This document shows, one piece after another, positions 1 through 64,000 of a stretch of DNA of 64,000 nucleotides. Positions within the stretch are counted from its first letter, which is position 1. Each line of letters opens with the position of its first letter. The translations under genes and the position numbers were made by a program. Under the pieces are notes generated by a model that did no database searches, was not told the DNA's origin, and saw only the letters and a list, made by a program, of their open reading frames with translations. The stretch is from Anaerolineae bacterium (GTDB taxonomy: Bacteria > Chloroflexota > Anaerolineae > UBA3071): contig JARYMM010000005.1 of the NCBI GenBank assembly GCA_029907105.1, positions 8,563 to 72,562 on the forward strand. Reading direction: 5' to 3'.

Positions 1-3
1 ATC

Positions 4-975
4 ATGGCAGGAAAAAAGTCCAAGGAACGATCTGTTCGCCGAGGCCGTCCGGGTACGCCCCGGCGTGAAGCAGCGGAGGGCCCGCTCCCCAGCTTTGACC
101 GTCGCCGCATGGACAAGATCATGGCCGATGTCACTCGGGCGATCCAGGAGCAGGGGTTGGAATCCGTTGACGAGATCAACGCCTTTTTGCAGCAGATGAT
201 GGCCAGCGGCGGCCCGCCCTCTTTCGAGCCGACGACGCCTTTGGAAAAGGCCCAGGAGTTGATGTATGAGGCTTTCGAGGCCAGCGGGCGGCGGCGGGTG
301 CAACTGGCGCGGCAGGCCCTGGAAATCTGCCCGGACTGCGCCGATGCCTACGTGTTGCTGGCCGAGGAAACGGCCAGGACACCACAGGAAGCGCTGGCAC
401 TCTATCGGAAAGGCACAGAGGCTGGCGAACGGACGTTGGGGCCAGAGTTTTTCAAGGAAAACGTCGGGCATTTCTGGGGCATCATCGAAAGCCGCCCCTA
501 CATGCGCGCCCGTGCGGGTCTTGCCTTTACACTTTGGCAAATGGGCGAACGAGATGCGGCCATCGAACATGCCCAGGAGATGCTGCGTCTCAATCCCAAC
601 GACAACCAGGGCATGCGTTATCCATTGATGCTCTGGCTCCTGGAGACCGGACGGGATAAGGAACTGATGGCGCTTTTCGAGAGGTACCCCGATGAGGCCA
701 CGGCCGATGGCCTGTATCCGCAGGTGCTCCTCGCCTTCCGTCTGTACGGTGACAGTCGCGCCACCCGCAAGCTGCTGAGGGAGGCCATGAAGTGGAACCC
801 CCACGTGCCCGACTACTTGTTGGGGCGAAAACGGCCGCCACGTTTTCCTGGCTCCCATGTCACACTTGGCGGCGAAGATGAGGCCGCCGCCCATGCCATG
901 GCCGCTTTGCCGCTGTGGCGCAAGACGCCGGGCGCGCTGGAATGGCTGGCCGAGATGGTGGAGAAATCTGGGTGA
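4..975 (+). CDS. hypothetical protein with TPR-like helical repeats and a basic N-terminus
   Basis: Full-length ORF starting at an ATG 4 nt into the window. N-terminal MAGKKSKERSVRRGRP is lysine/arginine-rich. The remainder is a helical repeat-like region. No catalytic motif recognised. The true start could lie upstream of the window. Confidence 0.45.
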   Translation: MAGKKSKERSVRRGRPGTPRREAAEGPLPSFDRRRMDKIMADVTRAIQEQGLESVDEINAFLQQMMASGGPPSFEPTTPLEKAQELMYEAFEASGRRRVQLARQALEICPDCADAYVLLAEETARTPQEALALYRKGTEAGERTLGPEFFKENVGHFWGIIESRPYMRARAGLAFTLWQMGERDAAIEHAQEMLRLNPNDNQGMRYPLMLWLLETGRDKELMALFERYPDEATADGLYPQVLLAFRLYGDSRATRKLLREAMKWNPHVPDYLLGRKRPPRFPGSHVTLGGEDEAAAHAMAALPLWRKTPGALEWLAEMVEKSG

Positions 976-1020
976 GGGTAACGGCGGGGAAAGAGGCGTG
1001 GCTTCAGAGGCTCATGCCCG

Positions 1021-2007
1021 CTAGATGCGCAATTCCACCACGTCGCCATCGTGCAGAACGTGGTCCCGGCTGACCATCTGTCCGTCGTACACCCCATGGC
1101 CCCACACGCGGGCCGCTTTCAGCTTCTCCAGGAAGTCGCGATGCACCTTCGCCGCGAAATCGGCCACGGTGCTGCCCTTCGCCAGCACGAACGGCGCGCT
1201 GAGGTCGGGCTCCTTCCCGGGTGGTTTGGCATAGACGCGGATGATCTCCAGACGTTCGAACACGGCCTGCTTCAGGCGCTCCAGGTGACGCCCCGTCGTC
1301 GTGGAGATGGAGAGCATGGGCCACTCATCCCCCAGTAGCTCCTGAAGAACCTCGAAATCCTCGTCCGTAGCTTCATCATCGTTCTTGTTAGCCACCACCA
1401 GGAACGGTTTGAAGGTCAGGCGCGCCTGTTCGGGGTAACAATCTCGCCGGTGCAGGGGCGCGATGCGATGCTCCTGCAAGATGGCAATCGTGTCCTCCAG
1501 TTGCTGGAGCGGATTGGACTGCAGGTCCACGACGAGCAAGATAAGGTCCGAACGGCGAATCAGGTCGAGCAATTCGGGTTCGATGTACTCCCTATCCAGC
1601 GGCGGCGTGTCAATCAACTGGATCTGGACGTTGGACACGGGCATCATGCCGGGGGTGGGTGTCCAGGTGGTATAGGGGTAATCCGCCACTTCAGGGGCGG
1701 CATTGGTCAGGGTGGCTACCAGGGCCGATTTGCCCACATTGGCCAGACCGACAACGACTACCTGTCCCGCGCCTTCCCTCTCAATGCGGAAGGCCGAATC
1801 TTGCCGGCCAACCTTCTTGCGGGCCCGGGCTTCGGATTTCAGTTGGGAGAGTTTGCGACGCAGGTCCGCCCTGAGTTTATCCGTGCCCTTATGTTTGGGG
1901 ATGGCGCCAAGGAACTCCTCCAGGGCGGCGATTTTCTCCGCACCCGGCCTGGCGGCGCGATAGCGCTTCTCCGCTTCTATGGCTTCCGGAGGGAGGTTTA
2001 TAGGCAT
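1021..2007 (-). CDS. Obg/DRG-family GTP-binding protein with C-terminal TGS-like domain
   Basis: P-loop GLANVGKS. DTPP (G3-like) and NKND (G4) motifs. C-terminal beta-grasp-like tail (DGDVVELRI) typical of TGS domains in DRG/Rbg GTPases. Confidence 0.75.
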   Translation of the reverse strand: MPINLPPEAIEAEKRYRAARPGAEKIAALEEFLGAIPKHKGTDKLRADLRRKLSQLKSEARARKKVGRQDSAFRIEREGAGQVVVVGLANVGKSALVATLTNAAPEVADYPYTTWTPTPGMMPVSNVQIQLIDTPPLDREYIEPELLDLIRRSDLILLVVDLQSNPLQQLEDTIAILQEHRIAPLHRRDCYPEQARLTFKPFLVVANKNDDEATDEDFEVLQELLGDEWPMLSISTTTGRHLERLKQAVFERLEIIRVYAKPPGKEPDLSAPFVLAKGSTVADFAAKVHRDFLEKLKAARVWGHGVYDGQMVSRDHVLHDGDVVELRI

Positions 2008-2069
2008 GGCTACCTGTTCACCCCGGTCCTGTGACGATTGCGGGTCTGGAGTGGGGGCTTGAACCTGGC

Positions 2070-2834
2070 TCAGGCCAGAACGCTGTACCCCCCATCCACA
2101 TGAATGGTCTGGCCGCAGATCATCGCCGCATCATCGCTGCACAGGAAGGCCACCACTTTGGCCACGTCTTCCGGCGTCACCAGACGGCCCACAGGGCTGC
2201 GCCGAAGCGCCTCGGCCAGGATCACCTCGCGGCTGGGGAAGAACTTGAGCGCATCGGTATCCACCACCCCCGGAGAAACGGCATTCACCGTGATGCCATG
2301 CGGCGCAAGCTCCACCGCCAGATAGCGGGTGATGGCCTCGATAGCCGCTTTGGAAACGCCGACGACAGAGTATTCGGGCATCACACGCACGGAGCCCAGG
2401 CTGGTCAGGGTGACGATGCGCCCCCAACCCTTCTCTATCATGTAAGGTGCGGCGGCCTTGGCGGCGAAAAGGACCGAACGGGCGTTGATGTTCATTGTCC
2501 ACTCCCAGCCCTTCAGATCCTGCTCAATGGCCGGCTTGAGCACGCCCGAGGCGGCGTTGCCCACCAGGATGTCCACGCCGCCCAGCACCTCGACCGTCTC
2601 CCGGATAAGCAGCTCGATCTCGTCCAGCTCCCCCACGTTGGCTTTCACCAGATGGACACGCGACCCTCTGGCCTGCGCCTCGGCCGCCGTGGCCTCGGCG
2701 GCCGAGCGCTTGCGCAGGAAGTTGACGCAGATGTCGGCCCCGCGCCCGGCCAGCTCCAAAGCGATGGCGCGGCCGATTCCCCGACCGCTGCCGGTCACCA
2801 CCGCCACTTTGCCCCTCAATGGTCTCTCAGACAC
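2070..2834 (-). CDS. SDR-family NAD(P)-dependent oxidoreductase (FabG-like)
   Basis: [12 protein letters not shown] Rossmann motif. NAAS motif. Catalytic YxxxK (RYLAVELAP region). GTG start at 2834 is preceded by AGGAGG. Confidence 0.8.
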
Positions 2835-2863
2835 ATCTGCCCTCCTTCATTCTTCGTCAGGCC

Positions 2864-2896
2864 AGGTGACGGTCACCTCAGAGGTGACCGTCACCT
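2864..2896. promoter_or_regulatory. two tandem 15-bp perfect palindromes AGGTGAC(G/C)GTCACCT
   Basis: Copies at 2864-2878 and 2882-2896, seen directly in the sequence. They lie 5 nt downstream of the DUF2085 gene stop and about 30 nt upstream of the SDR GTG start. The same motif recurs at 32574-32598. Confidence 0.4.
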
Positions 2897-2901
2897 GATC
2901 G

Positions 2902-3906
2902 TCAGAGCAGGCCCAGCAGTTGGCTGAGCGCCTGCCGGGCCACGTTGACCAGATTGACCTCCATCAGTGCGGCGGCCAGGCTTGCCAGCCACAACGGGGC
3001 AGCCTGTCGCCAATTTGTCGCCACCCCCTCCCGCCGCAGCAGGACGCAGAGCACCAGCGTGTTCACCAGGCTCAGCATCAGCAACTCGCCGGCCACGCTC
3101 AACAAGGCCAGCGGGTAGTAGAGCCAGACGGCTTCGCTCCGTGCCACAAAGCCCACCGCGGCCGCCACGGCCACCAGCAAGGCCAGCTCCCCCATGTTGC
3201 GCAGCACGCGCTCCTCCCGGCTCTCGGCCCACAGGGTGAAGGCGACAATGGGCTGCACGATAACCACGAGCGCCAACCCCTGCAGCAGGCCGCTGCCAAG
3301 CCGCAGCAGATTGTGCGGTGCGTAGAGCAGGGGCGACCGGGTGAACAGCGTGACGTAGGAATTCAAGCCGTCCAGGGCCCACAGCCCGATGAACAGGAAG
3401 AGGACCAGCAGGACGTTGAGCGGCGGCAGCTTGCTGGCCCTTCCCCGCCCCATCAGGCTCAGCATCACGTAGGTGACCAGCACGCCAAGATAGGTGCCGG
3501 TGCAGCGGGCACACAGAGGAAGCTGCCGGCCACCGCAGAAGAAGCTATGCTCCGCCAGTTGACCGCACACCGCCCGGCCCAGGTAGTCAAGCCGTTCGGG
3601 CACACTGCCCGAAGAGAGCACCGCCGTGGCGGCGATGACCCCCAGGGCCAGGGCCAGCAACAGGCGATCACTCCTCCACCACGCCGGCCGCGTGCCCTCA
3701 TCAGGCAACCACGTTGTCTTTGCCGAGAACGTATCGAGACCCCCGTTTCCTTCCTGCCCGGAAGGAGGAAGGGTGATGTGTGCGTCTCCGGGTGTCCTTG
3801 GGGACAAACGAAACCTCCGCAAGTTCTGATCGTCATGCCATGTAATTATATCACATTCTCCACGCTTGCCTAAACCACTGCTCAAAGGTATAATGCCCCT
3901 CAGCAC
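2902..3906 (-). CDS. DUF2085-like integral membrane protein
   Basis: Multiple TM helices. Conserved CGQLAEHSFFCGGRQLPLCARCTG cysteine motif characteristic of the DUF2085 family (recalled). The real start may be internal. Confidence 0.5.
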   Translation of the reverse strand: MLRGIIPLSSGLGKRGECDIITWHDDQNLRRFRLSPRTPGDAHITLPPSGQEGNGGLDTFSAKTTWLPDEGTRPAWWRSDRLLLALALGVIAATAVLSSGSVPERLDYLGRAVCGQLAEHSFFCGGRQLPLCARCTGTYLGVLVTYVMLSLMGRGRASKLPPLNVLLVLFLFIGLWALDGLNSYVTLFTRSPLLYAPHNLLRLGSGLLQGLALVVIVQPIVAFTLWAESREERVLRNMGELALLVAVAAAVGFVARSEAVWLYYPLALLSVAGELLMLSLVNTLVLCVLLRREGVATNWRQAAPLWLASLAAALMEVNLVNVARQALSQLLGLL

Positions 3907-3920
3907 CGAAAGGAGCTTCT

Positions 3921-5516
3921 ATGTCCAAGCCAATCCGTATGCGGAACGTTCTGCTGGCCCTTTGCCTGCTGATCCTGCTTCCGGCGAGCGCGGCCGGGCT
4001 GAGCGCCCCGTCCGAGATGTCCCTCACGACCCCCGCGCCCTACGTGCGCGGCGAGGTCCTCGTGCAATGGCGGGATGCGGCGACGGCGGCCTCTGCCCGC
4101 CGCGACGTCCTCCAGGCCGGGCTGACCGTGTTGCAGGAAATCCCTCCGCTGCGCGTGGCGCGGCTGGCCGTGCCCTCCGGCCAGGAATGGGCATATATCG
4201 AGAGGCTGCGCCAGCACCCGCTCATCACCTACGCCGAGCCCAACTATCTCGTCTACGCCGCCGGCAGCGATGCCGTACAGCCCAACGATCCTTATTGGTC
4301 CAGGCAGTGGAACATGAACCGCATCGAAGCGCCCTCCGCCTGGGCCCTGAGCACAGGCCAGCCAGGGGTCAGCGTTGCCCTGCTCGACACCGGCGTGGAC
4401 ACAGGACACCCAGATCTCAGCGGCAACCTCCTGGCCGGATACGACTTCGTCAATAATGACGCCGACCCGGACGACGATCACGGCCACGGCACGCATGTGG
4501 CGGGCATCATCGCTGCCCAATTGAACAACGGCGTCGGCGTGGCCGGCGTCGCCCCCGCCATCAGCATCCTGCCCCTGAAGGTGCTCAACGAAAAAGGCGA
4601 AGGCGACCACTTTTGGGTCTCTCAGGGCATATCCTACGCCATCGCCAATGGAGCCAGAATCCTCAACCTCAGCTTCGCCGGCCCCTCGTCGGAGACCCTG
4701 GGCACGGCAGTACGCAATGCTTATAATGCCGGCGCGTTGCTGGTGGCCGCCACAGGCAACAATGGCATCGGCAGTGTCTCCTATCCCGCCGCCTATGCTG
4801 AGGTGCTGGCCGTTGCCGCCACCGACTACAATGACCGCTGGCCGTCCTATTCCAACTGGGGGCCGCAGGTGGACCTGGCCGCACCTGGTGGCACGTCGGG
4901 AAATCAGGTCTGGAGCACCTGGCGGAACGGCGGGTATGCCTGGAACTACGGCACTTCGATGGCCGTGCCCCACGTGTCGGGCGCGGCAGCGTTGATTCGC
5001 AGCGTCGCCCCCACGCTGTCCAGGGATGAGGTGGCAAACATCCTGCGCCAGAGCGCTGACCAGGTGGGGCAATTCCCCTATACGGGAGGCCGCAACGACT
5101 ACCTGGGCTACGGGCGGCTCAACGTCCACCGCGCCCTGCGCCAGGCCCTGCCCCCGACGCTCACCGTGCAGCCTGCGCAACTGTTCTTCCTTGGCGATAG
5201 CCAGCAATCGCCCGCCGCGCAGCAGTTGACCCTGAGCAACGAAAGCACCCAGACGCTGCAATGGCAGGCGGAAAAGCTCAGCGGCGGAAGCTGGCTCAAT
5301 CTCATCCCTCCCCTCAGCGGCAACATCACCTATCCATACCCGGCCAGGCTATGGGTCATGGTCACGGGTGGGCTGGATTACGGCACCTACGAAGGCAGCA
5401 TCCGCATCAGCAGCTCCACGCTGGGGGCGCAGGGCACCCCCCGAACGGTTCCCGTACGCCTGATTCTGGTGCCACGGCTGACGCGCGTCTATCTGCCTGT
5501 GGTAGAGAGCCGCTAG
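3921..5516 (+). CDS. secreted S8 family subtilisin-like serine peptidase
   Basis: Signal peptide. Asp/His/Ser triad contexts DTGVD, HGTHVAG, GTSMAVPHVSGAA. N-terminal propeptide-like region. C-terminal extra domain ending RVYLPVVESR. RBS AAAGGAG. Confidence 0.85.
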   Translation: MSKPIRMRNVLLALCLLILLPASAAGLSAPSEMSLTTPAPYVRGEVLVQWRDAATAASARRDVLQAGLTVLQEIPPLRVARLAVPSGQEWAYIERLRQHPLITYAEPNYLVYAAGSDAVQPNDPYWSRQWNMNRIEAPSAWALSTGQPGVSVALLDTGVDTGHPDLSGNLLAGYDFVNNDADPDDDHGHGTHVAGIIAAQLNNGVGVAGVAPAISILPLKVLNEKGEGDHFWVSQGISYAIANGARILNLSFAGPSSETLGTAVRNAYNAGALLVAATGNNGIGSVSYPAAYAEVLAVAATDYNDRWPSYSNWGPQVDLAAPGGTSGNQVWSTWRNGGYAWNYGTSMAVPHVSGAAALIRSVAPTLSRDEVANILRQSADQVGQFPYTGGRNDYLGYGRLNVHRALRQALPPTLTVQPAQLFFLGDSQQSPAAQQLTLSNESTQTLQWQAEKLSGGSWLNLIPPLSGNITYPYPARLWVMVTGGLDYGTYEGSIRISSSTLGAQGTPRTVPVRLILVPRLTRVYLPVVESR

Positions 5517-5536
5517 CCCCCTATCTGTGCCGATTT

Positions 5537-5672
5537 GTAACTACCCTGTCACTGCGAGCGAAGCGAAGCAGTCTCCTGGAATCATGAAGAGATTGCTTGG
5601 CCCTTTCGGGGCTCGCAATGACGCCAACCCACCGCTATATCTCACGTTGCCAGGCCGAAGGTAGGCAGTTAC
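5537..5672 (+). mobile_element. family-A MITE-like structured repeat, copy 1 (136 bp)
   Basis: Terminal inverted repeats GTAACTACC.../...GGTAGGCAGTTAC. Flanked by a perfect 8-bp direct repeat GCCGATTT (target-site duplication). Internal nested hairpins. It lies in the 5' leader of giant gene 1. Confidence 0.6.
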
Positions 5673-5791
5673 GCCGATTTACCGATCACCAATATCTTCC
5701 TGCCCTCTCCTTCGTCATCACGTTGTGGAGGATATGCGCCTGTCACGGGCTTTCCAGGCGCAAACCCAACGGTAAATCCAAGGAGGACGCG

Positions 5792-8700
5792 ATGAAAACC
5801 CGCATCTTGCTCTTGCTTGCTCTGGCCCTGGGCCTGGCCGGGCTGGGTCTCAGTGGCGGAGTGCAGCGACTGGAGGCGGCGAGTTCCAGGCCCTGGGATT
5901 CGGCGGCCAGCCCACAGAAGGCCGAAGCGGAGTGGGGGGACTGGCGCAGCGGTGGCCCCTACGGCGGGGATGTACAGGCGTTGGCCCTTTCCCCCGACTT
6001 CGGCGCTGATGGCCTGGCGCTGGCCGGCGGTTGGCGCACCGGCTATGCCGGGCCCACCGGCTACGGCATCGCCCGCACCACCGATGGCGGCGCGTCCTGG
6101 GCTCTTCTTTTCAGCGGCCCACCCTGGGATGATCTGGCCGTCTTCGACCTGGCCATTTCCCCTGCCTTTGCCGCCGACGGCACGGCTTTCGCCGCCACAG
6201 AGGCCGGCCTGCTGCGCAGCAGCGACCGCGGCAACACCTGGACGCAGCTACACGGCGGACTGCCCGGGCCAGGCAACGACGCCACCGTGGATGATATGGG
6301 CTTCGTGCGCCTGTCGCCCGCCTTCGCCGCCGACGGCACGCTCCTGACCGCGCCGCGCAACGGCTCCCTCTACCGCTCGACCGACCGGGGCAACACCTGG
6401 ACGGAGGTGCTCTCCGGACCAACTTCTGCCGCGGCCTTTTCCCGCTTCTTCGCCGCCAACCACACCGCCTTCGCCACACAGTTCGACGGCGTGGGTGCAA
6501 CCAACCTGCGGCGCTCCACCGACGGTGGGCTGACCTGGCCCCTCGTGCTGAGCCTGCCCGGCGTCCAGGTCAATGACATCCTGGAGACGTTCGAGAACGC
6601 ACTGCTGCTGGCAACCAACGACGGCGTCCTGCGGCTGCTGCCGGTCGGCGGCAGCTACGTGCCGGATACCGTTTCGCCTGACATCGAGGGCCCGGTCTAC
6701 CGGCTGGCGGCGGCAGGGGATCATCTCTACGCCGCGGCACAAAACGGCCTCTTCATCACCTTGACGGAGGGCCGCCGGTGGGATCGCTATGCCGACACGC
6801 CGGTCACTCCGTTCCGGTCCGTCGCCCCCTGCCCGTACTGGGGCTCCTGCCATGCCATGATGGCTGGCACGCACACGGGCATCCTGGGCACGCCCGACGA
6901 TAACCTGATCCCCTGGGCCTGGCTGCCCGGCCCGCACGCCCTGCACAGCGAGAGCGTGGCCGCCTCTCCGGCCTATGCTGCCGACGGCACTCTCTTCGCC
7001 GCCACCGATCATGGCCTTTTCCGCAGCACCGACCGCGGCCTGAGCTGGCAACTGATGGTCGCCGGCAGTCCTCCCGGCGATGATTACGCCTTCCTCAGAG
7101 TACGGATCTCGGCGGGCTATGCCAGCGATGGCACGGTCTTCGCCACCTACGAAAACCGCACTTTGGCCCTGACCGCCCTCTACAAATCCACCGACCGCGG
7201 CCTGACCTGGACGGTGATCCCCGGCCTGGGTGGGGGACGGGCGCTGGCGCTCTCGCCGGCCTATCCCACGGACCGCACCGTGTTCGTTGGACGAGTGGAT
7301 GTGCTGCACAAGTCCACCGACGGTGGCAACACCTGGACGAGCTACCCCATCGCCCCGCCCGATGAGGGCTTCTTCGTCCTCGAACTGGAGACGTCGCCAG
7401 CCTACGCCAGTGACCGCACGCTGCTGGCCACCGGCCTGGGCCGCGTTCGCCGCAGCACCGATGGCGGCGTCACCTGGCAGAACCTGAACACCTACGGCCC
7501 CTCCTACGGGTTGGCCATCTCGCCCAACTATGCCGCCGATGGCACGGCCTGGCACACCTATCGCGCCATCGAAGCCCCCGGCGACGACACGCCGGAAAGC
7601 GGCGTCCTGCGCACCACCGATCGCGGCACCACCTGGAGCTTTGCCACGGCCGGGCTGCCGGGCGTGTACGAGCCTTTCGCCTGGCCGCTGGCGGCCTCGC
7701 CCGGTTTCGCTGTTGACCGTTCGCTCTTCACCGCCCTGCGTGGGCAGTTCGTGGCCGGTACAGAGCACAGCCTCTACCGTTCCATGAACGGCGGCGACAC
7801 CTGGCTGAAACTCGGCCATGCCCCCGGCAACCCCAATCCCTATGACCTGGCGGTCACGACGAACCCTTCCGGCGGCCTGACCGTGCACATGGCCACCGAT
7901 GCTGGCGTCTGGCATTACAGCAGCCGTTGCGAGGAGCGGCTGGTCAACGGCGGCTTCGAGCAAGACCTGGCCTGGCAGTTCCCTGTCACGACCTACCCGG
8001 CAGATTACAGCACGAGTGTCGCGCACAGCGGCCTCCGCAGCCTGCGCACGGGCATCGTCAGCGGCCCCGACGTGTACAGTTATTCGTCGGCCAACCAGGC
8101 GGTGACCATCCCCGCCGGTGTGTCCAGCGCCACACTCACCTTCTGGTGGTATCCGATCTCGGCCGAAGGGCCGCTGGCGGCGGCCGCCGAACCCGACGCC
8201 GCACGCCTGCAGGCGGTGGCCGAGGGCACCCTGCCGGCCGGTGTGCTGGCCGGCGACCGCCAATACGCGCTCCTGCTGGATAGCGCCGGCCACACCCTCA
8301 AGACACTCCTGTGGACGCGTAGCGATGCCCGCACCTGGCAGCAGGCCAGTTTCAACCTGGCCGCCTACGCTGGCCAGGCCGTGCGCGTCCACTTCGGCAC
8401 CTACAACGACGGCGATGGGCGCAGCACGGCCATGTATGTGGACGATGCCTCGCTGATCGTCTGCTGGCCGGGGCCCGTGGAACCCACACCCACGGTGACG
8501 CCAACCAACACACCGACACCCAGGCTGACACCGACGAGCACACCGACATCCACGGCGACGCCTACCCGGCTGCCGCTGACGCCGCGCGCCTATCTGCCGT
8601 TGGTCCTCAGACGCCATACAGCGCCGCGCACGCCGACGCCCACCGCCACGCCCACGCGCACGACAACGGCCACACCAACGGCTACGCGGACACCCACAGC

Positions 8701-11700
8701 GACGCCTACCCCAACGCCGACACCTGGGGCCACGCCCGGTCCGGCCTGTTACGAGGCGCTGGTCAACGGCGGCTTCGAGACCGATGCCGGGTGGGTCATC
8801 CGCCCGAACCCTGTCCTGGCGGCTTACGTCACGACGCCGGTGCACGGTGGGACGCGCAGCATGCGCACCGGCATCGCCGCCGGCGGGGCCAATGTGGAAA
8901 GCTACTCCCCCGTTGAGCAAAGCATCCGCATTCCGCCGCTGCCCTTCCCCGGCATGGCCTCCACGGCCCAGTTGAGCTTCTGGCGCTACAACGTCTACGG
9001 CGACGGCGGCGCGGCCAGCACCCAGAGCACATCGCCGGACCTGAGCGCATTGCCGCGCAGTGAGGCCGAGTTGGCTGCGGCTACCTTTGCCAGCGATTTC
9101 TTCTACGCCATCATCATCCAGGAGGACGGCACCATTGACTGGCTGCTGGTGGAGCGTGTTCACAATCCCTCCTGGCGGTTGATGACGACCTCTCTGGACA
9201 TCGGCCGTTACGCGGGCAAGACAATCCGCCTGCAGTTCGGCACCTACAACAACGGCACAGGCGGCATCAGCCGCACCTATGTGGACGATGCCTCGCTGCA
9301 GGTATGCCCGCCGGCCGGCGCGCTGCTGCTGCCTGGCGGCTGGGTGCGCCGGGTGATCGGACGGCCGGAGATGAACACCCTCTACGCTGACGTGGGCGGT
9401 GCGCTGTATCGCTCCGACGATGCCGGGGCGCACTGGCGTCTGGCGGGCATGGCCCGTCCGGAGCATACCATCCTCAGCGCCAACCCGAACGTGCTTTACG
9501 CCGGCGACGGCTATCCGTGCTACGCTGGCGGCGATCCAGCGCCCATGTGGCGCAGCACCGACGGCGGGGCAAGCTGGCATCAACTGCCGGCCGGCCTCAA
9601 CCTGAAGCCGCTGGCCGCCCATCCTGTGGACGCCCGGCTCTATGCCGCCGGCTGTGACGGCCCTTACCTGAGCCCGGACGGCGGGGCCACCTTCGTCCAC
9701 CAGCCAGACCCGCTCTTCAGCATCTACGATGCCAGGTCCATCGCCCCTGTGGGCACGGCCTGGACCGACGTCTGGATCGGCGGCGTCAGCGAAGGCGGTG
9801 GCGGCGGCATACTGGTCAGCCGCGATAGCGGCGACACTTTCGCCATTTCTTATCCCAAGGCGGGGGATCCGGAGCCGGGCTGGCTGGGCAGGCTGGCCCT
9901 GGATCGCTTCCGGGCAGGCGGTGTCTTCGCCCCGGCGTACTATGGTTTCTTCTATACCCCCAACGACGGGGAAGCCTGGCTGAACCATTCGCAAGGGCTG
10001 GAAGAGGTCACCGGCGGCATCCGCCCGTCGGGACTGCACGTGGTGATCCAGGACCCGCTTGGCGGCCCGGACGGCCGGCTCTTCCTGGGCACCGAGCGCG
10101 GCCTGTACACGCGCGCCCCAAACACGCTCCTGTGGTACAAGATCGCCGGCCAGCCCTTTGACCTGCTGCCTGTGCGCGACCTGTTGCTGCTGGACGGCGC
10201 GCCGCGCTGGCTCTACGTGACCACCTCCTTCGGGGTCTTCCTGTACGATGTAACGCATGTGCCCCCGGCACCCACACCGACTTCCACGCCGACGAGCCTG
10301 CCCAGCCCGAGCCCTACGCCAACCCGGACAGCCACATCCACAGCGACACCCACGCCCGCTGCCACGACCACCCCGACGGCCACGCGCACATCAACAGCCA
10401 CGCCGACAGCCACCCCGACGGCCATCCCCACGGCGACGCCGGGCGTCTGGCCGACGCCATACGTGTTGCGCACGCTGAGCCTGCCGACGGGCAGCCATCC
10501 GCACGGCATCGGCCTGGATGGCCCGGGCGATCGGCTCTATGTAGCCTTCCATGGCCCAGATCACACCGGCCACACCCTGGGCGTGGTGCGTACCCTCACC
10601 CTGGACCTGATGGCCCAGGCCGAACTGAGCCCCAGCATCGGCCCCAACGGCGTCACTGCCCTTCTCCCAGGAGCCCGGATCGCCGTGGCCAACCGCCAGA
10701 CAGACGACGTAGCTGTGGTAGACCGCAACACATTGGCGGTTGTCCGGCGCATCCCGGCCGGCGATATGCCCGACGGCGTCATCGTTCAAGGCAATTTCGG
10801 CTACGTCGCCAATTTCGGCAACGACACGGTGACCGTGTTCGACCCCGTGAGCCTGGACGTGCTGCACACGCTGCATGTCGGCCACGAGCCGTCGCTCTTC
10901 GCTGCCGACCCGGAGGCCGGTGACGTGTACCTGTCGCTGCATGGCTCGAACCAGGTCGCCCGCCTGCACGACGGCGCGGTGGTCGGCCTTTACAACGGCA
11001 TCCAGGAACCCTATGGCCTGGCCTTCGACCCGGCCAGCCGGCGGCTCTATGCCGCCAACCGCGGCTGGGCGCATACGGTCACGGTGATTGACGTGATCAG
11101 CGGAAACGTGGTGGGCACTATCGGTGTGGGCAGGGAGCCATTCGTTCTGGAGGTGAACCCCAACAGTGGCCACCTGTTCGTGGTCTGTGGCGACGAAGTG
11201 AAGGTCTACCGCACGCTGGACTGGGCGCCGGTGGTCAACATCCCCGTGCCGCCTGGCGCCGAAGAGGGCATCGCCCTGCACAACGCCCTGAACCGCGTTT
11301 ACGTCACCAGCGGCGAGGGCGATGCGCTGACCGAAATTCAGGATGCCGCACCGCCGCTGGTCCTGTTCGCCAGCAACCGGGACGGCAATGGCGAGATCTA
11401 CCGCATGTTGCCCGACGGGCAGGAGCAGATCCGCCTGACCTTCACCGCCGAGGCTTACGAGACCAGGCCGGTGGGCTCTCCTTACGGACGCTGGATCGCC
11501 TATGAGCGGACGGACCCCGGCGGCACCACCCACCTCTGGCTGATGAGCCGCGATGGCCGCAACCCCCGCCAGCTCACCTTCGGCAGCAGTTACGAGCACT
11601 GCCCTGCCTGGTCCGGTGACGGCACCAGGTTGGCCTTCACCTCGAACCGGGACGGCAACTGGGAAATCTACACCCTGCGCCTGGCCGACGGCCTGGTGAC

Positions 11701-12175
11701 CCGCCTGACCTTCCATGCCGCAGCCGACGAGGGCCCCAACTGGTCGTGGGCCACAGGCCAGATCGTCTTCCAGTCCGACCGCTTTGGCCCGAATTCCGAG
11801 ATCTTGCGCATGGAGGCCGACGGCAGCGGCGTGGTGCGGCTGACCGTCAACCCCAACGGGGACAGCAGCCCGAGCTGGTCGCCGTCCGCTGATCGGATCG
11901 TCTTCTTCGGCAGCCGCGCCGAGCAGACACTGCACGTGATGCGGGCCGACGGTTCCGGCATTGCGCCGCTCGTCCCGGGCAGCCTGCGTCCGGCGGCTCC
12001 GGCCTGGGGCCCGGCCAGCGCGGGGGACGTCATCGCCTTCCAGGGGTATCGGCCCGGCAGCGGGCATAGCGAGATCTTCCGCGTCGCCCCCAATGGCAGC
12101 GGTTTGGTGCTCTTGACGTTCAACGCCGTGGACTTCGACTATGCGCCAGGGTGGCTGCCGGCGCCATCCCGGTAA
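5792..12175 (+). CDS. giant secreted multidomain protein: BNR/Asp-box beta-propellers, 2 CBM4/9/22-like modules, Thr/Pro linkers, YVTN beta-propeller, TolB-like PD40 propeller
   Basis: Start reassigned to ATG 5792 (RBS AAGGAGG, signal peptide MKTRILLLLALALGLAG). The tool ORF from 5597 reads through the MITE. Many S-x-D-x-G-x-T-W boxes (STDGGASW, STDRGNTW and others). VNGGFE...VDDASL jelly-roll modules twice. TPTPT linkers. YVANFGNDTVTVFD-type YVTN repeats. C-terminal DGNGEIYRM / DGNWEIYTL PD40 repeats. Confidence 0.8.
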   Translation: MKTRILLLLALALGLAGLGLSGGVQRLEAASSRPWDSAASPQKAEAEWGDWRSGGPYGGDVQALALSPDFGADGLALAGGWRTGYAGPTGYGIARTTDGGASWALLFSGPPWDDLAVFDLAISPAFAADGTAFAATEAGLLRSSDRGNTWTQLHGGLPGPGNDATVDDMGFVRLSPAFAADGTLLTAPRNGSLYRSTDRGNTWTEVLSGPTSAAAFSRFFAANHTAFATQFDGVGATNLRRSTDGGLTWPLVLSLPGVQVNDILETFENALLLATNDGVLRLLPVGGSYVPDTVSPDIEGPVYRLAAAGDHLYAAAQNGLFITLTEGRRWDRYADTPVTPFRSVAPCPYWGSCHAMMAGTHTGILGTPDDNLIPWAWLPGPHALHSESVAASPAYAADGTLFAATDHGLFRSTDRGLSWQLMVAGSPPGDDYAFLRVRISAGYASDGTVFATYENRTLALTALYKSTDRGLTWTVIPGLGGGRALALSPAYPTDRTVFVGRVDVLHKSTDGGNTWTSYPIAPPDEGFFVLELETSPAYASDRTLLATGLGRVRRSTDGGVTWQNLNTYGPSYGLAISPNYAADGTAWHTYRAIEAPGDDTPESGVLRTTDRGTTWSFATAGLPGVYEPFAWPLAASPGFAVDRSLFTALRGQFVAGTEHSLYRSMNGGDTWLKLGHAPGNPNPYDLAVTTNPSGGLTVHMATDAGVWHYSSRCEERLVNGGFEQDLAWQFPVTTYPADYSTSVAHSGLRSLRTGIVSGPDVYSYSSANQAVTIPAGVSSATLTFWWYPISAEGPLAAAAEPDAARLQAVAEGTLPAGVLAGDRQYALLLDSAGHTLKTLLWTRSDARTWQQASFNLAAYAGQAVRVHFGTYNDGDGRSTAMYVDDASLIVCWPGPVEPTPTVTPTNTPTPRLTPTSTPTSTATPTRLPLTPRAYLPLVLRRHTAPRTPTPTATPTRTTTATPTATRTPTATPTPTPTPGATPGPACYEALVNGGFETDAGWVIRPNPVLAAYVTTPVHGGTRSMRTGIAAGGANVESYSPVEQSIRIPPLPFPGMASTAQLSFWRYNVYGDGGAASTQSTSPDLSALPRSEAELAAATFASDFFYAIIIQEDGTIDWLLVERVHNPSWRLMTTSLDIGRYAGKTIRLQFGTYNNGTGGISRTYVDDASLQVCPPAGALLLPGGWVRRVIGRPEMNTLYADVGGALYRSDDAGAHWRLAGMARPEHTILSANPNVLYAGDGYPCYAGGDPAPMWRSTDGGASWHQLPAGLNLKPLAAHPVDARLYAAGCDGPYLSPDGGATFVHQPDPLFSIYDARSIAPVGTAWTDVWIGGVSEGGGGGILVSRDSGDTFAISYPKAGDPEPGWLGRLALDRFRAGGVFAPAYYGFFYTPNDGEAWLNHSQGLEEVTGGIRPSGLHVVIQDPLGGPDGRLFLGTERGLYTRAPNTLLWYKIAGQPFDLLPVRDLLLLDGAPRWLYVTTSFGVFLYDVTHVPPAPTPTSTPTSLPSPSPTPTRTATSTATPTPAATTTPTATRTSTATPTATPTAIPTATPGVWPTPYVLRTLSLPTGSHPHGIGLDGPGDRLYVAFHGPDHTGHTLGVVRTLTLDLMAQAELSPSIGPNGVTALLPGARIAVANRQTDDVAVVDRNTLAVVRRIPAGDMPDGVIVQGNFGYVANFGNDTVTVFDPVSLDVLHTLHVGHEPSLFAADPEAGDVYLSLHGSNQVARLHDGAVVGLYNGIQEPYGLAFDPASRRLYAANRGWAHTVTVIDVISGNVVGTIGVGREPFVLEVNPNSGHLFVVCGDEVKVYRTLDWAPVVNIPVPPGAEEGIALHNALNRVYVTSGEGDALTEIQDAAPPLVLFASNRDGNGEIYRMLPDGQEQIRLTFTAEAYETRPVGSPYGRWIAYERTDPGGTTHLWLMSRDGRNPRQLTFGSSYEHCPAWSGDGTRLAFTSNRDGNWEIYTLRLADGLVTRLTFHAAADEGPNWSWATGQIVFQSDRFGPNSEILRMEADGSGVVRLTVNPNGDSSPSWSPSADRIVFFGSRAEQTLHVMRADGSGIAPLVPGSLRPAAPAWGPASAGDVIAFQGYRPGSGHSEIFRVAPNGSGLVLLTFNAVDFDYAPGWLPAPSR

Positions 12176-12337
12176 CTGCGGCCTGTTCGTTGGCTGACGA
12201 TTTCAGCGCGGAGGACGCCGAGCCCGCTGAGAAAAGCCTCCGAATTCCCTTACTCTGCATTCTCTGCGGCCTCTGCGGCACAACGGCCAATACTTTGGGA
12301 AAGCCCTTTTCGAGCATTGAGACAAGGAGAACTGAAC

Positions 12338-15300
12338 ATGAGAAAGCGGATTCTGCCCCCACTCGTCCTGGCCCTGATCCTCAGCGTCCTGACCCTGGGC
12401 ACCGCAAGCTGGGCCCTGGAAAGCGGAAACGCACAGGTTGTATACCCAATATCCAATCTCCAATCTCCAACTTCCGACTTCCAACCCCTGACCTCCGGCC
12501 CGCGCGGCGGCAGCGTGGCTGCCGTGGCCATCTCCCCCAACTTCCCCAGCGACCGCATCGCCTTCGCCGGCGTGCGGGGGTATGGTGTCTACCGCTCCAC
12601 CAATGGCGGCTGGAGCTGGGAACGGGTCACCCCCGACGAGGAGCGCTCCGGCTGGGCCATCGGCGACCTGGAGGTGTCGCCCGCCTTTCCGGACGACGAG
12701 ACCGTGTTCGTACTGACGAACATCTGGACGTATGGCGGCAACGTCTACCGCTCCACCGACGGCGGCGACACCTGGTATCCGCCGCAGAGCCATCCCGATG
12801 GCATACTGCCCGGCCTGCGCGCCCTGGCCGTCTCCCCCGATTTCGCCAACGACCAGACGGTCTACGCCCTGCACAGTTCGCGCAGCCTGGTCTCCACTGA
12901 CGGCGGCCGCCACTTCACCGACCTGCCCGACTGGTTCGGCGGCCAGAACGTGCAGGTGCTGGCCTTCTCGCCCCGCTACGCCACAGACCGCATCCTCTTC
13001 GCCGTCGCCGGCGGGACGCTCTACCGTTCCACCAATGCCGGCGGGAGCTGGACAGCCATCGGCGCCGGGTTGCCCGGCTCCCCGGAGGTGCTGGCCGTGG
13101 CCCCCGGCTTCGCCCATCCGGGGCCGCTGCTGGCCGTCTCCTCGCTGGATCACGCCGTTTACTTCTCCAGCGACAGCGGCGACCACTGGGTAGCGAGCGA
13201 CCTGACCCTGGGCGCGAGCACCAGGCCCTGGCTGGCCTTTGCCCCGGACTACCCCAGCAGCCTGGTCGCCTTCGCCGGCAGCGGCGGGCCGACGGGCGTC
13301 TATCGCTCCACCGACGGCGGGTTGCATTGGCAGGTGGTGGGTGAGCCGACCGAGGATGGCAACGGCTTGCCCGGCCCCAACTCCTTCGACATGGCCTTCT
13401 CGCCCGCCTACGCCACCGACTATCTCAGCCTGCTGGCCACCAGTGCGGGCGTCTATCGCACGGCCAGCCCCGGCGACCCGCCGCCCTGGTGGCCGCGCAA
13501 CGACGGCCTGCCGCGGCTGCCCGTGGCCCGCATCGCCGCCGCCCCGGCCTGGACGAACACCCTCTTCGCCGCCACCTCTTTCTTCGAGACGGTGCGCGCC
13601 TACTCCACCAGCAGCCGCTACGACGGCAACATCCACCGCTCCACCGACGGCGGCCAGACCTGGCAGCCGGTCAGCCCGCGCCTCGACTCCGTGCAGGCCC
13701 TGGTCATCTCGCCCAACTTCCCCGGCGATCACACCCTCTTCGCCGCCACCGGCTACCTGGCCGGGCACGGCCAGCAGGGCGGCACCGTCTACCGCTCCAC
13801 CGACAGCGGCCTGCACTGGGAGGCCGTGGGCGACCTGGTTTACATCCACGACCTGGTCATCTCGCCCGACTACGGGCACGATCGGACGCTCTTCGCCAAC
13901 GCCCAGTACAGCACGGGCATGCCTGTGGGACCGGGCATCTTTCGCTCCACCGACGGCGGCGAGACCTGGACGCGCCTCAGCGACATGTTCCCGGCCTGGC
14001 TGGCCATCTCGCCCAACTTTGCCGACGACAACATCCTCTTCGCCGCCACGCCCGCCAGCCTCTACCGCTCCGCCAACCGCGGCGCCAGCTGGACGCCGGT
14101 GCTGGGCGGCAGCTTCTCCGCACCGCCGGTCATCTCGCCGCACTTCTGGCTCGACCGTACCGCCTACGTGGTCAACGGCGATCAGCTCTACCGCTCCAAA
14201 GATGCCGGGCTCACCTGGCAGCCGGTGGCGGATGATCTGCCCGACGGGCCAGGGCCTGTGCTGCGCTTCGGCCCGGCGGACGGTCTGACGACAGTCGTGG
14301 GTGGAAGCGTAGGAACTGGGGGAACTCAGGGGACTCAGAGTATTGTTTTCCATTCCACCGACGGCGGCAGCCACTGGCCCTCCCTGGACGGCCCGCTGCC
14401 CATGGGCGTGGACGATATGCTCTGGTACCGCTCCGTGCCCGGCAACATGTGGACGCTTTTCGCTGCCGGCGACGACGGGCTGTGGTCGCTGCGCTGGGCC
14501 GAGGAGGCCCCCTGGTTCGGCGAGTGGCGCAGCGGCGGCCCCCGTGGCGGCCAGGCGCTGGCCATTGCCCTCTCGCCGGAATTCGCCAGTGACGGCCTGG
14601 TCTTCGCCGGCGGCGGCCAGTGGCTCTCCGGTCGCGGCGACCGCACCGGCAAGGGGCTTTTCCGCTCCGCCGATGGCGGCCAGACCTGGATGGCCAGCGG
14701 CAAAAGCACCTTCAGCGGCTACGCCAGTTCCATCGAGGACGTGGACATCTCCAGCCACTGGCCCAGCGACGGCACAGCCTTCGTCGGCACCTGGGGCGGC
14801 GTCTACCGCACTACCGACTGGGGGGCGACCTGGCAGCGGGTGGCCGAGGAGGTGCTGCACACGCCCGGCGCGGCCACCACCGTGGCCATGTCCCCCGGCT
14901 TCTACCTGGATGGCATCGTCCTGGCCGGCGGCGGCTACGGCGGCCTGTTCTACACCGAAGATGGCGGCGACCACTGGCAGATCACCCTGGGGGAGATCGG
15001 CCCCTCCGCCGACGTGGCTTTCTCGCCTGCCTTCCTGGCCGATACCACGGCCTTCGCCGGGGCTTACGATGGCGTCTGGCGCACGGAGGACCGCGCCGCC
15101 CACTGGGGCCACGTCCTGGACCTGGACAGCGGCTCGGTCAGCGACGTGGAGGTCTCCTGTGACTTTGAAAACGACCGTACCGTCTACGCCGCCACCTGGA
15201 TCGGCACCGCGCCGCCGTACATGATGCGTTCCACCGACGGCGGCGACACCTGGCACGTGGCCGACAGCGGCCTGGACCGCCTGATCAACGCGATGGACAC

Positions 15301-18300
15301 CGCCTGCGACGGCGGTAGCACCATCCTCTTCGCCGGCGGCACGGCTCTCTTCCGCTCCACCGATGGCGGCGAAAGCTGGCAGATGCTCCCCGGCTGGCCG
15401 GAAGGGGTCAGCATCCAGGAACTGGCCGTCTCGCCGCAATTCGCCAGCGATCACACGCTGCTGGCCGGCACCTACGCCGGCGTTTACCGCTCTACCGACG
15501 GCGGGGCAAGCTGGACGCTGAGCGAAGGCTTCGTGCCCCTGGAGACGCGCGTGGTGGCCCCCTCGCCCGCCTATGCCGCCGACGGCACGCTGTTTGCGGG
15601 CACGGAGATGGGAGTCTATCGTTCCACCGACCGGGGCCATAGCTGGCAACCGGCCAACAAGGGGCTGGTGGGCAGCTACGCCGTGACCATTCTCGACGTC
15701 GTCGTCTCGCCCCAGTTCGCCAGCGACCACACGCTGTTCGCCTCCTGGAAGCTGAGCGGCCGCATCGGCGGCAACGTCTACCGCTCCACCGACGCCGGAG
15801 AAAACTGGGAGCGGCTCTGGGGCACGGGATACGTCGGTGACCTGGCCATCTCGCCCCAGTTCCCTGGCGATCAGACCCTCTTCGCCGTCGCCGAGGGCAT
15901 GGTCTTCAAGTCCACCGACGGCGGCGTGAGCTTCACGCCCAAACTATCCGAGTTGACGCCGGCGGTGGAAATCGGCATCTCGCCGCAATACGGCAGCGAT
16001 CACACGGTGTACGCCGTGGGCTATGGCCCTGTCTACCGCTCCACCGACGGCGGCGAGACCTGGTTGCCGCTTGCCGGCTGGCCGCCTCACTACGGCATCG
16101 GCCTCTCGCCCGCCTTCGGTGCCGACGGCACGCTCTTTGCCACCTACCGGGAGATCGAGGGCTCCGGCCTGCGGCCGGAGAGCGGCGTCATCCGCTCCAC
16201 CAACCGCGGCGCGAGCTGGGACCTGGCCACGGCTGGACTGCCCGGCACCTACGAACCATGGCCGCAGTCACTGGCTCTCTCGCCTGATTTCGCCACCGAT
16301 CGCATGCTCTTCACCGCCGTGAGCGGCATCCCCCACCTGGGGCCGAACCAGGTCTACGGCTCGGCCAGCGCGGGCGATGGCTGGGCCCCGCTGCCGCCCA
16401 TCCCCGGCGAGCCATCCCTCTACAAGCTCTCGGTCAGCTCCCCTCTCCCTCTGGGAGAGGGGCCGGGGGTGAGGGAACTGCACGCCGGCACTGCGGCGGG
16501 AGCCTGGCATTACTCGTCGGCCTGTTTCAACGCCATCGCCAACAGCGGCTTCGAGTTCGACACCGGCTGGACAATGCCCATCACGCCCTATCCCGCAGCC
16601 TACAGCACCGACCTGGCGCACAGCGGCTATCGCTCGCTGCGCACGGGCATCCCCCCTGGCGGCCCCAACATGCTCAGCTACTCCTCTGCTTACCAGACGG
16701 TGAGCATCCCCGCCGGCGCCGCCTCGGTCACGCTGCGTTTCTGGGAGTACCCGCTTTCCGGCGAGGCCAGCCAGCTCAAGATGCCGGCCCACGTCAACCC
16801 CCTGACCGCCTCCCTGGCCGTGGACGCCCAATACGTCCTGGTGCTCGACGCCAGCGGCCAGTGGCTGCGCACGCTGCTCTGGCAGGCTGCGGACAGTCGG
16901 CTGTGGACCCAGCACCAGTTCGACCTCAGTGACTATGCCGGCCAGACCATCCGGCTGCATTTCGGCACCTACAACAACGGCACAGGCGGCCTCACGGCCA
17001 TGTACGTGGACGACGTCGTGCTGGAGGTCTGCCCGGAGCTGCCGCCCACGCCCACGCCGACACGCACGCCCACGGCGACGCCCACCGTCGGCCCCAGCCC
17101 CACCCCCACGGCCACACCGGTGCGCGACCGCTTCCAGTACCTGCCGTTGGTGCTGAAGCGCTATGTGCCGCCGAGGCCCACGCCGACGGCCACACCCACC
17201 CGCACGCCCTCGCCGACACGTACTCCGACGCCGACCTTCACGCCGTCGCCCACCGTCGGCCCCAGCCCCACGGCCACACCCACACCCACGCCCAGCGGCG
17301 CATGCACGGAGGCCGTGGTCAACGGCGGCTTCGAGACGGATGAGGTCTGGGTGCGGCCGGTGACGGCCATGCAGGCTGTTTACAGCACTGCCGTCGCTCA
17401 CGGCGGCACCCGCTCCATGCGCACCGGCATCCCCGCCGGGGGCAGCAACATCCTCAGCTACTCCTCGGCTTACCAGACCATCACCCTGCCCCCTGGCCCT
17501 GGCACGGCCACGCTGAGCTTCTGGTACTATCCTGTGTCCGGCGAGGCGACGGCAACGACTTCCCAACTTCAAGCCGAGGGAGGGTATTCGATATTGGATA
17601 CCAGATATTCCAATATCCAGTACCCGATATCCAATACCCAATATCCATCCTTCAGCCCTGCCGCGGCGGATCGGCAGTATGCTTTGCTACGTGATGGGGC
17701 CGGCACCTGGCACGTGCTGCTGTGGACGCTCTCCAACGCCCGCACCTGGCTGCGCTATGAGGCGGACCTTTCTGCCTATCGCGGGCAGACGGTGCGGCTG
17801 CACTTCGAGACCTACAACGACGGCGTGGGTGGCACCACGGCCATGTACCTGGACGACGTCAGCATCCAGGTCTGCCCGCCGACCCCGCCGACGCCCACGG
17901 CCACCCTGACGCCGACGCCCACCCGCACGCCGCCGGCGGACGCCTTGATCATCAACGGCGAATGGGTGCACGGCCTGGTGGGTCACCGCGCCAGCAGCAC
18001 GCTGTATGCCTACAGCGCCACCCACCTCTACCGCTCCAACGATGCGGGCATGACCTGGGCGACGGCAGGCAGCGCCGTGGGCGAGTTCCTGATGAGCCCG
18101 GCCAATCCCAACGTGCTCTACCGTGGCCCCGGCTACCCCTGCCTGGCCGGCGGGCCGGACGTGCCCATGTACAAAAGCACTGACGGCGGAGCGAGTTGGT
18201 TCGAACTGCCGGCGGGACTGAACCTCAAGGTTCTGGCAGCGCATCTGACCGACCCCAACCGCGTCTACGCCGCCGGATGCAATGGCCCCTACCTCACCAG

Positions 18301-20071
18301 CGACGGCGGCGCCACCTGGACGCATCAGCCCTCGCCGCTATGGGGCGTCCTGGAGGTGAAGCACATCGCCCCTGTGGAACCGACCTGGCAGACGGTGTAC
18401 GCGGCCGGCGTCAGCGAAGGCGGCGGCGGCGCAATCCTCAAGAGCAGCGACGGCGGCGCGACCTGGCAACAGGCGACGCCGCTCTACGCCGACATCTGGT
18501 GGATCACCGACCTGCTGGTGGACCCGGCCAATACGCTGGTGGTGCGCTTCACCGAGCCGCACATGCCGTGGTGGAGCCGCGACGGCGGCACCACCTGGTG
18601 GTGGAGCTGGTCCGGCCTGCATGACGTGGTCTATAACCCCGGCGGCCCGCCCGATCAGACCTACGGCCTCTACGACCTGGAGCTGGACGCCGCCGATCAC
18701 GAGCAGCTTTACCTGGGCACCATCCGCGGGCTCTACGTCAGCGGCGACGGCGGCTGGGCCTGGTACAAGGTCACGGGCGGCCATACGTGGGAGAATGCGC
18801 CCCTGGGCAAACTGCTGCTCCTGGAAGCGGCGCCCACGAAGCTCTACCTGGTGCGGGGTGGGCAGCAAGGTGTCCATGTCTTCGACCTGGGCGGCCTGCC
18901 CCCCATCCCCACACCGACGCCGACCAACACGGTGACGCCCACGGCCACGCGTACTCCCACGCCCACAGCGACGCGCACGCCGACACCCACCCCCACGCGT
19001 ACACCCACCGGCACAGCGACGCCCACCGCGACGCGCACGCCGACGCCGGCGGCGCCCTATGTGCTGGCGACCATTGCCCTGCCCGCAGGCAGCCACCCGC
19101 ATGGCGTGGCCCTCGACCTGGCCGGAAACCGCGCCTTCGTCGGCCATCATGGCCTGAACCACGACGGCCATGCCCTCTCCGTCATTAACGGCAACACGCT
19201 GGCCGTGGCAGCCACCATTGACCTGGGGACAGCAGCGCAAGGACCCAATGGCGTCGCTTACCACCCGGCCACGGATCGGGTCTACGTGGCCAATCGCAAC
19301 AGCAACAACGTCTCCGTGGTCAATCCGACGGCGGGCATCGTGGTCAAGCATCTGCCTGTGGGCTCCATGCCCAACGGCGTAGCTGTGGTGGACAACCTGG
19401 TGTACGTGGCCAACTTCAACGACGGCACGGTGACGGTGATAGACGCCAGCACAGCCACGGTGGATCACACCATCCCGCTAGTGGGGACGCAGCCGTCGCA
19501 CTTCGCCGTGGACCAGGCCCAGAGCTACGCCTATCTGAGCCTGCATGGCGACGGGGCGGTGAGCTACCTGCACGACGGCGACCGCTGGAACTATCTTCCC
19601 GGCATACCCGAAGCCTATGGGATTGCCTTCAATCCTGTGGCCCGCCGGCTGTACGTGGGCAGCCGCGGGTTCCACCACAGGGTGACGATGGTGGATGTGG
19701 ACACGAACACCCAGCTGGGCGCGTTCCCGGTGGACTGTGAACCGTACATGCTGGGCGTCAACCCCAACACGGGGCACTTCTTCGTCGTCAACAGGGACTT
19801 CGTGCAGGTACGGCGCACGGCAGATACGACCCTGGTGACCACGCTGCCACTGCCCATCGGGGCGGAGGAGGGGATCGCTGTGGACACGGTGCGCAACCGC
19901 GTCTACATCACCAGCCGCGACTCGGACACGGTGACCGTAGTGCAGGATACACCACTACCTGTCACTGCGAGCGAAGCGAAGCAGTCTCCTGGAATCAATA
20001 GGAGATTGCTTCGCCCCTTCGGGGCTCGCAATGACGCCAACTCAACGCTATATCTCACGTTGCAAGGCTGA
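12338..20071 (+). CDS. giant secreted multidomain protein, paralog of the upstream gene: BNR/Asp-box propellers, CBM-like modules, Thr/Pro linkers, YVTN propeller
   Basis: Start ATG 12338 (RBS AAGGAG, signal peptide MRKRILPPLVLALILSV). More than 25 Asp-box motifs (STNGGWSW, STDGGDTW and others). NSGFEFDTGW and VNGGFETDEVW CBM-like modules. TP linkers. YVTN repeats. The last ~38 codons and the stop come from the family-A MITE copy 2. Confidence 0.8.
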   Translation: MRKRILPPLVLALILSVLTLGTASWALESGNAQVVYPISNLQSPTSDFQPLTSGPRGGSVAAVAISPNFPSDRIAFAGVRGYGVYRSTNGGWSWERVTPDEERSGWAIGDLEVSPAFPDDETVFVLTNIWTYGGNVYRSTDGGDTWYPPQSHPDGILPGLRALAVSPDFANDQTVYALHSSRSLVSTDGGRHFTDLPDWFGGQNVQVLAFSPRYATDRILFAVAGGTLYRSTNAGGSWTAIGAGLPGSPEVLAVAPGFAHPGPLLAVSSLDHAVYFSSDSGDHWVASDLTLGASTRPWLAFAPDYPSSLVAFAGSGGPTGVYRSTDGGLHWQVVGEPTEDGNGLPGPNSFDMAFSPAYATDYLSLLATSAGVYRTASPGDPPPWWPRNDGLPRLPVARIAAAPAWTNTLFAATSFFETVRAYSTSSRYDGNIHRSTDGGQTWQPVSPRLDSVQALVISPNFPGDHTLFAATGYLAGHGQQGGTVYRSTDSGLHWEAVGDLVYIHDLVISPDYGHDRTLFANAQYSTGMPVGPGIFRSTDGGETWTRLSDMFPAWLAISPNFADDNILFAATPASLYRSANRGASWTPVLGGSFSAPPVISPHFWLDRTAYVVNGDQLYRSKDAGLTWQPVADDLPDGPGPVLRFGPADGLTTVVGGSVGTGGTQGTQSIVFHSTDGGSHWPSLDGPLPMGVDDMLWYRSVPGNMWTLFAAGDDGLWSLRWAEEAPWFGEWRSGGPRGGQALAIALSPEFASDGLVFAGGGQWLSGRGDRTGKGLFRSADGGQTWMASGKSTFSGYASSIEDVDISSHWPSDGTAFVGTWGGVYRTTDWGATWQRVAEEVLHTPGAATTVAMSPGFYLDGIVLAGGGYGGLFYTEDGGDHWQITLGEIGPSADVAFSPAFLADTTAFAGAYDGVWRTEDRAAHWGHVLDLDSGSVSDVEVSCDFENDRTVYAATWIGTAPPYMMRSTDGGDTWHVADSGLDRLINAMDTACDGGSTILFAGGTALFRSTDGGESWQMLPGWPEGVSIQELAVSPQFASDHTLLAGTYAGVYRSTDGGASWTLSEGFVPLETRVVAPSPAYAADGTLFAGTEMGVYRSTDRGHSWQPANKGLVGSYAVTILDVVVSPQFASDHTLFASWKLSGRIGGNVYRSTDAGENWERLWGTGYVGDLAISPQFPGDQTLFAVAEGMVFKSTDGGVSFTPKLSELTPAVEIGISPQYGSDHTVYAVGYGPVYRSTDGGETWLPLAGWPPHYGIGLSPAFGADGTLFATYREIEGSGLRPESGVIRSTNRGASWDLATAGLPGTYEPWPQSLALSPDFATDRMLFTAVSGIPHLGPNQVYGSASAGDGWAPLPPIPGEPSLYKLSVSSPLPLGEGPGVRELHAGTAAGAWHYSSACFNAIANSGFEFDTGWTMPITPYPAAYSTDLAHSGYRSLRTGIPPGGPNMLSYSSAYQTVSIPAGAASVTLRFWEYPLSGEASQLKMPAHVNPLTASLAVDAQYVLVLDASGQWLRTLLWQAADSRLWTQHQFDLSDYAGQTIRLHFGTYNNGTGGLTAMYVDDVVLEVCPELPPTPTPTRTPTATPTVGPSPTPTATPVRDRFQYLPLVLKRYVPPRPTPTATPTRTPSPTRTPTPTFTPSPTVGPSPTATPTPTPSGACTEAVVNGGFETDEVWVRPVTAMQAVYSTAVAHGGTRSMRTGIPAGGSNILSYSSAYQTITLPPGPGTATLSFWYYPVSGEATATTSQLQAEGGYSILDTRYSNIQYPISNTQYPSFSPAAADRQYALLRDGAGTWHVLLWTLSNARTWLRYEADLSAYRGQTVRLHFETYNDGVGGTTAMYLDDVSIQVCPPTPPTPTATLTPTPTRTPPADALIINGEWVHGLVGHRASSTLYAYSATHLYRSNDAGMTWATAGSAVGEFLMSPANPNVLYRGPGYPCLAGGPDVPMYKSTDGGASWFELPAGLNLKVLAAHLTDPNRVYAAGCNGPYLTSDGGATWTHQPSPLWGVLEVKHIAPVEPTWQTVYAAGVSEGGGGAILKSSDGGATWQQATPLYADIWWITDLLVDPANTLVVRFTEPHMPWWSRDGGTTWWWSWSGLHDVVYNPGGPPDQTYGLYDLELDAADHEQLYLGTIRGLYVSGDGGWAWYKVTGGHTWENAPLGKLLLLEAAPTKLYLVRGGQQGVHVFDLGGLPPIPTPTPTNTVTPTATRTPTPTATRTPTPTPTRTPTGTATPTATRTPTPAAPYVLATIALPAGSHPHGVALDLAGNRAFVGHHGLNHDGHALSVINGNTLAVAATIDLGTAAQGPNGVAYHPATDRVYVANRNSNNVSVVNPTAGIVVKHLPVGSMPNGVAVVDNLVYVANFNDGTVTVIDASTATVDHTIPLVGTQPSHFAVDQAQSYAYLSLHGDGAVSYLHDGDRWNYLPGIPEAYGIAFNPVARRLYVGSRGFHHRVTMVDVDTNTQLGAFPVDCEPYMLGVNPNTGHFFVVNRDFVQVRRTADTTLVTTLPLPIGAEEGIAVDTVRNRVYITSRDSDTVTVVQDTPLPVTASEAKQSPGINRRLLRPFGARNDANSTLYLTLQG

Positions 20072-20085
20072 AGGCAGGCAGTTAC
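19966..20085 (+). mobile_element. family-A MITE-like repeat, copy 2 (5' truncated or diverged left end)
   Basis: About 90% identical to copies at 5537 and 23901 from CTGTCACTGCGAGC to GGCAGTTAC. Lacks the GTAACT left terminus and has no target-site duplication. Overlaps the 3' end of giant gene 2. Confidence 0.55.
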
Positions 20086-20107
20086 GTTAGAACGGGCGTT
20101 CGGAAAC

Positions 20108-20136
20108 TTGACAAATCTGGCTTTCTGTGGTATTGT
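20108..20136 (+). promoter_or_regulatory. sigma70-like promoter for ssb
   Basis: TTGACA (20108-20113), 17-bp spacer, TATTGT (20131-20136), about 70 nt upstream of the ssb ATG. Confidence 0.4.
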
Positions 20137-20208
20137 TGCCCTGTCGTAGCCGCTTGCACAGCGGTCTTGGTAAAGCTCCCATTTACAACACAGAAAGGAG
20201 TTATGCCC

Positions 20209-20589
20209 ATGTACCAGAACACGGTCATCGTGGGAAATCTGGGCCGCGACCCGGAAATGCGCTACACGCCCAGCGGCATCCCCGTCACCAACTTCACCGT
20301 AGCGGTGAACGAGCGCTGGGTAGATCAGGACAACCAGCCGCAGGAACGCACCACCTGGTTCCGGGTCACGGCGTGGCGCAAGCTGGCCGAGGTATGCAAT
20401 CAGTATCTCAGCAAAGGCCGGCAAGTGTTGGTGGAAGGCCGGGTCAGCGCCTCGGCCTGGCAGAATCAGGCCGGAGAGCCACAGGCCACCCTTGAGCTCA
20501 CGGCGCGGACAGTGAAATTCCTGGGGCGGCGGGAGGCTGCTGAGGTCGAGGGGCCCATAGAGGAGGAAGAGGAGATCCCTCCGTTCTAG
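20209..20589 (+). CDS. ssb: single-stranded DNA-binding protein
   Basis: MYQNTVIVGNLGRDPEMRYTPSGIPVTNFTVAVNERW matches the SSB OB-fold N-terminus. Acidic C-terminal tail EEEEIPPF. RBS AAAGGAG 8 nt upstream of this ATG. The tool ORF starts earlier at a TTG. Confidence 0.85.
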   Translation: MYQNTVIVGNLGRDPEMRYTPSGIPVTNFTVAVNERWVDQDNQPQERTTWFRVTAWRKLAEVCNQYLSKGRQVLVEGRVSASAWQNQAGEPQATLELTARTVKFLGRREAAEVEGPIEEEEEIPPF

Positions 20590-20608
20590 CAGTTTGTCGG
20601 AGAGGGCC

Positions 20609-20711
20609 GTCATTCTGAGGAGCGGGAGCGGCCGAGCTGCCGGAGCGACGAAGAATCTCACTTCACAGCCAAAAACGAGATTCTTCGGCCCCTTCGGGGC
20701 CTCAGAATGAC
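20609..20711 (+). repeat. family-A-prime structured element (103 bp), architectural relative of family A
   Basis: Outer stem GTCATTCTGAGG/CCTCAGAATGAC. Inner hairpin CGAAGAATCTC...GAGATTCTTCG. GCCCCTTCGGGGC tetraloop hairpin. Same three-stem layout as family A with compensatory stem changes. Sits in the convergent ssb / lipid-kinase intergenic region and is nested in a longer palindrome (arms about 20595-20604 and 20743-20752). Confidence 0.5.
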
Positions 20712-20827
20712 AAAATGAACGATGTTTTGTGTCGGCACCTTTCTCTCCGACAGGTTGCCGGAGACCTTGGGCGCGAATGAAGCAGACCTCCGAGGTCCGG
20801 GAGACCTCGGAGGTCTTTTGGCTGCGG

Positions 20828-21746
20828 CTATATGCGCACGGTGAGCGCGCCGGGCAACAGGCGAAAAGTGGCGGGCGTTTCCCCCACGTACTCGCCATCG
20901 GCCTGCAGGATCAGGCGCTGTGGCGATTCCACCTGCACGCGGCGGGAGCGGTAGGCGTCCACCTTGGGGTGGCTCAGGTGTGTGCCGCGATAGACGCGGG
21001 GCACCTGCATCAGCAATTCCAGCTTTGTGACATCGCCGATGACGATGACGTCGAAAAGGCCATCGTCAGGGGTGGCGTCCGGCGCAATGTGCATGCCCCC
21101 GCCGAAGTAACGCCCGTTGGCCACGACGACGGCATTGGCCCGCTGCTCCCATGTGCGGTCGTCCAGGGTGATGGTTACGGGCTTGTTCTCGTAGGTGATG
21201 AGGGTGAGGAGCAGGCCGGTAAGGTAGGGGATGGTGCCGCCGCCAGCCTTGGACATGCGGTTCACCCGGGCGGCCACCTCGCCGTCGAAGCCCAGGCCGG
21301 CGGCATTGGGAAAGCACTCGACGACCTGCCGCCCCTCGCGCCAGCAGTGGATGACCCCCAGGTCAATGCGCCGGTCCGAGCCGTGTGTCAGCCGGCGGAC
21401 AGCCGCCAGCGGGTCCTGCGCCAGGCCCACGGTGCGGGCAAAGTCGGACCCTGTGCCGCAGCAGATGGCACCCAGAACCACCCCTGCGGGAACCTCATAT
21501 TCAATCACCAGGCCGTTGACCACCTCGTGCATCGTGCCGTCGCCACCGACGGCAACAATCAGGCGGCACCCCTCGGCCACAGCCTGGCGAGCCAGCTCCA
21601 CGGCGTGGTCGGGGCCTTCGGTGAACACATAGTCGAACTCCGTCCCCCCGGCGTGCAACTCCTCGCTCAATCGTGGCCACAGCTTTGCCCCCCGGCCGTT
21701 TCCGGCCACCGGATTGACGATCAGTCGCATCGGTTGTGCGCTCATC
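20828..21746 (-). CDS. diacylglycerol kinase family lipid kinase (YegS/DagK-like)
   Basis: MRLIVNPVAGNGRG...VAVGGDGT DAGK catalytic-domain motifs. Start ATG 21746 with RBS GGAGGAG. Confidence 0.75.
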
Positions 21747-21953
21747 TTCTCCTCCAGCGGTCGTAGACAGGCACACAAGGCGGGTTATCCCTGTCCACTT
21801 GTTTCCCTGTCTACCTGCAGGGCTTGCGCAGCGATTGAGCGCAAGCCCCAACACGTAGGGGGCAGGGGATGAGCGAGGGGACACCCCTCGTACTCCCCGG
21901 GCTTCCGCTACGCACGCCCCCTGCATCCTCCCTCTAGGCATCTGGCGGCTTTT

Positions 21954-21959
21954 GGTGTA
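21954..21959 (+). promoter_or_regulatory. TATAAT -10 box upstream of the membrane protein gene
   Basis: GGTGTATAATG about 45 nt upstream of ATG 22003. The -35 element is weak (TAGGCA). Confidence 0.25.
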
Positions 21960-22002
21960 TAATGTCTCCACATCCCCATCAGGACGATAGGCGATAAGCG
22001 AG

Positions 22003-23442
22003 ATGCGATACGCGAAACTGGACGCCCTGCTGCTGACCCTGCTCGTCATGGCCCGGGTGCGCATTGACACCCTGGCCGAAGCCGCCGTGCTCCCCCTGCG
22101 GCAACAGGATGTGGCCCGCCACCCGCTGCTGGGGCGGCTGCTCTCGCCTGCGGCCATGGAACTGCTGGCCCAGCAGGGCTTTGCCGACCCCATCACCCTG
22201 CTGCTCATCGTGCTGGCCCTGGCCGCGCTGGCCGCTTACCTGATCCTCAGCTTCAGCTCCGGCCAGCTCAGCCGCCGCGGCTACCGGGCCAGGCTGGCCC
22301 TCATCTGGCTCATCGTGGTGCTGACCGTCGTCGCCCCCACGTTGAAGATGACGCTGCTGCGGGAGCAGAGCGGGCCGGCCAGTTATTGCCACGACGGCGG
22401 CGTCATCCAGACTGAAGTTACCATCGAGTATCTTCTCAGCGGCCGCAACCCCTACGTTGAGGACTACCTGCAAACGCCCATGGCCGAATGGGGGTTGAGC
22501 GAGTTCCGCACGGCGCTCTACCATTACCCTTACCTGCCCTGGACCTTCGTTTTCTCGGCACCATTTTACGGGTTGAGCCAGGCAGTCCTCGGCTGGTACG
22601 ACCAGCGCTTCGTCTATCTCTTGCTGTTTGTGCTCACCCTGGCCCTGGCCCCGGCGCTGGCCGGCGGGCGCCAAAGCAGGCTGTTGCTGGTCATGACTTT
22701 GGGGCTCAACCCCATCATGGGCAGCGACATCATCTTCGGCCAGAACGACAGCTTCGTGCTCTTCTGGATTGTGCTGGCGCTGGTGCTTCTGGCCCGTGGC
22801 AAGGAGATGACCGATGAGCGCCGCGCCACGCCCTGGCGGCTGGGCTCGGCGGCGGCTTTCGGCCTGGCCTGCGCTTCCAAGCCCACGGCCTGGCTGCTGG
22901 TTCCCTTCTACGTGCTGCTGCTCGTGCCAGCGTCGTGTGCCGGCCAGGAGACCGGCGCCAACCGGAGGGGGTGGGCTCGCTGGCTGCTGACTTTGCTGCG
23001 CCGGGCCTGGCCGGCCCTGGCACTCTTCCTGCTCCTCGTTTTGCCTTATCTCATCTGGGACGCCGGGGCCATGGTGGACGACGTATGGCGCTGGGCGAGC
23101 GGGCGCGGGGAGCACGCTTACCAGATCTGGGGCTGGGGCGCTTCCAATCTGCTGCTGGCGCTGGGCTGGGTAAACTCCCGCTTCGACACCTGGCCCTTCT
23201 GGCTGCCGCAGCTTCTCGTCTGTGGGCCGCTTTTGGCCTTTCTGCTCTGGCGGCAGTGGCGGGACAATCGCATCGCCGCTGCGAGCAGCGGCTACGCCGT
23301 CTTCCTCCTGGCCTTCTTCTTCCTCTCTCGCTTCCTGAACGAAAACTACCTGGGCTACATCCTGGCCTTTCTGGCCCTGGGCGTGTTCGGAGGGGGAAAA
23401 GAAGCGCAAAGGGAGCCTTTCAGCCCCGGTTTGGCGTCATAG
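22003..23442 (+). CDS. polytopic membrane protein, possibly a GT-C-type (DUF2029/GT87-like) glycosyltransferase
   Basis: More than 10 predicted TM segments. Trp/Arg-rich loops resembling PMT/ArnT-like lipid-linked glycosyltransferases. Family assignment is tentative. Confidence 0.4.
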   Translation: MRYAKLDALLLTLLVMARVRIDTLAEAAVLPLRQQDVARHPLLGRLLSPAAMELLAQQGFADPITLLLIVLALAALAAYLILSFSSGQLSRRGYRARLALIWLIVVLTVVAPTLKMTLLREQSGPASYCHDGGVIQTEVTIEYLLSGRNPYVEDYLQTPMAEWGLSEFRTALYHYPYLPWTFVFSAPFYGLSQAVLGWYDQRFVYLLLFVLTLALAPALAGGRQSRLLLVMTLGLNPIMGSDIIFGQNDSFVLFWIVLALVLLARGKEMTDERRATPWRLGSAAAFGLACASKPTAWLLVPFYVLLLVPASCAGQETGANRRGWARWLLTLLRRAWPALALFLLLVLPYLIWDAGAMVDDVWRWASGRGEHAYQIWGWGASNLLLALGWVNSRFDTWPFWLPQLLVCGPLLAFLLWRQWRDNRIAAASSGYAVFLLAFFFLSRFLNENYLGYILAFLALGVFGGGKEAQREPFSPGLAS

Positions 23443-23449
23443 TTCGTAT

Positions 23450-23674
23450 CTACGCTGGCCGTAAGGTGGCCTGATGAGCCGCTTCAGCGCGGGCGACGTT
23501 GGCCTCGATTTCCTGTACGAGGGTGGTTATCTCCGGTGCCAACTTCGTATAACCGCAGCGCGGCGTTCGACATACGTACCAGGCCACACCGCGCAAGATG
23601 ACACGACCTCCGGCCAGGTGCAAGTCAATGCGGCGCATATCCATACCACCCCCGCAGCGATCACAGCGGCTCAC
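23450..23674 (-). CDS. YgiT-type zinc-finger domain protein (MqsA N-terminal-like)
   Basis: CDRCGGG...(26 aa)...VAWYVCRTPRCGYT matches the C-x2-C...VPAWVCxxCGExY YgiT zinc-ribbon pattern (recalled). GTG start. Confidence 0.45.
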   Translation of the reverse strand: MSRCDRCGGGMDMRRIDLHLAGGRVILRGVAWYVCRTPRCGYTKLAPEITTLVQEIEANVARAEAAHQATLRPA

Positions 23675-23687
23675 GCGCTCGCTCCAC

Positions 23688-23804
23688 TCAAAGGTAAACC
23701 ATTCCCCCTCTCATCATCTCCCCGGTGTCTGTAGCGTCCCAATACGCCGCTTCCTCGGCTATCGCCTGACGAATAGCTTCTCTGTCCGCTTGTTTTTCGC
23801 TCAT
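23688..23804 (-). CDS. small acidic ORF (38 aa) upstream of and co-oriented with the zinc-finger gene
   Basis: ATG preceded by GAGGAGATC. Product MSEKQADREAIRQAIAEEAAYWDATDTGEMMRGGMVYL. Stop lies 13 nt before the zinc-finger GTG. No homology recognised. Confidence 0.3.
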   Translation of the reverse strand: MSEKQADREAIRQAIAEEAAYWDATDTGEMMRGGMVYL

Positions 23805-23900
23805 GATCTCCTCAGCCTCCTGTAACGGTGCTTCTCCCCCCTTGTCATATCACGAGCCGTGACCACGTAGAAGACGTCGTCGTAACTTCTGTCCAGAACG

Positions 23901-24042
23901 GTAACTACCTACCCTGTCACTGCGAGCGAAGCGAAGCAGTCTCCTGGAATCGAAACAGGAGATTGCTTCGCCCCTTCGGGGCTCGCAATGACGCCAGCCC
24001 ACCGCTATATCTCACGTTGCAAGGCCGAAGGTAGGCAGTTAC
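23901..24042 (+). mobile_element. family-A MITE-like repeat, copy 3 (142 bp, intact termini)
   Basis: Left end GTAACTACCTACC and right end GGTAGGCAGTTAC form a 12/13-bp terminal inverted repeat. Flanked by direct repeat CCAGAACG (8-bp target-site duplication). Confidence 0.6.
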
Positions 24043-24280
24043 CCAGAACGACGAAAAGATACCGGCCGGCAAAGGTTTGCCCGTAGACATGATAACGGGG
24101 CAATCCGTAGCGAGTGATCCCTGCTCGGCGGGCCAAATGGTTGCCTGGTTCGCAGACCTCCTCTACCTCCCAGGGTTCCACGCCGTGCTCGGCGATATGT
24201 TGTACGTTCCACCCATCCTATTCGAGCTCTTCAATGCGCATGCATGTCCTCGCTGCCTCAGTACCCCGCTACCTCGGTGC

Positions 24281-25978
<1,698 letters not shown>

Positions 25979-25982
25979 AGCC

Positions 25983-26510
25983 TCAATATTCGATCCCCTT
26001 TCGTCCCATCACTCCCGAGTTGTACGGATGCTTGATAGCCAGCATCTCGGTCACCAGGTCGGCACGTTTGAAGAGCTCCGTATGCGCGCTGCGGCCGGTG
26101 AGCACCAACTCCACATGCTCCGGCTTGCCCTCCATGAGCGCCAGCACATCGTCCAGGCGAATCAAGTCGTAGTCCACAGCCACGTTCACCTCGTCCAGGA
26201 TGACCACGTCGTAGTCGCCACTGGCGACGATCTGCCGGGCGTGTTCCAGCGCCTCTTGAGCCATGCGAATGTCTTCGGGGTCGGGGTTATCTCGATCCAC
26301 GAATTCGGGGCGGCCGAACTGGCGCAGGGTGATGTTGGGCAAGTGCTGCAGGCTCGTCAGCTCCCCGTAGTGCGGCCAGCCCTTCATGAACTGGATGATG
26401 TAGACCCGCAGCCCATGCCCGGCGGCGCGCAAGGCCAGCCCCAGCGCCGCCGTGGTCTTCCCCTTGCCATCCCCGGTATAGACCTGGATCAGCCCCTGTT
26501 TTAATTTCAT
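25983..26510 (-). CDS. cobO: cob(I)yrinic acid a,c-diamide adenosyltransferase (CobO/BtuR type)
   Basis: [44 protein letters not shown] matches the CobA/CobO P-loop family. Start ATG 26510. Immediately upstream of the mutase gene. Confidence 0.8.
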
Positions 26511-26657
26511 GATTATGACCCCTTTCAACAAAGAGCCCTGCTCACCTCGCAGGGCTCCCGATATACCCAGCCCCAAGGCTCAGCTTGACAACATGAACAG
26601 TCACCGAGAGCACGATATCAGCGAACTCCGTTAGGGCGATGTCGGCAAGGCGGCGCA

Positions 26658-26933
26658 TCACAATTCTCGTAACAGGCTGAGGAGTTCATCCCGTCTGGCT
26701 TCCAAGTGATCCAGTTGGAAGAAGTCCTCCCACGTGCCGGCCTCTGGCAGTGTGCCCTCCCGATAGCGCGCTTCCATCTCCGCCGCATCCTGCACACCAT
26801 ACTTGTGGCACAGATTAACGATGTCCGCTTGCGCCTCGCGAAGACGGTGTTGCAGATAGACGCGCAGGCTTTCGCGCTCCAACCCCTGTTTGCTCATTTT
26901 CAAACGGGTGGCAAGGGTTCTGTAACTCGTCAT
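26658..26933 (-). CDS. hypothetical small protein (91 aa)
   Basis: ORF only. Charged helical composition. Divergent from the RelE-like remnant. Possible regulator or antitoxin, unsupported. Confidence 0.3.
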   Translation of the reverse strand: MTSYRTLATRLKMSKQGLERESLRVYLQHRLREAQADIVNLCHKYGVQDAAEMEARYREGTLPEAGTWEDFFQLDHLEARRDELLSLLREL

Positions 26934-27028
26934 GCTTCATCTCCTCCCATTCACATTATAGTCCATACCCCACAAACGGCAAAACCGGGCGTGTCAAGCC
27001 TGACCAAGCTTAAGAAATTCCTGCCTGA

Positions 27029-27184
27029 AGTCGCGAAACCCTCTTGACAAATCTAGGGGGTAAGCGGGCCAGTGCGTACCGGATCGTCTACTTCGTGGAT
27101 GACGAGAACCAACCGGTGGAAGTGGGAAAGATCGAGCGCAGGCGAGAACGGACCTACAAAGACATCGAGAAGTTGTTCCGATAA
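27029..27184 (+). pseudogene. remnant of a RelE/ParE-family toxin gene (C-terminal ~40 codons, no start codon)
   Basis: Translation ...RASAYRIVYFVDDENQPVEVGKIERRRERTYKDIEKLFR* matches the RelE/ParE C-terminal consensus (YRIIYxIDDENKxVxIxRIGHRKDVY). The frame opens right after a TGA with no ATG/GTG and no upstream N-terminal half. Confidence 0.45.
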
Positions 27185-27264
27185 GGATGCGTGGAGCGGA
27201 GACCCGAAGCCCCCTTCACCCTTGAGGATGAAGGGGGCTTTAGCTTACAAAAGGGGGGAGCCAC

Positions 27265-28125
27265 TCACTTTTTGCCGGCCAGCAAGTAGCGGTGGTGCGC
27301 CCATAGAGCCTTCAGCCGCCACGGCAGCCGTGCCCGGTCCAGCCAGGCGTACCTCATGACCCGCTCGTACAGTTCCGGCTGCTGGCCCAGGTAGTAGGCC
27401 ATCGTGGACCACTGCCAGCTATCGCCCGTGAACTGCTGCTCCAGCTTCTTGGAGCGCAAGCCCAGCCGCTTCAACACCTCGCCCGCCGGCATGACCGTGT
27501 CCGGCCAGGGGGGCACGTCCAGCACCCCCTGCTCGACGATGCGCAGCCCGACGTCCTCCAATTCCCGTCGGATGCGGCCCATGTCCACCCAGCGCTCGTC
27601 CACGGCCTGGAAGAAGTCGCGGTCAAGCACGTATTTGCGCAAAAAGTAGCCCACCTGCCGGCGGTTAGGCATGGCCACGAAGACCAGGTGACGGCTCGTG
27701 CGGGCCAGCTCTCGCAGCAGCGCCCCCGCATCGGGCAGATACCAGAGCGCCGCCCAATCCCAGGCCAGGTCGAAGCTGTCATCGTCGAAAGGCAGATTGC
27801 CCCAATCTGCGGGCTCCACCTCCAGCACGGCGGCGTCCAGCCCCAATTCGTCCCAGATGCGCCGCACGCCGGCGGCCCTCTCTGCGTTATCGTCCACCAG
27901 GGTGACCTCGCAGCCCGCCTGGGCCAGAGCCACGCTGTTGATGCCGCTGACGCCGGCCATGCCGAAGAGCGGAGCCTCCAGCACGGTCTGGATGCTGTGC
28001 TTTGCGCGCAGTGCCAACAGGAAATCGTTGAGCACGAAACGCTCATAGACCAGGCCCAGCCCCTCGTTATAGTCGGTGAGGTAGTGTTTCCAGGAAGGCT
28101 CGGCTTCTTTCATGTCTCCTGCCAT
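27265..28125 (-). CDS. class I SAM-dependent methyltransferase
   Basis: LEAPLFGMAGVSGINSVALAQAGCEVTLVDDNAE Rossmann-like motif I/II region. Likely start ATG 28125 or 28113 (AGGAG RBS). The tool ORF extends to 28176. Confidence 0.6.
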   Translation of the reverse strand: MAGDMKEAEPSWKHYLTDYNEGLGLVYERFVLNDFLLALRAKHSIQTVLEAPLFGMAGVSGINSVALAQAGCEVTLVDDNAERAAGVRRIWDELGLDAAVLEVEPADWGNLPFDDDSFDLAWDWAALWYLPDAGALLRELARTSRHLVFVAMPNRRQVGYFLRKYVLDRDFFQAVDERWVDMGRIRRELEDVGLRIVEQGVLDVPPWPDTVMPAGEVLKRLGLRSKKLEQQFTGDSWQWSTMAYYLGQQPELYERVMRYAWLDRARLPWRLKALWAHHRYLLAGKK

Positions 28126-28336
28126 ACGGCTACGAACTGGATGGGGCAAGCAACCTGCGTGAAACGCAATGCGCAAAACGTAACAATCTGGCGCTACCCA
28201 TATCCACGTTTTGCGTTTTATGTTTCACGTTTCACGCACCATTATACCACGATCCCACCGAAGACCCATATTACTGCTTTGTCCTTTGGCGCAGCTATGG
28301 TATAATAATAGTAAATCTGCATACCAGGGAGAGAGC

Positions 28337-28720
28337 ATGGCTCGACGAAGAAGCGGCAAACGCCGAGACGTCAGTCAATACATCCTTTGGGGGCTGAGCC
28401 TGGTGGTGGCGCTGAGCATGGTGCTGGCCTACGTCATGAAGCCGCCCAGCCAGGCCACACGCCCCACGCCGACCCTGCCGCCCTCGCCCACGCCTACATC
28501 GGTGCTGCCCACTCCCACGCCAACGGCCACACCGCTTGCGCCCGCGCCCAGCCCCGTCCCGCGTCCAGAACCCAGCGAGACGCTCCAGTCTGCCCTGCCG
28601 TCCGGGCCTCCGCCTGCCACCGCAGTCGTCATAGCCCAACGGGCCACCCTGAAGCCTGAAAATGTCATTTTCAGACCAGATATTGCTGTCAGCGCCGAGA
28701 GCGCGAGGATACCCTCGTGA
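28337..28720 (+). CDS. small membrane-anchored Pro/Thr-rich protein
   Basis: MARRRSGKRRDVSQYILWGLSLVVALSMVLAYV signal-anchor followed by a PTPTLPPSPTPT-rich tail. RBS AGGGAGAG. Confidence 0.45.
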   Translation: MARRRSGKRRDVSQYILWGLSLVVALSMVLAYVMKPPSQATRPTPTLPPSPTPTSVLPTPTPTATPLAPAPSPVPRPEPSETLQSALPSGPPPATAVVIAQRATLKPENVIFRPDIAVSAESARIPS

Positions 28721-29568
28721 GCGAAGAGCGCCGCGGGCTGCTTTATGTCGGCCTGGCCGTCTTTTTCTTTTCCACCAGCCCCGTGCTCACCCGCTGGGCG
28801 ACGCCCCTGTCGCCTTATGAGATCGCCACCGGCCGGCTGGGTGTGGCCGCGCTGGGCATCCTGGCCCTGATGGCCCTGCGGCGTGAACGACCACACGTGG
28901 CCCGGGCCGACCTGCCGCGCTTCGTTCTTTTCGGCCTCATCGCCGCCCTGCATTTCCTCTGCTACATCGCCAGCCTCAGCTTCACCACCATCGCCCACTC
29001 ATTGTCCATCGTCTACACGGCCCCCATTTTCGTCACCCTCTTCTCGGCGCTCCTGCTGAAGGAGCCCATCCCCCGCCGCAAGTGGGGCGGCGTGCTGGTG
29101 ACCGTGATCGGCGTGGCCATCCTGGCCGGCTTCGAGCCGCGCCTGAACCGCACCATGCTCTGGGGCGACCTGCTGGCGTTGGGCTCGGCCATCACCTTCG
29201 GCCTCTACTCCGTGGCCGGGCGCTCGCAGCGGGAGCATTATCCGCTGTTCACCTACGCCGCCACCGTCTATGGCCTGGGCGCGCTGTGGATGCTGCCGGT
29301 GGCCGCGGTCAACTTCACACCTGCCGGCTACACGCTGCGGCCGCTGCTCAGCGTCATCGGCCTGGGCATCCTGCCCCTGGGCTTCGGCCACACGCTCTAC
29401 AACGCCGCCCTGCGCCGCACCCACGCCACAAAGGTCAATCTCATCGCCACCCAGGAGGTGACCGGCGGCATCCTGCTGGGCATGCTGTTGCTGGGGGAGA
29501 TGCCTGGCCTCAATGAGATCGTCGGCGTCGTGGTGACCCTGGCCGGCATCGCCCTGGTCGTACTGTAG
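28717..29568 (+). CDS. EamA/DMT-family transporter
   Basis: Ten predicted TM helices in two EamA-like halves. GTG start overlapping the upstream stop. Confidence 0.7.
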   Translation: MSEERRGLLYVGLAVFFFSTSPVLTRWATPLSPYEIATGRLGVAALGILALMALRRERPHVARADLPRFVLFGLIAALHFLCYIASLSFTTIAHSLSIVYTAPIFVTLFSALLLKEPIPRRKWGGVLVTVIGVAILAGFEPRLNRTMLWGDLLALGSAITFGLYSVAGRSQREHYPLFTYAATVYGLGALWMLPVAAVNFTPAGYTLRPLLSVIGLGILPLGFGHTLYNAALRRTHATKVNLIATQEVTGGILLGMLLLGEMPGLNEIVGVVVTLAGIALVVL

Positions 29569-29673
29569 AGAAGACCTCCGATATCTCCAAGATATTCGGA
29601 GGTCTCACGGCAGGATGGTCAGGAGACCAGCCAGGAACCTCGATCCTCGGCCCTCGTTGCCTCGGGGCCTCAT

Positions 29674-30156
29674 CTACTCGATCACCACCAACACCTGCCC
29701 CAATTCCACGTCGTCGCCTGTGGCCACGGCGACCTGCTGCACCACGCCGCCGCGGTCGGCGCGCAGCTCGTTCTCCATCTTCATAGCCTCCAGGATCACG
29801 GCCACGTCACCCTCCGCCACCTCGTCCCCCTCGGCCACCAGGACGCGGATCACCTTGCCCGGCATGATGGCCCTGATCACGCCAGCGCCCTCGGCCACTT
29901 CGACGGGAGCCGTGGCTGGCGCAGCCGCCCGGCCTGGCTCCAGACCGGCAATGGCCACGGCATAGGGCACGCCGTTGACGATGGCTGTGTCGCCCTCCAA
30001 AGTCACCTCGTAGCGAGTGCTGTCCACGATGACGCTGCCTTCCTCGAAGCCCACGACGAAGGGCTGGCCGTTGACCAGGACGGTGTTGCCGCGCATCTCG
30101 ATGCGGTATTCGCTGCCGTCCAGCGTGATGGTGAACTCCCTGTCCATGGTGCTCAT
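29674..30156 (-). CDS. biotin carboxyl carrier subunit (1.3S-like) of a transcarboxylase/decarboxylase
   Basis: C-terminal biotinyl domain with the EAMKM biotinylation motif (VAVILEAMKMENEL). Start ATG 30156 overlaps the upstream gene stop (ATGA). Confidence 0.8.
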   Translation of the reverse strand: MSTMDREFTITLDGSEYRIEMRGNTVLVNGQPFVVGFEEGSVIVDSTRYEVTLEGDTAIVNGVPYAVAIAGLEPGRAAAPATAPVEVAEGAGVIRAIMPGKVIRVLVAEGDEVAEGDVAVILEAMKMENELRADRGGVVQQVAVATGDDVELGQVLVVIE

Positions 30157-31676
30157 ACCGCTCCTCCTGCGCCGGCGATGAGGCCCTGCCAGCGAGCTGC
30201 CTGCGGCCGCCAGCTCAGTTTCCAGGGGGAAAGAACCAATTCCGGCCGCGCTTGCGCGGCGGCGACGACCGGCCGGCACTCGTCCTGATGGGCCACCGTG
30301 GCGGCGATGGCGGCGACGATGGCCTCCTTGCCGCCCGTGCCGCGCGCCCGCCGCTCCAGGAAGGGCCGCGCCACCTGCGGGAAGAGGGCGTAGGAGAGAA
30401 CGTCCTCTTCGCTGCGGGCCAGGTCGCCGATTTCCTCCCTGGCCTTCTCCATGCCCGGCGGGATGAGGTCGGCGGGACGGCAGTCAATGGGTTGCTCGTC
30501 GCCGATGACCAGCCGCTGTACCCGCGGATCAATGGGCGCCGGCGGCCGGCCGTAATAGCCACGGACGTAGTTCTTCACCTCCTCGGGGATGATCTTGTAG
30601 CGCTCGCCCAGGAGCACGTTCAGCGTGGCCTGGGTGCCCACAATCTGGCTGGAGGGGGTGACCAGTGGCGGGAAGCCGAGCTCTTCACGCACGCGCGGCA
30701 CCTCGGCCAGCACCTCCTCGAAGCGATCCTCCGCCCCCTGCTCCCGCAACTGCGCCATCAGGTTGGAGAGCATGCCGCCAGGGATCTGGTACTGCAGGAC
30801 ACGCACGTCCACCCCCGTCATGCCGCTCTCGAAGCGGGCGTACTTTTTGCGCACCCCGGCGAAGTAGTCGCTGATCTCGGCCAGCAGGTTGAGGTCGAGG
30901 CCCGTGTCCCGTTCCGTGCCCCTGAGGATGCTGACGATGGTCTCTGTGGGCGGCTGGGAGGTGAGGAGGGCCAGGGAGGAGATGGCCGTGTCCACGACGT
31001 CCACGCCCGCCTCCACGGCCTTGAGCAAAGCCGCCGTGCCCATGCCGCTGGTGTAGTGGGTGTGCAACTGGATGGGCAGGTCAATCTCCGCCTTGAGCTG
31101 GCCCACCAGCTCGTAGGCGGCATAGGGCGAGATCATGCCGGCCATGTCCTTGATGCAGATGGAATCGGCGCCCAGGTCGCGCAGCACCCGGGCCATGCTC
31201 ACGTAACTGGCGATGTCGTGCACCGGGCTGAGGGTGTAGCAGATGGCCGCCTGCACGTGGGCGCCCTCCCGCCTGGCCACCTCCATAGCCTTGCGCATGT
31301 TGCGCACGTCGTTGACAGCATCGAAGATGCGGAAGACGTCAATGCCGTTCTCGCGGGCCTTGACGACAAAGCGCTCCAGCACGTCGTCGGGGTAGTGCTT
31401 GTAGCCGACGATGTTCTGGCCGCGCAGCAGCATCTGGAAGGGCGTGCGGGGCATTCTGGCCTTCAGTTTGCGGATACGCTCCCAGGGGTCCTCGTTGAGG
31501 AAGCGCATGGCCGAATCGAAAGTCGCCCCGCCCCACATCTCCACCGACCAGTAGCCCACCTGGTCGAGTTTGTCGGCGATGGGCAGCATGTCGTCGGTGC
31601 GCAGGCGCGTGGCCAGCAACGACTGATGGGCGTCGCGCAGGATGGTATCACAGATACGGACGGGATTCTTTTCCAT
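30153..31676 (-). CDS. carboxyltransferase 5S subunit (oxaloacetate decarboxylase alpha / pyruvate carboxylase subunit B-like, no biotinyl domain)
   Basis: HMGL-like TIM-barrel N-terminus (RICDTILRDAHQSLLATRLRTDDM) plus the conserved carboxylase domain. Start ATG 31676 has good spacing to GGAGGAG. Confidence 0.8.
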   Translation of the reverse strand: MEKNPVRICDTILRDAHQSLLATRLRTDDMLPIADKLDQVGYWSVEMWGGATFDSAMRFLNEDPWERIRKLKARMPRTPFQMLLRGQNIVGYKHYPDDVLERFVVKARENGIDVFRIFDAVNDVRNMRKAMEVARREGAHVQAAICYTLSPVHDIASYVSMARVLRDLGADSICIKDMAGMISPYAAYELVGQLKAEIDLPIQLHTHYTSGMGTAALLKAVEAGVDVVDTAISSLALLTSQPPTETIVSILRGTERDTGLDLNLLAEISDYFAGVRKKYARFESGMTGVDVRVLQYQIPGGMLSNLMAQLREQGAEDRFEEVLAEVPRVREELGFPPLVTPSSQIVGTQATLNVLLGERYKIIPEEVKNYVRGYYGRPPAPIDPRVQRLVIGDEQPIDCRPADLIPPGMEKAREEIGDLARSEEDVLSYALFPQVARPFLERRARGTGGKEAIVAAIAATVAHQDECRPVVAAAQARPELVLSPWKLSWRPQAARWQGLIAGAGGAV

Positions 31677-31778
31677 GAACAGCATCTCCTCCAGGGATAG
31701 GAGATCAAGACGCCTATTCTTGCTCACTGGGGCTCGGCAGCCGTTCCTGTACGAAATCCAGCACCTGCTGAGCCAGGC

Positions 31779-32012
31779 TCAGCGCTCGTTTATCGCACTG
31801 GCATCCGTGCACAGCTCCCGCACCGAGTGCCCCCAAACCATCTCGGCCCCTTGCGCGTAGAGGTAACCCTTCAGCGCCTTCTCGGCTGCCTGCTGGGCCA
31901 GGAAACAGGCCAGGTTATAGCGTGGGCCGGCGAAGGCATATCGTGCATCGTCAAGATCTCGCATGGCTTGCCGAAGCCAGCGCTGTCCCTCTTGCTCAGG
32001 TACCGGTCGCAT
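31779..32012 (-). CDS. HEPN domain protein (short, solitary)
   Basis: [19 protein letters not shown]...[12 protein letters not shown] helix pair and R/H region. RBS GGGAGGGAG. No adjacent nucleotidyltransferase partner. The domain ends soon after the conserved His. Confidence 0.5.
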
Positions 32013-32124
32013 ACAACTCCCTCCCTTCTCGCACCGCTTCCTTTTCGTATCAGCATTTTCTCTACCTCGAAAATAGATGCCTGGACCATTTTCGTCCCTG
32101 GTGGTGTACGCAGGGACGTGATAA

Positions 32125-32445
32125 CTACTCGGCAAACAAATGGGCGGCCTTGAACATCAGCACCAGCGCACCCCCTTCCGAGCGGGAGCGGTGCACCTCG
32201 TGGGCCTTGACCACCAGGGTATCGCCTTCGCCCAGGGGCACACTGGTGCCGTCGGCGTAGTCAATGTGGATCTGCCCTTGCAGGACGAGGTACATCTCGT
32301 CCTTGGCGTGGTCGTGGAACTTGTAGCTGCCCTGGAAGCGGCTGAGGTAGGCGCAGTAGTCGTCCACCTGGCCCAGCACCGTGTGGGTGAAGGGCACGCT
32401 CAGTTTTCCTGCTGCTTCGGCAATGGATAGGATTTTCTCTGGCAT
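32125..32445 (-). CDS. cupin domain protein
   Basis: Two-motif cupin signature ([23 protein letters not shown] ... [14 protein letters not shown]). Start ATG 32445 with RBS GGAGG. The 5' end of the tool ORF carries a tandem 8-bp repeat. Confidence 0.65.
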
Positions 32446-32573
32446 CGTTGCCTCCGGAAATGATTGCGGATTGCGGAATGCGGATTGCGGAATGGACATG
32501 CGAAAGGGCTTCCTCCTGGAGCGTCAGCGTATTGACCATGTTGCTCATCGAGCACCTCCTCTCATGCTATCTC

Positions 32574-32598
32574 AGGTCAGGTGACTGTCACCTGACCT
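32574..32598. promoter_or_regulatory. 25-bp perfect palindrome AGGTCAGGTGAC-T-GTCACCTGACCT
   Basis: Seen directly. Core AGGTGACNGTCACCT identical to the tandem motif at 2864-2896. Lies about 130 nt upstream of the cupin start and 9 nt downstream of the DUF6516-like gene stop. Confidence 0.4.
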
Positions 32599-32606
32599 GG
32601 CTGCTC

Positions 32607-33005
32607 CTACGCCGAACCGTACAAATAGCCATCAATTTTGCGCAGCACGTCCTGCAAATCCGGCGGCTCGGCCGGTTCCACCCGATCCTCGACGTGAACG
32701 TGGCAGGGAAAGTTGGACAGTTCAGGATGATGCGGTGCGTTGTCGTAGCGGAAGAGCAGGCTGCCATCGGCCCGTTGGTAGTGGTAGGCATAGTGCACTT
32801 TGACAATGACGAACATCCTGGCTACCAGCGCTTCTTCCACTTGCAACAATGACCCATCCCAGAAACGCAGCCGCGCCGAGAACCTGCTGGTACGATCGGG
32901 CACATCCGATCTGTCGAGGATATGCAGCTCCTCTACTTCGATCTCACGCCGCGAATGAATAGTGGCATATAGCCTGTCCAGATAGCGACTCAACCGGGGT
33001 ATCAT
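32607..33005 (-). CDS. DUF6516-like protein (named toxin-antitoxin system TumE family in some databases; recalled, uncertain)
   Basis: C-terminal FRYDNAPHHPELSNFPCHVH His-rich motif that I associate with the DUF6516 family. ATGA overlap with the upstream small gene. Confidence 0.35.
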   Translation of the reverse strand: MIPRLSRYLDRLYATIHSRREIEVEELHILDRSDVPDRTSRFSARLRFWDGSLLQVEEALVARMFVIVKVHYAYHYQRADGSLLFRYDNAPHHPELSNFPCHVHVEDRVEPAEPPDLQDVLRKIDGYLYGSA

Positions 33006-33316
33006 GCGAGGGCCGGAATAGCGAATCTTTCCATGGCCGAAAGGGCCTTGTCCAACTCCTCTCTCATTTCACGATATATCTCATAGTCTGAAGCCCAGTG
33101 CATAACCTCTATGTCGTCACCCATTTCCCCCCGCTGGTAGCGTTCATAGAACTCGGCCGAATCCATGTTGTGCTTCTGCTCCATAACGGCCAAATGCTTC
33201 ACAATCTCTACAAAGTCATCCATGGGACGACTCTTCTCCCACGCCTCACGCATGATGCGCCGGAATTCCTCAGTTGACTCCGGCCAGGTGTCTTTGGTAA
33301 AAGTTATCGTCGGCAT
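33002..33316 (-). CDS. hypothetical small protein, putative cognate partner of the DUF6516-like gene
   Basis: 104-aa acidic ORF translationally coupled (4-nt overlap) to the downstream gene. No motif recognised. Confidence 0.35.
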   Translation of the reverse strand: MPTITFTKDTWPESTEEFRRIMREAWEKSRPMDDFVEIVKHLAVMEQKHNMDSAEFYERYQRGEMGDDIEVMHWASDYEIYREMREELDKALSAMERFAIPALA

Positions 33317-33364
33317 ATCTATAACCTCTCACGTTTTTGGTTTTTCATCCTTCACCCTTCGTCG

Positions 33365-34915
33365 TCACAACGGGATGTTGCCATGTTTCTTCGGCGGGTT
33401 GGCGTCACGCTTGTTGCGCAGCATCTGCAATGCCTCGATGAGCCGGGGGCGGGTCTCGTGTGGCTCGATCACATCGTCAATGTAGCCTCGCGCCGCGGCC
33501 ACGTAGGGGTTGGCGAACTGGGCGCGGTAGTCGGCCACCAGCCGCTCCCGCTCCGCCTCCGGGTCCTCCGCCTCGGCGATCTGCTTGCGGAAGATGATGT
33601 TGACCGCCCCGTCCGGCCCCATGACGGCGATTTCCGCCGAGGGCCAGGCGTAGGAGATGTCGCCGCGGATGTGCTTGGAACTCATCACGTCGTAGGCCCC
33701 GCCGTAGGCCTTGCGGGTGATGATGGTGACCTTGGGCACGGTGGCTTCGCAGTAGGCGTAGAGCAGCTTGGCCCCGTTGCGGATGATGCCGCCGTGCTCC
33801 TGGGCCACGCCGGGCAGGAAGCCGGGCACGTCCACAAAGGTGACGATGGGGATGTTGAAGCAATCGCAGAAGCGCACGAAGCGGGCGGCTTTGATCGAGG
33901 AATCGATGTCCAGCACGCCGGCCAACACCATGGGCTGATTGGCCACGATGCCCACAGAAAAGCCCCCCAGCCGTGCGAAACCAACGACGATGTTCTGCGC
34001 CCAGTGCTGGTGCACCTCCAGGAACTCCCCGCCGTCCACCACCCGCCGGATGACCTCTTTTATGTCGTAGGGCTTCGTGGGGCTGTCGGGCACGAGGCTG
34101 TCCAGCGTTTCGTCCATGCGTTCGGCGGGGTCGGCGCTGGGCAGGAAGGGTGGGTCCTCCATGTTGTTCTGCGGCAGGTAACTCAGCAGCCGCCGGATGA
34201 GGGCGAAGCAGCCATCCTCGTCTTCGACGGCGAAGTGGGCCACACCGCTTTTGCTGTTATGCACCATCGCCCCACCCAGCTCCTCGGAGGTCACCTCCTC
34301 CCGCGTCACGGCCTTGATCACCTCCGGCCCGGTGATGTGCATGAAGCTGGTGCCTTTGACCATGAGGGTGAAATCGGTCATGGCCGGCGAGTAGACGGCG
34401 CCGCCGGCGCAAGGCCCCATGATGGCCGAAATCTGCGGCACCACCCCGGAGGCCAGCACGTTGCGCAGGAAGACGTAGGCATAGGCGGCCAGCGAGACCA
34501 CCCCTTCCTGAATGCGCGCCCCGCCGGAATCGTTGAGGCCGATGACCGGCGCCCCGTTCTTCATGGCCAGGTCCATGATCTTGCACACCTTCTCGGCGTG
34601 CACCTCGCCCAGGCTGCCGCCGAAGACGGTGAAATCCTGCGAGAAGACATAGACCAGCCGCCCGTCAATGGCCCCCCATCCGGTGACCACGCTGTCAGAT
34701 AGATACTTCTGTTCCTCGATGCCGAAGCCCACCGTGCGGTGGGTGACGAACATGTCCAGCTCGCGGAAGGAGCCGGGGTCAAGCAGGCGTTCGACACGCT
34801 CGCGGGCCGTCAGCTTGCCCTGGGCGTGCTGGCGGTCAATGCGCGCCGGCCCGCCGCCCAACCGCGCCTGTTGGCGCATGTCGTGCAAGGCCTGAATCTT
34901 GGGATCAACAGCCAT
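33365..34915 (-). CDS. acyl-CoA carboxylase carboxyltransferase subunit (propionyl-CoA carboxylase beta / methylmalonyl-CoA carboxyltransferase 12S)
   Basis: Full-length carboxyl transferase domain pair ([22 protein letters not shown]..., [26 protein letters not shown]). Confidence 0.85.
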
Positions 34916-34936
34916 CCTAACCTCCAGTAACCGGCC

Positions 34937-36151
34937 TCATGCCCCATAACGGGTCAGCCGACCGGCGTGGCCCAGGGCCAGGGGCAGCAACTCGGCGGCC
35001 GGGAAAGTCCCCAACGCCCCGGCCATGCAGGCGCGCTCGCCGAAGGAGGTCACGCGGTCGGGCAGCGCCGTGGGCGACCACAGGATGACGGGCACGGGAT
35101 GCCAGGAGTGGGCCTTGAGCAGGGCCGGCGTGGAATGGTCGCCGGTCACGATGAGCACATCGGGCTTGAGTTCACGGATGGCCGGCAGCAGAGCGTCCAC
35201 CTTCTCGATCTCCCGCACCTTGGCGGCGAAGTCACCATCCTCGCCGCGGCTATCGGTGTACTTGTAGTGCACGAAGAAGAAATCGTATTCCGCCCAGTGG
35301 CGGTGCAGCGCGGCAATCTCCTCCTCGAGAGTCGTGCCAGCATCCAGCACATCCATGCCCACCAGTTTGGCCACGCCGCGGTACATGGGGTAGACGGCGA
35401 TGGCCCCGGCGCGCAGCTTGAAGACGTCGGGGAACTTGGGCAAGCCGGGGTCTTTAGCGAAGCCGCGCAGGTTGAGCGAATTGGCCGGGCGCTCGTCGGC
35501 GAGCAGGGCCCGCGCCTGACGCAGCCATTCGTTGACCAGTTCCGCCGTGCGGGCCGCCTCCGGGCTGTCGTCCAGCGGCTGCACGGGCAGCGAGGGCTTG
35601 CCCACCACCAGCGGGTCGGTCTCGCTCAGGGCGGAGGAAAGCCCGGCGCCGCGCAGCACGAACAGATAGCGGTACTCCTTCACCGGCTGCACGAACACCT
35701 CGTACCCGTCCAGGGCCGTGCCCGCCTGCAGCCTGGCCGTCAGCCGGGCGCACACCTCGGTGGGAATGCGGCCGGCGCGGCGGTCGGTGATCCGCCCTTG
35801 CTCGTCCACGGTGCAGAAATTACCGCGCGCCGCCAGGTCGTCAGGCCGCAGGTCGAAGCCGACGCCCAGGGCCTCCAGGACGCCGCGGCCGATGTCGTAG
35901 ACGAGCGGGTCGTAGCCGAAGAGGGCCAGGTGCGCCGGGCCGCTGCCGGGGGATACCCCCGGAGCGATGGGCTGGCTGAGGCCGCAGCAACCCTCGGCGG
36001 CCAGGCGGTCCAGGTTGGGCGTGTGGGCGGCTTCCAGTTCGGTCGGGCCGCCCGGTTCGATGGGCAACCCACCCAGGCCGTCCATGACCAGAAGGACGAT
36101 TTTACTCTCTGCCGGCTGCGCCAGCCGGCGCATCAGGTCGAAGTCTGCCAC
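34937..36151 (-). CDS. apgM: cofactor-independent phosphoglycerate mutase, archaeal type
   Basis: VLLVMDGLGGLP...HTPNLDRLA N-terminus and metalloenzyme-superfamily motifs typical of ApgM. Confidence 0.75.
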   Translation of the reverse strand: MADFDLMRRLAQPAESKIVLLVMDGLGGLPIEPGGPTELEAAHTPNLDRLAAEGCCGLSQPIAPGVSPGSGPAHLALFGYDPLVYDIGRGVLEALGVGFDLRPDDLAARGNFCTVDEQGRITDRRAGRIPTEVCARLTARLQAGTALDGYEVFVQPVKEYRYLFVLRGAGLSSALSETDPLVVGKPSLPVQPLDDSPEAARTAELVNEWLRQARALLADERPANSLNLRGFAKDPGLPKFPDVFKLRAGAIAVYPMYRGVAKLVGMDVLDAGTTLEEEIAALHRHWAEYDFFFVHYKYTDSRGEDGDFAAKVREIEKVDALLPAIRELKPDVLIVTGDHSTPALLKAHSWHPVPVILWSPTALPDRVTSFGERACMAGALGTFPAAELLPLALGHAGRLTRYGA

Positions 36152-36249
36152 AGTGTGTGCTCCTTATCTGCTTGAGGACAGGCGTTCCTGAGCAAAGGGG
36201 ATAGGCCGGTATCCCAGCCTATCCCCTTCCATGCTCCTGTGCCGATACT

Positions 36250-36339
36250 CAGTAGATGGAAATCGCTCCGCCAGGATCGTCAGATCCTGGCGAAAACCGG
36301 GGATCTGACGATCCCCTCAGAGCAAATTTCCATCCACTG
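36250..36339 (+). mobile_element. family-B MITE-like palindromic element (90 bp)
   Basis: Ends CAGTAGATGGAAAT / ATTTCCATCCACTG (12/13 terminal inverted repeat). Internal inverted repeat GATCGTCAGATCCTGGCG / CGCCAGGATCTGACGATC. Flanked by 5-bp direct repeat ATACT. About 12 nt downstream of the ABC ATPase stop. Confidence 0.55.
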
Positions 36340-36355
36340 ATACTCCAGCAACAGC

Positions 36356-37456
36356 CTAGATGATCGCCAACTCGGTGTCGCGCTCGAAGATATGCATGTT
36401 GGCCATGTTCAGAGCCAGCTCGATCTGTTCGCCGGGGCGGGCGCGCAGGCGTGGGTCGACGCGGGCGATGAAGCTCTTGTTCCCTGTCAGGCAGTAGACG
36501 AAGATCTCGTTGCCCATGAGCTCCGTCACGTCCACGTCGGCCTTCATGTCCGCCTTGGCGATGCCAGGCGGCACGAAGGGCTTGGCGTGAATGTCTTCGG
36601 GGCGGATGCCGAAGATGACCTCCTTGCCCTTGTGCGGCAGCAGGGGGGCGATTTTGTCCTCGGGCACTTCCAGGCGGAAAGAGCCGCCGTCCACGAACAG
36701 TTGGCCGTCGCTCTCCACCAGGGTGGCATCGAAGAAGTTCATGGAGGGGCTGCCGATGAAACCGGCGACGAAGACGTTGCCGGGATGGTCGTAGAGGTTC
36801 TGCGGCGTGTCCAGTTGCTGCAAGATGCCATCCCTCATCACGGCGATGCGCGTGGCCATGGTCATGGCTTCCACCTGGTCATGGGTGACGTAGATGAAGG
36901 TCGTGCCCAGGCGGAGGTGCAGCTTGGCCAGCTCGGCGCGCGTCTGAACGCGCAGCTTGGCATCCAGGTTGGACAAGGGCTCGTCGAAGAGGAAGACGGC
37001 AGGTTCGCGCACGATGGCCCGCCCCACGGCGACACGCTGTCGCTGACCGCCGGAGAGCTGCTTGGGCTTGCGGTCCAAGAGCTGGCTGATGCCCAGGATC
37101 TCGGCGGCCTCCTTCACCCGGCGATCAATCTCCGCCTTGGGCGTCTTGCGCAGCTTGAGGCCGAAAGCCATGTTGTCGTAGACGCTCATGTGCGGGTAGA
37201 GGGCGTAGGACTGGAAGACCATGGCGATGTCCCGGTCCTTGGGGGCGATGTCGTTGACCAGCCGGTCGCCGATGTAGATGTTGCCATGGGTGACCTCTTC
37301 CAACCCGGCCAACAGCCGCAGGGCAGTCGTCTTGCCGCAACCCGAGGGGCCGACCAGGACCAGGAACTCCTTGTCCTGCACCTCCAGGTTCATGTTATTG
37401 ACGGCGACAACTTCGCCGAAACGCTTGGTGACATTCTCGTATGTTACACTGGCCAT
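36356..37456 (-). CDS. ABC transporter ATP-binding protein, MalK/UgpC-type (carbohydrate importer ATPase)
   Basis: Walker A GPSGCGKTT, signature LSGGQRQRVAVGRA, Walker B, and a C-terminal TOBE/MalK regulatory domain. No cognate permease genes adjacent. Confidence 0.8.
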   Translation of the reverse strand: MASVTYENVTKRFGEVVAVNNMNLEVQDKEFLVLVGPSGCGKTTALRLLAGLEEVTHGNIYIGDRLVNDIAPKDRDIAMVFQSYALYPHMSVYDNMAFGLKLRKTPKAEIDRRVKEAAEILGISQLLDRKPKQLSGGQRQRVAVGRAIVREPAVFLFDEPLSNLDAKLRVQTRAELAKLHLRLGTTFIYVTHDQVEAMTMATRIAVMRDGILQQLDTPQNLYDHPGNVFVAGFIGSPSMNFFDATLVESDGQLFVDGGSFRLEVPEDKIAPLLPHKGKEVIFGIRPEDIHAKPFVPPGIAKADMKADVDVTELMGNEIFVYCLTGNKSFIARVDPRLRARPGEQIELALNMANMHIFERDTELAII

Positions 37457-38115
37457 TGGGATTTGCTCCTGAAACTTGTGATTTTAAGTGTGGCGAGGCG
37501 AGAAGACAGAACTTTTCGGTCACGGCAGTCGCTTGACCACAACCGATAAGGCCAAATGACTGCCCGTGGGCTCATGCCAAAACCGCTCTTCAGGCCTCAC
37601 CGAGAGATCAAATGGGGGCAAAAATCGCAGAGATAGAGAGCTGAGCTGGGTGACTTAGCCGAGAGGGCAATGGAATGTCTCCGTGCTCTCAGCGCAGAGC
37701 TGCTGCCCCACGCCTGTTCGCAGCTCGCGGTTCCCAGACTCCAGGGCGCATCACCTCCTTCTCGACGGAAAGCCCTTGCGGGCGGCGAAGTGCGCTTACT
37801 ATGCACACCAGACGACATCGGCAGTAAAGGCCGACCTGCTAATCATTATAACACACATCCCTTTCTCTGCCAAACCCGAAGACATGTCTGTCATCGGCCA
37901 GGATGAGCAAATCCCCTCAGAGATGCCCGTCGCGCGTGGACAAACACTCGTCAAGGCGGGTTATCTCGGCCATCATACGCCTCCTATCAATGCCTGCGTC
38001 TTTTCACACCCACGAAGACTTCCCCACCACAGGATCGCGCACACCCCTGGCCTGAAATCCGGCCTCTCCGAGCAGGCGCAGCCAATCGCCGCGAGCAAAC
38101 AGGCCGCAGAAGTGC

Positions 38116-39789
38116 TCAAGCCAGCATCGGGATGCGCACCCCGTGCTGCCTGGCGAAGGCGATGGCCTGCGCATATCCGGCATCGGCGTGGCGCATGATG
38201 GCCATGCCGGGGTCGTAGGTCAGCACCCGCTCCAGCCGCACCGCCGCCTCCGGCGTGCCATCGGCGACGATGACCTGCCCGGCGTGCTGCGAGTAGCCGA
38301 TGCCCACCCCGCCGCCGTGATGGAAGCTGACCCAGGTCGCCCCGCCCACGGCATTGATCAGGGCGTTGAGGATGGGCCAGTCGGAGATGGCGTCGGAGCC
38401 GTCGAGCATGCCCTCCGTCTCGCGGTTGGGCGAGGCCACGCTGCCGCCATCGAGATGGTCGCGGCCGATGACGATGGGCGCTTTGACCCGCCCACGGGCC
38501 ACCGCCTCGTTGAAGGCCAACCCGGCCCTGGCCCGCTCGCCGTAGCCCAGCCAGCAAATGCGGGCAGGCAGTCCCTGAAAGGCCACCTTCTTCTGGGCCA
38601 TCCGAATCCAGCGACACAGATGCTCGTCTTCCGGGAAAAGCTCCAGGACGATGCGGTCAGTGATGGCGATGTCTTCGGCATCGCCGGAAAGCGCCACCCA
38701 GCGGAAGGGCCCCTTGCCCTCACAGAAGAGCGGCCGGATGTAGGCGGGCACGAAGCCGGGATAGACCCACTCGCCGTTGGGGTCGCCGCCGACCTTGACC
38801 TCCGTGTAGCCGGCGTTGAAGGCCTGCTGGCGCAGGTTGTTGCCATAGTCGAAGACCACCGCGCCCCGCTTTTGCAGTTCCACCATGGCCTGGCAGTGCT
38901 CGGCCATGGCCTGCCGCGAGCGCTTCTGATACTCCTGCGGATCGCGCTGCCGCAGCTCCAGCGCCGCCTCCAGCGTCATGCCGTTGGGCAGGTACATGAG
39001 GGGGTCATGGGCACAGGTCTGGTCGGTGACCACATCGGGCACCACGCCGCGCTGCACCAGCTCCGGGAAAACGTCGGCGGCATTACCGATGAGGCCGATG
39101 GACTTTGGCTCCTCCCGCGCCAGCGCCTCCTCGACCAGGGTCATGGCCTCTTCCAGCGTGTCCACCACCACGTCCAGGTAGCGGGTATCGAGCCGCCGCT
39201 GCGCCCGCCAGGGGTCAACCTCCACCACCAGGGCCACGCCCTCGTTCATGGTCACGGCCAGCGGCTGGGCGCCGCCCATCTCCCCCAGCCCGGCGGTGAG
39301 GACGAATTTGCCCTTGAGGCTGGGCCAGCCCTGAGCACGGGCCGCCGCGCCCAGTGTCTCATAGGTGCCCTGCAGGATGCCCTGCGTGCCGATGTAAATC
39401 CAGGAGCCGGCGGTCATCTGGCCGTACATGATGAGCCCCTCCCGCTCCCAGCGGTCGAAGTTCTCCTGCGTGGCCCAGGCGGGGACGATGTTGGAGTTGG
39501 CCAGGAGGACGCGCGGGGCGTCGGCGTAGGTCTTGAAGATGCCCACCGGCTTGCCCGATTGCACCAGCAAAGTGTCGTCGGGGTCCATGCTCTCCAGGGC
39601 GCGCAGGATGGCCTCGAAGCAGGCCCAGTTGCGCGCCGCCTTGCCCCGACCGCCGTAGACGATGAGGTTTTGCGGGTCTCCGGCCACCTCCGGGTCGAGG
39701 TTGTTTTGCAGCATGCGGTAGGGCGCTTCCAACAGCCAGCTCTTGCAGTTCAGTTGGCTGCCCCGTGGGGCGCGAATGACACGGCTCAT
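38116..39789 (-). CDS. hutU: urocanate hydratase
   Basis: Full-length similarity to HutU ([36 protein letters not shown]..., NAD-binding GGGVGIGYS region). Confidence 0.85.
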
Positions 39790-39807
39790 GTCTCACCTCC
39801 TGGTGCC

Positions 39808-39973
39808 TGGTAGACTGTAAACTGGTAGATTGGTAGATTGGTAGATTGGTAAATTGGTTACTAAGGGACCAGTTACTCGACATGCCAGTCTCCCAGCTTC
39901 CCAATGTACCAGCTTCCCAATGTACCAGCTTCCCAATGTACCAGTTTCCCAATGTACCAGTTTCCAATCTACT
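39808..39973. repeat. inverted array of short tandem repeats (GGTAGATT x3-4 versus CAGCTTCCCAATGTAC x4)
   Basis: Left arm CTGGTAGATTGGTAGATTGGTAGATTGGTAAATTGG. Right arm four 16-bp units CCCAATGTACCAGCTT whose reverse complement (GGTACATTGG) matches the left units. Intergenic between hutU and glnA. Confidence 0.5.
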
Positions 39974-39975
39974 GT

Positions 39976-41319
39976 TCAGTAGATGGGCAGATAGCGATCC
40001 AGCTCCCACTGGCTGACGCTGAGGCGGTACTCGTCCCATTCCTGCGTCTTGGCCAGCAGGTAGCGATGATAGACGTGCGGCCCCAACGCTGCCTGCACGA
40101 CCTCATCCCGTTTCAGTTCCTCCAGGGCCTCGCCCAGGCTGCCGGGCAGCGTGGCCAGTGCACTGCGCCCTGCCTCGTCCACATGATACAGGTCTTCTTC
40201 GGCCGGATCGGGAGGCACCAGGCCACGACGGATGCCATCGAGGCCGGCGTGCAGCATGACGGCGAAGGCCAGGTAGGGGTTGCAACTGGGGTCGGGACAA
40301 CGCAACTCCAGCCGCGTCGCCTCCGGGCAGCCGGGGCTGATCTGCGGCACACGGATCAGCGCCGAACGGTTGATGCGTGCCCAACTGATGTACACCGGCG
40401 CTTCGTAACCGGGCACCAGCCGCTTGTAGGAGTTGACCAGCGGGGCGATCACCGCCGCCATGCCGCGGGCATGCGCCAACTGACCGGCGATGAATTGCCT
40501 GGCCAACTGGGAAAGCCCGTAGGCGTCGTCACCGTCGTAGAAGGCGTTCTCTCCCGTGTCCACCCGCATCAGGCTCTGGTGGGTGTGCATGCCCGAGCCG
40601 TTGATGCCGGCGATGGGCTTGGGCATGAAGCTGGCGAAGAGACCATTGCGTTGGGCGATGGCCTTGAGGACAATACGAAAGGTCACGGCGTTATCGGCGG
40701 CCTGCAACGCCGGACCGTAGTGGAAGTCAATCTCGTGCTGGCCGATGGCCACCTCGTGGTGTGAGGCCTCCACCGCAATGCCCAAGGCCTGCAGCGCTTC
40801 CACCATCTGCCGCCGCACGTCGTGGGCCAGGTCGGTAGAGACGTCGAAGTAGCCGGCGTGGTCGTGGGGCTTGGGCCTGGGCAGGCCGTTCTCGTCGCGG
40901 CGGAAAAGGAAGAACTCCAGCTCCGGCCCGGTGTTGTAGACGTAGCCCAGCTCCTCCGCCGCGGCCAGCGCCCGCTTGAGCACGTGGCGGGGGTCGCCCT
41001 GGAAAGGCTCCCCCTGCGGCGTGTAGACGTCGCAGATGACCCGCGCCGTGACCAGGTTTTCCCGCTCCCAGGGGATGACGGCAAAGGTGGAGAGGTCGGG
41101 CTTGAGGAACATGTCGCTTTCGGCGATGCGGGCGAAGCCCTCGACAGAAGAGCCATCGAACCAGATGCCGTGTTGGACGGCCTGGGGCCACTGGCGGGCA
41201 GGGATGGTCACCTGCTTGACGATGCCCACGATGTCGCTGAACTGCAAATTGATGAATTGCACGTTCGCTTCTCGAATGAGTGCCTCTACTCGTTCGAACT
41301 CTGCTGGGTCGTAAGTCAT
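39976..41319 (-). CDS. glnA: glutamine synthetase (type I-like, 447 aa)
   Basis: GS beta-grasp and catalytic domain motifs (FDGSSVEGFARIAESDM, NGSGMHTHQSL, LVPGYEAPVYISWARINRSALIRVP). Confidence 0.8.
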   Translation of the reverse strand: MTYDPAEFERVEALIREANVQFINLQFSDIVGIVKQVTIPARQWPQAVQHGIWFDGSSVEGFARIAESDMFLKPDLSTFAVIPWERENLVTARVICDVYTPQGEPFQGDPRHVLKRALAAAEELGYVYNTGPELEFFLFRRDENGLPRPKPHDHAGYFDVSTDLAHDVRRQMVEALQALGIAVEASHHEVAIGQHEIDFHYGPALQAADNAVTFRIVLKAIAQRNGLFASFMPKPIAGINGSGMHTHQSLMRVDTGENAFYDGDDAYGLSQLARQFIAGQLAHARGMAAVIAPLVNSYKRLVPGYEAPVYISWARINRSALIRVPQISPGCPEATRLELRCPDPSCNPYLAFAVMLHAGLDGIRRGLVPPDPAEEDLYHVDEAGRSALATLPGSLGEALEELKRDEVVQAALGPHVYHRYLLAKTQEWDEYRLSVSQWELDRYLPIY

Positions 41320-41366
41320 AGCGGCCTCCTGATGTAACGTGTAGAATCGGCAAATCAGCGGAGCGA

Positions 41367-42473
41367 CTACCTGTTCCGTCGTTGCAACCAGACGATGGAC
41401 CCGCCAAGCAGCCCTGCCATGCCAAGCGCGGCAGCGCCCAGGGCCAGCAACGCTCCCGGACGGGCCTTGGCTGCCGCACGCTCACCCCCGCTCACTGGCG
41501 TGGGCACGGCTTCCGGCTCTGGCAGGCGGAGGGGCGCAGGAGTGACCGTGGGCGTCGGCGAAGGGGTTGCCGTTGCCGTAGCTGTGGGAGTCGCTGTCGG
41601 TGTTGGCGTATCGGTGGCTGTCGCCGTGGCCGTGGCCGTCTCCGTCGGCGTCAGGGTCGGCGTGGTCGTGGGTATCGGCGTTCGGCGTTCGGCGTCTTCA
41701 GAAGGCAACTCCGAACCCTGAACTCCGAACCTCGAACCCGGCGTGGCCGTAGGCGGCACCGGCGTCGCCGTCGGCTGCACCGGGTCCACGAACAGAGCGA
41801 TGGCGTCCAGGAATATGTAGTTGTTGCCGGTGGAAAAATTGTGATCCACCAGGATGAACAGGGTGATGGTCTCCGCCTGGGCCACAGCCGAGACGTCAAT
41901 GTTAGGGCCTTCGCCGGGCGGGTAATTGACGATGCGGCCTTCCCCCCGATGCATCGGCCCCCAGACCACGGTAGGGGCGGTGGGATCCGTGCCCCCCGTG
42001 GGGTCAATGCCCAGTTGACGGCCAAAGGCATCGGGGGCGTTAGGTGCACCCCAACCCAGCGAAGCCTTGTAAGCCACGCCGGGCTGGACGTCGCCCACCC
42101 GCGTGTAGATGCCCGCCCTGAACGTGCCGCCGTCAGACCACATGCGCAGCGAAGGCGCGCCGAAAACGGTGTCAACATCCTTCATGAAGACCAGGTCGCC
42201 TTCCAGGACGAAAGGCGTCCAACCGGCGGGCACCTGGCGGGGCGGACTGCCCACCCACTCGTCGAAGTTGCAGTTCCACAGGATGTTGGGCGGAACGCAA
42301 GGGTCACCGGCCAGAAGCGGGTTGACCGGCAGGAACAGCAACGCGCCAGCAATGCACAAAAGAAAGCCCGCTCGTATAATATGTGCTCCTGCTGGACGGC
42401 CGCGTCCAGCAGCCAGGTGGCGGACGTGGCCGTCCGCCACGAGCGACATCACATAACTCGCTTTCCGCAACAT
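41367..42473 (-). CDS. C-terminally membrane-anchored secreted protein with CBM4/9-like jelly-roll domain and Thr/Pro linker
   Basis: N-terminal signal/TM. NCNFDEW...FLDAIALFVD module resembling the NGGFE...VDDxSL CBM architecture of the giant proteins. [27 protein letters not shown] linker. C-terminal TM plus RRNR. Confidence 0.45.
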   Translation of the reverse strand: MLRKASYVMSLVADGHVRHLAAGRGRPAGAHIIRAGFLLCIAGALLFLPVNPLLAGDPCVPPNILWNCNFDEWVGSPPRQVPAGWTPFVLEGDLVFMKDVDTVFGAPSLRMWSDGGTFRAGIYTRVGDVQPGVAYKASLGWGAPNAPDAFGRQLGIDPTGGTDPTAPTVVWGPMHRGEGRIVNYPPGEGPNIDVSAVAQAETITLFILVDHNFSTGNNYIFLDAIALFVDPVQPTATPVPPTATPGSRFGVQGSELPSEDAERRTPIPTTTPTLTPTETATATATATDTPTPTATPTATATATPSPTPTVTPAPLRLPEPEAVPTPVSGGERAAAKARPGALLALGAAALGMAGLLGGSIVWLQRRNR

Positions 42474-42568
42474 GGCGCGTAGTATAACTGAGGAAGCTCA
42501 AAGCTCAAAATCCAAACTTCAAACCAGCCCCCGGCCTCAACCCCCTTGAGCTTTGGAGTTTGCAGTTT

Positions 42569-42659
42569 CAGTGGATGGAAATTTGCTCTGAGGGGATCGT
42601 CAGATCCCCGGTTTTCGCCAGGATCTGACGATCCTGGCGGAGCGATTTTCCATCTACTG
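42569..42659 (-). mobile_element. family-B MITE-like element, second copy (inverted orientation)
   Basis: Reverse complement of the 36250-36339 element (about 90% identical). Flanked by 5-bp direct repeat AGTTT. Its terminal CAGTAG supplies the last codon and TAG stop of queG. Confidence 0.55.
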
Positions 42660-43733
42660 AGTTTGGATTTCCACCTTTGCCCCCATCCGCTCCAGGGCCC
42701 AGGCGGCGTGCTGGCGCAGCAGCGGTTCAGGGTCGCCCAGGGCCTTGCTCAAAGCGGGCAACGCCGCCGGGTCGCCCCAGTTGCCCAGGGCCACGGCCAC
42801 ATTGCGCAGCAACCCTCGCCGCCTGGCCCGCTCGATGGGGCTGCCCCGGAAGCGGCGGCGGAACCCCTCCTCGTCCAGGGCCATCAACTCCAGCAGCGAC
42901 GGTTGCCTCAAGCCAGGGCGCGGCTGCAAGGCAGGATCGCCGGCCGGCTGGCCGAAGCGGAGGTTCCAGGGACACACCTCCTGGCAGAGGTCGCAGCCGA
43001 AGATACGCCGACCCAACGCCGGGCGCAGCTCCTCAGGGATGGCCCCTTTCAGCTCGATGGTCAGGTAGGCCAGGCAGCGGCGGGCATCCAGCAGATACGG
43101 CTCGAGGAGGGCACCGGTGGGGCAGGCGTCCAGGCAACGGGTACAGGTGCCGCAGCGCGGGGCAGTCCACGGCTCATCTGGCGGGAGCTCGATGGTCAAC
43201 AGCAGTTCTCCCAGCAGCAGCCAGGAGCCAAAGCGGGGGTGGATCAGGCAGCAGTTTTTGCCGATCCAGCCCAACCCCGCCCTCATGGCCAGTTCCCGTT
43301 CCAACAGCGGCGCGGTGTCCACGCAGGCCCGCCCCAACAGTTCCGGCGGCTGGCCCGTTTCCGCTGCCAGCCACTCGCGCAGGGCCAGCAGCCGGCGCAT
43401 CATGACCTCGTGGTAATCCTCGCCGCGGGCGTAGCGGGCGATGAGGCCATGGCCGGGCAGCAGGGGCCCTTCATCAGGCCAGAAGCTGTTGAGGCCGACG
43501 ACGAGGATGGAACGGCAGCCGGGCAGCAAGGTGCGCGGGTCGCGCCGCTCCTCGACCCGCCGCACCAGGTAACTCATCTCGCCGGCATAACCGGCCTCCA
43601 CCCAGCGGGCATAAAACTCGGCCTGCGCGCTGGGCACGGCGGCGCAGATGCCGGCCACATCAAAGCCCAGAGCGAGAGCCCGCTGCTTGAGTTGGTCTTT
43701 CGTCATCCGTCGTTCGTCCGATAGACGACGCAA
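42654..43733 (-). CDS. queG: epoxyqueuosine reductase
   Basis: 4Fe-4S ferredoxin motifs CGTCTRCLDACP and CDLCQEVCP. QueG N-terminal domain. C-terminal HEAT-like repeats. The C-terminus is altered by the MITE insertion. Alternative start 43706. Confidence 0.8.
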   Translation of the reverse strand: MRRLSDERRMTKDQLKQRALALGFDVAGICAAVPSAQAEFYARWVEAGYAGEMSYLVRRVEERRDPRTLLPGCRSILVVGLNSFWPDEGPLLPGHGLIARYARGEDYHEVMMRRLLALREWLAAETGQPPELLGRACVDTAPLLERELAMRAGLGWIGKNCCLIHPRFGSWLLLGELLLTIELPPDEPWTAPRCGTCTRCLDACPTGALLEPYLLDARRCLAYLTIELKGAIPEELRPALGRRIFGCDLCQEVCPWNLRFGQPAGDPALQPRPGLRQPSLLELMALDEEGFRRRFRGSPIERARRRGLLRNVAVALGNWGDPAALPALSKALGDPEPLLRQHAAWALERMGAKVEIQTQ

Positions 43734-43754
43734 AGCACCATGGCGTCGCCCACC

Positions 43755-45158
43755 TCAGCGTTCCTGGCAGATTCTCTCCGACGGCGCATAGATGCCCGGC
43801 ACAGGGAAACGGTCGCAGATCTCGGCCACCCGTTGCCGCACCCGTCCGTACACTGCCTCGTCGCCCAGGTTGTGGATCACGGCGGCGATGAGTTCGCCCA
43901 GTTCCTCCATTTCCGTCTTGCCGAACCCCCGCGTGGTGACGGCCGGGGTGCCGATGCGGATGCCACTGGCCACCCGTGGCGGCCGTGGGTCGAAAGGAAT
44001 GGCGTTCTTGTTCACCGTGATGCCCACGGCGTCCAGGGCCTCCTCCGCTTCTTTGCCGGTGACCCCGGCCACGCCCACGTCCACCAGCATCAGGTGATTG
44101 TCCGTGCCGCCGGAGACCAGCCGCAGCCCGGCGTCCTGCAGCGCCTGAGCCAATGTCCTGGCGTTGTCCACGATGCGCTGCAGGTAGTAACGGAACTCCG
44201 GCCGCAGCGCTTCGCCGAAGGCGGCAGCCTTGGCGGCGATGCAGTGCATCAGCGGCCCGCCCTGCATGCCGGGGAAGATGCTCTTGTCCACGGCCTGGGC
44301 GTACTTCTCCTTACACAGGATCAGGCCGCCCCGCGGCCCGCGCAGCGTCTTATGCGTGGTGGAGGTGACGAAGTCGCAATGAGGCACAGGGCTGGGGTGC
44401 AGGCCTCCGGCCACCAACCCGGCGATGTGGGCGATGTCGGCCATCAGGTAAGCGCCCACCTCGTCGGCGATTTCGCGCAGGCGGGCAAAGTCAATGAGGC
44501 GCGGATAGGCGCTGGCCCCGCAGACGATCATCCGCGGCCGCACCTCTCGCGCCTGCTGGGCGATAGCTTCGTAATCGAGGGTTTCCGTCTCCCGCGCCAC
44601 GCCATAGGGGTGCACCTCGAACAATTTGCCGGAGAAGTTGACCGGGCTGCCGTGGGTCAGGTGGCCGCCGTGGGCCAGGCTCATGCCCATGATGCGGTCG
44701 CCTGGCGAAAGCACGGCGAAGTAGACGGCCATGTTGGCCTGGGAGCCGGAATGGGGTTGTACGTTGGCGTGTTCGGCACCGAACAGTTGTTTGGCGCGGT
44801 CAATGGCCAGTTGTTCCACGATGTCCACGTACTCGCAGCCGCCGTAGTAGCGATGGCCGGGGTAGCCCTCGGCGTACTTGTTGGTGAGCACCGAGCCCAG
44901 CGCTTCCAGCACGGCGGCGCTGACGTAGTTCTCCGAGGCGATGAGCTCGATCTTGTTCACCTGGCGCAGGGCCTCTTTCTGGATGGCCTCGGCCAGCTCG
45001 GGGTCGCTCTGGCAAAGGGCCAGCTCGGGCTTGCCGCCCAGAAAGCTCCAGGCGATGCCCAGCTCGAAGGGGGCCATCCGCACTCGCTCTTCCAGCGTCG
45101 TCCACAGGTGGTGGAGATCGTCCAGCCGCTTCGTTCCCCCAACGTGATCGCGTGTCAT
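43755..45158 (-). CDS. glyA: serine hydroxymethyltransferase
   Basis: [29 protein letters not shown] (PLP-lysine region). Start assigned to ATG 45158 (GGGAGGAAAG RBS). The tool ORF runs to 45191. Confidence 0.85.
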
Positions 45159-45294
45159 ACTCTTTCCTCCCGCCATCTCAGTTGTGCCCATGCCCGCAAA
45201 GGCAACGCCCGGCGGACGAATCCACCGGGCGTTGTGGGTCTTGAAGACATGGACAAGTCCATCCGCTGCGCATGCGGAAACGCTTTACTTCAGG

Positions 45295-45733
45295 CTCCGC
45301 GGGGAGGACTCGAACCTCCAGCCAACCGGTTACGTCTACCCCTGTGTTTCCACAGGGAACGGACTATCTCATCACCCCAGAGGGGTGCGGGGCGCTCGAG
45401 GGTGGCTTATCGGTCGGGCTCCTCACCACCTAGTCTCTGCACCTTCCTGGCTACCCAAGGCCCTTTGGCCAGGCTTGGCTCAGGGTTACCACCACCCGAA
45501 GTGCTGAGGCTTCCCTGCTAGGCGTACTTTTTTAGTTCCTTGAGTTATCGAATTGACCGAGTTCTTTTTGGTTGTCAGGCTTCCTTCTCCGTCTAAGACG
45601 CCTGCCAACCAAGCAGCGTCCGCGATGTTCATGCTGCACGCCTAGTTTGATTCACCCCGTTTTTCCTCTAGCCATTGCTGACTAGGGCTGCCAACCTGAC
45701 AGCCGGTCGCTCTGCCAATTGAGCTACCGCGGA
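45295..45733 (-). tRNA. tRNA-Asn(GUU) interrupted by a group I intron between anticodon positions 35 and 36
   Basis: Exon 1 (45733-45699) UCCGCGGUAGCUCAAUUGGCAGAGCGACCGGCUGU plus exon 2 (45332-45295) UAACCGGUUGGCUGGAGGUUCGAGUCCUCCCCGCGGAG give a canonical 73-nt cloverleaf. U8, G18G19, U33, anticodon GUU, T54-psi-C and G73 are all in place. CC is genomically encoded. Confidence 0.65.
45333..45698 (-). ncRNA. group I self-splicing intron (IC3-like), 366 nt, no internal ORF
   Basis: 5' exon ends in U paired with G of internal guide GCAGCC (P1). GGUU immediately 5' of the guide pairs with 3'-exon AACC (P10). Terminal G precedes the 3' exon. Core block GAAGGUGCAGAGACUAGGUGG resembles the P7/J6-7 region of the Azoarcus tRNA-Ile intron (recalled). 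Confidence 0.6.
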
Positions 45734-45775
45734 ACGATCACTTTGCATAGCCAATTATACTCAAAATGGCGATTT

Positions 45776-45836
45776 CGTCAAATCAGAAAGTGACCGTGAT
45801 CAGGGAGGGATCGGTTTCTTCCTGATCCCTGATCAC
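45776..45836 (-). terminator. putative intrinsic terminator downstream of rpoD
   Basis: 11-bp stem GTGATCAGGGA / TCCCTGATCAC with a 19-nt loop, followed on the minus strand by CUUUCUGAUUU. Begins 40 nt after the rpoD stop. Confidence 0.3.
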
Positions 45837-45875
45837 CGATCCCTGATCTCCGGTAGATGCACGTGACTACGTCCG

Positions 45876-47132
45876 CTACGATGCAAGGTAGTCCCGCAGC
45901 TTGCGGCTGCGCAGGGGATGGCGCAGTTTGCGCAGGGCTTTGGCCTCGATCTGCCGCACCCGCTCGCGCGTGACCCCAAAGGCCTCGCCCACCTCCTCCA
46001 AAGTGTAGTAGCGGCCATCCCGAAGCCCATAACGCATCTCCAGCACATCGCGCTCCCGCTCGCTCAGCGATTCCAGGATCTCGCGCATGTGCTGCTTGAG
46101 CATCTCGCGGGAAGCAGCGTCCGCCGGCCCGGGCAGCTTCTCGTCCTCGATGAAATCGCCCAGGTAACTGTTATCCTCGCTGCCCACCGGCGCTTCCAGG
46201 GACATCGGCTCCAGGGAGATGCCAGAGATGCGTTGTACCTTGCTCTCCGCCCGCCGCCAGCGCCACTCCAGCGCCGGGTCCAGGGGCTGGTCATAGGTCA
46301 GGGCCTCCGCAATGGCCTGCCGATCCTCCGCCGACAATAGCCCCATCTCCAGAGCGATCTCCTCAGCCGTTGGCTCCCGCCCATACTCCTGGGCAAGCTC
46401 CTGCCTGATCTCCCGCACGCGGGCGATCTGTTCGTGCATGTGTACAGGCACACGGATAGTACGCGCCTGATCGGCAATGGCCCGGCTGACCGACTGGCGT
46501 ATCCAATAGGTGGCGTAGGTGCTGAACTTGAAACCGAGTGAGGGATCGAACTTCTCCACGGCTCGCAGCAGGCCAAGGTTCCCTTCCTGGATCAGATCGA
46601 GGAGAGACATCCCGCCCCGGCCGGCGTAGCGTTTGGCCTCACTGACCACCAGCCGCAGGTTAGCCTGCGTCAATTGCTGTCGGGCACGCTGCCCCGCCTG
46701 CACCTGCTCTTCGAGCATGGCACGCTCGTCTGCGGGGACCTCCCCCTGTCCCAGCCTCTCCTTAGCCGCATTCCCCTGTTGAATGAGCCGGGCCAACTCC
46801 AATTCTTCTTCAGCGCTCAGCAGGCGGTGACGACCGATCTCCCGCAGGTACATACGCACCGGGTCGGCCGCCGCGGTGAAATCGCCCGCGCTCTCCAGAA
46901 CCTCCTCCAGGAGCTGCTGCTCGTCCTCCTCGAAGGTCATATCCGTCTCGTCGGCCTCGATTCTCGACCTCAAAGCTTTCACTGCCCGCGCCTGATCGCC
47001 GTTATCCCGGCGCGCCGACGGCGACTCGGAGACGCCGGAGGACGTTGGAGCATCGTCTGTATTCTGTTCCGACCCGGGAAGAGGCAGGGGCACGGATTGT
47101 TCTCCCTGCTCTTCCTCAGACCTCAACGTCAT
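45876..47132 (-). CDS. rpoD: RNA polymerase sigma-70 (primary sigma factor)
   Basis: Regions 1.2-4.2 all present ([31 protein letters not shown], region 4 [21 protein letters not shown]). Start ATG 47132 with RBS GAGGG. Confidence 0.9.
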
Positions 47133-47237
47133 CTTTACCCTCACCGCTTCCCACAGGTCAACCAGCAGGCCGGCTTGCAGGTTCAAGCCCGCGCTTCGAT
47201 TGGCCTGAGCACAACCCTCCCCTGGCCACGAAAGCGC

Positions 47238-49172
47238 TCACAGAGCCCTCCGTCGTCCGCTCCAGGTACGTTCATTCAAAACCTGCTGCAATCGCCCCAT
47301 CTCGGCGGTGTACTCCTGCACGGTCTTCCCGTACTCCGCCACTGCCTGGCCGTCACCTTCCCCTTGCGCCTCCTCCAACAGGTAACGCAGCTCGGCCAGG
47401 CGGCGGCGCAGCCGGCCCAGGCGCAGGCGCAGGACCACGTTGACCAGATCGTCGGCGGCCTGCGCTTCCGGAAGGGAGGGCAAAGCACTTCCGTAGCTCA
47501 GCAATTGCCGCCACCGCTCCTGTACGGGAGCTTCCAGTCCCTCCTGGAAGGCCTCCGCATCCCAGGCTTGATCGGTCACCTGAGCCTGCAACAAGGCGTC
47601 AAACACCTCCTGATCCACCACCTGGCTGAAGTCGGCGCTGGACAGGGGGCGCACCTGAAGCGCCTGCAAGCGGACATCCAGTTCGGGCAGCAACTCGGGC
47701 CACTGCAGCAACTGAGCCAGGCAATGCGCTTCCGCTTCCAGGCGACGAAAAACGCCCGCCTCACGGGGCACTGCTTCTTCCTCAGCGGGAAGCGGCGGCC
47801 CGGGCCGTTCCTGGCGACGCCTGGGGCGCAGCACCTGGCTCTGCACAATCTGCTCGTCCACCTGCACCTGCCGCGCCAGCTTCTGTATGTAGTGCGCTCG
47901 CTCGATGTCGTCGGCGACCTCGCGGATGAGCGGGGTCAGGCGGTCCACCGCCTCGGCCTTCCCCCAGGCCGTGCTCAGGTCCAGTTCGTCCGTCACCAGG
48001 CGCATGAAGTAGTCCACCACCGGCTGGGCCTCGTCCACCAGTTGCGCCCAGCGTTGGGGATCGGCGCGGATCACCTGGTCCGGGTCCTGGCCCGGCGGCA
48101 GGGTCATGATGCGCAGTTGGGCCTCCAGCCGTTCCTCGAAGCGGATCAGGCCGCCGGCCGTCGGCGTGGGCACCCAGGTGCGGTCCAACGCTTCACGGGC
48201 CTGTTGCACGCCGCGCAGCGTGGCCGCCTGGCCGGCAACGTCGGCATCCAGGGCCAGGATGAAGCGAGAGGTGTCGCGCTTCAGCCGCCGAAGCTGCTGC
48301 TCGGTGAGGGCCGTGCCCATGGTGGCCACCACGTTGGCGAAGCCGTGCTGGTGGGCCGAGAGCACATCCATGTAGCCCTCGACGATGACGGCAGCACCGG
48401 CGGCGCGAATGGCCTGCCGCGCCGCGTGCAGGCCGAAGAGCTCCCGGCTCTTGTCGAACAGAAGGGTCTGGGGCGAGTTAATGTACTTGGGCTGAGCGCG
48501 CTCGTCCGCTTCCCGCCCACCCGGCAAAAGCCGCGCCCCGAAGGCGATGGGCCGGCCGCGCAGGTCGTGGATAGGGATCATCAGCCGGTCGCGAAAACGG
48601 TCATAGTAGGTGCCATCCGAGCGAGGGATGATGAGTCCGGCCGCTTCCAGGTCGGCAGGGGCATAGCCCTGGCCCCGCAGGTGGTGCTGCAGCGCTTCCC
48701 AGGCGTCGGGCGCATAGCCGAGCTGGAACCGTTCGATGGTTTCCGAGGAGATCTGCCGCTGCGCCAGGTAGGCGCGGGCCCGTTCCCCCTCGTTGCCCAG
48801 CAGCAGGCGGTGGTAGTAGGCGGCCGCGGCGGCGGTGATCTCCAGCAGCCGCTGGCGGCGCTGCTCTTCCACCGAGCTGGCCACGGTGGGGCGTTCCAGG
48901 GAGACACCGGCCATGGGCGCCAGCATGCGCAGCGCCTCGCCGAAATCCACGTTCTCCCGCTTCATGATGAAGCTGAAGAGGTCGCCGCCGGTGCCGCAGG
49001 CACCGAAACAGTGCCAGGTGCCGGTATCCGGGAAGACGACGAAGGAGGGCGTTTTTTCGCTGTGGAAAGGGCAGAGTCCCTTGTAGTTCCGTCCCGCCTT
49101 CTTCAGCGGCACGTAACGGGACACCACCTCCACGATATCCAGCCGCTCCTTGATCTCGTCTACAACGCTCAT
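47238..49172 (-). CDS. dnaG: DNA primase
   Basis: Zinc-binding CPFHSEKTPSF...HCFGCG N-terminus, TOPRIM domain (EGYMDV), and a DnaB-interaction C-terminus. Classic dnaG-rpoD order. Confidence 0.9.
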   Translation of the reverse strand: MSVVDEIKERLDIVEVVSRYVPLKKAGRNYKGLCPFHSEKTPSFVVFPDTGTWHCFGACGTGGDLFSFIMKRENVDFGEALRMLAPMAGVSLERPTVASSVEEQRRQRLLEITAAAAAYYHRLLLGNEGERARAYLAQRQISSETIERFQLGYAPDAWEALQHHLRGQGYAPADLEAAGLIIPRSDGTYYDRFRDRLMIPIHDLRGRPIAFGARLLPGGREADERAQPKYINSPQTLLFDKSRELFGLHAARQAIRAAGAAVIVEGYMDVLSAHQHGFANVVATMGTALTEQQLRRLKRDTSRFILALDADVAGQAATLRGVQQAREALDRTWVPTPTAGGLIRFEERLEAQLRIMTLPPGQDPDQVIRADPQRWAQLVDEAQPVVDYFMRLVTDELDLSTAWGKAEAVDRLTPLIREVADDIERAHYIQKLARQVQVDEQIVQSQVLRPRRRQERPGPPLPAEEEAVPREAGVFRRLEAEAHCLAQLLQWPELLPELDVRLQALQVRPLSSADFSQVVDQEVFDALLQAQVTDQAWDAEAFQEGLEAPVQERWRQLLSYGSALPSLPEAQAADDLVNVVLRLRLGRLRRRLAELRYLLEEAQGEGDGQAVAEYGKTVQEYTAEMGRLQQVLNERTWSGRRRAL

Positions 49173-49354
49173 GGCTACGCCTTATGGAAACAAGCAGACA
49201 AGGAACCCGAAGCCTGTCACCTTCGGATCCGCCAATGTACAAGCAAAGACATTATACTGGAGTCCGCTCTGGGTGTCAAAACCTTGTGCCTCGAAACCTG
49301 GAGCTATAGGCCAGGGGGAGCACAGGTTGGAATCCAGCCCACCATGGCCACCGC

Positions 49355-52300
49355 TCAGCGCTTCCCCTCCGGCGGGGCAGCGTAGACCACACCCCGCTGC
49401 GGGTCCACAGCCAGGCCAAAGGGATTGGCCGGCCCTTCAGCGGGCCGCCTCTCCAGCCACTTCGCCGTGAGCGTGGAGAAGACCTGCAAGCCGGCCGCGT
49501 CGCTGACGTAGAGCCGCTGCCGCGCCGGGTCTACGGCCAACGCATGGGCGCCATCCAATGGGTGCTCCAGGTCGGCGGCGATGAGACCCACCTGCTCACC
49601 GCTGCGGCCGTCGAGGATGGCCACGTTGCGGTAACGCGGGGCCAGCAGATAGAGGACGTAGACGCGGCCTGTGGCGGTGTCCACGGCGACGTCCTGTGGG
49701 AAGCCCAGGCCGCCCAGCGCGGTGCGGGCGATGACCTCGTCCCGCGTGGTGTCCACGACGGCCAGTTCGTCGCTGCCGGCCAGGGCCACGTAGACGCGCT
49801 GGCCGTCGGCGCTGGCGGCCAGAGCGTATGGCGCCGGCCCCAGCTTGATCTCCCCGCGCCGCTCGGCGGTCTTGCCGTCCAGGATGACCAGGCGATCGGC
49901 GCCGGTCTCGGCGACGAAGAGCCGTTCATTGGCCAGGGCCAGGCCGCTGGGCCGGTACAGGCCGCGGGCCTCGGCCAGGTACTCGCCGCTGCGGGCGTCG
50001 AGCACGGCCACGCTGCCCGGCTGCCAACTGGCCACGTACAACCGCCCGGCAGCAGTGTCCAGGGCCATTCCCCGCGGCTCTTGCCCGATGGCCGCCCGCG
50101 CCAGCACCGCACCGCTGGCGGGATCGCTGATGGTCAGCAGGCCATCGCCGGCGGCGTAGAGCCAGCCGGTGTGCGGATGGACGAGCAGGCTATGGGCTGA
50201 GCCGATAGCCCCGGCGAGGGAAAGCGCCGCCCGCCCGGCAGGGCGGCTGGCTGTCACCGCGGCCAAACCGCGGCCGATCAGTGGCAGATACATGTGGTAA
50301 GGCAGGGCGCGCACGCTGAGGAAGTAGTGATGACCCTTGCAACTGCCAGCGACGGCGCCGGCGGAGCGCACCTGCACGTAGGCGATGTGATCGCCAGGGG
50401 CATGCCAGAGGAGGCAGGAGCGGGGCTGGCCCTGACAGTCGTCGTTTTCCGCAAGCTGGGTCTGCCCGTCGGGGCCGAACAGCGTCAGCAGGGTATCCGC
50501 CTGGGGGCCCAGCATGAGCGTCTCGATCAGGTAGGAAACGCCCGCCTGGGCAGAGAAGACCACCCAGTCCTCGTCCAGCGTGTGATGGAAGTGATGATGC
50601 TGCAAACTGCCATCGGTGGAGATCGGCGAAGCCTGGGCCGGGCCGTCGTCGGGCTCCCACTCGTCGGGCGTACAGGTGGGCAGCGGCGTGGGCGAGGGGG
50701 TGGGAGTGGCCGTTGGCGTCGCTGTCGGCGTCGCCGTGGGCGTGGGCGTGTGCGTCGCCGTTGGCGTGATCGTAGGCGTGGGGGTGTACGTGGGCGTGGC
50801 CGTGGCCGTCGGCGTTCGCGTCGGCGTGGGCGTGATGGTCGGCGTAGGCGTGATCGTGGGCGTGGGCGTCTTCGTCGGCGTGGGCGTGATCGTCGGTGTG
50901 TGCGTGCCCGTCGGCGTGGAAGTGGCCGTCGGCGTCGCCGTGACCGTGGGCAGGGGCGTTGGCGTGCTCACCGGGCCGCTGTCCTGGATGATGGTGATGG
51001 TGTCGTCGTCGCTGTTGGCCACGTAGATGCGGTTGGTGGCCGGGTTGACGGCGATGCCCTCCCCCGCGCCGCGGCCTACAGGCAGCCAGGCCAGCCACAG
51101 GTGCGTGTGGCCATCGAAAATATGCAGTTGCTGCGTCTCGGCGCATACCGGGAAGAAGTGCCCTGTGTTGGGATTGGCGGCCACGATGTAGGGGGTACAG
51201 TTCAGCGGGATCTCGTTGACCACCGTGTCGGTGGTGGTGTCAATCACCGTCACGCTGCGGCCGTCGCGGTTGGCGGTGTACAGCCGTCCACGCGCCGGGT
51301 CGAGAGCGATGCCGTAAGGGCCGCCGCCTACAGGGATGCTCTTCAGCAGCATACCGCTGGCCCCATCGTAAACGCCCACCGTGTGCACCTGGTGGTTGGT
51401 GACGTAAACCTTGTTGCTGAGCGGATGGCGGACAACCATGGAAGGCTCGCCGCCGGCAGGCACGGCAATGAGCTCCATGTTGCCCGGCCCATCCACCAGC
51501 GACAGGGTGTTGGAGCCGAAGTTGGCCACGTAGACCATGCCGCTGGCCGGGTTGACCTCCACGCCGTCCGGCTGATAGCCCACGGGGATGCTCACGGGCA
51601 GGCCGCCGCCGGCGGGCACGGCCACCACGTCGTCGGTGAACTTGTTGGCCACGTATAACCGCCGCCGCACGGGGTCGAAAGCGATGCCATTGGCCCCATA
51701 GGAACCGCCCAGGTGCAGGGTGCCCGTGATCGTGTCTGTGGAGCCATCAATCACAGAAACGTTGCCGCCCCAGTGGTTGGCGACGTAGATCAGATTGCGG
51801 TGAGCGTCCACGGCCAGGCCATGTGGACGTAGCCCGGCCAGGATCGTCTTCACCGGCACGGCCACCGGCGTGGCCGTGGCTGTGGCCGTCGCCGTTGGAC
51901 TGGGCGTGGCCGTCGGCGTGCGGGTGGGCGTCCGCGTCGGCGTGAAGGTGGGCGTGGGCGTTGCCGTCGGAGTCCTCGTCGGCGTCGCCGTGGACGTGGG
52001 GCTGGCTGTAGGTGTGCTCGTCGGTGTCGGCGTGACCGTTGGCGTGTTCGTGGGCGTGGGCGTGTTTGTCGGCGTCGGCGTGATGGTGGGCGTGGGCGTC
52101 ACCGTGGGCGTCGGCGTGACCGTCGGCGTGTCTGTGGGCGTGGGCGTGTTCGTCGGCGTCGGCGTGATGGTCGGCGTGGGCGTGTGGGTAGGCGTATGGG
52201 TCGGCGTAACCGTCGGTGTGGCCGTCGGCGTGGGTGTGGCTGTGGGCGTATCGGTTGGTGTGGGCGTGTGGGTGGGCGTATGGGTCGGCGTAGCCGTCGG

Positions 52301-53845
52301 TGTGGCCGTCGGTGTGGGCGTTCTTGTGGGCGTGGCCGTGCTCGTGGGCGTGGGCGTGCTCGTGGGCGTGGGCACGATGACAGAGACAGGGGCCACGCCG
52401 TAGCGCGGGGTGATGGTGGTGTTGCTGGCTGTGGCAGCGACGTTATTGTAATAGGTGCCGCCGGCGCTGGCCGCCGTGGCCCGGAAAATGATCACCAGAT
52501 TGCCGTAGGCGTAGGGAGAGCTCTTGTCCAGCGACTGCACGGCCCCGTACTGCTCGTGTGGGTCGCCGCCGGCGGTGAGCCAATCCCACTGGATCCAGTT
52601 GCCCTGCGGGTCGGACAGTTCATAAGGGCAAATGCCCACCACCTCCGGCCAGGCGATCCAGTAGTCGCGGAAAGCCCGCTTGATGTAGTCGGCACGGTTG
52701 CCTTCGTTGATCGTGGGGTAGCCTTCCCAGTTGAAGGTGCCGTTCCAGAGATCATAGCCTGTCTCCGTGAGCAATACCCTGACGTAGGGACGTCCCAGGT
52801 CGGCCAGGCGCTGCACCTCCCGGCGGTAGCTGTCAATGGTCAGTTGCGGGTAAGTGGCCGTGCCGCGGTGGATGTTGTACTCTGGGGGATGATTGCTGGG
52901 ATAAGGATGGGCCGACCAGAGGTCCCAGGCCCACAGCGAGTTAGGCACGTTGCTGACCATCTGATTGATGAAGGTCAGCGGCTCGATATTGCCGCCGGGC
53001 GAAAGGCCGCCGTTGAGCAGGACGATGCGGTTGTCGCCCAGGGCGCGGATGGCTGCCGCCGTCTGTTCCAGGAAATGGCCATACTCCACCGCATTGGCGG
53101 CATTGCCCCACTCGATGTTCAGGTTCGGCTCGTTCCAGATTTCGATGTACAGTTGGTGGCCGTCGCGGCGCGGCAGACCGGCCACCACCCGCTGAAAAGC
53201 GCTGGCAATGGAACTGTAATTGCCCGGCCCGTCGGCGTACGGCTTGTGCCAGAAGGAGCCGCCATGCTCGCCCTGCAAACGGATCACCGGCTTGAGCCCG
53301 CGGTCGTAGGCAGCATTGATGAAGTCCACCCAGCAGGGCTGCGGCCCGTGCGTCTGGGGGGTGATGCCGTAGAAGAGCTGCTTGACCCAGGCCCCGGAGC
53401 CCATCAGCTCGCGCACGCGATCCAGTTGCCAACTGAAGTACCAGGTCTCACAGCGCTCCTGGACGAAGGTGTGCATGCCGTAGAAGCTGTCGCCGCGCCG
53501 GGCGGGGACGGAGAGGTTGCTCCAGGTGAGGTCGCGGCCGCTGATGCTGGGATTGGCGCTGCTGATGAGGATGCCGTTGGCGTAGATGCGGCTGGAGCCG
53601 GACTGGCAGCTGAAGCCGCCGGGCAGGGTGTCCACCACGGCCACACCCTGGGCGGCCACGTCGCCGGAGTTGGTCAGGGTGATGGTGTAGGTGACGGTGC
53701 CGCCGGGCCCGGTCGAGCTGGGGTAGACCGATTTGCTGAGGGTGACCACTGGCCAGGGCACGGCCGGCGCGGCGGCAGCGCTTTGTCCCCCCACCAGCAG
53801 CGACAGACAGAGCAGCGGCCAGAGCCAGCGGGTTCTTGTGGCCAT
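49355..53845 (-). CDS. giant secreted multidomain protein: DUF11-like repeat domain, clan GH-A-like glycoside hydrolase module, YVTN beta-propellers, Thr/Pro linkers, PPC (pre-peptidase C-terminal) domain, NHL/YVTN-like propeller
   Basis: Signal peptide. [26 protein letters not shown] (DUF11-like). IEIWNEPN and VLLTETGYD resemble clan GH-A acid/base and nucleophile contexts. [16 protein letters not shown]...DEDWVVF...NDDC PPC-like. Repeated YVANxxxxxVxV blades. Confidence 0.7.
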
Positions 53846-53953
53846 TCCTTCCCCTCCGTTTTCTGTTCCAGCGGCCTATAGCACCGGTGGCGGCGCTGTT
53901 CGGCGCCGCCACCGGTTCAGGAAGTTCTATTCGACACGACGCCTGTCATTTGT

Positions 53954-56746
<2,793 letters not shown>

Positions 56747-56802
56747 TGCTATTAATCCTCCTTAAGCTGTCGGTACATTGGTAGACCGGGAAATTGGTAC
56801 AT

Positions 56803-56893
56803 TCAGTAGATCACAGTTTGCTCCCGCCGGACTGTCAAGTCCAGCGGGAAAGCGGCGGACCTGGCAGTCCGCCGTGAGCCTTTGTGATCTACT
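56803..56893. mobile_element. family-C MITE-like palindromic element (91 bp)
   Basis: Ends CAGTAGATCACAG / CTTTGTGATCTACTG. Flanked by 5-bp direct repeat ACATT. About 57 nt upstream of the ppdK start. Embedded in GGTAnAtTGG-type short repeats. Confidence 0.55.
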
Positions 56894-57020
56894 GACATTG
56901 GTAAACTGGTGTCATTCTGCTGACCAATTGACCAATCCACCCGCCTACCAACATGGCCTTCCCAGAACCAAAATATGATTATACCAGGCTTGTGCCCTTT
57001 GTCAAAACCCGGCCACCGCT

Positions 57021-57086
57021 TCATAGATTACAGTCTGCTCTCGCCAGACTGCCGAGTCCGGCAGGAGCAGTTGTGATCTGCTGAAC
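57021..57086. repeat. degenerate family-C-like element
   Basis: TAGATTACAGTCTGCTCTCGCCAGACTG...CAGTTGTGATCTGCTG resembles the 56803 element with mutated termini. No clear target-site duplication. Confidence 0.35.
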
Positions 57087-57599
57087 TCAGCGCCCCTGCT
57101 CGCCCGCGGCCTGCGCCAGATACTCCGCCACCACCCGGCGGTGCTCCCACAACTGCCGCACACCCCAGTCCTGCATGAAGATGGCCTCCGAGCGCAGGAC
57201 CGGTTTGGGATGCGTTTCCAGAATGGCCGTCCCCTCGGCCAGCCACTGGTACCCTTCTTTTAACAAAGCGTGGGCTTCGGCCATGTCCGCAGGGGGCTCG
57301 ATCAGCTCCAGTTCCTTGACCAGGTCCTGCAGCACGCTTGCCGGCTGCTGGCGGGCATAGAGGATGGCATAATCTGTGGTCACCGGCCGCACCATCAGCA
57401 GGTAGACACGCACTTCCAGGTTGACGCGGCTCAACGGGTCTGTTTCCGCAGGCGTAGGGGTGGGACTGGGCAGCGGCGTGGGGGTGGGCGTCGGCTGCCG
57501 TATGCAACCCGTGAGCAAGGCGCCGACCAGAAGCGCCAGGATGGGCACCAGACAGGATGGAGCGAAAGCCCCACGCCGCCTACCCCTCTTGCGGTTCAT
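57087..57599 (-). CDS. lipoprotein with Pro/Thr-rich linker
   Basis: MNRKRGRRRGAFAPSCLVPILALLVGALLTGC lipobox, then PTPTPTPLPSPTPTP, then a ~110-aa helical domain. Start at ATG 57599. Confidence 0.5.
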   Translation of the reverse strand: MNRKRGRRRGAFAPSCLVPILALLVGALLTGCIRQPTPTPTPLPSPTPTPAETDPLSRVNLEVRVYLLMVRPVTTDYAILYARQQPASVLQDLVKELELIEPPADMAEAHALLKEGYQWLAEGTAILETHPKPVLRSEAIFMQDWGVRQLWEHRRVVAEYLAQAAGEQGR

Positions 57600-57725
57600 C
57601 CCACAGCCGCCGTATCTCGAAGACCATCGGATTGAAAGTGCCAGGACAGACATGTGTGGCCACGTCTTTATCCCGTAGCCAGGGGAATTGCGCGCTGTAA
57701 CGCATGGCGAACACCTTTGACCAAT

Positions 57726-58529
57726 CTACCAACTGCCAACACCGTACACATCCGGTCGGCGATCTCGAAACACCGGGATATGCTCCCGCGCCTCGGCCAC
57801 CTGGCCCATCTCAATCTCCGCCGTGAGCAGTAGTTCCGTCTCGCCGCCCTCGACGATGACGTTGCCCCAGGGGTCCACTACCGCCGAGCGGCCGCCGAAG
57901 GGTGTGTCGCCGCTCTTGCCCACGCGGTTGCAGGCCAGCAGGAAGCACTGGTTCTCCGCCGCCCGCGCCCGCACCAGCGCGCGGAAAGCCTCGGCGCGGC
58001 GACGCGGCCACTGCGCCGGCAGCATGATCAGCACGGCCCCCTCCAGCGCATAGCGGCGGAACAGCTCCGGAAAGCGCAGGTCGTAACAGATGGCCAGCGC
58101 GCTGCGGCCCCAGGGCAGGTCGAAGACCGGCGCCGCATCCCCCGCCGCCAGGTAACGGTCCTCGTCCATCAAGCCGAAGAGGTGGACCTTGCGATACACG
58201 GCGGCCAGCTCCCCCTCAGGCGAGAACAGCGTGGCCGTGTTGAAGATTTCACCTTCTCGCGCCTCCAGCAGCGAGCTGGCAATCCACAGGCCATGGGCCC
58301 GCGCCTGCTGCGCCAGCCAGGCGAACGGCCCCGTCCCCAACGGGGCGACATAGCGAGCGGCATTGGCCAGGTCGTAGCCGCTGCGCCACAGCTCCGGCAG
58401 CAACAGTAAGTGCGAGCCCCGCCGCGCTGCCTCGGCGATGAAGGCGGCTGCCCGCGCTTCGTTAGCCTCCGGCTCCCCCAGGCGACAATCCATCTGCGCC
58501 AGGGACACGGTCAGTGGATGTAAACTCAT
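57726..58529 (-). CDS. carbon-nitrogen hydrolase family protein (nitrilase/omega-amidase-like)
   Basis: Glu-Lys-Cys triad contexts (LLLLPELW..., RKVHLF, ALAICYDLRFPELF). 267 aa. Confidence 0.75.
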   Translation of the reverse strand: MSLHPLTVSLAQMDCRLGEPEANEARAAAFIAEAARRGSHLLLLPELWRSGYDLANAARYVAPLGTGPFAWLAQQARAHGLWIASSLLEAREGEIFNTATLFSPEGELAAVYRKVHLFGLMDEDRYLAAGDAAPVFDLPWGRSALAICYDLRFPELFRRYALEGAVLIMLPAQWPRRRAEAFRALVRARAAENQCFLLACNRVGKSGDTPFGGRSAVVDPWGNVIVEGGETELLLTAEIEMGQVAEAREHIPVFRDRRPDVYGVGSW

Positions 58530-58607
58530 GCGCTCTATCCGGGGTTACACGTTGATATACGTTTATCGTTCATCGCATATCGCAAGCGATAAGCGATGGG
58601 CTTCCGG

Positions 58608-61600
58608 TCAGCGGCAGCTTTCGGCCGGCACGTCGGGGCGGGGGAAGAGGGTGCGGGCGTCAGCCCCGTGCGCCCAGACGTTGGAATACGTGACCACGTC
58701 GTCCACCTGCACCCAGAAGTAAATCTTGTTGGCCGGATTTCTGGCTGCGCTCACATCCACGTCGTTGAAGTCCCAGACCAGGAAGGTAAGGCCGCCTTCG
58801 GTCACCGCTCGCGGCGTGCCGACCAGGCCCTGGCCCGCCAAGGGGCCAACGTCGGTATTCAACGCCGCATACAGCCGCACGGTGGGCGTCCAGCCCAGCC
58901 CCGGCGGGATGGCCGCCCTGCTGCCGTGGCCGAAGAGCGCCGCGCTGATGTTGGCCTTTTCCGCCTCGGTCACCGGCGCGTTGCCGTGCGGCCAGACAAT
59001 CTGGATGCGCGCATCCACCTCGCGCGGCACAGCCGTCACCAGGCTTGCTGGCGCCTCGGGATGGGGCAAGAGCGTGCGCGCGTCTACGGCGTGCGTCCAG
59101 ACGTTGTGTGCCGTCGCCACCCCGTCCACGGTGACGAAGAAGGTGAGCTTGTGGGCCGGATCGCGTGCTGCGCTCACGTCCACGTCGTTAAAGTCCCAGA
59201 CGGGGAACCGGCGACCATCTGCGCTGGCGAAGCGCTTCTCGCCCAACTTGACGAAGCTTGCCGGCTCAGCATCCAGGGCCATCCACAGCCGCAGCACGGG
59301 TTCCCAGGCACAGGGTGGCACGTGCCCTTGCTCATCGGTGAAGAGGTAGGCGGTGATGTTGGCCTTTTCGGCCTGATCCACCGGTGCGTTGCCGTGCGGC
59401 CAGACGATTTCGATCTTTGCCCGCACCGTTTCCGGCGTCGGCAACGAGGTGGCCGTGGGGGTGAATGTGGGAGTCTGGGTCGGCGTGCGCGTCGGCGTGC
59501 GGGTCGGCGTAGGGGTCGTTGTGGGCGTCGCTGTAGGCGTGAAGGTCGGCGTCGCCGTGGGCGTCGGTGTGTGAGTCGGTGTGAGCGTCGGCGTGAACGT
59601 GGCCGTTGGTGTAGACGTCGGGGTCGGCGTGTGGGTCGGCGTGGGCGTCGGCGTCGCCGTAGCCGTCGGCGTGAACGTGGCCGTTGGCGTCGGTGTATAG
59701 GTCGGCGTGAATGTCGGTGTCGCTGTCGGCGTGGGCGTACGAGTCGGTGTGAACGTCGCCGTGGGCGTGGATGTCGGTGTGGCCGTGGGTGTGAACGTCG
59801 GTGTGGGCGTGGGCGTGGCCGTCGGTGTGCGCGTCGGCGTGGCCGTCGGTGTCGCTGTGGGCGTAAAGGTCGGCGTGGGCATCGCCGTGGGCGTGAATGT
59901 CGGTGTGGACGTCGGCGTGTTGGTTGGCATGGCCGTCGCCGTCGGCGTGGGCAGCACGGCCAGCGGACAGCGGCTGTCGTCGAAGATGGTCAACGAGCCG
60001 GCCGCATAGTTGGCCACGTAGACGCGGTTACCGGCTACAGCAATGCCCTGGCCGCCATCCACAGCGTCCTGACGCCCCACCGCCAGCGCACCCCGCAGGC
60101 GGCCCGTGGCCACTTCCACCACATAAAGCCGATCGGCTACGGCATCCACAGCGAAAAGGTGACCGCTGGTGGGATTGAAAGCCAGGGCGTAGGGTCGCCC
60201 GGGCAACTCCAGATAGCCAGCCACGGCCCGACTCTCCATATCCATTACCCAAACCCGGGGCTTCTGGCCATCGCCCACATAGACCCGCTGCCGCGCAGCG
60301 TCCACGGCCACGCCCAGGGCCCCTGAGCTGGTCACCGTGACGGTTTCCACCGAGGCTCCATCGGCAGCCAGGATGCTCAGCCGCCCATCCAGATGGCTGA
60401 CATAAGCCTTGCCATCGCCGGCAGCCACCAGCGCGGGCAGGGCAGCCACGGACACCGTGGCCACGACCTGGTCCCTTTCGGCGTCAATCACCGAGACGGT
60501 GTTGTCGGCAAAGTTGGCCACGTAGACACGACCGGCAGCGGCAGCCACGCCCCAGGGCAGCCTGCCCACAGGGATGGTGCGCAGGAAGGTGTTCGCAGTT
60601 ACGTCAACCACGGAAAGGGTAGCCGCATCGCGGTTGGCCATGTAGACCCTGTCGCCCCAGACAGCCACGCCGTTGGCGTGTCCACCGGCGGTAGCGATCG
60701 TGGCCAGCAGCCTGCCGTCCCGGCCATCCACCACAGCCACAGCGCTCTGGTCGAAGAGGCCCACGAAGGCTCGCTCACCGGAGGCAGCCACACCCTTGGG
60801 ATGTGTGCCCACAGACACGGTGCTCAGCAGCGTGGGCAGGCAAGGGTCGCCGGTCGGCGTGACGGTTGGCGTGCGCGTGAGTGTTGATGTTGGTGTGCGT
60901 GTGGGGGTCGGCGTGCGCGTCGGTGTGGATGTCACCGTAGCTGTGTGAGTTGGCGTATGCGTGGGCGTGAACGTCGCTGTCGGCGTGTGTGTAGATGTCG
61001 CCGTTGGCGTAGCCGTAGGGGTCGGTGTGCCTGTGGGCGTGTGCGTCGGCGTGGCCGTGGGCGTAGCTGTGGGAGTTGGCGTGCCTGTAGGCGTGTGCGT
61101 CGGCGTCGGTGTGAAGGTAGCCGTACGCGTCGGCGTACGCGTGACTGTGGGCGTACGCGTCGGCGTATGTGTTGGCGTCGGCGTTGCCGTCGGCGTGAAG
61201 GTGACCGTAGGCGTGCGTGTCGGCGTACGAGTGGCCGTGGATGTGTGCGTCGGGGTGGGCGTGCGGGTGGGCGTAGGCGTGTTCGTCGGCGTGGCTGTGG
61301 GCGTACGCGTCGGCGTAGGCGTGCGAGTGGGCGTGTTCGTGGCTGTGGGCGTCGGCGTGGGCGGGATATCGGTAACCACCGGCAGCGCCGCCAGAGGCAC
61401 GCTGCTGGTCACATAAGCGCTGTCAACCCAACCGGCCCCCTCCGGCACACAACAGGCCTGCAGCCATGCGCTGTCCAGAGTCCGCCCCAGCAGCGCCAAT
61501 CGCTGGCCCCGGGTCACCTGACCGATGACGTCGTACACCACACCCGGCCCTCGCCGCACGTCCAGCTTCATCGCCAGCACCTCGGCAAACGGCGTCGGCG

Positions 61601-63674
61601 TGGGGGTCGCCGTGGAGGTGGGCGTGAATGTGAGTGTAGGCGTGTGCGTCGGCGTGGCCGTGGGCGTGTGCGTCGGTGTAGGCGTGCGGGTGGGCGTGGC
61701 CGTGGGCGTGCGCGTCGGTGTAGGCGTGCAGGTGGGCGTGTTCGTGGCTGTGGGCGTCGGCGTGGGTGGGACATAGACCGCGCTCAGCCAGAGCAGGTGG
61801 ATGAGTTCATCGCCATCGTTCTGGTCATCGAGACGGAAGTCGGTGCCGCCGTCCATCTGGTTATTGAGGTAGAGGTCAGGCAGTTGCAGGGCAACGCTCA
61901 GCACGCGGTTACTCCCCTGCTTCTCTACCTTCTCCTGCCGTGCTTGGCCCTGGGCATCCCTGTACTCGACGACGAAGCTGTCACGACCCTGGTCCAGGTA
62001 CCAGATGCGCAGGACATAGCTGACGTCGCCACCGGCGTTGGCGGGCATCCGGCCGTGATAGGCCCAATCATCCCGGACGTCGAAGTACATGAAGCGGCCA
62101 TCGGTGCGCCGGAGCTGGCGGCCGTAGACCTGCTCGCGGGCGGCAGCCGGCAGGCTGTCCCGCCAGACGATGCTGGTGCTGTCGTTGTCCACCTCTTTGC
62201 GGTAGAGCCAGTGGTCCCAGTCGCCCTCTTCGCCGCTGCTCCAGGCCAGCGCCAGAGAGGGACACAGGCCCTCGAACCATTTTCCGCCGGTCAACGGTTC
62301 GTTGGCGCAGCGTGGGTATTCGGTGTCCCGCAATACGATCCAGACGTCCTGGGAGTTGCCGGGGTGGCGGCCCAGGTTGCGGGCAATGAAGTGGGTGAAG
62401 CCGCCGAAGTTGTCCGGCGCAGCGTCCACAGCGGCCAGGTAGGGAAACCAGGAATATTCCTCCGGATAGCTTTGATAGTCAATGAAATCGGCGTTGTGCG
62501 CCAGGGCCAGCAGGGTCATCCAATAGGCGTATTGGCGTTGCCAGCGCGCGTCCACCTGCGTGGGAGCCAGCTTGGGTTCGAAGGCCAGAGGCATCTGATC
62601 CTGGTATTGCTCGGCCAACTGGATGATGCCCGCCCCCTGCAGCCCACCGCGATAACCGAAGGCCGCCCCTAGGTCAGGGGCAATGGCATTGGGCTTGTAG
62701 CCGATGGGAGGGTTCTTGGACAGGGCATGTTGCACGAAAGCCATGCGGTGCTCATGCTGGTTGACGTTGGCGGCCTGGATGTAAACGGGGGTCTGGGGAA
62801 ATGCCTCCCGGTACCAGTCCATCACCTGTTTGACGAAGGTCTCGTATTCGACGTCGGTGACGTAGCTACGAAGGGCATCCAGGTACTGGCAGTTGCCGAG
62901 GCTCGTTTGCGTGGCGATGGTCTCATCGTTATAGCCGGCAGCGATAAGGATGGCCGTGATATGCCTTTGCCACAGGGGTTTGTTCTGATATTCACGGCCC
63001 AGAGCCATCACCATCCTGCGGAAAGCGGACTGATAAATGGGGTCGTCGTAGCAAGGCGCTTCCTGCTCCCGACAACCTGCCGGCGCGATGATGTAGCTGC
63101 CCTGGGGACATCTGTCTGATGCCGAGCTCAGTTGATTCTTCACCCAGGCCGGGCTGCGGTCGGCGAACACGCCGGCCTCCGTGCCCTTCTTGCCGTAGAT
63201 GGCCACGGTCAAGAGCACCGGTTTGGGCACGACCTGGCCACTGGCCAGGGTGACGGTCATGTGGGATATGCCTTGCAGGTAACTCTCAATGGGGCCCCAG
63301 TTGAATCCGGAGGCTGTGTCTATCTCTTCCCAATTGACGCGGATATGTCCTCCCACCGGGCCGTACTCCGGGTGCGTCTGGCCATAATCAATGCCGCCCC
63401 GGCTCAGCGGCCGGACGCCCCAGTCGTCGCGGGCATACAAGGCCGGCTGCGGCGGCTGGTAGCCGGGCGTGGGCACCCAGCGCGGCCGGACAGTGGGCGT
63501 TGGCACGGGCGTAGGCGGACGGCGGATGGCGAACCAGGGCGGAGCCAGGTAATACAGCAAGAGGCAGGCGAAGGCGAGGAAAAACAGGAACAGAAGCCCT
63601 GCCAGCAGGCGGCCTCGGCTGCTATCCTGCCCCGGTGCCGTGTCTCCGGGAATGCGTTGAGGGGGATGGGTCAT
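58608..63674 (-). CDS. giant membrane-anchored multidomain protein: N-terminal TM, ~600-aa uncharacterised (possibly glycoside-hydrolase-like) domain, Thr/Pro linkers, SH3b-like domain, YVTN beta-propeller, duplicated ~130-aa C-terminal domain
   Basis: N-terminal TM helix [24 protein letters not shown]3_3-like [32 protein letters not shown]...[22 protein letters not shown] / [14 protein letters not shown] blades. Two tandem [10 protein letters not shown]...[13 protein letters not shown]...NVW(T/A)H domains of unknown family. Confidence 0.65.
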
Positions 63675-64000
63675 GATTTATTCCTCTGGCCGGTGAAGGG
63701 TCAGACCACACCGTGTGGGCGATGGCCGGCTTCCCGATAGCGCGTCCGGGCATAGTATACCACATATCGCACCGTTCACCAAGACCCGTAGGGGACTGTC
63801 AACTTTGTGCTTTCGGTCATTTTCTGTTATAATTTTGCCGGCACTGCTCGCTGCCAGCGCCTTCCGGCCCGCTTTTCCCGGCCTCTGTGACCCCTGGCCT
63901 GGGATCTCCGACAGGAGTGCAAATAACCAGCGCGCGCCTCGTCGCCATCGCACCATCCAGGAACCGCCGCAAAGGGGGTGATGCCAACCGCCAATCCCCG

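Follow-up and report, generated by a model that had tools for sequence, protein, structure and literature searches.

Asp-box beta-propellers have been described in enzymes as well as in proteins that lack enzymatic activity. GH74 xyloglucanases (for example 6P2N, 6P2O, 5FKQ, 2CN3 and 1SQJ) consist of continuous Asp-box blades that form two seven-bladed propellers in tandem, and they are often fused to carbohydrate-binding modules (CBMs). This tandem seven-bladed arrangement corresponds to the "type 3" organisation of Quistgaard and Thirup, who also cover Asp-box propellers of non-enzymes such as Vps10/sortilin and Ycf48 (PMC2716378). Ycf48/HCF136 and Vps10/sortilin are single 7- or 10-bladed propellers with roles in photosystem assembly or eukaryotic sorting, where they bind ligand or protein without catalysis. 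Two further propeller types are relevant here, namely the YVTN propeller, which occurs together with PKD in an archaeal surface layer protein from the extracellular envelope of Methanosarcina mazei (1L0Q), and the PD40 propeller that forms the C-terminal domain of TolB. LPXTG/sortase, PEP-CTERM/exosortase and MYXO-CTERM/myxosortase each rely on a short motif common to many secreted proteins of one lineage, and the classical C-terminal sorting signals are tripartite, with a motif, a transmembrane helix and a basic tail (bioRxiv 10.1101/2023.06.07.544157). Additionally, NCBIfam holds two models, NF053834 (ultrashort_CTERM) and NF050076 (sort_motif_YLP), for a "YLP-box putative sorting motif".

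Here we describe a locus in which several of these elements occur together. It lies in a 64,000-nucleotide stretch of DNA from an uncultured filamentous Anaerolineae bacterium, called the window below. The closest named relative of the source organism is Candidatus Amarolinea. Filamentous Anaerolineae of the Candidatus Amarolinea type form the backbone of activated-sludge flocs and cause bulking, and how they build their surface and adhere to other cells is described as unclear (PMC10746286). In the literature searched, nothing relevant on the motif or on sorting in Chloroflexota came up, and a paper on Chloroflexota in wastewater makes no mention of the proteins described here. With moderate confidence we favour the reading that the two giant proteins of the locus, G1 and G2, are Sec-exported surface or matrix/sheath proteins whose propellers and jelly rolls bind and whose YLP-box tethers or sorts them.

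Genes of the locus and their surroundings

The locus comprises three co-oriented genes on the plus strand, and all features of these genes given below are on this strand. The first (3921..5516) encodes a 531-aa S8 subtilase that is identical to NCBI MDH7485194.1, "S8 family peptidase", and has a probable signal peptide, a fervidolysin-like N-pro region, an S8 catalytic domain, an Ig/BACON-like domain and a YLP-like C-terminus. Its place in the peptidase S8 family is established by Pfam Peptidase_S8 (PF00082; 3e-59, 201 bits) and by the triad motifs LLDTGVD, HGTHVAG and GTSMAVPH, which are readable in the translation; Fervidolysin_NPro matches at 2.8e-13 and BACON_2 weakly. Identification as a mycosin, the T7SS-associated type of S8 protease (TIGR03921), was rejected at 221.9 bits versus a cut-off of 278.75, and no T7SS genes were found among the scanned window ORFs. 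G1 (5789..12175; 2128 aa) starts with an ATG at 5789 and has AAGGAGGA 6 nt 5' of this codon. G2 (12338..20071; 2577 aa) starts with an ATG at 12338, preceded by AAGGAGAA, and is identical to NCBI MDH7485196.1, "hypothetical protein QHJ81_02850". The three genes exhibit a GC3 of 0.82-0.87 and have homolog matches at E=0, and thus are real genes rather than high-GC artefacts. When read by eye, the N-termini of all three proteins resemble signal peptides, with positive charge followed by a hydrophobic stretch.

In G1 the signal peptide is followed by GH74-like tandem propellers, a jelly roll, a Thr/Pro linker that contains a YLP-box, a second jelly roll, a third Asp-box propeller, another Thr/Pro linker, a YVTN propeller and a PD40 propeller. 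G2 has the same order with a second tandem-propeller head unit added N-terminally and the PD40 propeller missing. An earlier note on this DNA had described a subtilase followed by two co-oriented giants of one module order, and the ORFs are indeed present with these coordinates; its Asp-box propellers, YVTN propeller, PD40 tail and Thr/Pro linkers were also borne out. The same note called the two giants tandem paralogs. Paralogy is evident from 40% identity over 1514 aligned residues, with each module pair 38-53% identical. A recent tandem duplication was rejected, as this identity is low, orthologs elsewhere in Anaerolineae metagenome-assembled genomes (MAGs) are closer than the paralog (56-76% identity for G1, 73% for G2), and orthologs of G1 and G2 are never side by side in relatives. 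On these identities G1 and G2 are old paralogs. The family to which their heads belong is large, with 992 cluster representatives at E<=1e-30, and includes homologs of 1550 aa that are "head-only", stand-alone proteins with the YLP-box as their C-terminus.

Two more giants are encoded on the minus strand of the window. G3 (49355..53845; 1496 aa) consists of DUF11, a weakly GH-A-like (GH5/GH39-like) head, a Thr/Pro linker, a YVTN propeller and a second Thr/Pro linker, which is followed by a low-scoring YLP-like box and a second propeller. G4 (58608..63674; 1688 aa) has an N-terminal membrane anchor, a head of ~560 aa with a relative in neither PDB nor Pfam, Thr/Pro linkers, SH3, a YVTN propeller and two C-terminal repeats; a YLP-box is absent. 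The YVTN modules of G3 and G4, which also have Thr/Pro linkers, are 30-47% identical to those of G1 and G2, and the YVTN repeat model TIGR02276 scores 59.0 bits in G1, 67.9 in G2, 134.2 in G3 and 81.0 in G4 versus a cut-off of 27.85. Reuse of these modules in all four giants, as the earlier note had proposed for a set of secreted modular proteins, is thus confirmed, and the signal-peptide-like N-termini agree with secretion. A coordinated apparatus is not what the surroundings indicate, for G3 and G4 are 29-38 kb off, housekeeping genes (among them dnaG, rpoD, glyA, glnA, hutU and ppdK) lie between, and family members in relatives stand alone. A conserved operon fares no better: on three long contigs the 1550-aa homologs are each encoded alone and in unrelated surroundings, with no conserved operon partner, no polysaccharide-utilisation context and no transporters or glycosidases kept beside them.

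This arrangement could reflect co-location without function, in which unrelated adhesin-like giants and a protease are chance neighbours and the YLP-box does no more than cap linkers. Such an explanation agrees with the non-adjacency of G1 and G2 orthologs elsewhere and with the housekeeping context in the window. It also agrees with a repeat element, present in three copies in the window with a ~130-nt core that is near-invariant in a three-way alignment. Copy 1 (5541..5675; ~130 nt) is intergenic between the subtilase gene and G1, and copy 2 (19961..20094) provides G2 with its stop codon and the ~32 codons before it, an end that the G2 ortholog P0001 stops just short of. That repeat copies flank the G1-G2 pair suggests rearrangement. 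The element was also considered as a structured RNA and rejected, with a folding z-score of only -1.2 and no Rfam match. A further point for chance is that the S8 proteins of relatives are only 42-43% identical to the one described here and have a different C-terminal domain. However, in three other MAGs a full-length G1 ortholog is preceded by an S8 gene, so that with this window the linkage is seen in four genomes. Proteins with a YLP-box (the S8 subtilase, a CAP-domain protein, G1 and G2) are also clustered beyond expectation: a C-terminal box occurs in 5/181 coding-like ORFs, while in the interior the rate is 0.19% for each window of 14 residues. The S8 and the CAP-domain protein, both secreted and both with the box, adjoin G1 and G2 orthologs. 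Moreover, the motif is strongly kept within fast-evolving disordered linkers, where it is predicted to pack on no domain. Given this evidence we regard chance co-location as unlikely and prefer the reading in which G1 and G2 are exported binding proteins that are tethered or sorted through the box.

Propellers and jelly rolls of the giant proteins

The G1 head (5921..7903; aa ~45-705) consists of two 7-bladed Asp-box propellers as modelled with AF2. An AF2 model of residues 25-900 has a mean pLDDT of 85 and a pTM of 0.79, and DSSP shows 7+7 blade units. The corresponding region of G2 (12470..16507; aa ~45-1390) contains ~28 blades that make up two head units, A (residues 40-740) and B (741-1392); the G1 head shares 38% identity with unit B, and A and B share 33%. 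Counted with the strict pattern S-x-[DN]-x-G-x-x-[WF], there are 12 Asp-boxes in G1 and 26 in G2, 21 of the latter in the propeller region. At the sequence level the head is best matched by Pfam Sortilin-Vps10 and PSII_BNR and, in PDB, by Ycf48/HCF136; Sortilin-Vps10/BNR matches in Pfam go down to 2e-55, the value for Sortilin-Vps10 over the G2 Asp-box region. The heads share Asp-box propellers with Ycf48/HCF136 and Vps10/sortilin, yet they differ from these in having tandem 7+7 units, in being parts of giant secreted proteins and in the CBM-like modules attached.

At the level of fold, the 22 best matches of the G1 head model in the Foldseek PDB search are all GH74 (E 7.7e-25 to 2.4e-19, TM 0.53-0.59), and the model displays the tandem seven-bladed Asp-box propellers that define this fold. 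As in GH74 xyloglucanases with their fused CBMs, the heads are joined to CBM-like jelly rolls. Identity to GH74 is 14-19%; compared with that family the blades show much greater regularity, with an SPxFxxD motif recurring alongside the Asp-box, and in G2 the tandem unit is present twice in succession. A phmmer search of the G1 head against PDB returned no GH74, and among GH74 entries G2 has only a local match to 5JWZ (4.5e-7). Alignment of the head with GH74 by hhalign reached 98% probability with a register one blade off; this global alignment was not used for residue mapping. Catalytic residues were instead located by motif-level alignment together with AF2 blade assignment, not by structural superposition, using the GH74 catalytic motifs ARTDIGG and GDIGGF from the PDB sequences 6P2O and 5JWZ, whose Asp residues belong to blade 1 of the N-terminal and of the C-terminal propeller, respectively. 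By this motif-based mapping, the equivalent of the N-domain Asp in G1 is Gly81/Trp82, in a column with E53, G19, T9 and D8 across 109 homologs. The equivalent of the C-domain Asp is D407, in a column with S22, Y17, R10 and D9 across the same 109 homologs, and the catalytic Asp pair is thus conserved at neither position.

These results bear on a possible enzymatic reading, in which both giants would be active endo-glucanases or xyloglucanases of a GH74-like type that carry CBMs and form an extracellular degradative system with the subtilase and the GH-A-like G3. GH74 xyloglucanases are the nearest relatives of the head in fold, a relationship echoed by the hhalign probability, the CBMs closest to the jelly rolls bind xylan, glucan and galactan, G3 is weakly GH5/GH39-like, and G1 does have D407 at the C-domain position. 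In addition, the NCBIfam model "F510_1955 family glycosylhydrolase" (NF045728) totals 294 bits in G2, a score that, however, adds up 10 partial repeat matches, the model being 246 positions long. Against enzymatic activity stand the loss of both catalytic positions as conserved features, with Gly/Trp at the N-domain site of G1, the phmmer result, the lack of transporters or glycosidases kept beside family members, and the precedent of Asp-box propellers in non-enzymes noted above. Since the catalytic Asp pair is not conserved, binding by the head is likelier than hydrolysis, and we consider an active enzyme quite improbable. The fold fits a GH74 identity and the Asp pair does not, so this identity was dropped. 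The "processing" that the earlier note ascribed to the locus is likewise not reflected in any catalytic evidence found in G1 or G2. A different catalytic constellation in the head is conceivable on these sequences; the head of G1 and G2 most likely binds glycan without cleaving it.

Each of G1 and G2 has two jelly rolls that start with N[GS]GFE. In G1 these span 7904..8467 (aa 706-893; a CBM-like beta-sandwich with AF2 pLDDT 80-93) and 8744..9313 (aa 986-1175), the second being 40% identical to the first. In G2 they span 16508..17038 (InhA-like_MAM 29.3 bits; 53% identical to G1 jelly roll 1) and 17294..17875 (NCBIfam choice-of-anchor J, 33.8 bits versus a cut-off of 30). Many CBM4_9 modules open with N-G-G-F-E, and the earlier note had classed the jelly rolls as CBM4/9-like. 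The CBM-like fold stands, with Foldseek matches to the CBM22 tandem 4XUP (1.2e-10), CBM16 2ZEX (TM normalised to target 0.65), CBM61 2XON (0.72) and CBM4-2 (0.55-0.57). The family assignment was dropped at the sequence level, as none of the four jelly rolls matches Pfam CBM_4_9 (PF02018) at E<=1 and their sole Pfam match is a partial one to InhA-like_MAM that covers the last ~45 residues of that model. After the CBMs, MAM domains (meprin) match as well, so the beta-jelly-roll fold that these modules share with CBM4/16/22/61 and MAM is no proof of sugar binding.

The third Asp-box propeller of G1 (9314..10258; aa 1176-1490) has weak BNR/Sortilin matches and is 42% identical to its G2 counterpart (17948..18898; Sortilin-Vps10 3.5e-10). 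It is followed by the YVTN propeller, at 10433..11368 in G1 (aa 1549-1860; PDB 1L0Q 5.9e-25) and at 19061..19972 in G2 (1L0Q 1e-22; 47% identical to G1 YVTN). The nearest solved relative of this module is thus the M. mazei surface layer protein. That protein is archaeal and combines the propeller with PKD domains, whereas the YVTN propellers described here represent one C-terminal-side module among many. S-layer similarity of window proteins further includes a weak match to the S-layer protein Kustd1514 at E 1e-3. By analogy with these proteins, G1 and G2 may be located at the cell surface or in a sheath. A PD40 tail occurs in G1 only, as previously noted (11369..12172; aa 1861-2128; PF07676 1.5e-22, 79 bits; PDB TolB 1e-12 to 1e-14). 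It is a PD40 propeller like the C-terminal domain of TolB. Unlike TolB, the N-terminal TolB domain is absent and the propeller forms the last module of a 2128-aa secreted protein. A TolB identity was rejected accordingly, with TIGR02800 at 116.6 bits versus a cut-off of 343.15 and only its propeller positions 239-391 covered.

The YLP-box

The earlier note had placed a shared YVTN anchoring or assembly module at the centre of the locus, an idea that gains no support here. What links G1 and G2 to further secreted proteins of this lineage is the YLP-box, [RK]-x-[YF]-L-P-[LIV]-[IV]-L-[KR], which the earlier note had missed. It is new for this locus, while the motif itself is already in NCBIfam. 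A position-specific scoring matrix (PSSM) was built from 87 family tails, for which the best chance score in the six-frame window is 11.7 bits. The top six-frame match, at 22.6 bits, is the internal box of G1 (8585..8617; RAYLPLVLRRH, aa 933-943), which lies in a Thr/Pro linker. Rank 2 in the window is the internal box of G2 (17129..17164; RFQYLPLVLKRY, aa 1598-1609) at 19.8 bits, and rank 3 is the YLP-like box formed by the last 10 residues of the subtilase (5484..5513; RVYLPVVESR*) at 13.3 bits. The box is retained in 11 other aligned G1/G2-type sequences, while the linker around it and the modules past it vary. For example, it reads FYLPLLTKRY in a G2 ortholog (P0001/L080). Where S8 orthologs align with the subtilase box, they read SFVPLLPNR, TFLPWIANQ or LFLPTIARE. 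Of the homologs of 1500-1700 aa, 87/91 have a YLP-box within 30 residues of the C-terminus; for 79 of the 87, the distance from the box Pro to the C-terminus is 4-9 residues. Among giant homologs, an internal box scores 14 bits or more in 18/27, versus a shuffled maximum of 11.5.

The NCBIfam models match the tails of the 1550-aa family at 12.3-14 bits (NF053834 cut-off 10), and the boxes of the window itself are not reported by NF053834 or NF050076. These boxes follow the same consensus as the NCBIfam YLP-box proteins, with a weaker version in the subtilase. Unlike an "ultrashort CTERM", the box is at the extreme C-terminus in the subtilase but internal in G1 and G2 (1190 and 970 residues before the C-terminus), and in other homologs and secreted proteins it is ~20 residues past the signal peptide. 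This position independence is a poor fit to a purely C-terminal signal. The box also resembles the LPXTG, PEP-CTERM and MYXO-CTERM motifs in that it recurs in numerous secreted proteins of a single lineage, and with LPXTG it has an L-P dipeptide in common. Unlike these tripartite signals, it lacks a hydrophobic helix on its C-terminal side, where there are 0-5 residues or a Thr/Pro linker; neither the family tails nor G1 and G2 have a transmembrane helix and basic cluster after the motif. The idea that it is a structural strand which packs against the jelly rolls was rejected, as the G1 box is predicted to be disordered (pLDDT 33-42) and does not dock on them in the AF2 model.

An internal box could alternatively mark a cleavage or attachment site in a polyprotein, possibly cut by the S8 subtilase, that frees the head from a YVTN/PD40 "stalk". 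The position of the box coincides exactly with the end of head-only homologs, with homology up to +6 (YLPLVLKRY versus YLPIILKNY*), and the modules past it are variable. In S8 orthologs an extra domain may likewise follow the box, and the S8 gene is upstream of full-length G1 orthologs in the three relatives and in this window. However, the subtilase itself bears the box, which suggests that it is cargo rather than a processing enzyme, and there is no S8 gene near shorter G1-like proteins of the Candidatus Amarolinea type or near the G2 ortholog. Boxes ~20 residues past signal peptides do not fit the loss of a C-terminal part, and, with Pro right after Leu, a subtilase cut at that bond would be disfavoured. 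We find a polyprotein hard to credit on this evidence and return to tethering or sorting of intact G1 and G2 through the box.

A proposed role for G1 and G2

In the reading that we prefer, G1 and G2 would be exported by Sec, as their N-termini suggest, and would act as beads-on-a-string extracellular proteins of this filamentous Anaerolineae bacterium. The head, with one (G1) or two (G2) GH74-like tandem propellers and a CBM-like jelly roll, would bind glycan; it ends in the YLP-box, a short linear motif within a Thr/Pro linker predicted to be disordered. Past the box, Thr/Pro spacers connect jelly roll 2, the third Asp-box propeller, the YVTN propeller, whose type is that of an archaeal S-layer protein, and, in G1, the PD40 propeller. 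We infer that the propellers and jelly rolls supply glycan and protein contacts, and the YLP-box may tether or sort the proteins to a common envelope partner. The S8 protease would then count as one more cargo with a YLP-box whose gene lies next to theirs, rather than as a dedicated partner.

A more far-reaching version of this model can be drawn by analogy, albeit one that we view as speculative and rather doubtful. The YLP-box could be a position-independent tethering or assembly tag of ~10 residues, special to Anaerolineae-type Chloroflexota, that acts at either terminus or internally and requires no transmembrane segment, such that one envelope receptor or enzyme captures many secreted proteins. 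The receptor could be the YVTN/PD40 propellers of the giants themselves, comparable to TolB and "TolB-box" peptides, in which case G1 and G2 would be both cargo and receptor of a self-assembling surface layer or sheath of the filament.

The locus points to a large uncharacterised family of giant surface proteins that are predicted to be of a glycan-binding type, and the short motif that they share may be the route by which secreted proteins reach the envelope in this lineage. Should the YLP-box be no real signal, then G1, G2 and their neighbours are an ordinary set of modular secreted proteins. If it does sort or tether proteins from any position and without a membrane anchor, then the YLP-box would constitute a new type of localisation signal in a phylum whose envelope is poorly understood.

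Module structure of the giant proteins

The locus consists of an S8 subtilase gene (S8, 3921-5516) followed by two giant genes, G1 (5789-12175, 2128 aa) and G2 (12338-20071, 2577 aa). The coordinates and lengths proposed in the earlier note are correct, and there are good Shine-Dalgarno sequences at the G1 and G2 starts. Pfam and NCBIfam analyses bore out most of the domain content that had been read from the sequence. S8 is an S8 protease that additionally carries a fervidolysin-type pro-domain, many Asp-box (BNR) blades are recovered with Sortilin-Vps10 matches of up to 2e-55, and a PD40 (TolB-like) propeller is present in G1 only. YVTN repeats exceed the curated NCBIfam cut-off in all four giants of the window, which include G3 (49355-53845, reverse strand) and G4 (58608-63674, reverse strand), and the four YVTN modules share 30-47% identity. 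G1 and G2 are indeed paralogs with shared modules; single modules are 38-53% identical, G1 50-1477 and G2 760-2170 have 40% identity, and the extras are an N-terminal head unit in G2 and the PD40 tail in G1. In nearly all G1-like giants the PD40 propeller closes with a conserved ...LLTxNEVNFDYAPGWLPG[WQP] C-terminus, which may represent just the final strand or else an additional conserved motif at the terminus.

The earlier description of the jelly rolls as CBM-like applies to their fold, not to their family. Pfam did not find CBM_4_9 in them, its sole match being the last ~45 residues of an InhA-like MAM domain, and one G2 copy exceeds the NCBIfam "choice-of-anchor J" cut-off. A model of G1 700-1176 contains two confident beta-sandwiches (pLDDT 80-93) separated by a disordered linker, and the best structural neighbours are tandem CBM22 (1.2e-10), CBM16, CBM61 (TM up to 0.72) and CBM4-2, with MAM domains next. 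The GH-A-like head assigned to G3 is retained on weak matches (Pfam Cellulase 1.5e-5, GH39/PslG 7e-5), and G3 residues ~1070-1200, past the second Thr/Pro linker, resemble on visual inspection a pre-peptidase C-terminal (PPC) domain. The G4 head was rightly called an unknown domain, as its ~560 aa have no relative in the PDB or Pfam (best match a GDSL lipase, E 0.013). The G4 N-terminus is a hydrophobic, membrane-anchor-like segment rather than a cleavable signal peptide, and its C-terminus contains two ~130-aa repeats.

An AlphaFold2 model of G1 25-900, built from 18 sequences (mean pLDDT 85, pTM 0.79), has 7+7 blade units and then a beta-sandwich; tandem Asp-box propellers of this kind are the "type 3" of Quistgaard & Thirup (PMC2716378). 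Every one of its 22 best PDB neighbours is a GH74 xyloglucanase (E 7.7e-25 to 2.4e-19, TM 0.53-0.59, 14-19% identity), and a sequence search of the PDB with the head matched only HCF136/Ycf48. This likeness raises the possibility that G1 and G2 are active GH74-like enzymes, a reading of lower probability once the catalytic pair is considered. In the GH74 references 6P2O and 5JWZ, retrieved by PDB search, both propellers carry a conserved motif in their first blade (ARTDIGG / GDIGGF); blades were assigned from the model and 109 homologs were aligned. The N-domain catalytic position falls on Gly81/Trp82 in G1, in a family column of mixed E/G/T/D, and the C-domain position on Asp407, in a column of S22, Y17, R10 and D9. 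The GH74 inverting mechanism requires both acids, and the head is therefore considered to be non-catalytic, or at least no GH74 enzyme, on a motif-based mapping (the global hhalign alignment is one blade out of register).

Positions of the YLP-box

The pattern [YF]LP[LVI][VIL] occurs four times in a regular-expression scan of the six-frame translation of the window, each time in a predicted secreted protein: at the S8 C-terminus and at residues 935 of G1, 1601 of G2 and 1186 of G3. Homologs of G2 include a large Anaerolineae family of ~1550-aa proteins that correspond to its first ~1570 residues. The motif lies inside the last 30 residues of 87 of the 91 homologs of 1500-1700 aa, 79 of these having the Pro 4-9 residues from the C-terminus, and the tail consensus is [YH]-[RK]-V-Y-L-P-[LIV]-[IV]-L-K-x(0-5). 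When all six-frame positions were ranked with a PSSM derived from these tails, the G1 box (22.6 bits), G2 box (19.8 bits) and S8 tail (13.3 bits) took the first three ranks, followed by the best out-of-frame chance match (11.7 bits). The G3 site ranks fifth (11.0 bits), below that chance match, and is consequently uncertain on score alone; it comes after the PPC-like region and is joined directly, with no Thr/Pro linker, to a second YVTN-like propeller.

NCBIfam lists two models under the name "YLP-box putative sorting motif-containing protein", NF053834 ("ultrashort_CTERM") and NF050076, and with them the family tails score above the cut-off of NF053834; a literature search on the motif found no paper. 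Known sorting signals have a transmembrane helix and a basic tail, whereas the YLP-box has neither. Internally, 18 of 27 giant homologs carry a box scoring 14 bits or more (shuffled maximum 11.5). Across 12 aligned G1/G2-type proteins the box, unlike the flanking Thr/Pro linker, is conserved, and many orthologs have an additional ~330-aa propeller inserted directly after it. At E<=1e-30, a library-wide search for the head yielded 992 representatives. Of the 144 best new ones listed, the box is C-terminal in 14 and non-C-terminal in 22. At least seven of these proteins, 430-740-aa relatives of the jelly-roll module (P0160, P0173, P0176, P0179, P0197, P0213 and P0255), have it ~20 residues past the signal peptide; six end in a jelly roll without a C-terminal box, and P0255 ends otherwise, possibly by truncation. 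By its sequence distribution the motif is thus not tied to the C-terminus. This favours a linear motif used for tethering, recognition or processing and speaks against a signal confined to the C-terminus. The box is disordered and undocked in the AlphaFold model (pLDDT 33-42). A reading of G1 and G2 as polyproteins cut at the box has lower probability.

Gene neighborhood and related loci

The window lies within a 107-kb contig from the NCBI MAG "Anaerolineae bacterium" (locus tag prefix QHJ81_), in which S8 is MDH7485194.1 and G2 is MDH7485196.1, a "hypothetical protein". Its GC content is 62-69%, and real genes were selected by GC3. Antisense ORFs of up to 1336 aa over the giant genes (6248-10258 and 12203-15730, reverse strand; the 14370-19556 type in loci) are taken to be high-GC artefacts because comparable opposite-strand ORFs elsewhere in the window have an inverted codon-position GC profile (high GC1, lower GC3). 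The surroundings are housekeeping genes, with GTPase, SDR and DUF2085 protein genes on the 5' side and diacylglycerol kinase, methylmalonyl-CoA mutase, cobO, glnA, hutU, glyA, queG, rpoD, dnaG, ppdK and nitrilase genes on the 3' side. Between glyA and rpoD lies a group I intron (45340-45621, reverse strand; RF00028, 52.5 bits against an Rfam gathering score of 50). ARAGORN reports no tRNA in its flanks (45200-45760) by default and an intron-containing one when long introns are allowed; the T-arm and acceptor in the 3' exon are clean, and the tRNA identity is ambiguous since ARAGORN calls Thr-GGT and manual splicing gives Leu-CAA.

A ~130-nt repeat with a nearly invariant core and an internal imperfect palindrome occurs in three direct copies, between S8 and G1 (5541-5675), over the G2 3' end (19961-20094) and after the 22003-23442 gene (~23925-24060). 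The first two flank the G1-G2 pair, and the last ~32 codons of G2 (...ASEAKQSPGINRRLLRPFGARNDANSTLYLTLQG) and its stop codon come from the second. The element has no Rfam match and an unremarkable folding energy (z = -1.2).

The closest relatives of G1 are in HGW-Chloroflexi-1 (76% identity), several Anaerolineae MAGs (56-66%) and Candidatus Amarolinea aalborgensis (62%), Candidatus Amarolinea being a filamentous sludge bacterium (PMC10746286). Full-head G1 orthologs (loci L002, L007 and L012) have S8 0.9-3.6 kb upstream (L002 4486-6930; L012 1-2004; L007 2-1447), and shorter G1-like genes, that of Ca. Amarolinea included, have none. At the point where the window S8 terminates, these S8 orthologs carry a YLP-like box (SFVPLLPNR, TFLPWIANQ, LFLPTIARE) and then continue into an additional domain of ~180 aa that ends in ...LPW. 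A coincidental neighborhood of S8, G1 and G2 is a reading of lower probability. Directly 5' of G1 orthologs (L002 7896-9533; L012 ~3065-4616) and of the G2 ortholog (L080 8007-9557) is a gene, absent from the window, for a predicted secreted protein of 516-546 aa with a CAP/SCP domain, Thr/Pro linker, Ig-like repeats and a C-terminal YLP-box; a second CAP-domain gene precedes it in L002 and L012.

No G2 was found beside any G1 ortholog, and the G2 ortholog P0001 (locus L080, 73% identity) sits alone; the window therefore places two old paralogs side by side. P0001 shares with the window a downstream diacylglycerol kinase and a 480-490-aa membrane protein. The window counterpart (22003-23442, forward strand), a polytopic membrane protein of 479 aa, has no significant Pfam match; a faint near-full-length one to GT87 (E 0.35) hints at a possible GT-C-type glycosyltransferase that might bear on glycosylation of the Thr/Pro linkers. 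On long contigs, three of the 1550-aa homologs are each encoded by a lone gene in an unrelated context. The polysaccharide-processing apparatus envisaged earlier is not upheld, and what recurs is a grouping of YLP-box cargo proteins rather than a polysaccharide-processing operon.

On sequence and model evidence, G1 and G2 are most likely exported, non-catalytic glycan- and protein-binding proteins of the surface or matrix. Each would combine a conserved unit of head plus YLP-box with a variable propeller extension, and S8 would be a YLP-box protein co-located with them. All of the domain types were already known and the motif is catalogued by NCBIfam as putative; what is new is the internal and N-terminal use of the YLP-box and its link to a large family of giant proteins.

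Follow-up and report, generated by a model that had tools for sequence, protein, structure and literature searches.

The question raised by this locus is what kind of element is represented by three short, closely similar sequences in the DNA of an uncultured Anaerolineae bacterium, and which enzyme has moved them. The whole stretch of 64,000 nucleotides that was analyzed is called the window here, and the repeated sequences are called family A. By comparing the copies with each other, with related metagenomic contigs, and with insertion sequences (ISs) of known termini, we consider it almost certain that family A is a true MITE.

Copies and termini of the family-A element

Three copies are located on the + strand of the window, at 5537-5672 (copy 1, 136 bp), 19955-20085 (copy 2, 131 bp), and 23901-24042 (copy 3, 142 bp, the most complete of the three), and in blastn they are the only full-length matches to copy 3 in the window (5538-5672 with 92.7% identity, 19958-20085 with 93.8%, and copy 3 itself). 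A preliminary description of this DNA, made from the sequence alone, had placed three + strand copies here with about 90% identity; they exist as placed, and their pairwise identity in global alignments is 92-97% with gaps excluded. The start of copy 2, previously set at 19966, is corrected to 19955, where CTACC of the left repeat is kept and the terminal GTAA is gone; this left-truncated copy lacks a duplication. Copy 3 consists of a left TIR (GTAACTACCTACC, 23901-23913, +) followed by CT, an imperfect core hairpin module of 77 nt (23916-23992, +) that gives a self inverted match in blastn, a unique 3' segment of 37 nt (23993-24029, +), and a right TIR (GGTAGGCAGTTAC, 24030-24042, +).

The terminal repeats of family A are GTAACTACC(TACC) and GTAACTGCCTACC, and the tips are GTAACTACC and GTAACTGCC, the ends being given as GTAACTRCCTACC. 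A TIR of 13 bp, as originally assigned to the family, applies to copy 3 only, in which 12 of the 13 positions pair. In copy 1 the left repeat has 9 nt (GTAACTACC), with one CTAC unit missing, and eight of these nine terminal positions pair with the full-length right repeat (GGTAGGCAGTTAC). The right repeat of copy 2 is present with one mismatch. The TIR pattern GTAACTNCCTACC, searched with ≤1 mismatch, was found four times in the window, every time at an element end, when 0.05 occurrences were expected by chance.

Copy 1 is flanked on the left (5529-5536) and on the right (5673-5680) by the identical 8-mer GCCGATTT, and copy 3 is flanked by CCAGAACG at 23893-23900 and 24043-24050. As the preliminary description had it, these 8-bp direct repeats are perfect and differ between the two copies (chance ~1.5e-5 per copy). 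They also lie outside the element and are not part of its consensus, being single-copy host sequence that changes from copy to copy. The 8-bp duplication shows only that the target was cleaved in a staggered manner and says nothing of donor processing (cut versus copy). Copy 1 has a perfect duplication despite its short left repeat, and therefore we infer that ~9 terminal nucleotides are enough for mobilization, so that the functional tip of family A would be ~9 nt long (GTAACTRCC), reaching 13 nt in copy 3. Because copies 1 and 2 have in common the short left repeat, a 2-nt deletion in the loop, and one substitution, they probably derive from a master element that had only the 9-nt left tip and would still have been able to transpose.

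The predicted fold of the element is much more stable than that of shuffled sequences (z = -7.8 for the + strand and -8.7 for the - strand). Copy 1 has a degraded apical stem. The longest internal ORFs of the copies reach at most ~45 codons and correspond to hairpin-derived peptide. Prokaryotic MITEs are 50-500 bp long and include, for example, the QMITEs of Coxiella, the Rickettsia palindromic elements, Correia, and RUP (PMC10969869). Family A is like them in its size, terminal inverted repeats, flanking direct repeats, lack of coding capacity, and stable stem-loop, and also in that it disrupts a gene and is fused in-frame to a host ORF. Unlike the usual prokaryotic MITEs, it is not AT-rich (55-57% GC, in a GC-rich host with 65% GC over the window), and it comes from an uncultured member of the Anaerolineae. 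Family A is a recently active MITE, that is, a new sequence family of an ordinary and well-known kind of element.

Insertion sites and their counterparts in relatives

The methylmalonyl-CoA mutase and the S8 peptidase encoded in the window correspond to MDH7485201.1 and MDH7485194.1, respectively (100% identity each). The closest relative is a syntenic contig of 59 kb (ENA ERZ4756919 NODE_1099, comprising loci L016 and L153) with ~90% nucleotide identity and a mutase that is 96% identical; the more distant relatives are L017-L019 and L020-L022, the latter with peptidases 84-89% identical. The comparison of orthologous sites, which had been proposed as a check, revealed no element at the site of any of the three copies in the related metagenomic contigs, and no further family-A members were found in 43 kb of the contig of the closest relative. 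As judged from sequence comparison, it was shown that the three insertions at unrelated sites postdate the split from relatives of ~90% nucleotide identity. Segmental duplication was rejected as the source of the copies, the flanks having nothing in common except the 8-mers.

Copy 1 begins 20 nt past the stop codon of the S8 peptidase gene and ends 119 nt ahead of the start of giant gene 1 (5792). In L020, L021, L022, and L153, no element is present in the spacer that extends from the peptidase stop codon to the conserved 5' region of giant gene 1. This spacer is variable at the site of copy 1, and L022 and L020 hold a single stretch resembling the GCCGATTT-ACCGATC of the window. At the sequence level, the absence of the element is clear, and the conservation of the precise empty site is approximate. 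A scan around copy 1 found no promoter-like or terminator-like signals, and for this reason no regulatory role is claimed for this copy.

Giant gene 1 itself (5792-12175) encodes 2,127 aa with BNR/sortilin-type repeats and Pro-Thr linkers. It is missing in the closest relative (L153, 11693-11987), where only the conserved 5' region of the gene and ATGAAAAGC are left and are followed by the homologue of giant gene 2. Since a gene starting like giant gene 1 is present in the more distant relatives L020 and L022, its absence from L153 is probably a deletion in that relative.

At copy 2, the window is homologous to L016/L153 along giant gene 2 as far as 19954 and again from exactly 20086 onward. 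At this break, L016/L153 have a TAG stop codon, a spacer of 236 nt, and then the shared GTTAGAACGGGCGTTCGGAAACTTGACA. Because the homology to L016 restarts to the base at the 8-mer GTTAGAAC (20086-20093), which abuts the intact right end of copy 2, this end is a true transposon-host junction. The copy begins with CTACC-TGTCAC..., and four left-terminal nucleotides of the element are missing in the window, together with the duplicate on that side, the spacer of ~236 nt, and the original stop codon of giant gene 2. The stretch 19955-20071 now supplies the last 38 codons (LPVTASEAKQSPGINRRLLRPFGARNDANSTLYLTLQG) and the stop (TGA at 20069-20071) of giant gene 2, so that the fusion of copy 2 to the 3' end of this gene, recognized from the start, is borne out with a tail that is entirely MITE-derived. 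Copy 2 inserted at GTTAGAAC, upstream of the ssb promoter, and its missing duplication is most simply explained by a later deletion of ~250 bp, which would have taken the tip on the left together with the spacer and the stop of giant gene 2. In-frame fusions of MITEs to ORFs are a known outcome (PMC10969869).

Copy 3 had been considered intergenic. It is not, because removal of the element together with one duplicate (23901-24050, 150 nt) fuses two - strand ORF pieces and restores the full-length BrnT reading frame with a product of 96 residues. The restored product matches the Pfam BrnT_toxin profile over positions 1-77 of 77 (E 1.5e-7, 32.1 bits, just below the Pfam cut-off of 34.5 bits), compared with positions 1-57 only and 24.5 bits for the interrupted ORF, which means a gain of 7.6 bits on excision. 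The brnT-like gene (23801-24241, -) is a pseudogene twice over, because copy 3 splits it and its codon 8 is an in-frame TGA. At the end of the gene, the stop codon shares bases with the ATG of the small ORF that follows, an overlap of the kind seen in toxin-antitoxin pairs. The complete cassette of brnTA and copy 3 (23399-24282) is absent in L016-L019. This toxin-antitoxin-like cassette, on the - strand, is placed between the mutase gene and a membrane-protein gene, and its other ORFs encode 38 aa (23688-23804) and a zinc-finger protein of 74 aa (23450-23674). In the relatives L016-L019, a ParE/Phd pair is located on the opposite side of the mutase gene.

Thus, the reading of family A as a non-autonomous DNA transposon, moved by a transposase whose action leaves an 8-bp target duplication, is backed by the empty sites, the restoration of BrnT, and the junction of copy 2. 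Its three copies do all lie on the + strand, as first reported, and this common orientation has no meaning relative to transcription: copies 1 and 2 are in + units and copy 3 is in a - unit, and three copies facing the same way is a chance event of 1 in 4.

Core hairpin module and a second element

The 77-nt core of family A starts with GTCACTGCGAG and ends with CTCGCAATGAC, which are the termini of a very widespread hairpin module. The widespread form of this module is GTCATTGCGAG...GCAATCTC-loop-GAGATTGC...CTCGCAATGAC, with GTCATTGCGAG as the canonical 5' terminus. Its canonical 29-nt arm (GTCATTGCGAGCGAAGCGAAGCAATCTCC) is identical in 15 unrelated IMG/VR contigs, and the 3'-arm pattern GAGATTGCTTCG-N(5-30)-CTCGCAATGAC occurs at least 169 times, distributed over at least 120 loci of IMG/VR. 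In many cases the variable insert of the 3' arm forms a self-complementary mini-stem, the sequence of which differs between instances; other variants are not self-complementary. The family-A core is like the widespread module in its termini, its two-arm architecture, and the variable side stem in the 3' arm. It differs by two transitions in the 5' arm (GTCACTGCGAG...GCAGTCTCC) and in being embedded between GTAACT repeats that bear a duplication, whereas the complete hairpins in IMG/VR have no GTAACT outer repeats and are often preceded by TT. No family for this hairpin was found in Rfam, and literature searches with the hairpin sequence and with typical peptide translations returned no name or paper. 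The module is apparently undescribed, and it is the only unusual aspect of family A.

A second MITE-like element is located at ~20592-20770 of the window, just past the stop codon of ssb. It has the outer inverted repeats CAGTTTGTCGGAGAG / CTCTCCGACAGGTTG and a homologous hairpin (GTCATTCTGAGG...CCTCAGAATGAC) with the CCCCTTCGGGG side stem that is common to family A. This element is absent at the orthologous site of L016, and no clear target duplication was seen at its ends.

These observations bear on the origin of the element. It is possible, if rather doubtful, that family A is a composite, in which an independent, widespread hairpin element is nested in a minimal MITE of ~60 bp made of the two ends and the 3' segment, and that this hairpin, rather than the outer repeats, is what matters biologically. 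The occurrence of the core termini in so many hairpins that have no outer GTAACT repeats would fit such nesting, as would the element at ~20592-20770, where different outer repeats enclose a homologous hairpin with the same side stem. On the other hand, the searches gave no version of the MITE devoid of the hairpin, which is present in all three copies; nesting, if real, would be older than the spread of the family and would leave the way in which the copies moved unchanged. The composite reading is compatible with mobilization of family A as a MITE and refines its origin. Most likely, the hairpin would be a passenger or nested module that the transposase does not require. Because two unrelated MITE shells carry the module in one genome, it may also be considered whether the core is a structured module of DNA or RNA under selection, or else a hairpin that is mobile in its own right with an enzyme of its own, and is spread by hitch-hiking in MITEs; we regard this as unlikely.

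Mobilizing transposase

In agreement with the preliminary description, no transposase gene was found in the window: Pfam searches of the plausible ORFs other than the two repeat-rich giant - strand ORFs (49355-53845 and 58608-63674) gave nothing but domains of housekeeping and surface proteins, and none of three IS66-like transposases used in tblastn matched the window or the relatives. No full-length IS with family-A ends was found. The search for internal similarity of family A to any IS was also negative, and the same holds for IS66-like transposase genes. In type II MITEs, the terminal repeats are the sole feature in common with an IS (PMC10969869). A gene encoding a transposase with DDE_Tnp_1 and DUF4277 domains is present in the closest relative (L153, 7673-8767) beside a DUF2085 gene, and its counterpart region in the window has no transposase. 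This gene belongs to another IS that is active in the sister lineage; it was rejected as the source of family A, since it is not IS66-like and the contig has zero GTAACTRCC tips.

The two giant - strand ORFs (1,496 and 1,688 aa) are made up for the most part of GGCGTG-type repeats with a period of 12 or 18 nt, and 41367-42473 was noted along with them; a repeat search gave the families D1-D4, with 68-101 copies each. Elsewhere in the window, a tRNA gene (45298-45731, -) is split by a group I intron into a 5' half CCGCGGTAGCTCAATTGGCAGAGCGACCGGCTGTCA and a 3' half AACCGGTTGGCTGGAGGTTCGAGTCCTCCCCGCGGA. Rfam Intron_gpI matches at 45340-45621 with 52.5 bits, the anticodon loop CU-GUC-AA suggests tRNA-Asp(GUC), and ARAGORN reported no tRNA.

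The candidates named at the outset for the transposase of family A were IS256-, ISL3-, and IS66-like enzymes. The ends of IS66 elements open with GTAA, and the family makes 8-bp repeats (PMC11946415). In ISDge4, an active member of the ISBst12 group of the IS66 family, the TIRs are GTGACTACTCAGCA / GTAACTGCTCAGCA and the direct repeat is 8 bp long (PMC12898284). For comparison, the ends and duplications of eight single-ORF IS66-like elements from public plasmids were measured. The element of Geobacillus pHTA426 has the ends GTATCTATTCAGCCC / GTAACTATTCAGCCC, the duplication GACGAGTT, and the tips GTAACTAT and GTATCTAT at its two ends. That of Deinococcus wulumuqiensis has GTAACTGCTCAGCA at both ends, the duplication TAAAAATC, and the tip GTAACTGC, and that of Candidatus Chlorohelix, which also belongs to the Chloroflexota, has GTAACAATTCAG / GTAACAGTTCAG, duplicates AATTATTT, and has the tip GTAACA. 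The two elements from Acaryochloris (ends GTTACTGCCCAGGCT, duplication CTTCATTC, tip GTTACTGCC) and Leptolyngbya (ends GTAACTACTCAGG, duplication ATCAGCGG, tip GTAACTAC), the one from Rhodococcus (ends GTAACTGGTCACGT, duplication TCGTTCGA, tip GTAACTGG), and ISAva2 (ends GTAAGGATTCAGGT, duplication GAATCCAG, tip GTAAGG) were measured in the same way, and the element of Bacillus thuringiensis has the ends GTAACTACTCAGCTT and the tip GTAACTAC with no clear duplication. Altogether, an 8-bp duplication was found in seven of the eight elements, GTAAC at both ends in six, and a GTAACT tip in five.

The MITE tips GTAACTAC and GTAACTGC match the ends of the ISBst12 group over 8 nt, including the asymmetry of A on the left and G on the right. 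Beyond the tip, at positions 9-13, the MITE has CTACC versus TCAGC in the ISBst12-group consensus GTAACTRCTCAGC, and the match ends at 8-9 nt. Family A is like the ISBst12-group elements (ISDge4 of Deinococcus geothermalis and the element of Geobacillus kaustophilus pHTA426) in the 8-bp duplication and the GTAACT(A/G)C termini. It is unlike them in having no transposase gene, in its length of 136-142 bp versus ~1.5-1.65 kb, and in its repeats, which are 9-13 bp long versus 13-15 bp and depart from theirs from position 9. In the IS elements measured here, the repeats have 14-15 bp. Family A is a putative IS66 derivative because of its tip and its duplication only.

Among the three candidates, the terminal sequence favors IS66, more precisely its single-ORF ISBst12 group; an enzyme of this type is the likely mobilizer of family A. 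We hypothesize that a single-ORF DDE transposase of the ISBst12 group, encoded elsewhere in the genome, mobilizes family A in trans. Binding would take place at the GTAACTRC tips, and the enzyme would cut the target with a stagger of 8 bp. Taken as a whole, the explanation that family A is a MITE mobilized in trans by such an enzyme is very likely.

The main alternative to this enzyme is another DDE family that duplicates 8 bp, namely IS256, ISL3, IS6, IS1595, or the ISH1 group of IS5. The length of the duplication alone does not separate these families, no transposase was seen in the window, and the match to ISBst12-type ends spans the first 8-9 nt only. However, the ends of IS256, ISL3, IS6, IS1595, and the ISH1 group of IS5 have GG, GGC, or GAG motifs and are not known to have GTAA. 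Moreover, single-ORF IS66-like elements of five phyla have the GTAACT(A/G)C tip in common, and the difference between A on the left and G on the right in ISDge4 is repeated in family A. Mobilization by one of these other families is therefore judged to be quite unlikely.

Readings of the element other than a MITE fare much worse. A REP/BIME-like or IS200/IS605-derived palindrome, moved as single-stranded DNA by an HUH (Y1) transposase, would account for the strong hairpin potential of family A, and the TT that often precedes the core hairpin class elsewhere would fit a sequence-specific insertion of single-stranded DNA. Nevertheless, such palindromes insert beside a short fixed motif, and HUH-type elements are not known to have target duplications or terminal inverted repeats, so that this very improbable reading is excluded for the whole element by the two perfect 8-bp duplications of different sequence outside the inverted GTAACT tips. 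Equally improbable is a structured non-coding RNA gene present in several copies, or a regulatory motif, that is under selection and not mobile, for which the very stable fold (z about -8) and the position of copy 1 in a 5' leader region could speak, against the unrelated contexts of the copies (a leader, a coding 3' end, and the inside of a toxin gene) in opposite transcriptional senses, their absence at orthologous sites in close relatives, the degraded apical stem and signal-free surroundings of copy 1, and the lack of any Rfam match over the copies at the gathering threshold, with noise only at E ≤ 10.

Distribution of family A

An exact 23-mer of the unique 3' segment (CGCTATATCTCACGTTGCNAGGC) was found neither in the GTDB representative genomes nor in the JGI metagenomes (0 in each). 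The 20-mer of the right end (GGCYGAAGGYAGGCAGTTAC) had one match in the GTDB representative genomes (L023) and eight in the JGI metagenomes; these eight were rejected as MITEs, since they represent the same L023 locus, a match in a coding region, or one human-gut locus present on six contigs. In L023, an Anaerolineae MAG contig (DAOTYW010000350.1), the 20 nt at 5139-5158 match the right end of copy 2 exactly and lie upstream of bfr, which encodes bacterioferritin. Two more GTAACTRCC tips occur in 8 kb of this contig, at 36-48 and 915-923, one of them as the full 13-mer GTAACTGCCTACC, when ~0.1 would be expected by chance. Because the identity is confined to 20 nt and a MITE body is lacking, the match in L023 may be either a relic or a coincidence. 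A profile of the - frame MITE peptide gave no candidate among 5.8 billion proteins, and blastn against plasmids revealed no family-A members, with weak matches to the hairpin part in Novosphingobium only.

Significance for Anaerolineae and the probable link to the IS66 family

The three insertions, dated against relatives of ~90% identity, document recent transposon activity in an uncultured Anaerolineae lineage, and their consequences for the host genes are visible at two of the sites. Copy 3 is a clean example of a MITE that inactivates the toxin gene of a toxin-antitoxin pair. By replacing the stop codon, copy 2 adds a 38-residue tail to a surface-type protein of 2,500 residues. In annotation, neither this tail nor the small ORFs that derive from the hairpin are to be taken as genuine protein sequence. 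The hairpin module, which is abundant in public viral contigs, merits a study of its own. A literature search gave no earlier report of a MITE ascribed to the IS66 family, and family A may be the first MITE linked to its poorly studied ISBst12 group.

Follow-up and report, generated by a model that had tools for sequence, protein, structure and literature searches.

The 103-base palindrome at positions 20609-20711 of the window (the whole stretch of 64,000 nucleotides analysed here) lies between the genes ssb and yegS and differs by concerted stem changes from three related elements in the window, termed family A. The initial annotation had taken these changes as a sign of selection on a three-stem structure and had favoured a transcribed structured RNA over a mere substrate of DNA transposition. 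The locus thus raises the question whether the element is an RNA maintained by its host or a piece of mobile DNA. We consider it very likely that it is the internal palindrome of a non-autonomous MITE, with a dimer of CGTC-tagged REP units as its core, and not a dedicated regulatory RNA.

Fold and REP units of the element

The stems of the element were all found where the initial annotation had placed them: the outer stem GTCATTCTGAGG (20609-20620) / CCTCAGAATGAC (20700-20711), the inner stem CGAAGAATCTC (20649-20659) / GAGATTCTTCG (20677-20687) and the GC hairpin GCCCCTTCGGGGC (20688-20700). The MFE of the element folded as RNA was -50.5 kcal/mol (z = -4.96), a value equalled by 0/200 sequences in the shuffle control; the fold is well above chance. 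The layout had been described as that of family A, whose cores lie at 5548-5622, 19961-20035 and 23916-23992 and are each written on the + strand. The three stems are indeed common to both, but the element, whose surrounding MITE copy is called winB below, has an additional small hairpin at 20623-20642 that was absent from the earlier list, and the GC hairpin, reported as identical, recurs unchanged in copies 2 and 3 of family A but with one mismatch in copy 1. The stems of family A as they had been drawn share bases, with the GC hairpin overlapping the inner and the outer arms by 2 each, and only 3 pairs of this hairpin are retained in the MFE fold. The concerted differences themselves are real: three outer-stem pairs of winB are altered on both sides compared to family A, and in the inner stem one pair is lost and one G.T has become A-T. 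The pairing preserved by these changes, however, is that within each half of the palindrome and not that of the outer and inner stems.

Two CGTC-tagged REP units, arranged head to head and readable one on each strand, make up the palindrome at 20609-20711:

20609-20711, + strand: head-to-head dimer (tags outward) of two REP units, corresponding to the element as initially described
20608-20659, + strand: REP unit with tag CGTC (20608-20611), arm ATTCT (20612-20616), arm AGAAT (20652-20656) and tail CTC
20676-20712, - strand: REP unit with tag TGTC, then ATTCT-GA-GGCCCC-GAA-GGGGCC-GA-AGAAT (unit model R1, 23.8 bits, E = 0.0014)

The unit consists of the tag (C/T)GTC, a 5-nt arm (ATTGC, ATTCT or ATTCC), GA, a short G+C stem and a GNA triloop, followed by the stem, GA(A), the complementary 5-nt arm and a tail (CCA or CTC). 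Its stem has 5 contiguous Watson-Crick pairs (9 with inclusion of the tandem G.A and the 2-bp top) and starts with A-T and then T-A, with T>C / A>G variants at these positions. The commonest linker in the 246 units from the matches listed was GA-GC-GNA-GC-GA(A), with N being A, C, T or G, and the stems of longer linkers show compensatory changes, e.g. from GC/GC to AC/GT. Of these units, 113 (46%) have the tail CCA and 55 the tail CTC, the latter being that of the window units. A GNA triloop was present in 84 of the 101 units with a parseable top, and the base preceding GTC was C in 60% and T in 35% of cases (133 dimers among the matches listed). The tags are CGTC on + and TGTC on - in winB, and TGTC and CGTC in family A. 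One unit of winB has a GAA loop and the other, that on the + strand, a long insert, i.e. a long linker with the degraded sub-hairpin 20623-20642, for which the family B consensus reads GGCGGC-GAA-GCCGCC. Lone units arranged in arrays were found in L100, a Caldatribacterium contig.

Tandem G.A and GNA motifs are hairpin-stabilising. As single-stranded DNA, the - strand unit of winB is predicted to fold as (((((..((((((...))))))..))))) with -9.1 kcal/mol, and the predicted unit fold was obtained exactly for the - strand units of the window when these were folded in isolation as DNA. What had been called a 'UUCG' hairpin is the complement of the GAA-triloop top (GCCCC-GAA-GGGGC) of this unit. We rejected a UUCG tetraloop here, as the register is that of a triloop and the tag-strand loop reads GNA throughout the family, with variable N and hence TNC as its complement. 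A covariance model of the unit (R1), built solely from units of other genomes, retrieved 7 expected units and no others in the window, 3 on the + strand (43.6 bits) and 4 on the - strand (23.8-35.6 bits), while the + strand unit of winB was missed because of its long insert. The earlier statement that all copies are + oriented thus applies to the whole dimers (4/4, with a chance of 1/8) but not to the units. Being made up of almost identical hairpins in inverted orientation, the dimer has a second possible fold, a long hairpin with side hairpins, which is the model of the initial annotation. Under standard energy parameters, this long hairpin is far more stable (-27.9 kcal/mol as DNA) than two separate units (about -16 kcal/mol), which speaks against the unit reading.

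Nested palindromes of this kind set a trap for covariation analysis: inverted hairpin dimers mimic covariation in two pairing schemes, and heterodimers, i.e. dimers whose halves differ, alone discriminate between the two. Among the matches listed, the 5-nt block of an outer stem never differs in type (GCAAT, AGAAT or GGAAT) from that of the inner stem, resulting in four occurrences of the motif per element. Having located the inner blocks by a parse that ignores complementarity, we collected, among the matches listed, 8 heterodimers from genomes, 15 from viral contigs and 11 from metagenomes (where the search fixed the 3' unit only), in addition to the 3 of family A itself. In 37/37 heterodimers from these four data sets, complementarity was perfect within the halves and lost across the halves, and the reverse was found in none. 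By pair counting, 99.8% of the cells were paired within halves and 97.8% across halves, the numbers of doubly changed pairs being 6 and 4, respectively. The T>C / A>G variant, which occupies the positions of the two 'wobbles' noted initially, is compensated within halves only. The distal inner stem covaries across halves, with a score of 0.56 compared to 0.22 in shuffles. The suggestion of a constrained palindromic architecture is therefore sound, but the pairing preserved is not that of the outer and inner stems. The three-stem fold appears to be a by-product, with the concerted changes preserving the arms within each unit. Family A carries a dimer of GCAAT-type units, one of which is the ACTGC/GCAGT variant, and the winB dimer is of the AGAAT type. 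What looked like compensatory evolution of a riboregulator at one locus is the difference between two types of REP unit carried by two unrelated MITEs, and a false lead is thereby removed.

Insertion sites of two MITE families

A scan of metagenomes, anchored only on a 24-mer of the 3' unit, yielded 8 further copies of the MITE family to which winB belongs (family B), two of them full-length (L142 and L193) and the others partial (L129, L151, L155, L182, L206 and L221). The homology among the family B copies runs well past the core and stops at perfect 15-nt inverted repeats, CAGCCTGTCGGAGAG ... CTCTCCGACAGGCTG, and the 8 metagenome copies have CTAG on either side, followed by unrelated flanks. 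For comparison of the insertion sites, we used two relatives, L121 and L123, which were reached via homologues of the SSB and YegS proteins of the window; an exact-protein look-up returned no record for these two window proteins, and the nearest homologues of the flanking genes bear Anaerolineae names. The nucleotide identity to the window is about 90-93% for L121 and about 84% for L123, and in all three the genes are arranged as subtilase - giant ORF - ssb - yegS - 472-aa gene - methylmalonyl-CoA mutase. In the window, ssb lies on the + strand with its stop codon at 20587-20589, and the YegS/DAGK lipid kinase is encoded on the - strand at 20828-21778. The features between the two genes are as follows:

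20586-20589, + strand: left target-site duplication CTAG, whose TAG is the ssb stop codon; a single CTAG in L121
20590-20757, + strand: family B MITE copy (winB), apparently decayed, 168 nt; full-length alignment with L142 and L193 (182 nt each)
20590-20604, + strand: left terminal inverted repeat CAGTTTGTCGGAGAG; family consensus CAGCCTGTCGGAGAG
20743-20757, - strand: right terminal inverted repeat, CAACCTGTCGGAGAG as read on the - strand
20758-20761, + strand: right target duplication, CTAG apparently decayed to CCGG, as read against L121 and the family B copies
20784-20826, + strand: intrinsic terminator of ssb, outside the MITE; kept in both L121 and L123, which lack the MITE

All four window elements are missing at the orthologous sites in L121 and L123. 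The ssb-yegS spacer measures 59 and 62 nt in L121 and L123, respectively, compared to 238 nt in the window. The empty site in L121 reads gttCTAGagagcc, with one CTAG; positions 20590-20775 of the window are matched by just 13 nt there, and the orthologous flank restarts at 20762 (AGACC in the window, AGAGCC in L121). The left CTAG containing the ssb stop codon, the single CTAG in L121 and the L121 flank that resumes after CCGG together identify winB, as far as can be read from these alignments, as a decayed MITE spanning 20590-20757. The comparison shows that the insertion took place in the lineage leading to this Anaerolineae-like genome, at a CTAG that overlaps the stop codon of ssb, and the MITE has probably been decaying since then. 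Compared to the family B copies, it shows 85% identity and deletions of 13 nt and 1 nt; both inverted repeats are mutated, the right duplication is decayed and one sub-hairpin is degraded. The substitutions are unevenly distributed, with 0/58 in the stems compared to 22/110 elsewhere in the MITE (Fisher p = 5e-5).

Family A is a second MITE, unrelated to family B; its terminal inverted repeats measure 13 nt (15 nt in family B) and its target duplication 8 bp:

5537-5672, + strand: family A copy 1, with inverted repeats GTAACTACC... / GGTAGGCAGTTAC and three uncompensated stem substitutions
5529-5536 and 5673-5680: 8-bp duplication of copy 1, GCCGATTT
19955-20085, + strand: family A copy 2, 5'-truncated; an adjacent deletion took the stop codon of the giant ORF
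23901-24042, + strand: family A copy 3, interrupting a BrnT-like toxin ORF on the - strand
23893-23900 and 24043-24050: 8-bp duplication of copy 3, CCAGAACG

The duplications are perfect at copies 1 and 3. Window positions 5517-5680, comprising copy 1, are matched by 24 nt in L121, and positions 23399-24282, around copy 3, by 60 nt, while the relatives have a different spacer at the position of copy 2. The giant ORF (12317-20071) now terminates inside copy 2, at 20071, and has been lengthened by it. When copy 3 and one duplication were deleted in silico, the BrnT-like ORF was restored, with a PF04365 match spanning the junction (E = 2.7e-7; 31.3 bits, slightly below the cut-off of 34.5 bits). 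The right end of family A, GGTAGGCAGTTAC, resembles the spacer motif GGAAGGCAGTTAC of a gut-metagenome family, which is probably a coincidence.

Both families thus show terminal inverted repeats and multiple copies at unrelated sites (8 copies of family B in metagenomes, 3 of family A in the window). No core-less copies of the backbones were detected by sequence searches of the window and the fetched loci, nor were additional copies in the window. Such MITEs would be moved in trans by DDE transposases recognising the terminal inverted repeats, as the inverted repeats and target duplications, and only these, suggest; insertion would create a 4-bp CTAG duplication in the case of family B and an 8-bp duplication in the case of family A. 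These MITEs arrived recently at four sites, namely the ssb stop codon, the 3' end of the giant surface-protein ORF, the BrnT-like toxin gene and a position downstream of the subtilase gene.

Distribution, strand and rival explanations

In order to see how far the core extends, we scanned one genome per species with the pattern GTCAYTSYGAG-N50-80-CTCRSARTGAC, which requires dimers and thus biases the dimer frequency. Among the matches listed, the core recurs in more than 10 bacterial phyla (taxa by record titles), the matched taxa being Alpha-, Beta- and Gammaproteobacteria, Bacteroidota, Chloroflexota, Patescibacteria, Planctomycetota, Acidobacteriota, Gemmatimonadota, Cyanobacteria, Bacillota, Atribacterota and endosymbionts. 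The same pattern was abundant in viral contigs in a separate viral scan, and the 11-mer GTCATTGCGAG and the unit design are shared by more than 10 phyla and the viral contigs, again among the matches listed. In many genomes, the dimers lie inside lineage-specific longer palindromes. The four window elements are all head-to-head dimers with outward tags and with complementary, covarying spacer ends. With regard to genes, predicted with a crude but checked gene caller, 64 dimers were located in gaps between co-oriented genes, 24 in convergent and 9 in divergent gaps, compared to a baseline of 315/100/91. Divergent spacers are thus avoided (9/97 vs 18% of the baseline gaps), and the median distance from the upstream stop codon to the dimer is about 40 nt. 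A tblastn search with two Y1 queries detected no Y1 transposase in the 0.96 Mb around the elements and in the window, a result that is confined to local sequence and weighs little. Pfam had no match in six-frame translations of the elements. Full-text searches returned only primer and plasmid coincidences for DNA strings of the element and nothing for the spurious peptides it would encode (LRFARNDG and similar).

From its position between the ssb stop codon and the terminator, winB very probably belongs to the transcribed 3' UTR of ssb. The strand preference that had been read from the wobbles was not borne out. In family A, the inner odd pair is G.U on the + strand as claimed, but the outer one is a G.U only on the - strand, where the fold pairs it; on the + strand it is C.A and stays unpaired in the fold. 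The two strands of the family A cores fold about equally well (MFE of -46.3 vs -45.2 and -48.5 vs -48.0 kcal/mol), and so do those of the 64 dimers between co-oriented genes, in which the sense RNA was more stable in 30 cases and the antisense RNA in 33 (Wilcoxon p = 0.79; mean sense-antisense difference 0.003 kcal/mol). The longer-linker unit was 3' on the sense strand in 26 cases and 5' in 14, which is not significant. The Rfam search suggested in the initial annotation revealed no relevant match in the window and 18 loci at the gathering score, nor around the elements at E <= 10, the best hit being a spurious miRNA with 22 bits against a threshold of 75.

Some constraint acts on the REP core, since the stems of winB have 0/58 substitutions, the core is kept across phyla and the distal inner stem covaries. 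We infer that this constraint is selection on the mobile element or homogenisation among copies; it is not assigned to the host at the ssb locus because the locus itself is not conserved. The constancy of the dimer would thus be maintained at the level of the mobile element, in which the dimer may be a passenger or a part aiding its spread. We found no indication of selection of winB as RNA. As a very stable hairpin in the 3' UTR, between the stop codon and a pre-existing terminator, winB may incidentally affect mRNA stability.

The explanation of the initial annotation, i.e. a host-selected structured RNA with a three- or four-way junction, acting in the ssb 3' UTR or as a small RNA and serving as stabiliser, processing site or riboregulator, is in our view unlikely. 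It would agree with the position of winB, which should be transcribed, with the very stable fold, with the unsubstituted stems and with the preference of dimers for regions downstream of genes. An RNA role of CGTC repeats is also regarded as plausible in the passages of Di Nocera et al. that deal with it (PMC3733652). Three C>T changes in the inverted-repeat stem of winB leave G.U on the + strand of the whole MITE (MFE of -76.0 vs -69.9 kcal/mol), a weak asymmetry that is not significant. However, the element is absent from the orthologous site of the closest relatives, which retain the terminator; there is no strand asymmetry in the 64 oriented dimers or the window cores; one of the two wobbles is misassigned; the concerted changes track units and not RNA stems; and Rfam has no family for the element. 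In addition, some copies lie within coding sequence, and the stem damage in family A copy 1 is uncompensated (MFE of -34 kcal/mol compared to -46 to -48 kcal/mol for the other cores). A role as transcription terminator or attenuator for ssb or yegS, as could be proposed for a strong G+C-rich hairpin directly downstream of a gene, is most improbable, as no T-run follows the element and a canonical terminator is located 70 nt further downstream and conserved in relatives lacking the element.

Another possibility is that the dimer itself is the mobile entity, in the manner of a REPIN, moving as single-stranded DNA by means of a RAYT-like Y1 (HUH) transposase that recognises the tagged hairpin, and having inserted into pre-existing palindromes; the apparent inverted repeats of the MITE would then be target palindromes rather than transposon ends. 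Stable hairpins of single-stranded DNA typically have GNA triloops and tandem G.A motifs; these features, the tags and the head-to-head arrangement are in line with such a mechanism, as are the presence of the same core on two different backbones in one genome and the nesting of dimers within longer palindromes in many genomes, as also described for H. neapolitanus and T. roseum. But it is the whole backbone including the inverted repeats that is repeated and that the empty sites lack, and it is bounded by direct target duplications (CTAG or 8 bp). To our knowledge, Y1 transposases make no such duplications. The searches mentioned above found neither a core-less backbone nor a Y1 transposase, and none is reported to be linked to CGTC repeats in the published description (PMC3733652). 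Insertion of the dimer alone is thus quite unlikely as an explanation, and the reading as a MITE with a REP dimer as its core is to be preferred.

With regard to this MITE reading, it is conceivable, though we propose it only tentatively, that the CGTC REP units are substrates of a widely distributed enzyme recognising hairpins in single-stranded DNA or RNA, or that MITE backbones acquire dimers which promote their transposition. This suggestion is based on the unit design shared by more than 10 phyla among the matches listed, the unchanged stems of winB compared to 20% drift elsewhere in the MITE, and the lack of a linked transposase. The dimers might promote transposition, e.g., by bringing the ends of the MITE together. 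That CGTC dimers can travel in MITEs bears on the question of how repeats of this transposase-less type spread.

Comparison with known systems

CGTC-tagged REPs were described as a superfamily by Di Nocera, De Gregorio and Rocco (2013, BMC Genomics 14:522; PMC3733652). According to the descriptive passages of that paper, these REPs have an unpaired tag CGTC or TGTC (variant CCTC), A-T pairs at stem positions 1-2, a stem of 8-9 bp, a loop of 4-5 nt and a 3-nt tail that is mostly CCA (PMC3733652). They occur mostly as head-to-head dimers with outward tags, frequently as heterodimers, with spacers of 20-100 bp that often have complementary ends, and they are located between co-oriented or convergent ORFs near the 3' ends, with some intragenic copies (PMC3733652). 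In H. neapolitanus, the dimers are nested in a longer palindrome, and for T. roseum unoccupied targets are given as well (PMC3733652). The hosts named belong to 5 phyla, Chloroflexi not being among them, and the superfamily includes Rickettsia RPE-4 and RPE-6 (PMC3733652).

The elements analysed here share with this description the (C/T)GTC tag, the AT-start of the stem, the short CCA-like tail, the head-to-head dimers and frequent heterodimers, the location downstream of ORFs with occasional intragenic copies, the nesting in longer palindromes and the lack of a linked transposase. The dRS3/NIME units of Neisseria presumably belong to the CGTC-tagged REPs, too. The published units, as far as the supplement peptides can be back-translated, have an uninterrupted stem of 8-9 bp and a loop of 4-5 nt, e.g. 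ATTCCCGC-GAAA-GCGGGAAT, whereas the units here have 5 Watson-Crick pairs, a tandem G.A, a stem of 1-6 bp and a GNA triloop. Based on the text description and the supplement peptides, the unit type found here is a different member of the CGTC superfamily. Compared to the hosts in those passages, the superfamily is extended to Chloroflexota and several other phyla, among them Patescibacteria, Planctomycetota, Acidobacteriota, Bacillota and Atribacterota (by record titles, among the matches listed). Unlike the CGTC REPs as published in these passages, the dimers here demonstrably sit within MITEs bounded by inverted repeats and target duplications.

REPINs and their RAYT transposases are reportedly the subject of work by Bertels and Rainey (2011) and Nunvar et al. 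(2010). Their tag is GTAG, their distribution is largely restricted to particular lineages, and they are associated with a single-copy RAYT gene that has REPs on either side. In REPINs, as in the elements here, two short hairpin units form an inverted doublet with the capacity to fold into one long hairpin, and the module is the unit; unlike REPINs, the elements here have a CGTC tag, no Y1 gene was found in the sequence searched, and the target duplications point to a DDE-type mobilisation. The commonest top of our units, GC-GNA-GC with free N, is like the d(GCGAAGC)-type mini-hairpins said to have been studied by Hirao et al., but is embedded in a larger unit. Integron attC sites, CRISPR repeats, parS, dif and IS200/IS605 ends were rejected as candidates, as tag, architecture and target duplications do not fit.

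Bacterial MITEs such as Correia/NEMIS, ERIC and Nezha are 100-200 nt long, bounded by terminal inverted repeats and target-site duplications and variably present among close relatives; they lie next to or inside genes and are co-transcribed as RNA hairpins. The elements of the window resemble them in size, repeats, duplications, polymorphism and gene-adjacent insertion, and the palindrome downstream of ssb is ordinary selfish DNA of an already described repeat kind. In contrast to those MITEs, two unrelated backbones in one genome carry the same kind of internal palindrome here, and this palindrome is also found across phyla.

Family A copies in coding sequence

The window was compared with two syntenic relatives, L121 (~90-93% nucleotide identity) and L123 (~84%), both of which lack its MITE copies. 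About 820 nt of window 23399-24282 are missing in both, and this stretch holds the following feature:

within 23399-24282 (-): small toxin-antitoxin-like module, in the stretch absent from L121 and L123

The BrnT-like toxin ORF of this module is split by copy 3 of the family A MITE, and removal of the MITE from the ORF restored a match to PF04365 (E = 2.7e-7). Copy 2 (19955-20085) has replaced the stop codon of a giant ORF as well as the palindromic, terminator-like spacer that follows the orthologous giant ORF in both relatives, and the resulting 2584-aa window ORF terminates within the MITE, which encodes ~39 of its codons.

Giant ORFs, group I intron and ssb-yegS spacer

A second giant BNR/PT-repeat ORF (5597-12175; region 5799-12363) has no direct orthologue in L121, where a single BNR/PT-repeat giant gene lies between the subtilase gene and ssb; either a paralogue was inserted in the window lineage or the gene was lost in L121. 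Inside the giant ORFs, extensive periodic repeats of 6, 12 and 18 nt, Pro/Thr-rich and related, occupy 8485-19071 and 41541-63000 and swamp any repeat search across the window. In the whole window, a single Rfam match exceeded its gathering score:

45340-45621 (-): group I catalytic intron (Rfam, 52.5 bits vs gathering score 50)

In a more distant relative (L127; YegS identity 82%), the ssb-yegS spacer, which in the window houses the family B MITE, carries at 10753-11113 a palindromic insert, gcgggctgcgggggcgccttcggcggccccgcagcccgc, unrelated to the window's element. This spacer may be a recurrently used landing site.

REP dimers in other genomes, metagenomes and viral contigs

The metagenome scan (L128-L247) recovered a very abundant family of dimers, ~125 nt long and sharing a conserved spacer of 60 nt, largely from human-gut and other metagenome contigs. 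Heterodimers with a 5' ATTCC/GGAAT unit and a 3' ATTGC/GCAAT unit are numerous in this family, and two contigs (L137 and L183) each carry copies in both orientations. The dimer pattern is abundant in viral contigs as well (IMG/VR scan; at least the matches L248-L367). Phages or prophage regions may therefore carry the repeats, which, if true, would offer a possible route for cross-phylum spread.

Single REP units and dimers are densely arrayed at 370-2260 of a Caldatribacterium contig (L100); this array adds another arm type, ACCGC/GCGGT, and flanks on both sides an unannotated, ORF-sized stretch of ~750 nt (roughly 950-1700). In many genomes (L060, L077, L050, L076, L079, L092 and L107), the dimers are bordered by longer, lineage-specific inverted repeats, for example:

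Acidobacteriota: inverted repeat around dimers, GGCTGCGGAAAAA.../...TTTTTCCGCAGCC
Solimonas: inverted repeat around dimers, CCTCAGTTTGAAAT...

This nesting of dimers in longer inverted repeats is the same design as that of the window elements.

Follow-up and report, generated by a model that had tools for sequence, protein, structure and literature searches.

A group I intron at position 35/36 of a tRNA-Asn(GUU) gene, with a probable LAGLIDADG remnant, from a probable Chloroflexota host

Judging from the sequence, a group I intron interrupts the tRNA-Asn(GUU) gene on the minus strand of the window (that is, the whole 64-kb stretch of DNA analysed here) between nucleotides 35 and 36, an observation that is far beyond chance. 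The explanation that we consider highly probable is that of a promoter-bearing tRNA-Asn(GUU) gene with a 35/36 intron of the known Asn family, for which the closest published members belong to subgroup IA1; the intron would carry a decayed LAGLIDADG insert, would have been mobile in the past and would no longer encode its nuclease, and intron-plus and intron-less alleles would both be present in its Chloroflexota host lineage. Neither the insertion site nor the kind of element is new, as the intron joins a described and widespread family. The only unusual extra of the window intron is what appears to be the remnant of a decayed homing-endonuclease gene. The host is probably an uncultured member of the Chloroflexota, an assignment that rests on one marker, SHMT, whose nearest named relative (74% identical) comes from a "Chloroflexi bacterium" MAG.

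The split gene and its insertion site

As described in the initial annotation, whose coordinates proved to be exact, tRNA halves of 35 and 38 nt surround a 366-nt insert on the minus strand (Table 1). Once joined, the exons measure 73 nt and are recognised by ARAGORN as tRNA-Asn(GTT), with the normal cloverleaf that had been claimed for it; with the insert removed the anticodon is GUU, and the gene has uninterrupted tRNA-Asn orthologues. G73 and the genomic CC are also where they were said to be and are followed by T, so that CCA is incompletely encoded at the split gene, whereas intron-less alleles encode it fully. The gene lies upstream of glyA and in the same orientation, again as noted before. 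The candidate promoter lies ahead of the gene, approximately 20 nt from its 5′ end (a mean of 0.3 such sites was found in shuffles), and both of its hexamers are conserved in three related loci (L121, L124 and L126), although the surrounding DNA has diverged.

Table 1. Features of the split tRNA-Asn(GUU) locus, with positions in the window
Feature	Position	Strand	Basis or remark
Sigma-70-type promoter (predicted), TTGACG / 16-nt spacer / TATAAT	45754..45781	minus	11/12 consensus matches
tRNA-Asn(GUU) 5′ exon, nt 1-35, 3′ end ...CUGU	45733-45699	minus	Same as 5′ part of L124, L126 and L207 orthologues
Group I intron, 366 nt, IA1-like, Asn-35/36 family; terminal G (omega-G) at 45333	45698-45333	minus	RF00028, homology and covariation
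Internal guide, GGUUG (P10) then GCAGCC (P1)	45686..45696	minus	Pairing with exons
P2 hairpin, CUAGUC-AGCAAU-GGCUAG	45668..45685	minus	Six of six P2 pairs with compensatory changes across the family
P3 5′ strand CGGGGUG and J3/4 AAU	45650..45659	minus	Pairs with 45388-45394
Insert between J3/4 and P4, 132 nt, 10-bp closing stem CUAGGCGUGC/GUACGCCUAG	45649-45518	minus	Alignment with relatives
Probable remnant ORF, 48 codons, MNIADAAWLAGVLDGEGSLTTKK...; LAGLIDADG-type motif at 45579-45611	45632-45486	minus	ORF list and motif
Hypervariable patch of insert, 14-nt indel and ~13 substitutions relative to the near-identical L121 intron	45547..45573	minus	Changes reading frame
P4-P5-P6-P6a: P4 CAGGG/CCCUG, P5 GCC/GGU, P6 GCC/GGU, P6a CCUGGC/GCCAGG	45441..45517	minus	Paired cells and covariation
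P7 5′ strand GACUA, guanosine-binding helix	45431..45435	minus	Pairs with UAGUC at 45362-45366
Extra P7.1-type hairpin between P7 and P3′, GGUGG-UGAGGAGCCCGACCGAUAAG-CCACC	45401..45430	minus	Family-conserved loop
P3 3′ strand CGCCCCG, then P8 hairpin CACCCC-UCU-GGGGUG	45373..45394	minus	P8 100% paired; three pairs with compensatory changes
P7 3′ strand UAGUC and P9 hairpin CCCUGUG-GAAA-CACAGGG	45340..45366	minus	Consensus structure
tRNA-Asn(GUU) 3′ exon, nt 36-73 (UAACCGG...GCGGAG), 38 nt	45332-45295	minus	Genomic CCU next
Terminator-like hairpin and T-rich tail, between tRNA and glyA start	45206..45218	minus	Weak consensus match; mean of 0.8 sites in shuffles

The position of the insert can be read from the related genomes. 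Four loci (L124, L125, L126 and L207) hold, at the syntenic dnaG-rpoD-tRNA-glyA-queG position, an uninterrupted tRNA-Asn whose sequence is exactly exon 1 plus exon 2, and those of L124, L126 and L207 are called tRNA-Asn by ARAGORN. Consequently, the junction is fixed at CUGU/UAA (35/36), and the insert cannot be aligned at any other point against these orthologues.

The initial annotation considered that this was not a known bacterial tRNA-intron site. However, the site has already been published (Williams 2020; PMC13011429), and our genome scan recovered at least 109 split tRNA-Asn genes, from many phyla, with the same CUGU/...G/UAA junction (the terminal G of all these reconstructed relatives being built into the search pattern). 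Williams (2020, bioRxiv 10.1101/2020.01.27.920355) raised the count of tRNA intron types in bacteria from 4 to 21, and these include "Asn.4Ug" according to Nakagawa et al. (2026, mSystems, PMC13011429). A Limnocylindria MAG (L110) in public data carries such an intron as well.

Ribozyme anatomy, relatives and predicted splicing

The Rfam model RF00028 (Intron_gpI), proposed beforehand as a check, matches positions 45621-45340 of the minus strand above its gathering threshold (52.5 bits, the threshold being 50; E 1.8e-10). The match covers model positions 1-253 of 253 and is the sole Rfam match in the 64 kb. The margin is 2.5 bits, and the L121 variant, which is 14 nt longer, falls below the gathering threshold. 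The landmarks that had been pointed out in the insert are also found in it. For instance, P1 is formed by exon GGCUGU and the guide GCAGCC, with a U.G at the splice site that recurs in 19/19 aligned family members; GGUUG (45692-45696) pairs with UAACC of the 3′ exon as P10, as assessed in the window sequence; the terminal omega-G precedes the P10-capable 3′ exon; and the conserved core block, GAAGGUGCAGAGACUAGGUGG, is present.

The family alignment supports the remaining helices. The RNAalifold consensus recovers P1, P2, P3, P4, P5, P6, P6a, P8 and P9, and 86.8% of the cells at paired positions can pair, compared with 74.1% in shuffles and 30-44% when the partners are slid. There are 28 pairs with compensatory changes, and the observed values were reached by 0/500 shuffles. 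Individually, the paired cells amount to 92.8% in P4/P5, 98.2% in P6 and 99% in P6a, compensatory changes being present in these helices. Three pairs of P3 also show compensatory changes, the family support for this helix being taken from the RNAalifold register; the P3 of the window has one extra G relative to its relatives. The placements of P3 and of "P2" in the Rfam alignment itself were rejected, as they are displaced by the insert. As P7 is invariant in 19/19 sequences, no covariation can be counted for it, and its support is that of conservation. A group I core, with P3-P8, P4-P6, the P3/P7 pseudoknot and covariation, is thereby found, and all core helices are intact in the window sequence.

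Helices of the P7.1/P7.2 type between P7 and P3′ are the hallmark of subgroup IA in the Michel-Westhof classification. The segment between P7 and P3′ measures 34 nt in the window (30-35 nt with a conserved hairpin), the same hairpin being found in cyanobacterial, acidobacterial, Nitrospirota and Bipolaricaulota relatives, while two-hairpin versions occur in Patescibacteria. The intron is homologous to at least 100 tRNA-Asn introns (nhmmer E values down to 1e-22 against members from the genome scan), and its core is 73-80% identical to members from Cyanobacteria, Acidobacteriota and Nitrospirota. Without its insert, it matches two published IA1 entries by blastn (E 1.6e-23 and 5.4e-23; identity 72.6% and 74.4%), and its IA1-like subgroup is taken from such classified relatives. 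The insertion site, the homology to published members and the extra helix between P7 and P3′ all place it in the Asn-35/36 family. With published introns of this family, such as those of Bipolaricaulota GCA_004102645.1 and Nitrospirota GCA_951812745.1 (both IA1), it shares the tRNA, the CUGU/UAA junction, a GCAGCY guide, the order of the helices including the P7-P3′ hairpin, an identity of 73-74% when the insert is left out, and a host tRNA that is either missed or miscalled as Thr. By contrast, its host is probably a member of the Chloroflexota, a phylum that is not among the six that PMC13011429 lists for 35/36; additionally, its 132-nt insert holds a LAGLIDADG-type remnant after J3/4, whereas the family members that bear homing-endonuclease genes have HNH genes in the P1 loop. 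No match to the intron turned up among 50,697 phage genomes in a distant blastn search.

Two other readings of the gene and its intron have to be weighed against the above. In its intron mode (-i), ARAGORN places the cut one base away and reports the gene as Thr(GGT), and on this output one could take the gene for a tRNA-Thr(GGU) with an intron placed one base further 5′. We give this practically no credence, as an intron cut in this way would start with U and end with C, with neither a U.G at the splice site nor a terminal G. The sequence CUGUUAA of the uninterrupted orthologues excludes Thr(GGU), and published work describes miscalls of this type. The initial annotation, in turn, took the intron for one of subgroup IC3, of the Azoarcus tRNA-Ile type, at an undescribed site, which we find extremely unlikely. 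The IC3 introns of Azoarcus tRNA-Ile(CAU), Agrobacterium tRNA-Arg(CCU) and cyanobacterial or plastid tRNA-Leu(UAA) do share with the window intron its compactness, a generic P/Q/R/S core, the U.G at the 5′ splice site and the terminal G, and the R-element block GUGCAGAGACUA had been said to resemble IC3 cores. However, this "Azoarcus-like" block is a generic R element, invariant in the Asn-35/36 family and near the Rfam consensus. In the IC3 fold (Azoarcus, Anabaena), P7 continues straight into P3′ and is not known to be followed by a P7.1-type hairpin, whereas in the window 34 nt, with the extra hairpin, separate GACUA from the AG that precedes P3′. The tRNA-Ile IC3 intron is inserted at 36/37. 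In addition, the site was already published, the nearest published relatives are classified as IA1, and 25/28 introns at 35/36 are placed in subgroup IA by the survey of PMC13011429, which assigns subgroups by the top-scoring covariance model of the Group1IntronDatabase and in which the IC3 insertion positions of tRNA-Arg (36/37) and tRNA-Leu (34/35) also differ from that of the window. The window intron is also set apart from IC3 introns by its predicted subgroup.

For an IA1-like intron in tRNA-Asn(GUU), the anatomy described above and published experiments on homologues allow a splicing mechanism to be proposed. We infer that the window intron would undergo guanosine-dependent self-splicing, as do homologous Patescibacteria introns, for which in vitro self-splicing at 35/36 is reported in PMC13011429. 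In the folded precursor, exon GGCUGU would be held by its guide in P1, with U35 in the U.G wobble, and a free guanosine bound in P7 would attack after U35. The terminal G would then replace this guanosine while GGUUG holds UAACC of the 3′ exon in P10, and ligation of the exons would restore the loop CUGUUAA. The ends would subsequently be trimmed, CCA completed and the anticodon loop modified.

The 132-nt insert and the putative LAGLIDADG remnant

The 132-nt insert is present in L121 and missing from 123 other family members. It is located at a core junction, J3/4-P4, that contacts P6 in the group I structure and is not known as one of the usual peripheral insertion loops. The insert folds alone (z -4.07 in the window and -4.34 for the L121 variant), and its closing stem is kept when the precursor is folded as a whole.

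The statement that there was no homing-endonuclease ORF holds in that none is intact; nonetheless, the insert contains a 48-codon ORF with a LAGLIDADG-type motif (WLAGVLDGEGS). In six frames, the translated window contains this motif, AAWLAGVLDGEGS, a single time, and 0/200,000 shuffles produce it. LAGLIDADG_3 is the sole Pfam match of the ORF and lies below the cutoff (E 0.036; 14.8 bits against 22.5), and the length falls short of the ~150 aa or more of an intact ORF. At the N-terminus, 14/20 residues, including the start methionine, are identical to those of a full-length LAGLIDADG-type ORF, and a related ORF passes the cutoff of Pfam LAGLIDADG_1. A comparison with 5.8 billion proteins returned one relative. 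The alignment-based locus search found only free-standing LAGLIDADG genes, none of them in introns or tRNAs, and no intact in-intron version of the ORF was found among the family members or in the protein searches.

The boundaries and the decay of this ORF are best seen by comparison with L121. The ATG lies just within the closing stem and, in L121, the insert ends with the three bases of the stop codon; in the window, a frameshift carries the ORF past the insert and into P4/P5. There are 48 codons in the window and 42 in L121, the frames diverge after residue 22, and the frameshifting indel between these two intron-plus lineages is limited to the interior of the ORF. As both ORFs are short and differ in frame, they are better described as remnants than as members of an intact endonuclease gene. 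The insert is most likely a decayed homing-endonuclease (LAGLIDADG) gene, an assignment based on ~22 residues, with a Pfam score under the threshold.

The insert admits a different reading, and so does the state of the intron as a whole. The insert could be a peripheral, structured RNA that extends the ribozyme, the LAGLIDADG-like peptide being coincidental: the Pfam score is under the cutoff, the stretch that codes for the motif lies inside a stable hairpin, and an intact in-intron homologue was not found. We nevertheless judge this unlikely, as neither the rarity of the motif in shuffles and in the six frames nor the N-terminal match to true LAGLIDADG ORFs, start methionine included, would be expected from it; moreover, the ORF of L121 begins and ends at the edges of the insert, the interior has decayed through a frameshifting indel where a compensatory pattern is absent, and the insert is missing from the 123 other family members. 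Alternatively, the locus could be a dead intron in a pseudogene, in which the insert at J3/4-P4 cripples folding and tRNA-Asn is supplied by another genomic copy. An insert at a core junction could indeed impair folding, the Rfam score is marginal (and below the threshold in L121), the 64 kb in view leave room for a second intact tRNA-Asn elsewhere in the genome, and a damaged allele in L208 implies that the lineage may tolerate the loss of the gene. However, the core helices are all intact, and the 10-bp stem would bring J3/4 beside P4. The exons are identical to a functional-looking orthologue, the promoter hexamers are conserved, two diverged intron-plus lineages keep exons, promoter and core, and default-mode ARAGORN detects no further tRNA in the window, all of which makes a dead intron quite improbable in our opinion.

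If the insert is taken as a decayed endonuclease gene, as we prefer, the locus resembles the gain-and-decay cycle of homing endonucleases in its presence/absence polymorphism among close relatives and in its mosaic flanks, which are consistent with co-conversion. It differs from known systems of this kind in the small size of the remnant (42-48 codons), in the J3/4-P4 insertion and in that the intact donor was not found. In the model that Goddard and Burt are said to have proposed in 1999, the endonuclease gene of an intron decays once the population is saturated. LAGLIDADG genes are also borne by cyanobacterial tRNA-Arg(CCU) introns (PF03161), according to PMC13011429.

Alleles, mobility and annotation

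Intron-plus, intron-less and one 4-nt-deleted allele coexist in the lineage. The last, in L208, lacks TAAC exactly at the insertion site; LAGLIDADG enzymes leave a 4-nt overhang, which equals the size of this deletion, and the deletion may be a scar of cleavage and repair that also inactivated the tRNA. Among the glyA relatives of 74-79% identity (L127-L129), no tRNA adjoins this gene, and L209 is truncated on the upstream side; these loci are uninformative on the alleles.

The intron of the window is 99% identical to that of L121, while the flanking genes are approximately 90% identical. Purifying selection was considered as a cause of this identity and dropped, as the flanks around the intron are mosaic between alleles and make a recent transfer at least as likely; for the same reason, the near-identity of the window and L121 introns is not used here as evidence of function. 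Together, the coexisting alleles and the mosaic flanks suggest that the Asn intron has been mobile in this lineage in recent times. A more specific scenario can be put forward tentatively, although we would hold it to be doubtful as a whole. A LAGLIDADG gene would have independently invaded an IA1 Asn-35/36 intron at the unusual J3/4-P4 position, and not in the P1 loop where the HNH genes of this family reside. It would then have spread the intron, and with it ~110 nt of the flank downstream, among closely related uncultured Chloroflexota, leaving two intron-plus alleles that decay independently (those of the window and L121), several intron-less alleles and the scarred allele of L208.

This locus also illustrates how such genes escape annotation. 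Default-mode ARAGORN calls no tRNA anywhere in the 64-kb window, the intron mode returns Thr, and Rfam barely passes here and fails on L121. A genome like that of the window would be scored as having no tRNA-Asn and its completeness estimate would be affected, a point on annotation and completeness that is also made in PMC13011429. The Asn-35/36 intron family is reported to be enriched in Patescibacteria; the present locus adds to this family a probable Chloroflexota host and, with what is most likely a LAGLIDADG remnant, a second endonuclease family. Taken with its intron-less and scarred sister alleles, the window offers a compact natural series that would span intron gain, endonuclease decay and loss.

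The split tRNA-Asn gene and its insertion site

On its minus strand, the window carries a tRNA-Asn(GUU) gene whose halves were located by script on either side of an insert (see table), in agreement with the sequence description of the split gene in the initial annotation (minus strand of 45200-45850). When both exons are joined, ARAGORN predicts a tRNA-Asn(GTT) with a regular cloverleaf; its default mode gives no tRNA call in the whole 64-kb window, and its intron mode shifts the cut by one base, reading the gene as Thr(GGT). This Thr(GGU) reading is excluded by syntenic relatives with uninterrupted genes (L124, L125 and L207, with 93% identity to the window in SHMT, the glyA product, and L126, with 87%), as their tRNA-Asn is identical to exon 1 plus exon 2. 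In two further loci, L210 and L211 (SHMT 86%), the gene is likewise uninterrupted. As no alternative placement of the 366-nt insert yields the sequence of the uninterrupted relatives, the intron lies between nucleotides 35 and 36. Similar Thr miscalls have been documented by Nakagawa et al. (mSystems 2026, PMC13011429).

Features of the split tRNA-Asn locus and of related loci
Feature	Locus	Position	Strand	Remark
5′ exon of tRNA-Asn	window	45733-45699	minus	35 nt
Intron in tRNA-Asn	window	45698-45333	minus	366 nt
3′ exon of tRNA-Asn	window	45332-45295	minus	38 nt
RF00028 match	window	45621-45340	minus	full model covered
Insert within the intron	window	45649-45518	minus	132 nt; intron 50-181
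Segment directly after tRNA	window	45230-45294	minus	~45 nt
Short repeats	window	45795-45850	minus	just upstream of tRNA promoter
queG	window	42654-43733	minus	epoxyqueuosine reductase
rpoD	window	45876-47186	minus	~418 aa
Intron, sister locus	L121	~3406-3785		380 nt
rpoD	L124, L125, L207	1007-2662		551 aa
tRNA-Asn, 4-nt-deleted allele	L208	2124-2192		

The site had been regarded as undescribed, which the published record contradicts. Williams (2020, bioRxiv 10.1101/2020.01.27.920355) mapped 5,292 intron-split tRNA genes, raising the tRNA/site types from 4 to 21, and by the account of Nakagawa et al. 'Asn.4Ug' was already in that catalogue. The latter authors found 28 introns at 35/36 in 4,934 complete genomes, 19 of them in Patescibacteria and the others in Cyanobacteriota, Nitrospirota, Bacillota_A, Bipolaricaulota and Pseudomonadota, and showed precise in vitro self-splicing, which was lost when the terminal G was changed to C (PMC13011429). 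A junction pattern consisting of the terminal G and the tRNA-Asn 3′ half, which matches the window once and shuffled sequence never, was used to scan 185,579 species, each represented by one genome. At least 109 of the 115 matches listed outside the window are split tRNA-Asn(GUU) genes (...CUGU / intron...G / UAA...), again at odds with an undescribed site. By record title, Patescibacteria make up the majority of the hosts of these listed split genes; the rest include Omnitrophota, Cyanobacteria, Acidobacteriota, Nitrospirota, Planctomycetota, Elusimicrobiota, Clostridia, Methylomirabilota, Ignavibacteriota, Binatia, Margulisiibacteriota and others, as well as a MAG of Limnocylindria (Chloroflexota), L110, with an intron that Rfam also recognises. 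Over positions 182-362, the window intron shares 73-80% identity (nhmmer, E to 1e-22) with tRNA-Asn introns found in Cyanobacteria (L009, L038, L056), Acidobacteriota (L025, L053, L072, L108) and Nitrospirota (L042, L104). The window intron belongs to a previously published family with many members in public genomes.

The same pattern has 70 matches in IMG/VR 'viral' contigs (L130-L199), 14 of which reconstruct as split tRNA-Asn, and in a 436-kb contig (L142) the intron core is 74% identical to that of the window; no match to the window intron was found by blastn in 50,697 deposited phage genomes. Such contigs could derive from large phages, from prophage borders at tRNA-Asn or from small-genome bacteria wrongly classed as viral. 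In Nitrospira sp. CG24E (L084, NEWP02000021.1), the tRNA-Asn 5′ half occurs twice, ~1.6 kb apart; the first copy is followed by unrelated ORFs and a fragment of an HNH-like ORF, and the second by a normal short intron, an arrangement that looks like a rearranged or nested insertion.

Group I core and subgroup

An Rfam search of the whole window returned RF00028, the group I catalytic intron, with 52.5 bits (E 1.8e-10; gathering threshold 50), the sole match above gathering score. The aligned introns of the Asn-35/36 family share a common plan, namely the guide GCAGCY, P2, CGGGUG (P3) and AAU (J3/4) in the 5′ part; P4, P5, P6/P6a, GCAGAGACUA (P7) and an extra hairpin in the middle; and CGCCCG (P3′), P8, GAUAGUCC (P7′), P9 and the terminal G in the 3′ part. 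From 19 sequences, RNAalifold recovers P1, P2, P3, P4, P5, P6, P6a, P8 and P9, together with the anticodon stem of the tRNA, formed between the exon flanks, with compensatory changes at 34 of the 52 pairs and the U.G at the P1 splice site in every sequence. P7 is invariant across the aligned sequences. In a pseudoknotted model, 86.8% of cells are paired, against 74.1% in shuffles and 30-44% with slid partners, and 28 pairs are changed on both sides; none of 500 shuffles reached the observed values, which were scored with the P3 columns one off for the relatives, the right P3 register being that of RNAalifold. The feature is most likely functional as a self-splicing group I intron, and splicing would restore the anticodon loop of tRNA-Asn.

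The assignment of the intron to IC3 is unsupported. In the classical scheme, elements between P7 and P3′ mark subgroup IA, whereas in IC3 introns P7 leads directly to P3′. Extra structure is present there in every family member examined. In the window and its closest relatives it is a single hairpin of 30-35 nt whose loop, UGAGGAGCC..ACCRAUAAG, is conserved; other members, mostly Patescibacteria, have a pair of small hairpins, and a third form is a 16-nt hairpin. Moreover, 25 of the 28 published introns at 35/36 belong to IA, and those of Bipolaricaulota GCA_004102645.1 and Nitrospirota GCA_951812745.1, the nearest published relatives, are classified as IA1 (PMC13011429, Table S5); both have the same P7-P3′ hairpin as the window intron, which shares 72.6% and 74.4% identity with them once its insert is removed. 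The supposedly Azoarcus-like block corresponds to the generic R element, invariant in the family and near the Rfam consensus.

A probable LAGLIDADG remnant and the HNH-bearing relatives

Compared with all other aligned members, the window intron has a 132-nt insert placed exactly between J3/4 and P4. It is closed by a 10-bp stem (CUAGGCGUGC/GUACGCCUAG), also present in the fold of the whole precursor, and on its own folds as a domain (z -4.07). An ATG three bases inside this stem opens a 48-codon ORF (MNIADAAWLAGVLDGEGSLTTKK...) with a LAGLIDADG-type motif; the sole Pfam match of the ORF, LAGLIDADG_3 (E 0.036, 14.8 bits), does not reach the cutoff of 22.5. Six-frame translation of the window yields this motif a single time, and none of 200,000 shuffles of the intron yields it. 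Scanning metagenomes with the insert peptide revealed free-standing ORFs of 165-350 aa sharing the start M..GWLAGVLDGEGS, none of them inside introns; one is above the LAGLIDADG_1 cutoff and another matches 14 of the first 20 residues of the insert ORF. Among the 124 Asn-35/36 introns reconstructed from the matches listed, only that of the window carries the motif, and 20 carry HNH-type ORFs; in the 18 long genome-scan relatives checked, the HNH ORF lies within the P1 loop, 5′ of the guide. As these ORFs occupy another place in the ribozyme, the probable LAGLIDADG remnant would represent an independent invasion at a position different from that of the HNH genes.

The HNH-bearing introns of 510-590 nt (L003, L012, L018, L023, L034, L037, L040, L041, L042, L060, L065, L067, L068, L073, L075, L087, L102, L117) have P1-loop ORFs of ~100-125 aa. 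By record title, carriers outside Patescibacteria include Nitrospira/Nitrospiraceae (L034, L042), 'Deltaproteobacteria' (L018, L117), Elusimicrobiota (L041), Planctomycetales (L067) and Omnitrophica (L102). In complete genomes, HEG-bearing IA introns at 35/36 were confined to Patescibacteria, a pattern that the survey predicted draft genomes might alter (PMC13011429).

Sister alleles, mobility and genomic neighbourhood

A search of 5.8 billion proteins gave a single relative of the mini-ORF (P0001), through which three metagenome contigs (L121-L123) were identified that share the synteny and carry the intron in a 380-nt version. Apart from a patch at intron positions 126-152, the window and L121 introns differ at 2 positions; within this patch there are a 14-nt indel and ~13 substitutions, the frame is altered after residue 22, and the stop codon of the L121 ORF is the last triplet of the insert. 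To judge from the sequences, independent decay inside a once longer gene would look like this. At the gathering threshold, Rfam does not report the L121 intron, whose insert is longer by 14 nt, and the window intron clears this threshold by 2.5 bits; such introns, and hence tRNA-Asn genes, are easily missed in annotation.

The flanking housekeeping genes of the window and L121 are 88-94% identical, about the same as the similarity to the intron-less L124. The flanks are mosaic: in rpoD and upstream of the tRNA, L121 is closer to L124, and the intron and ~110 nt downstream are 97-99% identical between window and L121. Directly after the tRNA, both have a ~45-nt segment, missing from the intron-less alleles, that contains the small hairpins CCGCATGCGCAGCGG and ATGGACTTGTCCAT, and G73 is followed by CCT in the intron-plus alleles versus CCA in the intron-less ones. 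From these three lineages, we infer that the intron would have moved with its downstream flank by recombination, as in homing; consequently, the near-identity of the introns is not taken as evidence of selection.

Another locus, L208 (JGI 3300003332, GBSed_10017649; SHMT 93%), has a flank of the intron-less type and a tRNA-Asn lacking exactly TAAC, nucleotides 36-39 (...GGCTGT/CGGTTGG...), immediately 3′ of the intron insertion point. The anticodon loop is destroyed; Rfam still scores a tRNA (52.4 bits) and ARAGORN makes no call. Since LAGLIDADG enzymes leave 4-nt overhangs, a scar of homing-endonuclease cleavage and repair is possible, as are imprecise intron loss and an assembly error. What is particular to the window locus is a probable Chloroflexota host with a probable LAGLIDADG remnant at an unusual ribozyme position, and also the occurrence of intron-plus, intron-less and scarred alleles within one lineage.

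The host is probably a member of Chloroflexota, as placed by one marker, SHMT: a homology search with it gave uncultured relatives of graded similarity, and the closest with a name is a 'Chloroflexi bacterium' MAG (74% identity). As initially annotated, the tRNA is upstream of and co-oriented with glyA, in the same-strand order dnaG, rpoD, tRNA, glyA, queG, which is common to the window, L124, L125, L207 and L126. Because a near-consensus promoter (TTGACG-16-TATAAT) lies ~20 nt upstream and a weak terminator-like hairpin separates the tRNA from glyA, tRNA-Asn is probably a transcription unit of its own.

Two genes downstream is queG, and tRNA-Asn(GUU) is one of four queuosine-modified tRNAs, with the intron one base from the modified G34. 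The order tRNA-Asn, glyA, queG is kept in L124, L126, L207 and L208; this proximity, and the position of the intron next to G34, may be coincidence. The short repeats upstream of the tRNA promoter (GATCAGGGATCGGTGATCAGGGATCAGG ... GATCCCTCCCTGATCAC) are not in the relatives; L121 and L124 have another repetitive stretch there (CAAACTTCAAAC... / GAAGTTTGAGGTTTAG...). Finally, the N-terminal region of the sigma factor RpoD is highly length-variable within the lineage, the gene being called at 551 aa in the intron-less L124, L125 and L207, ~418 aa in the window and 419 aa in L121.
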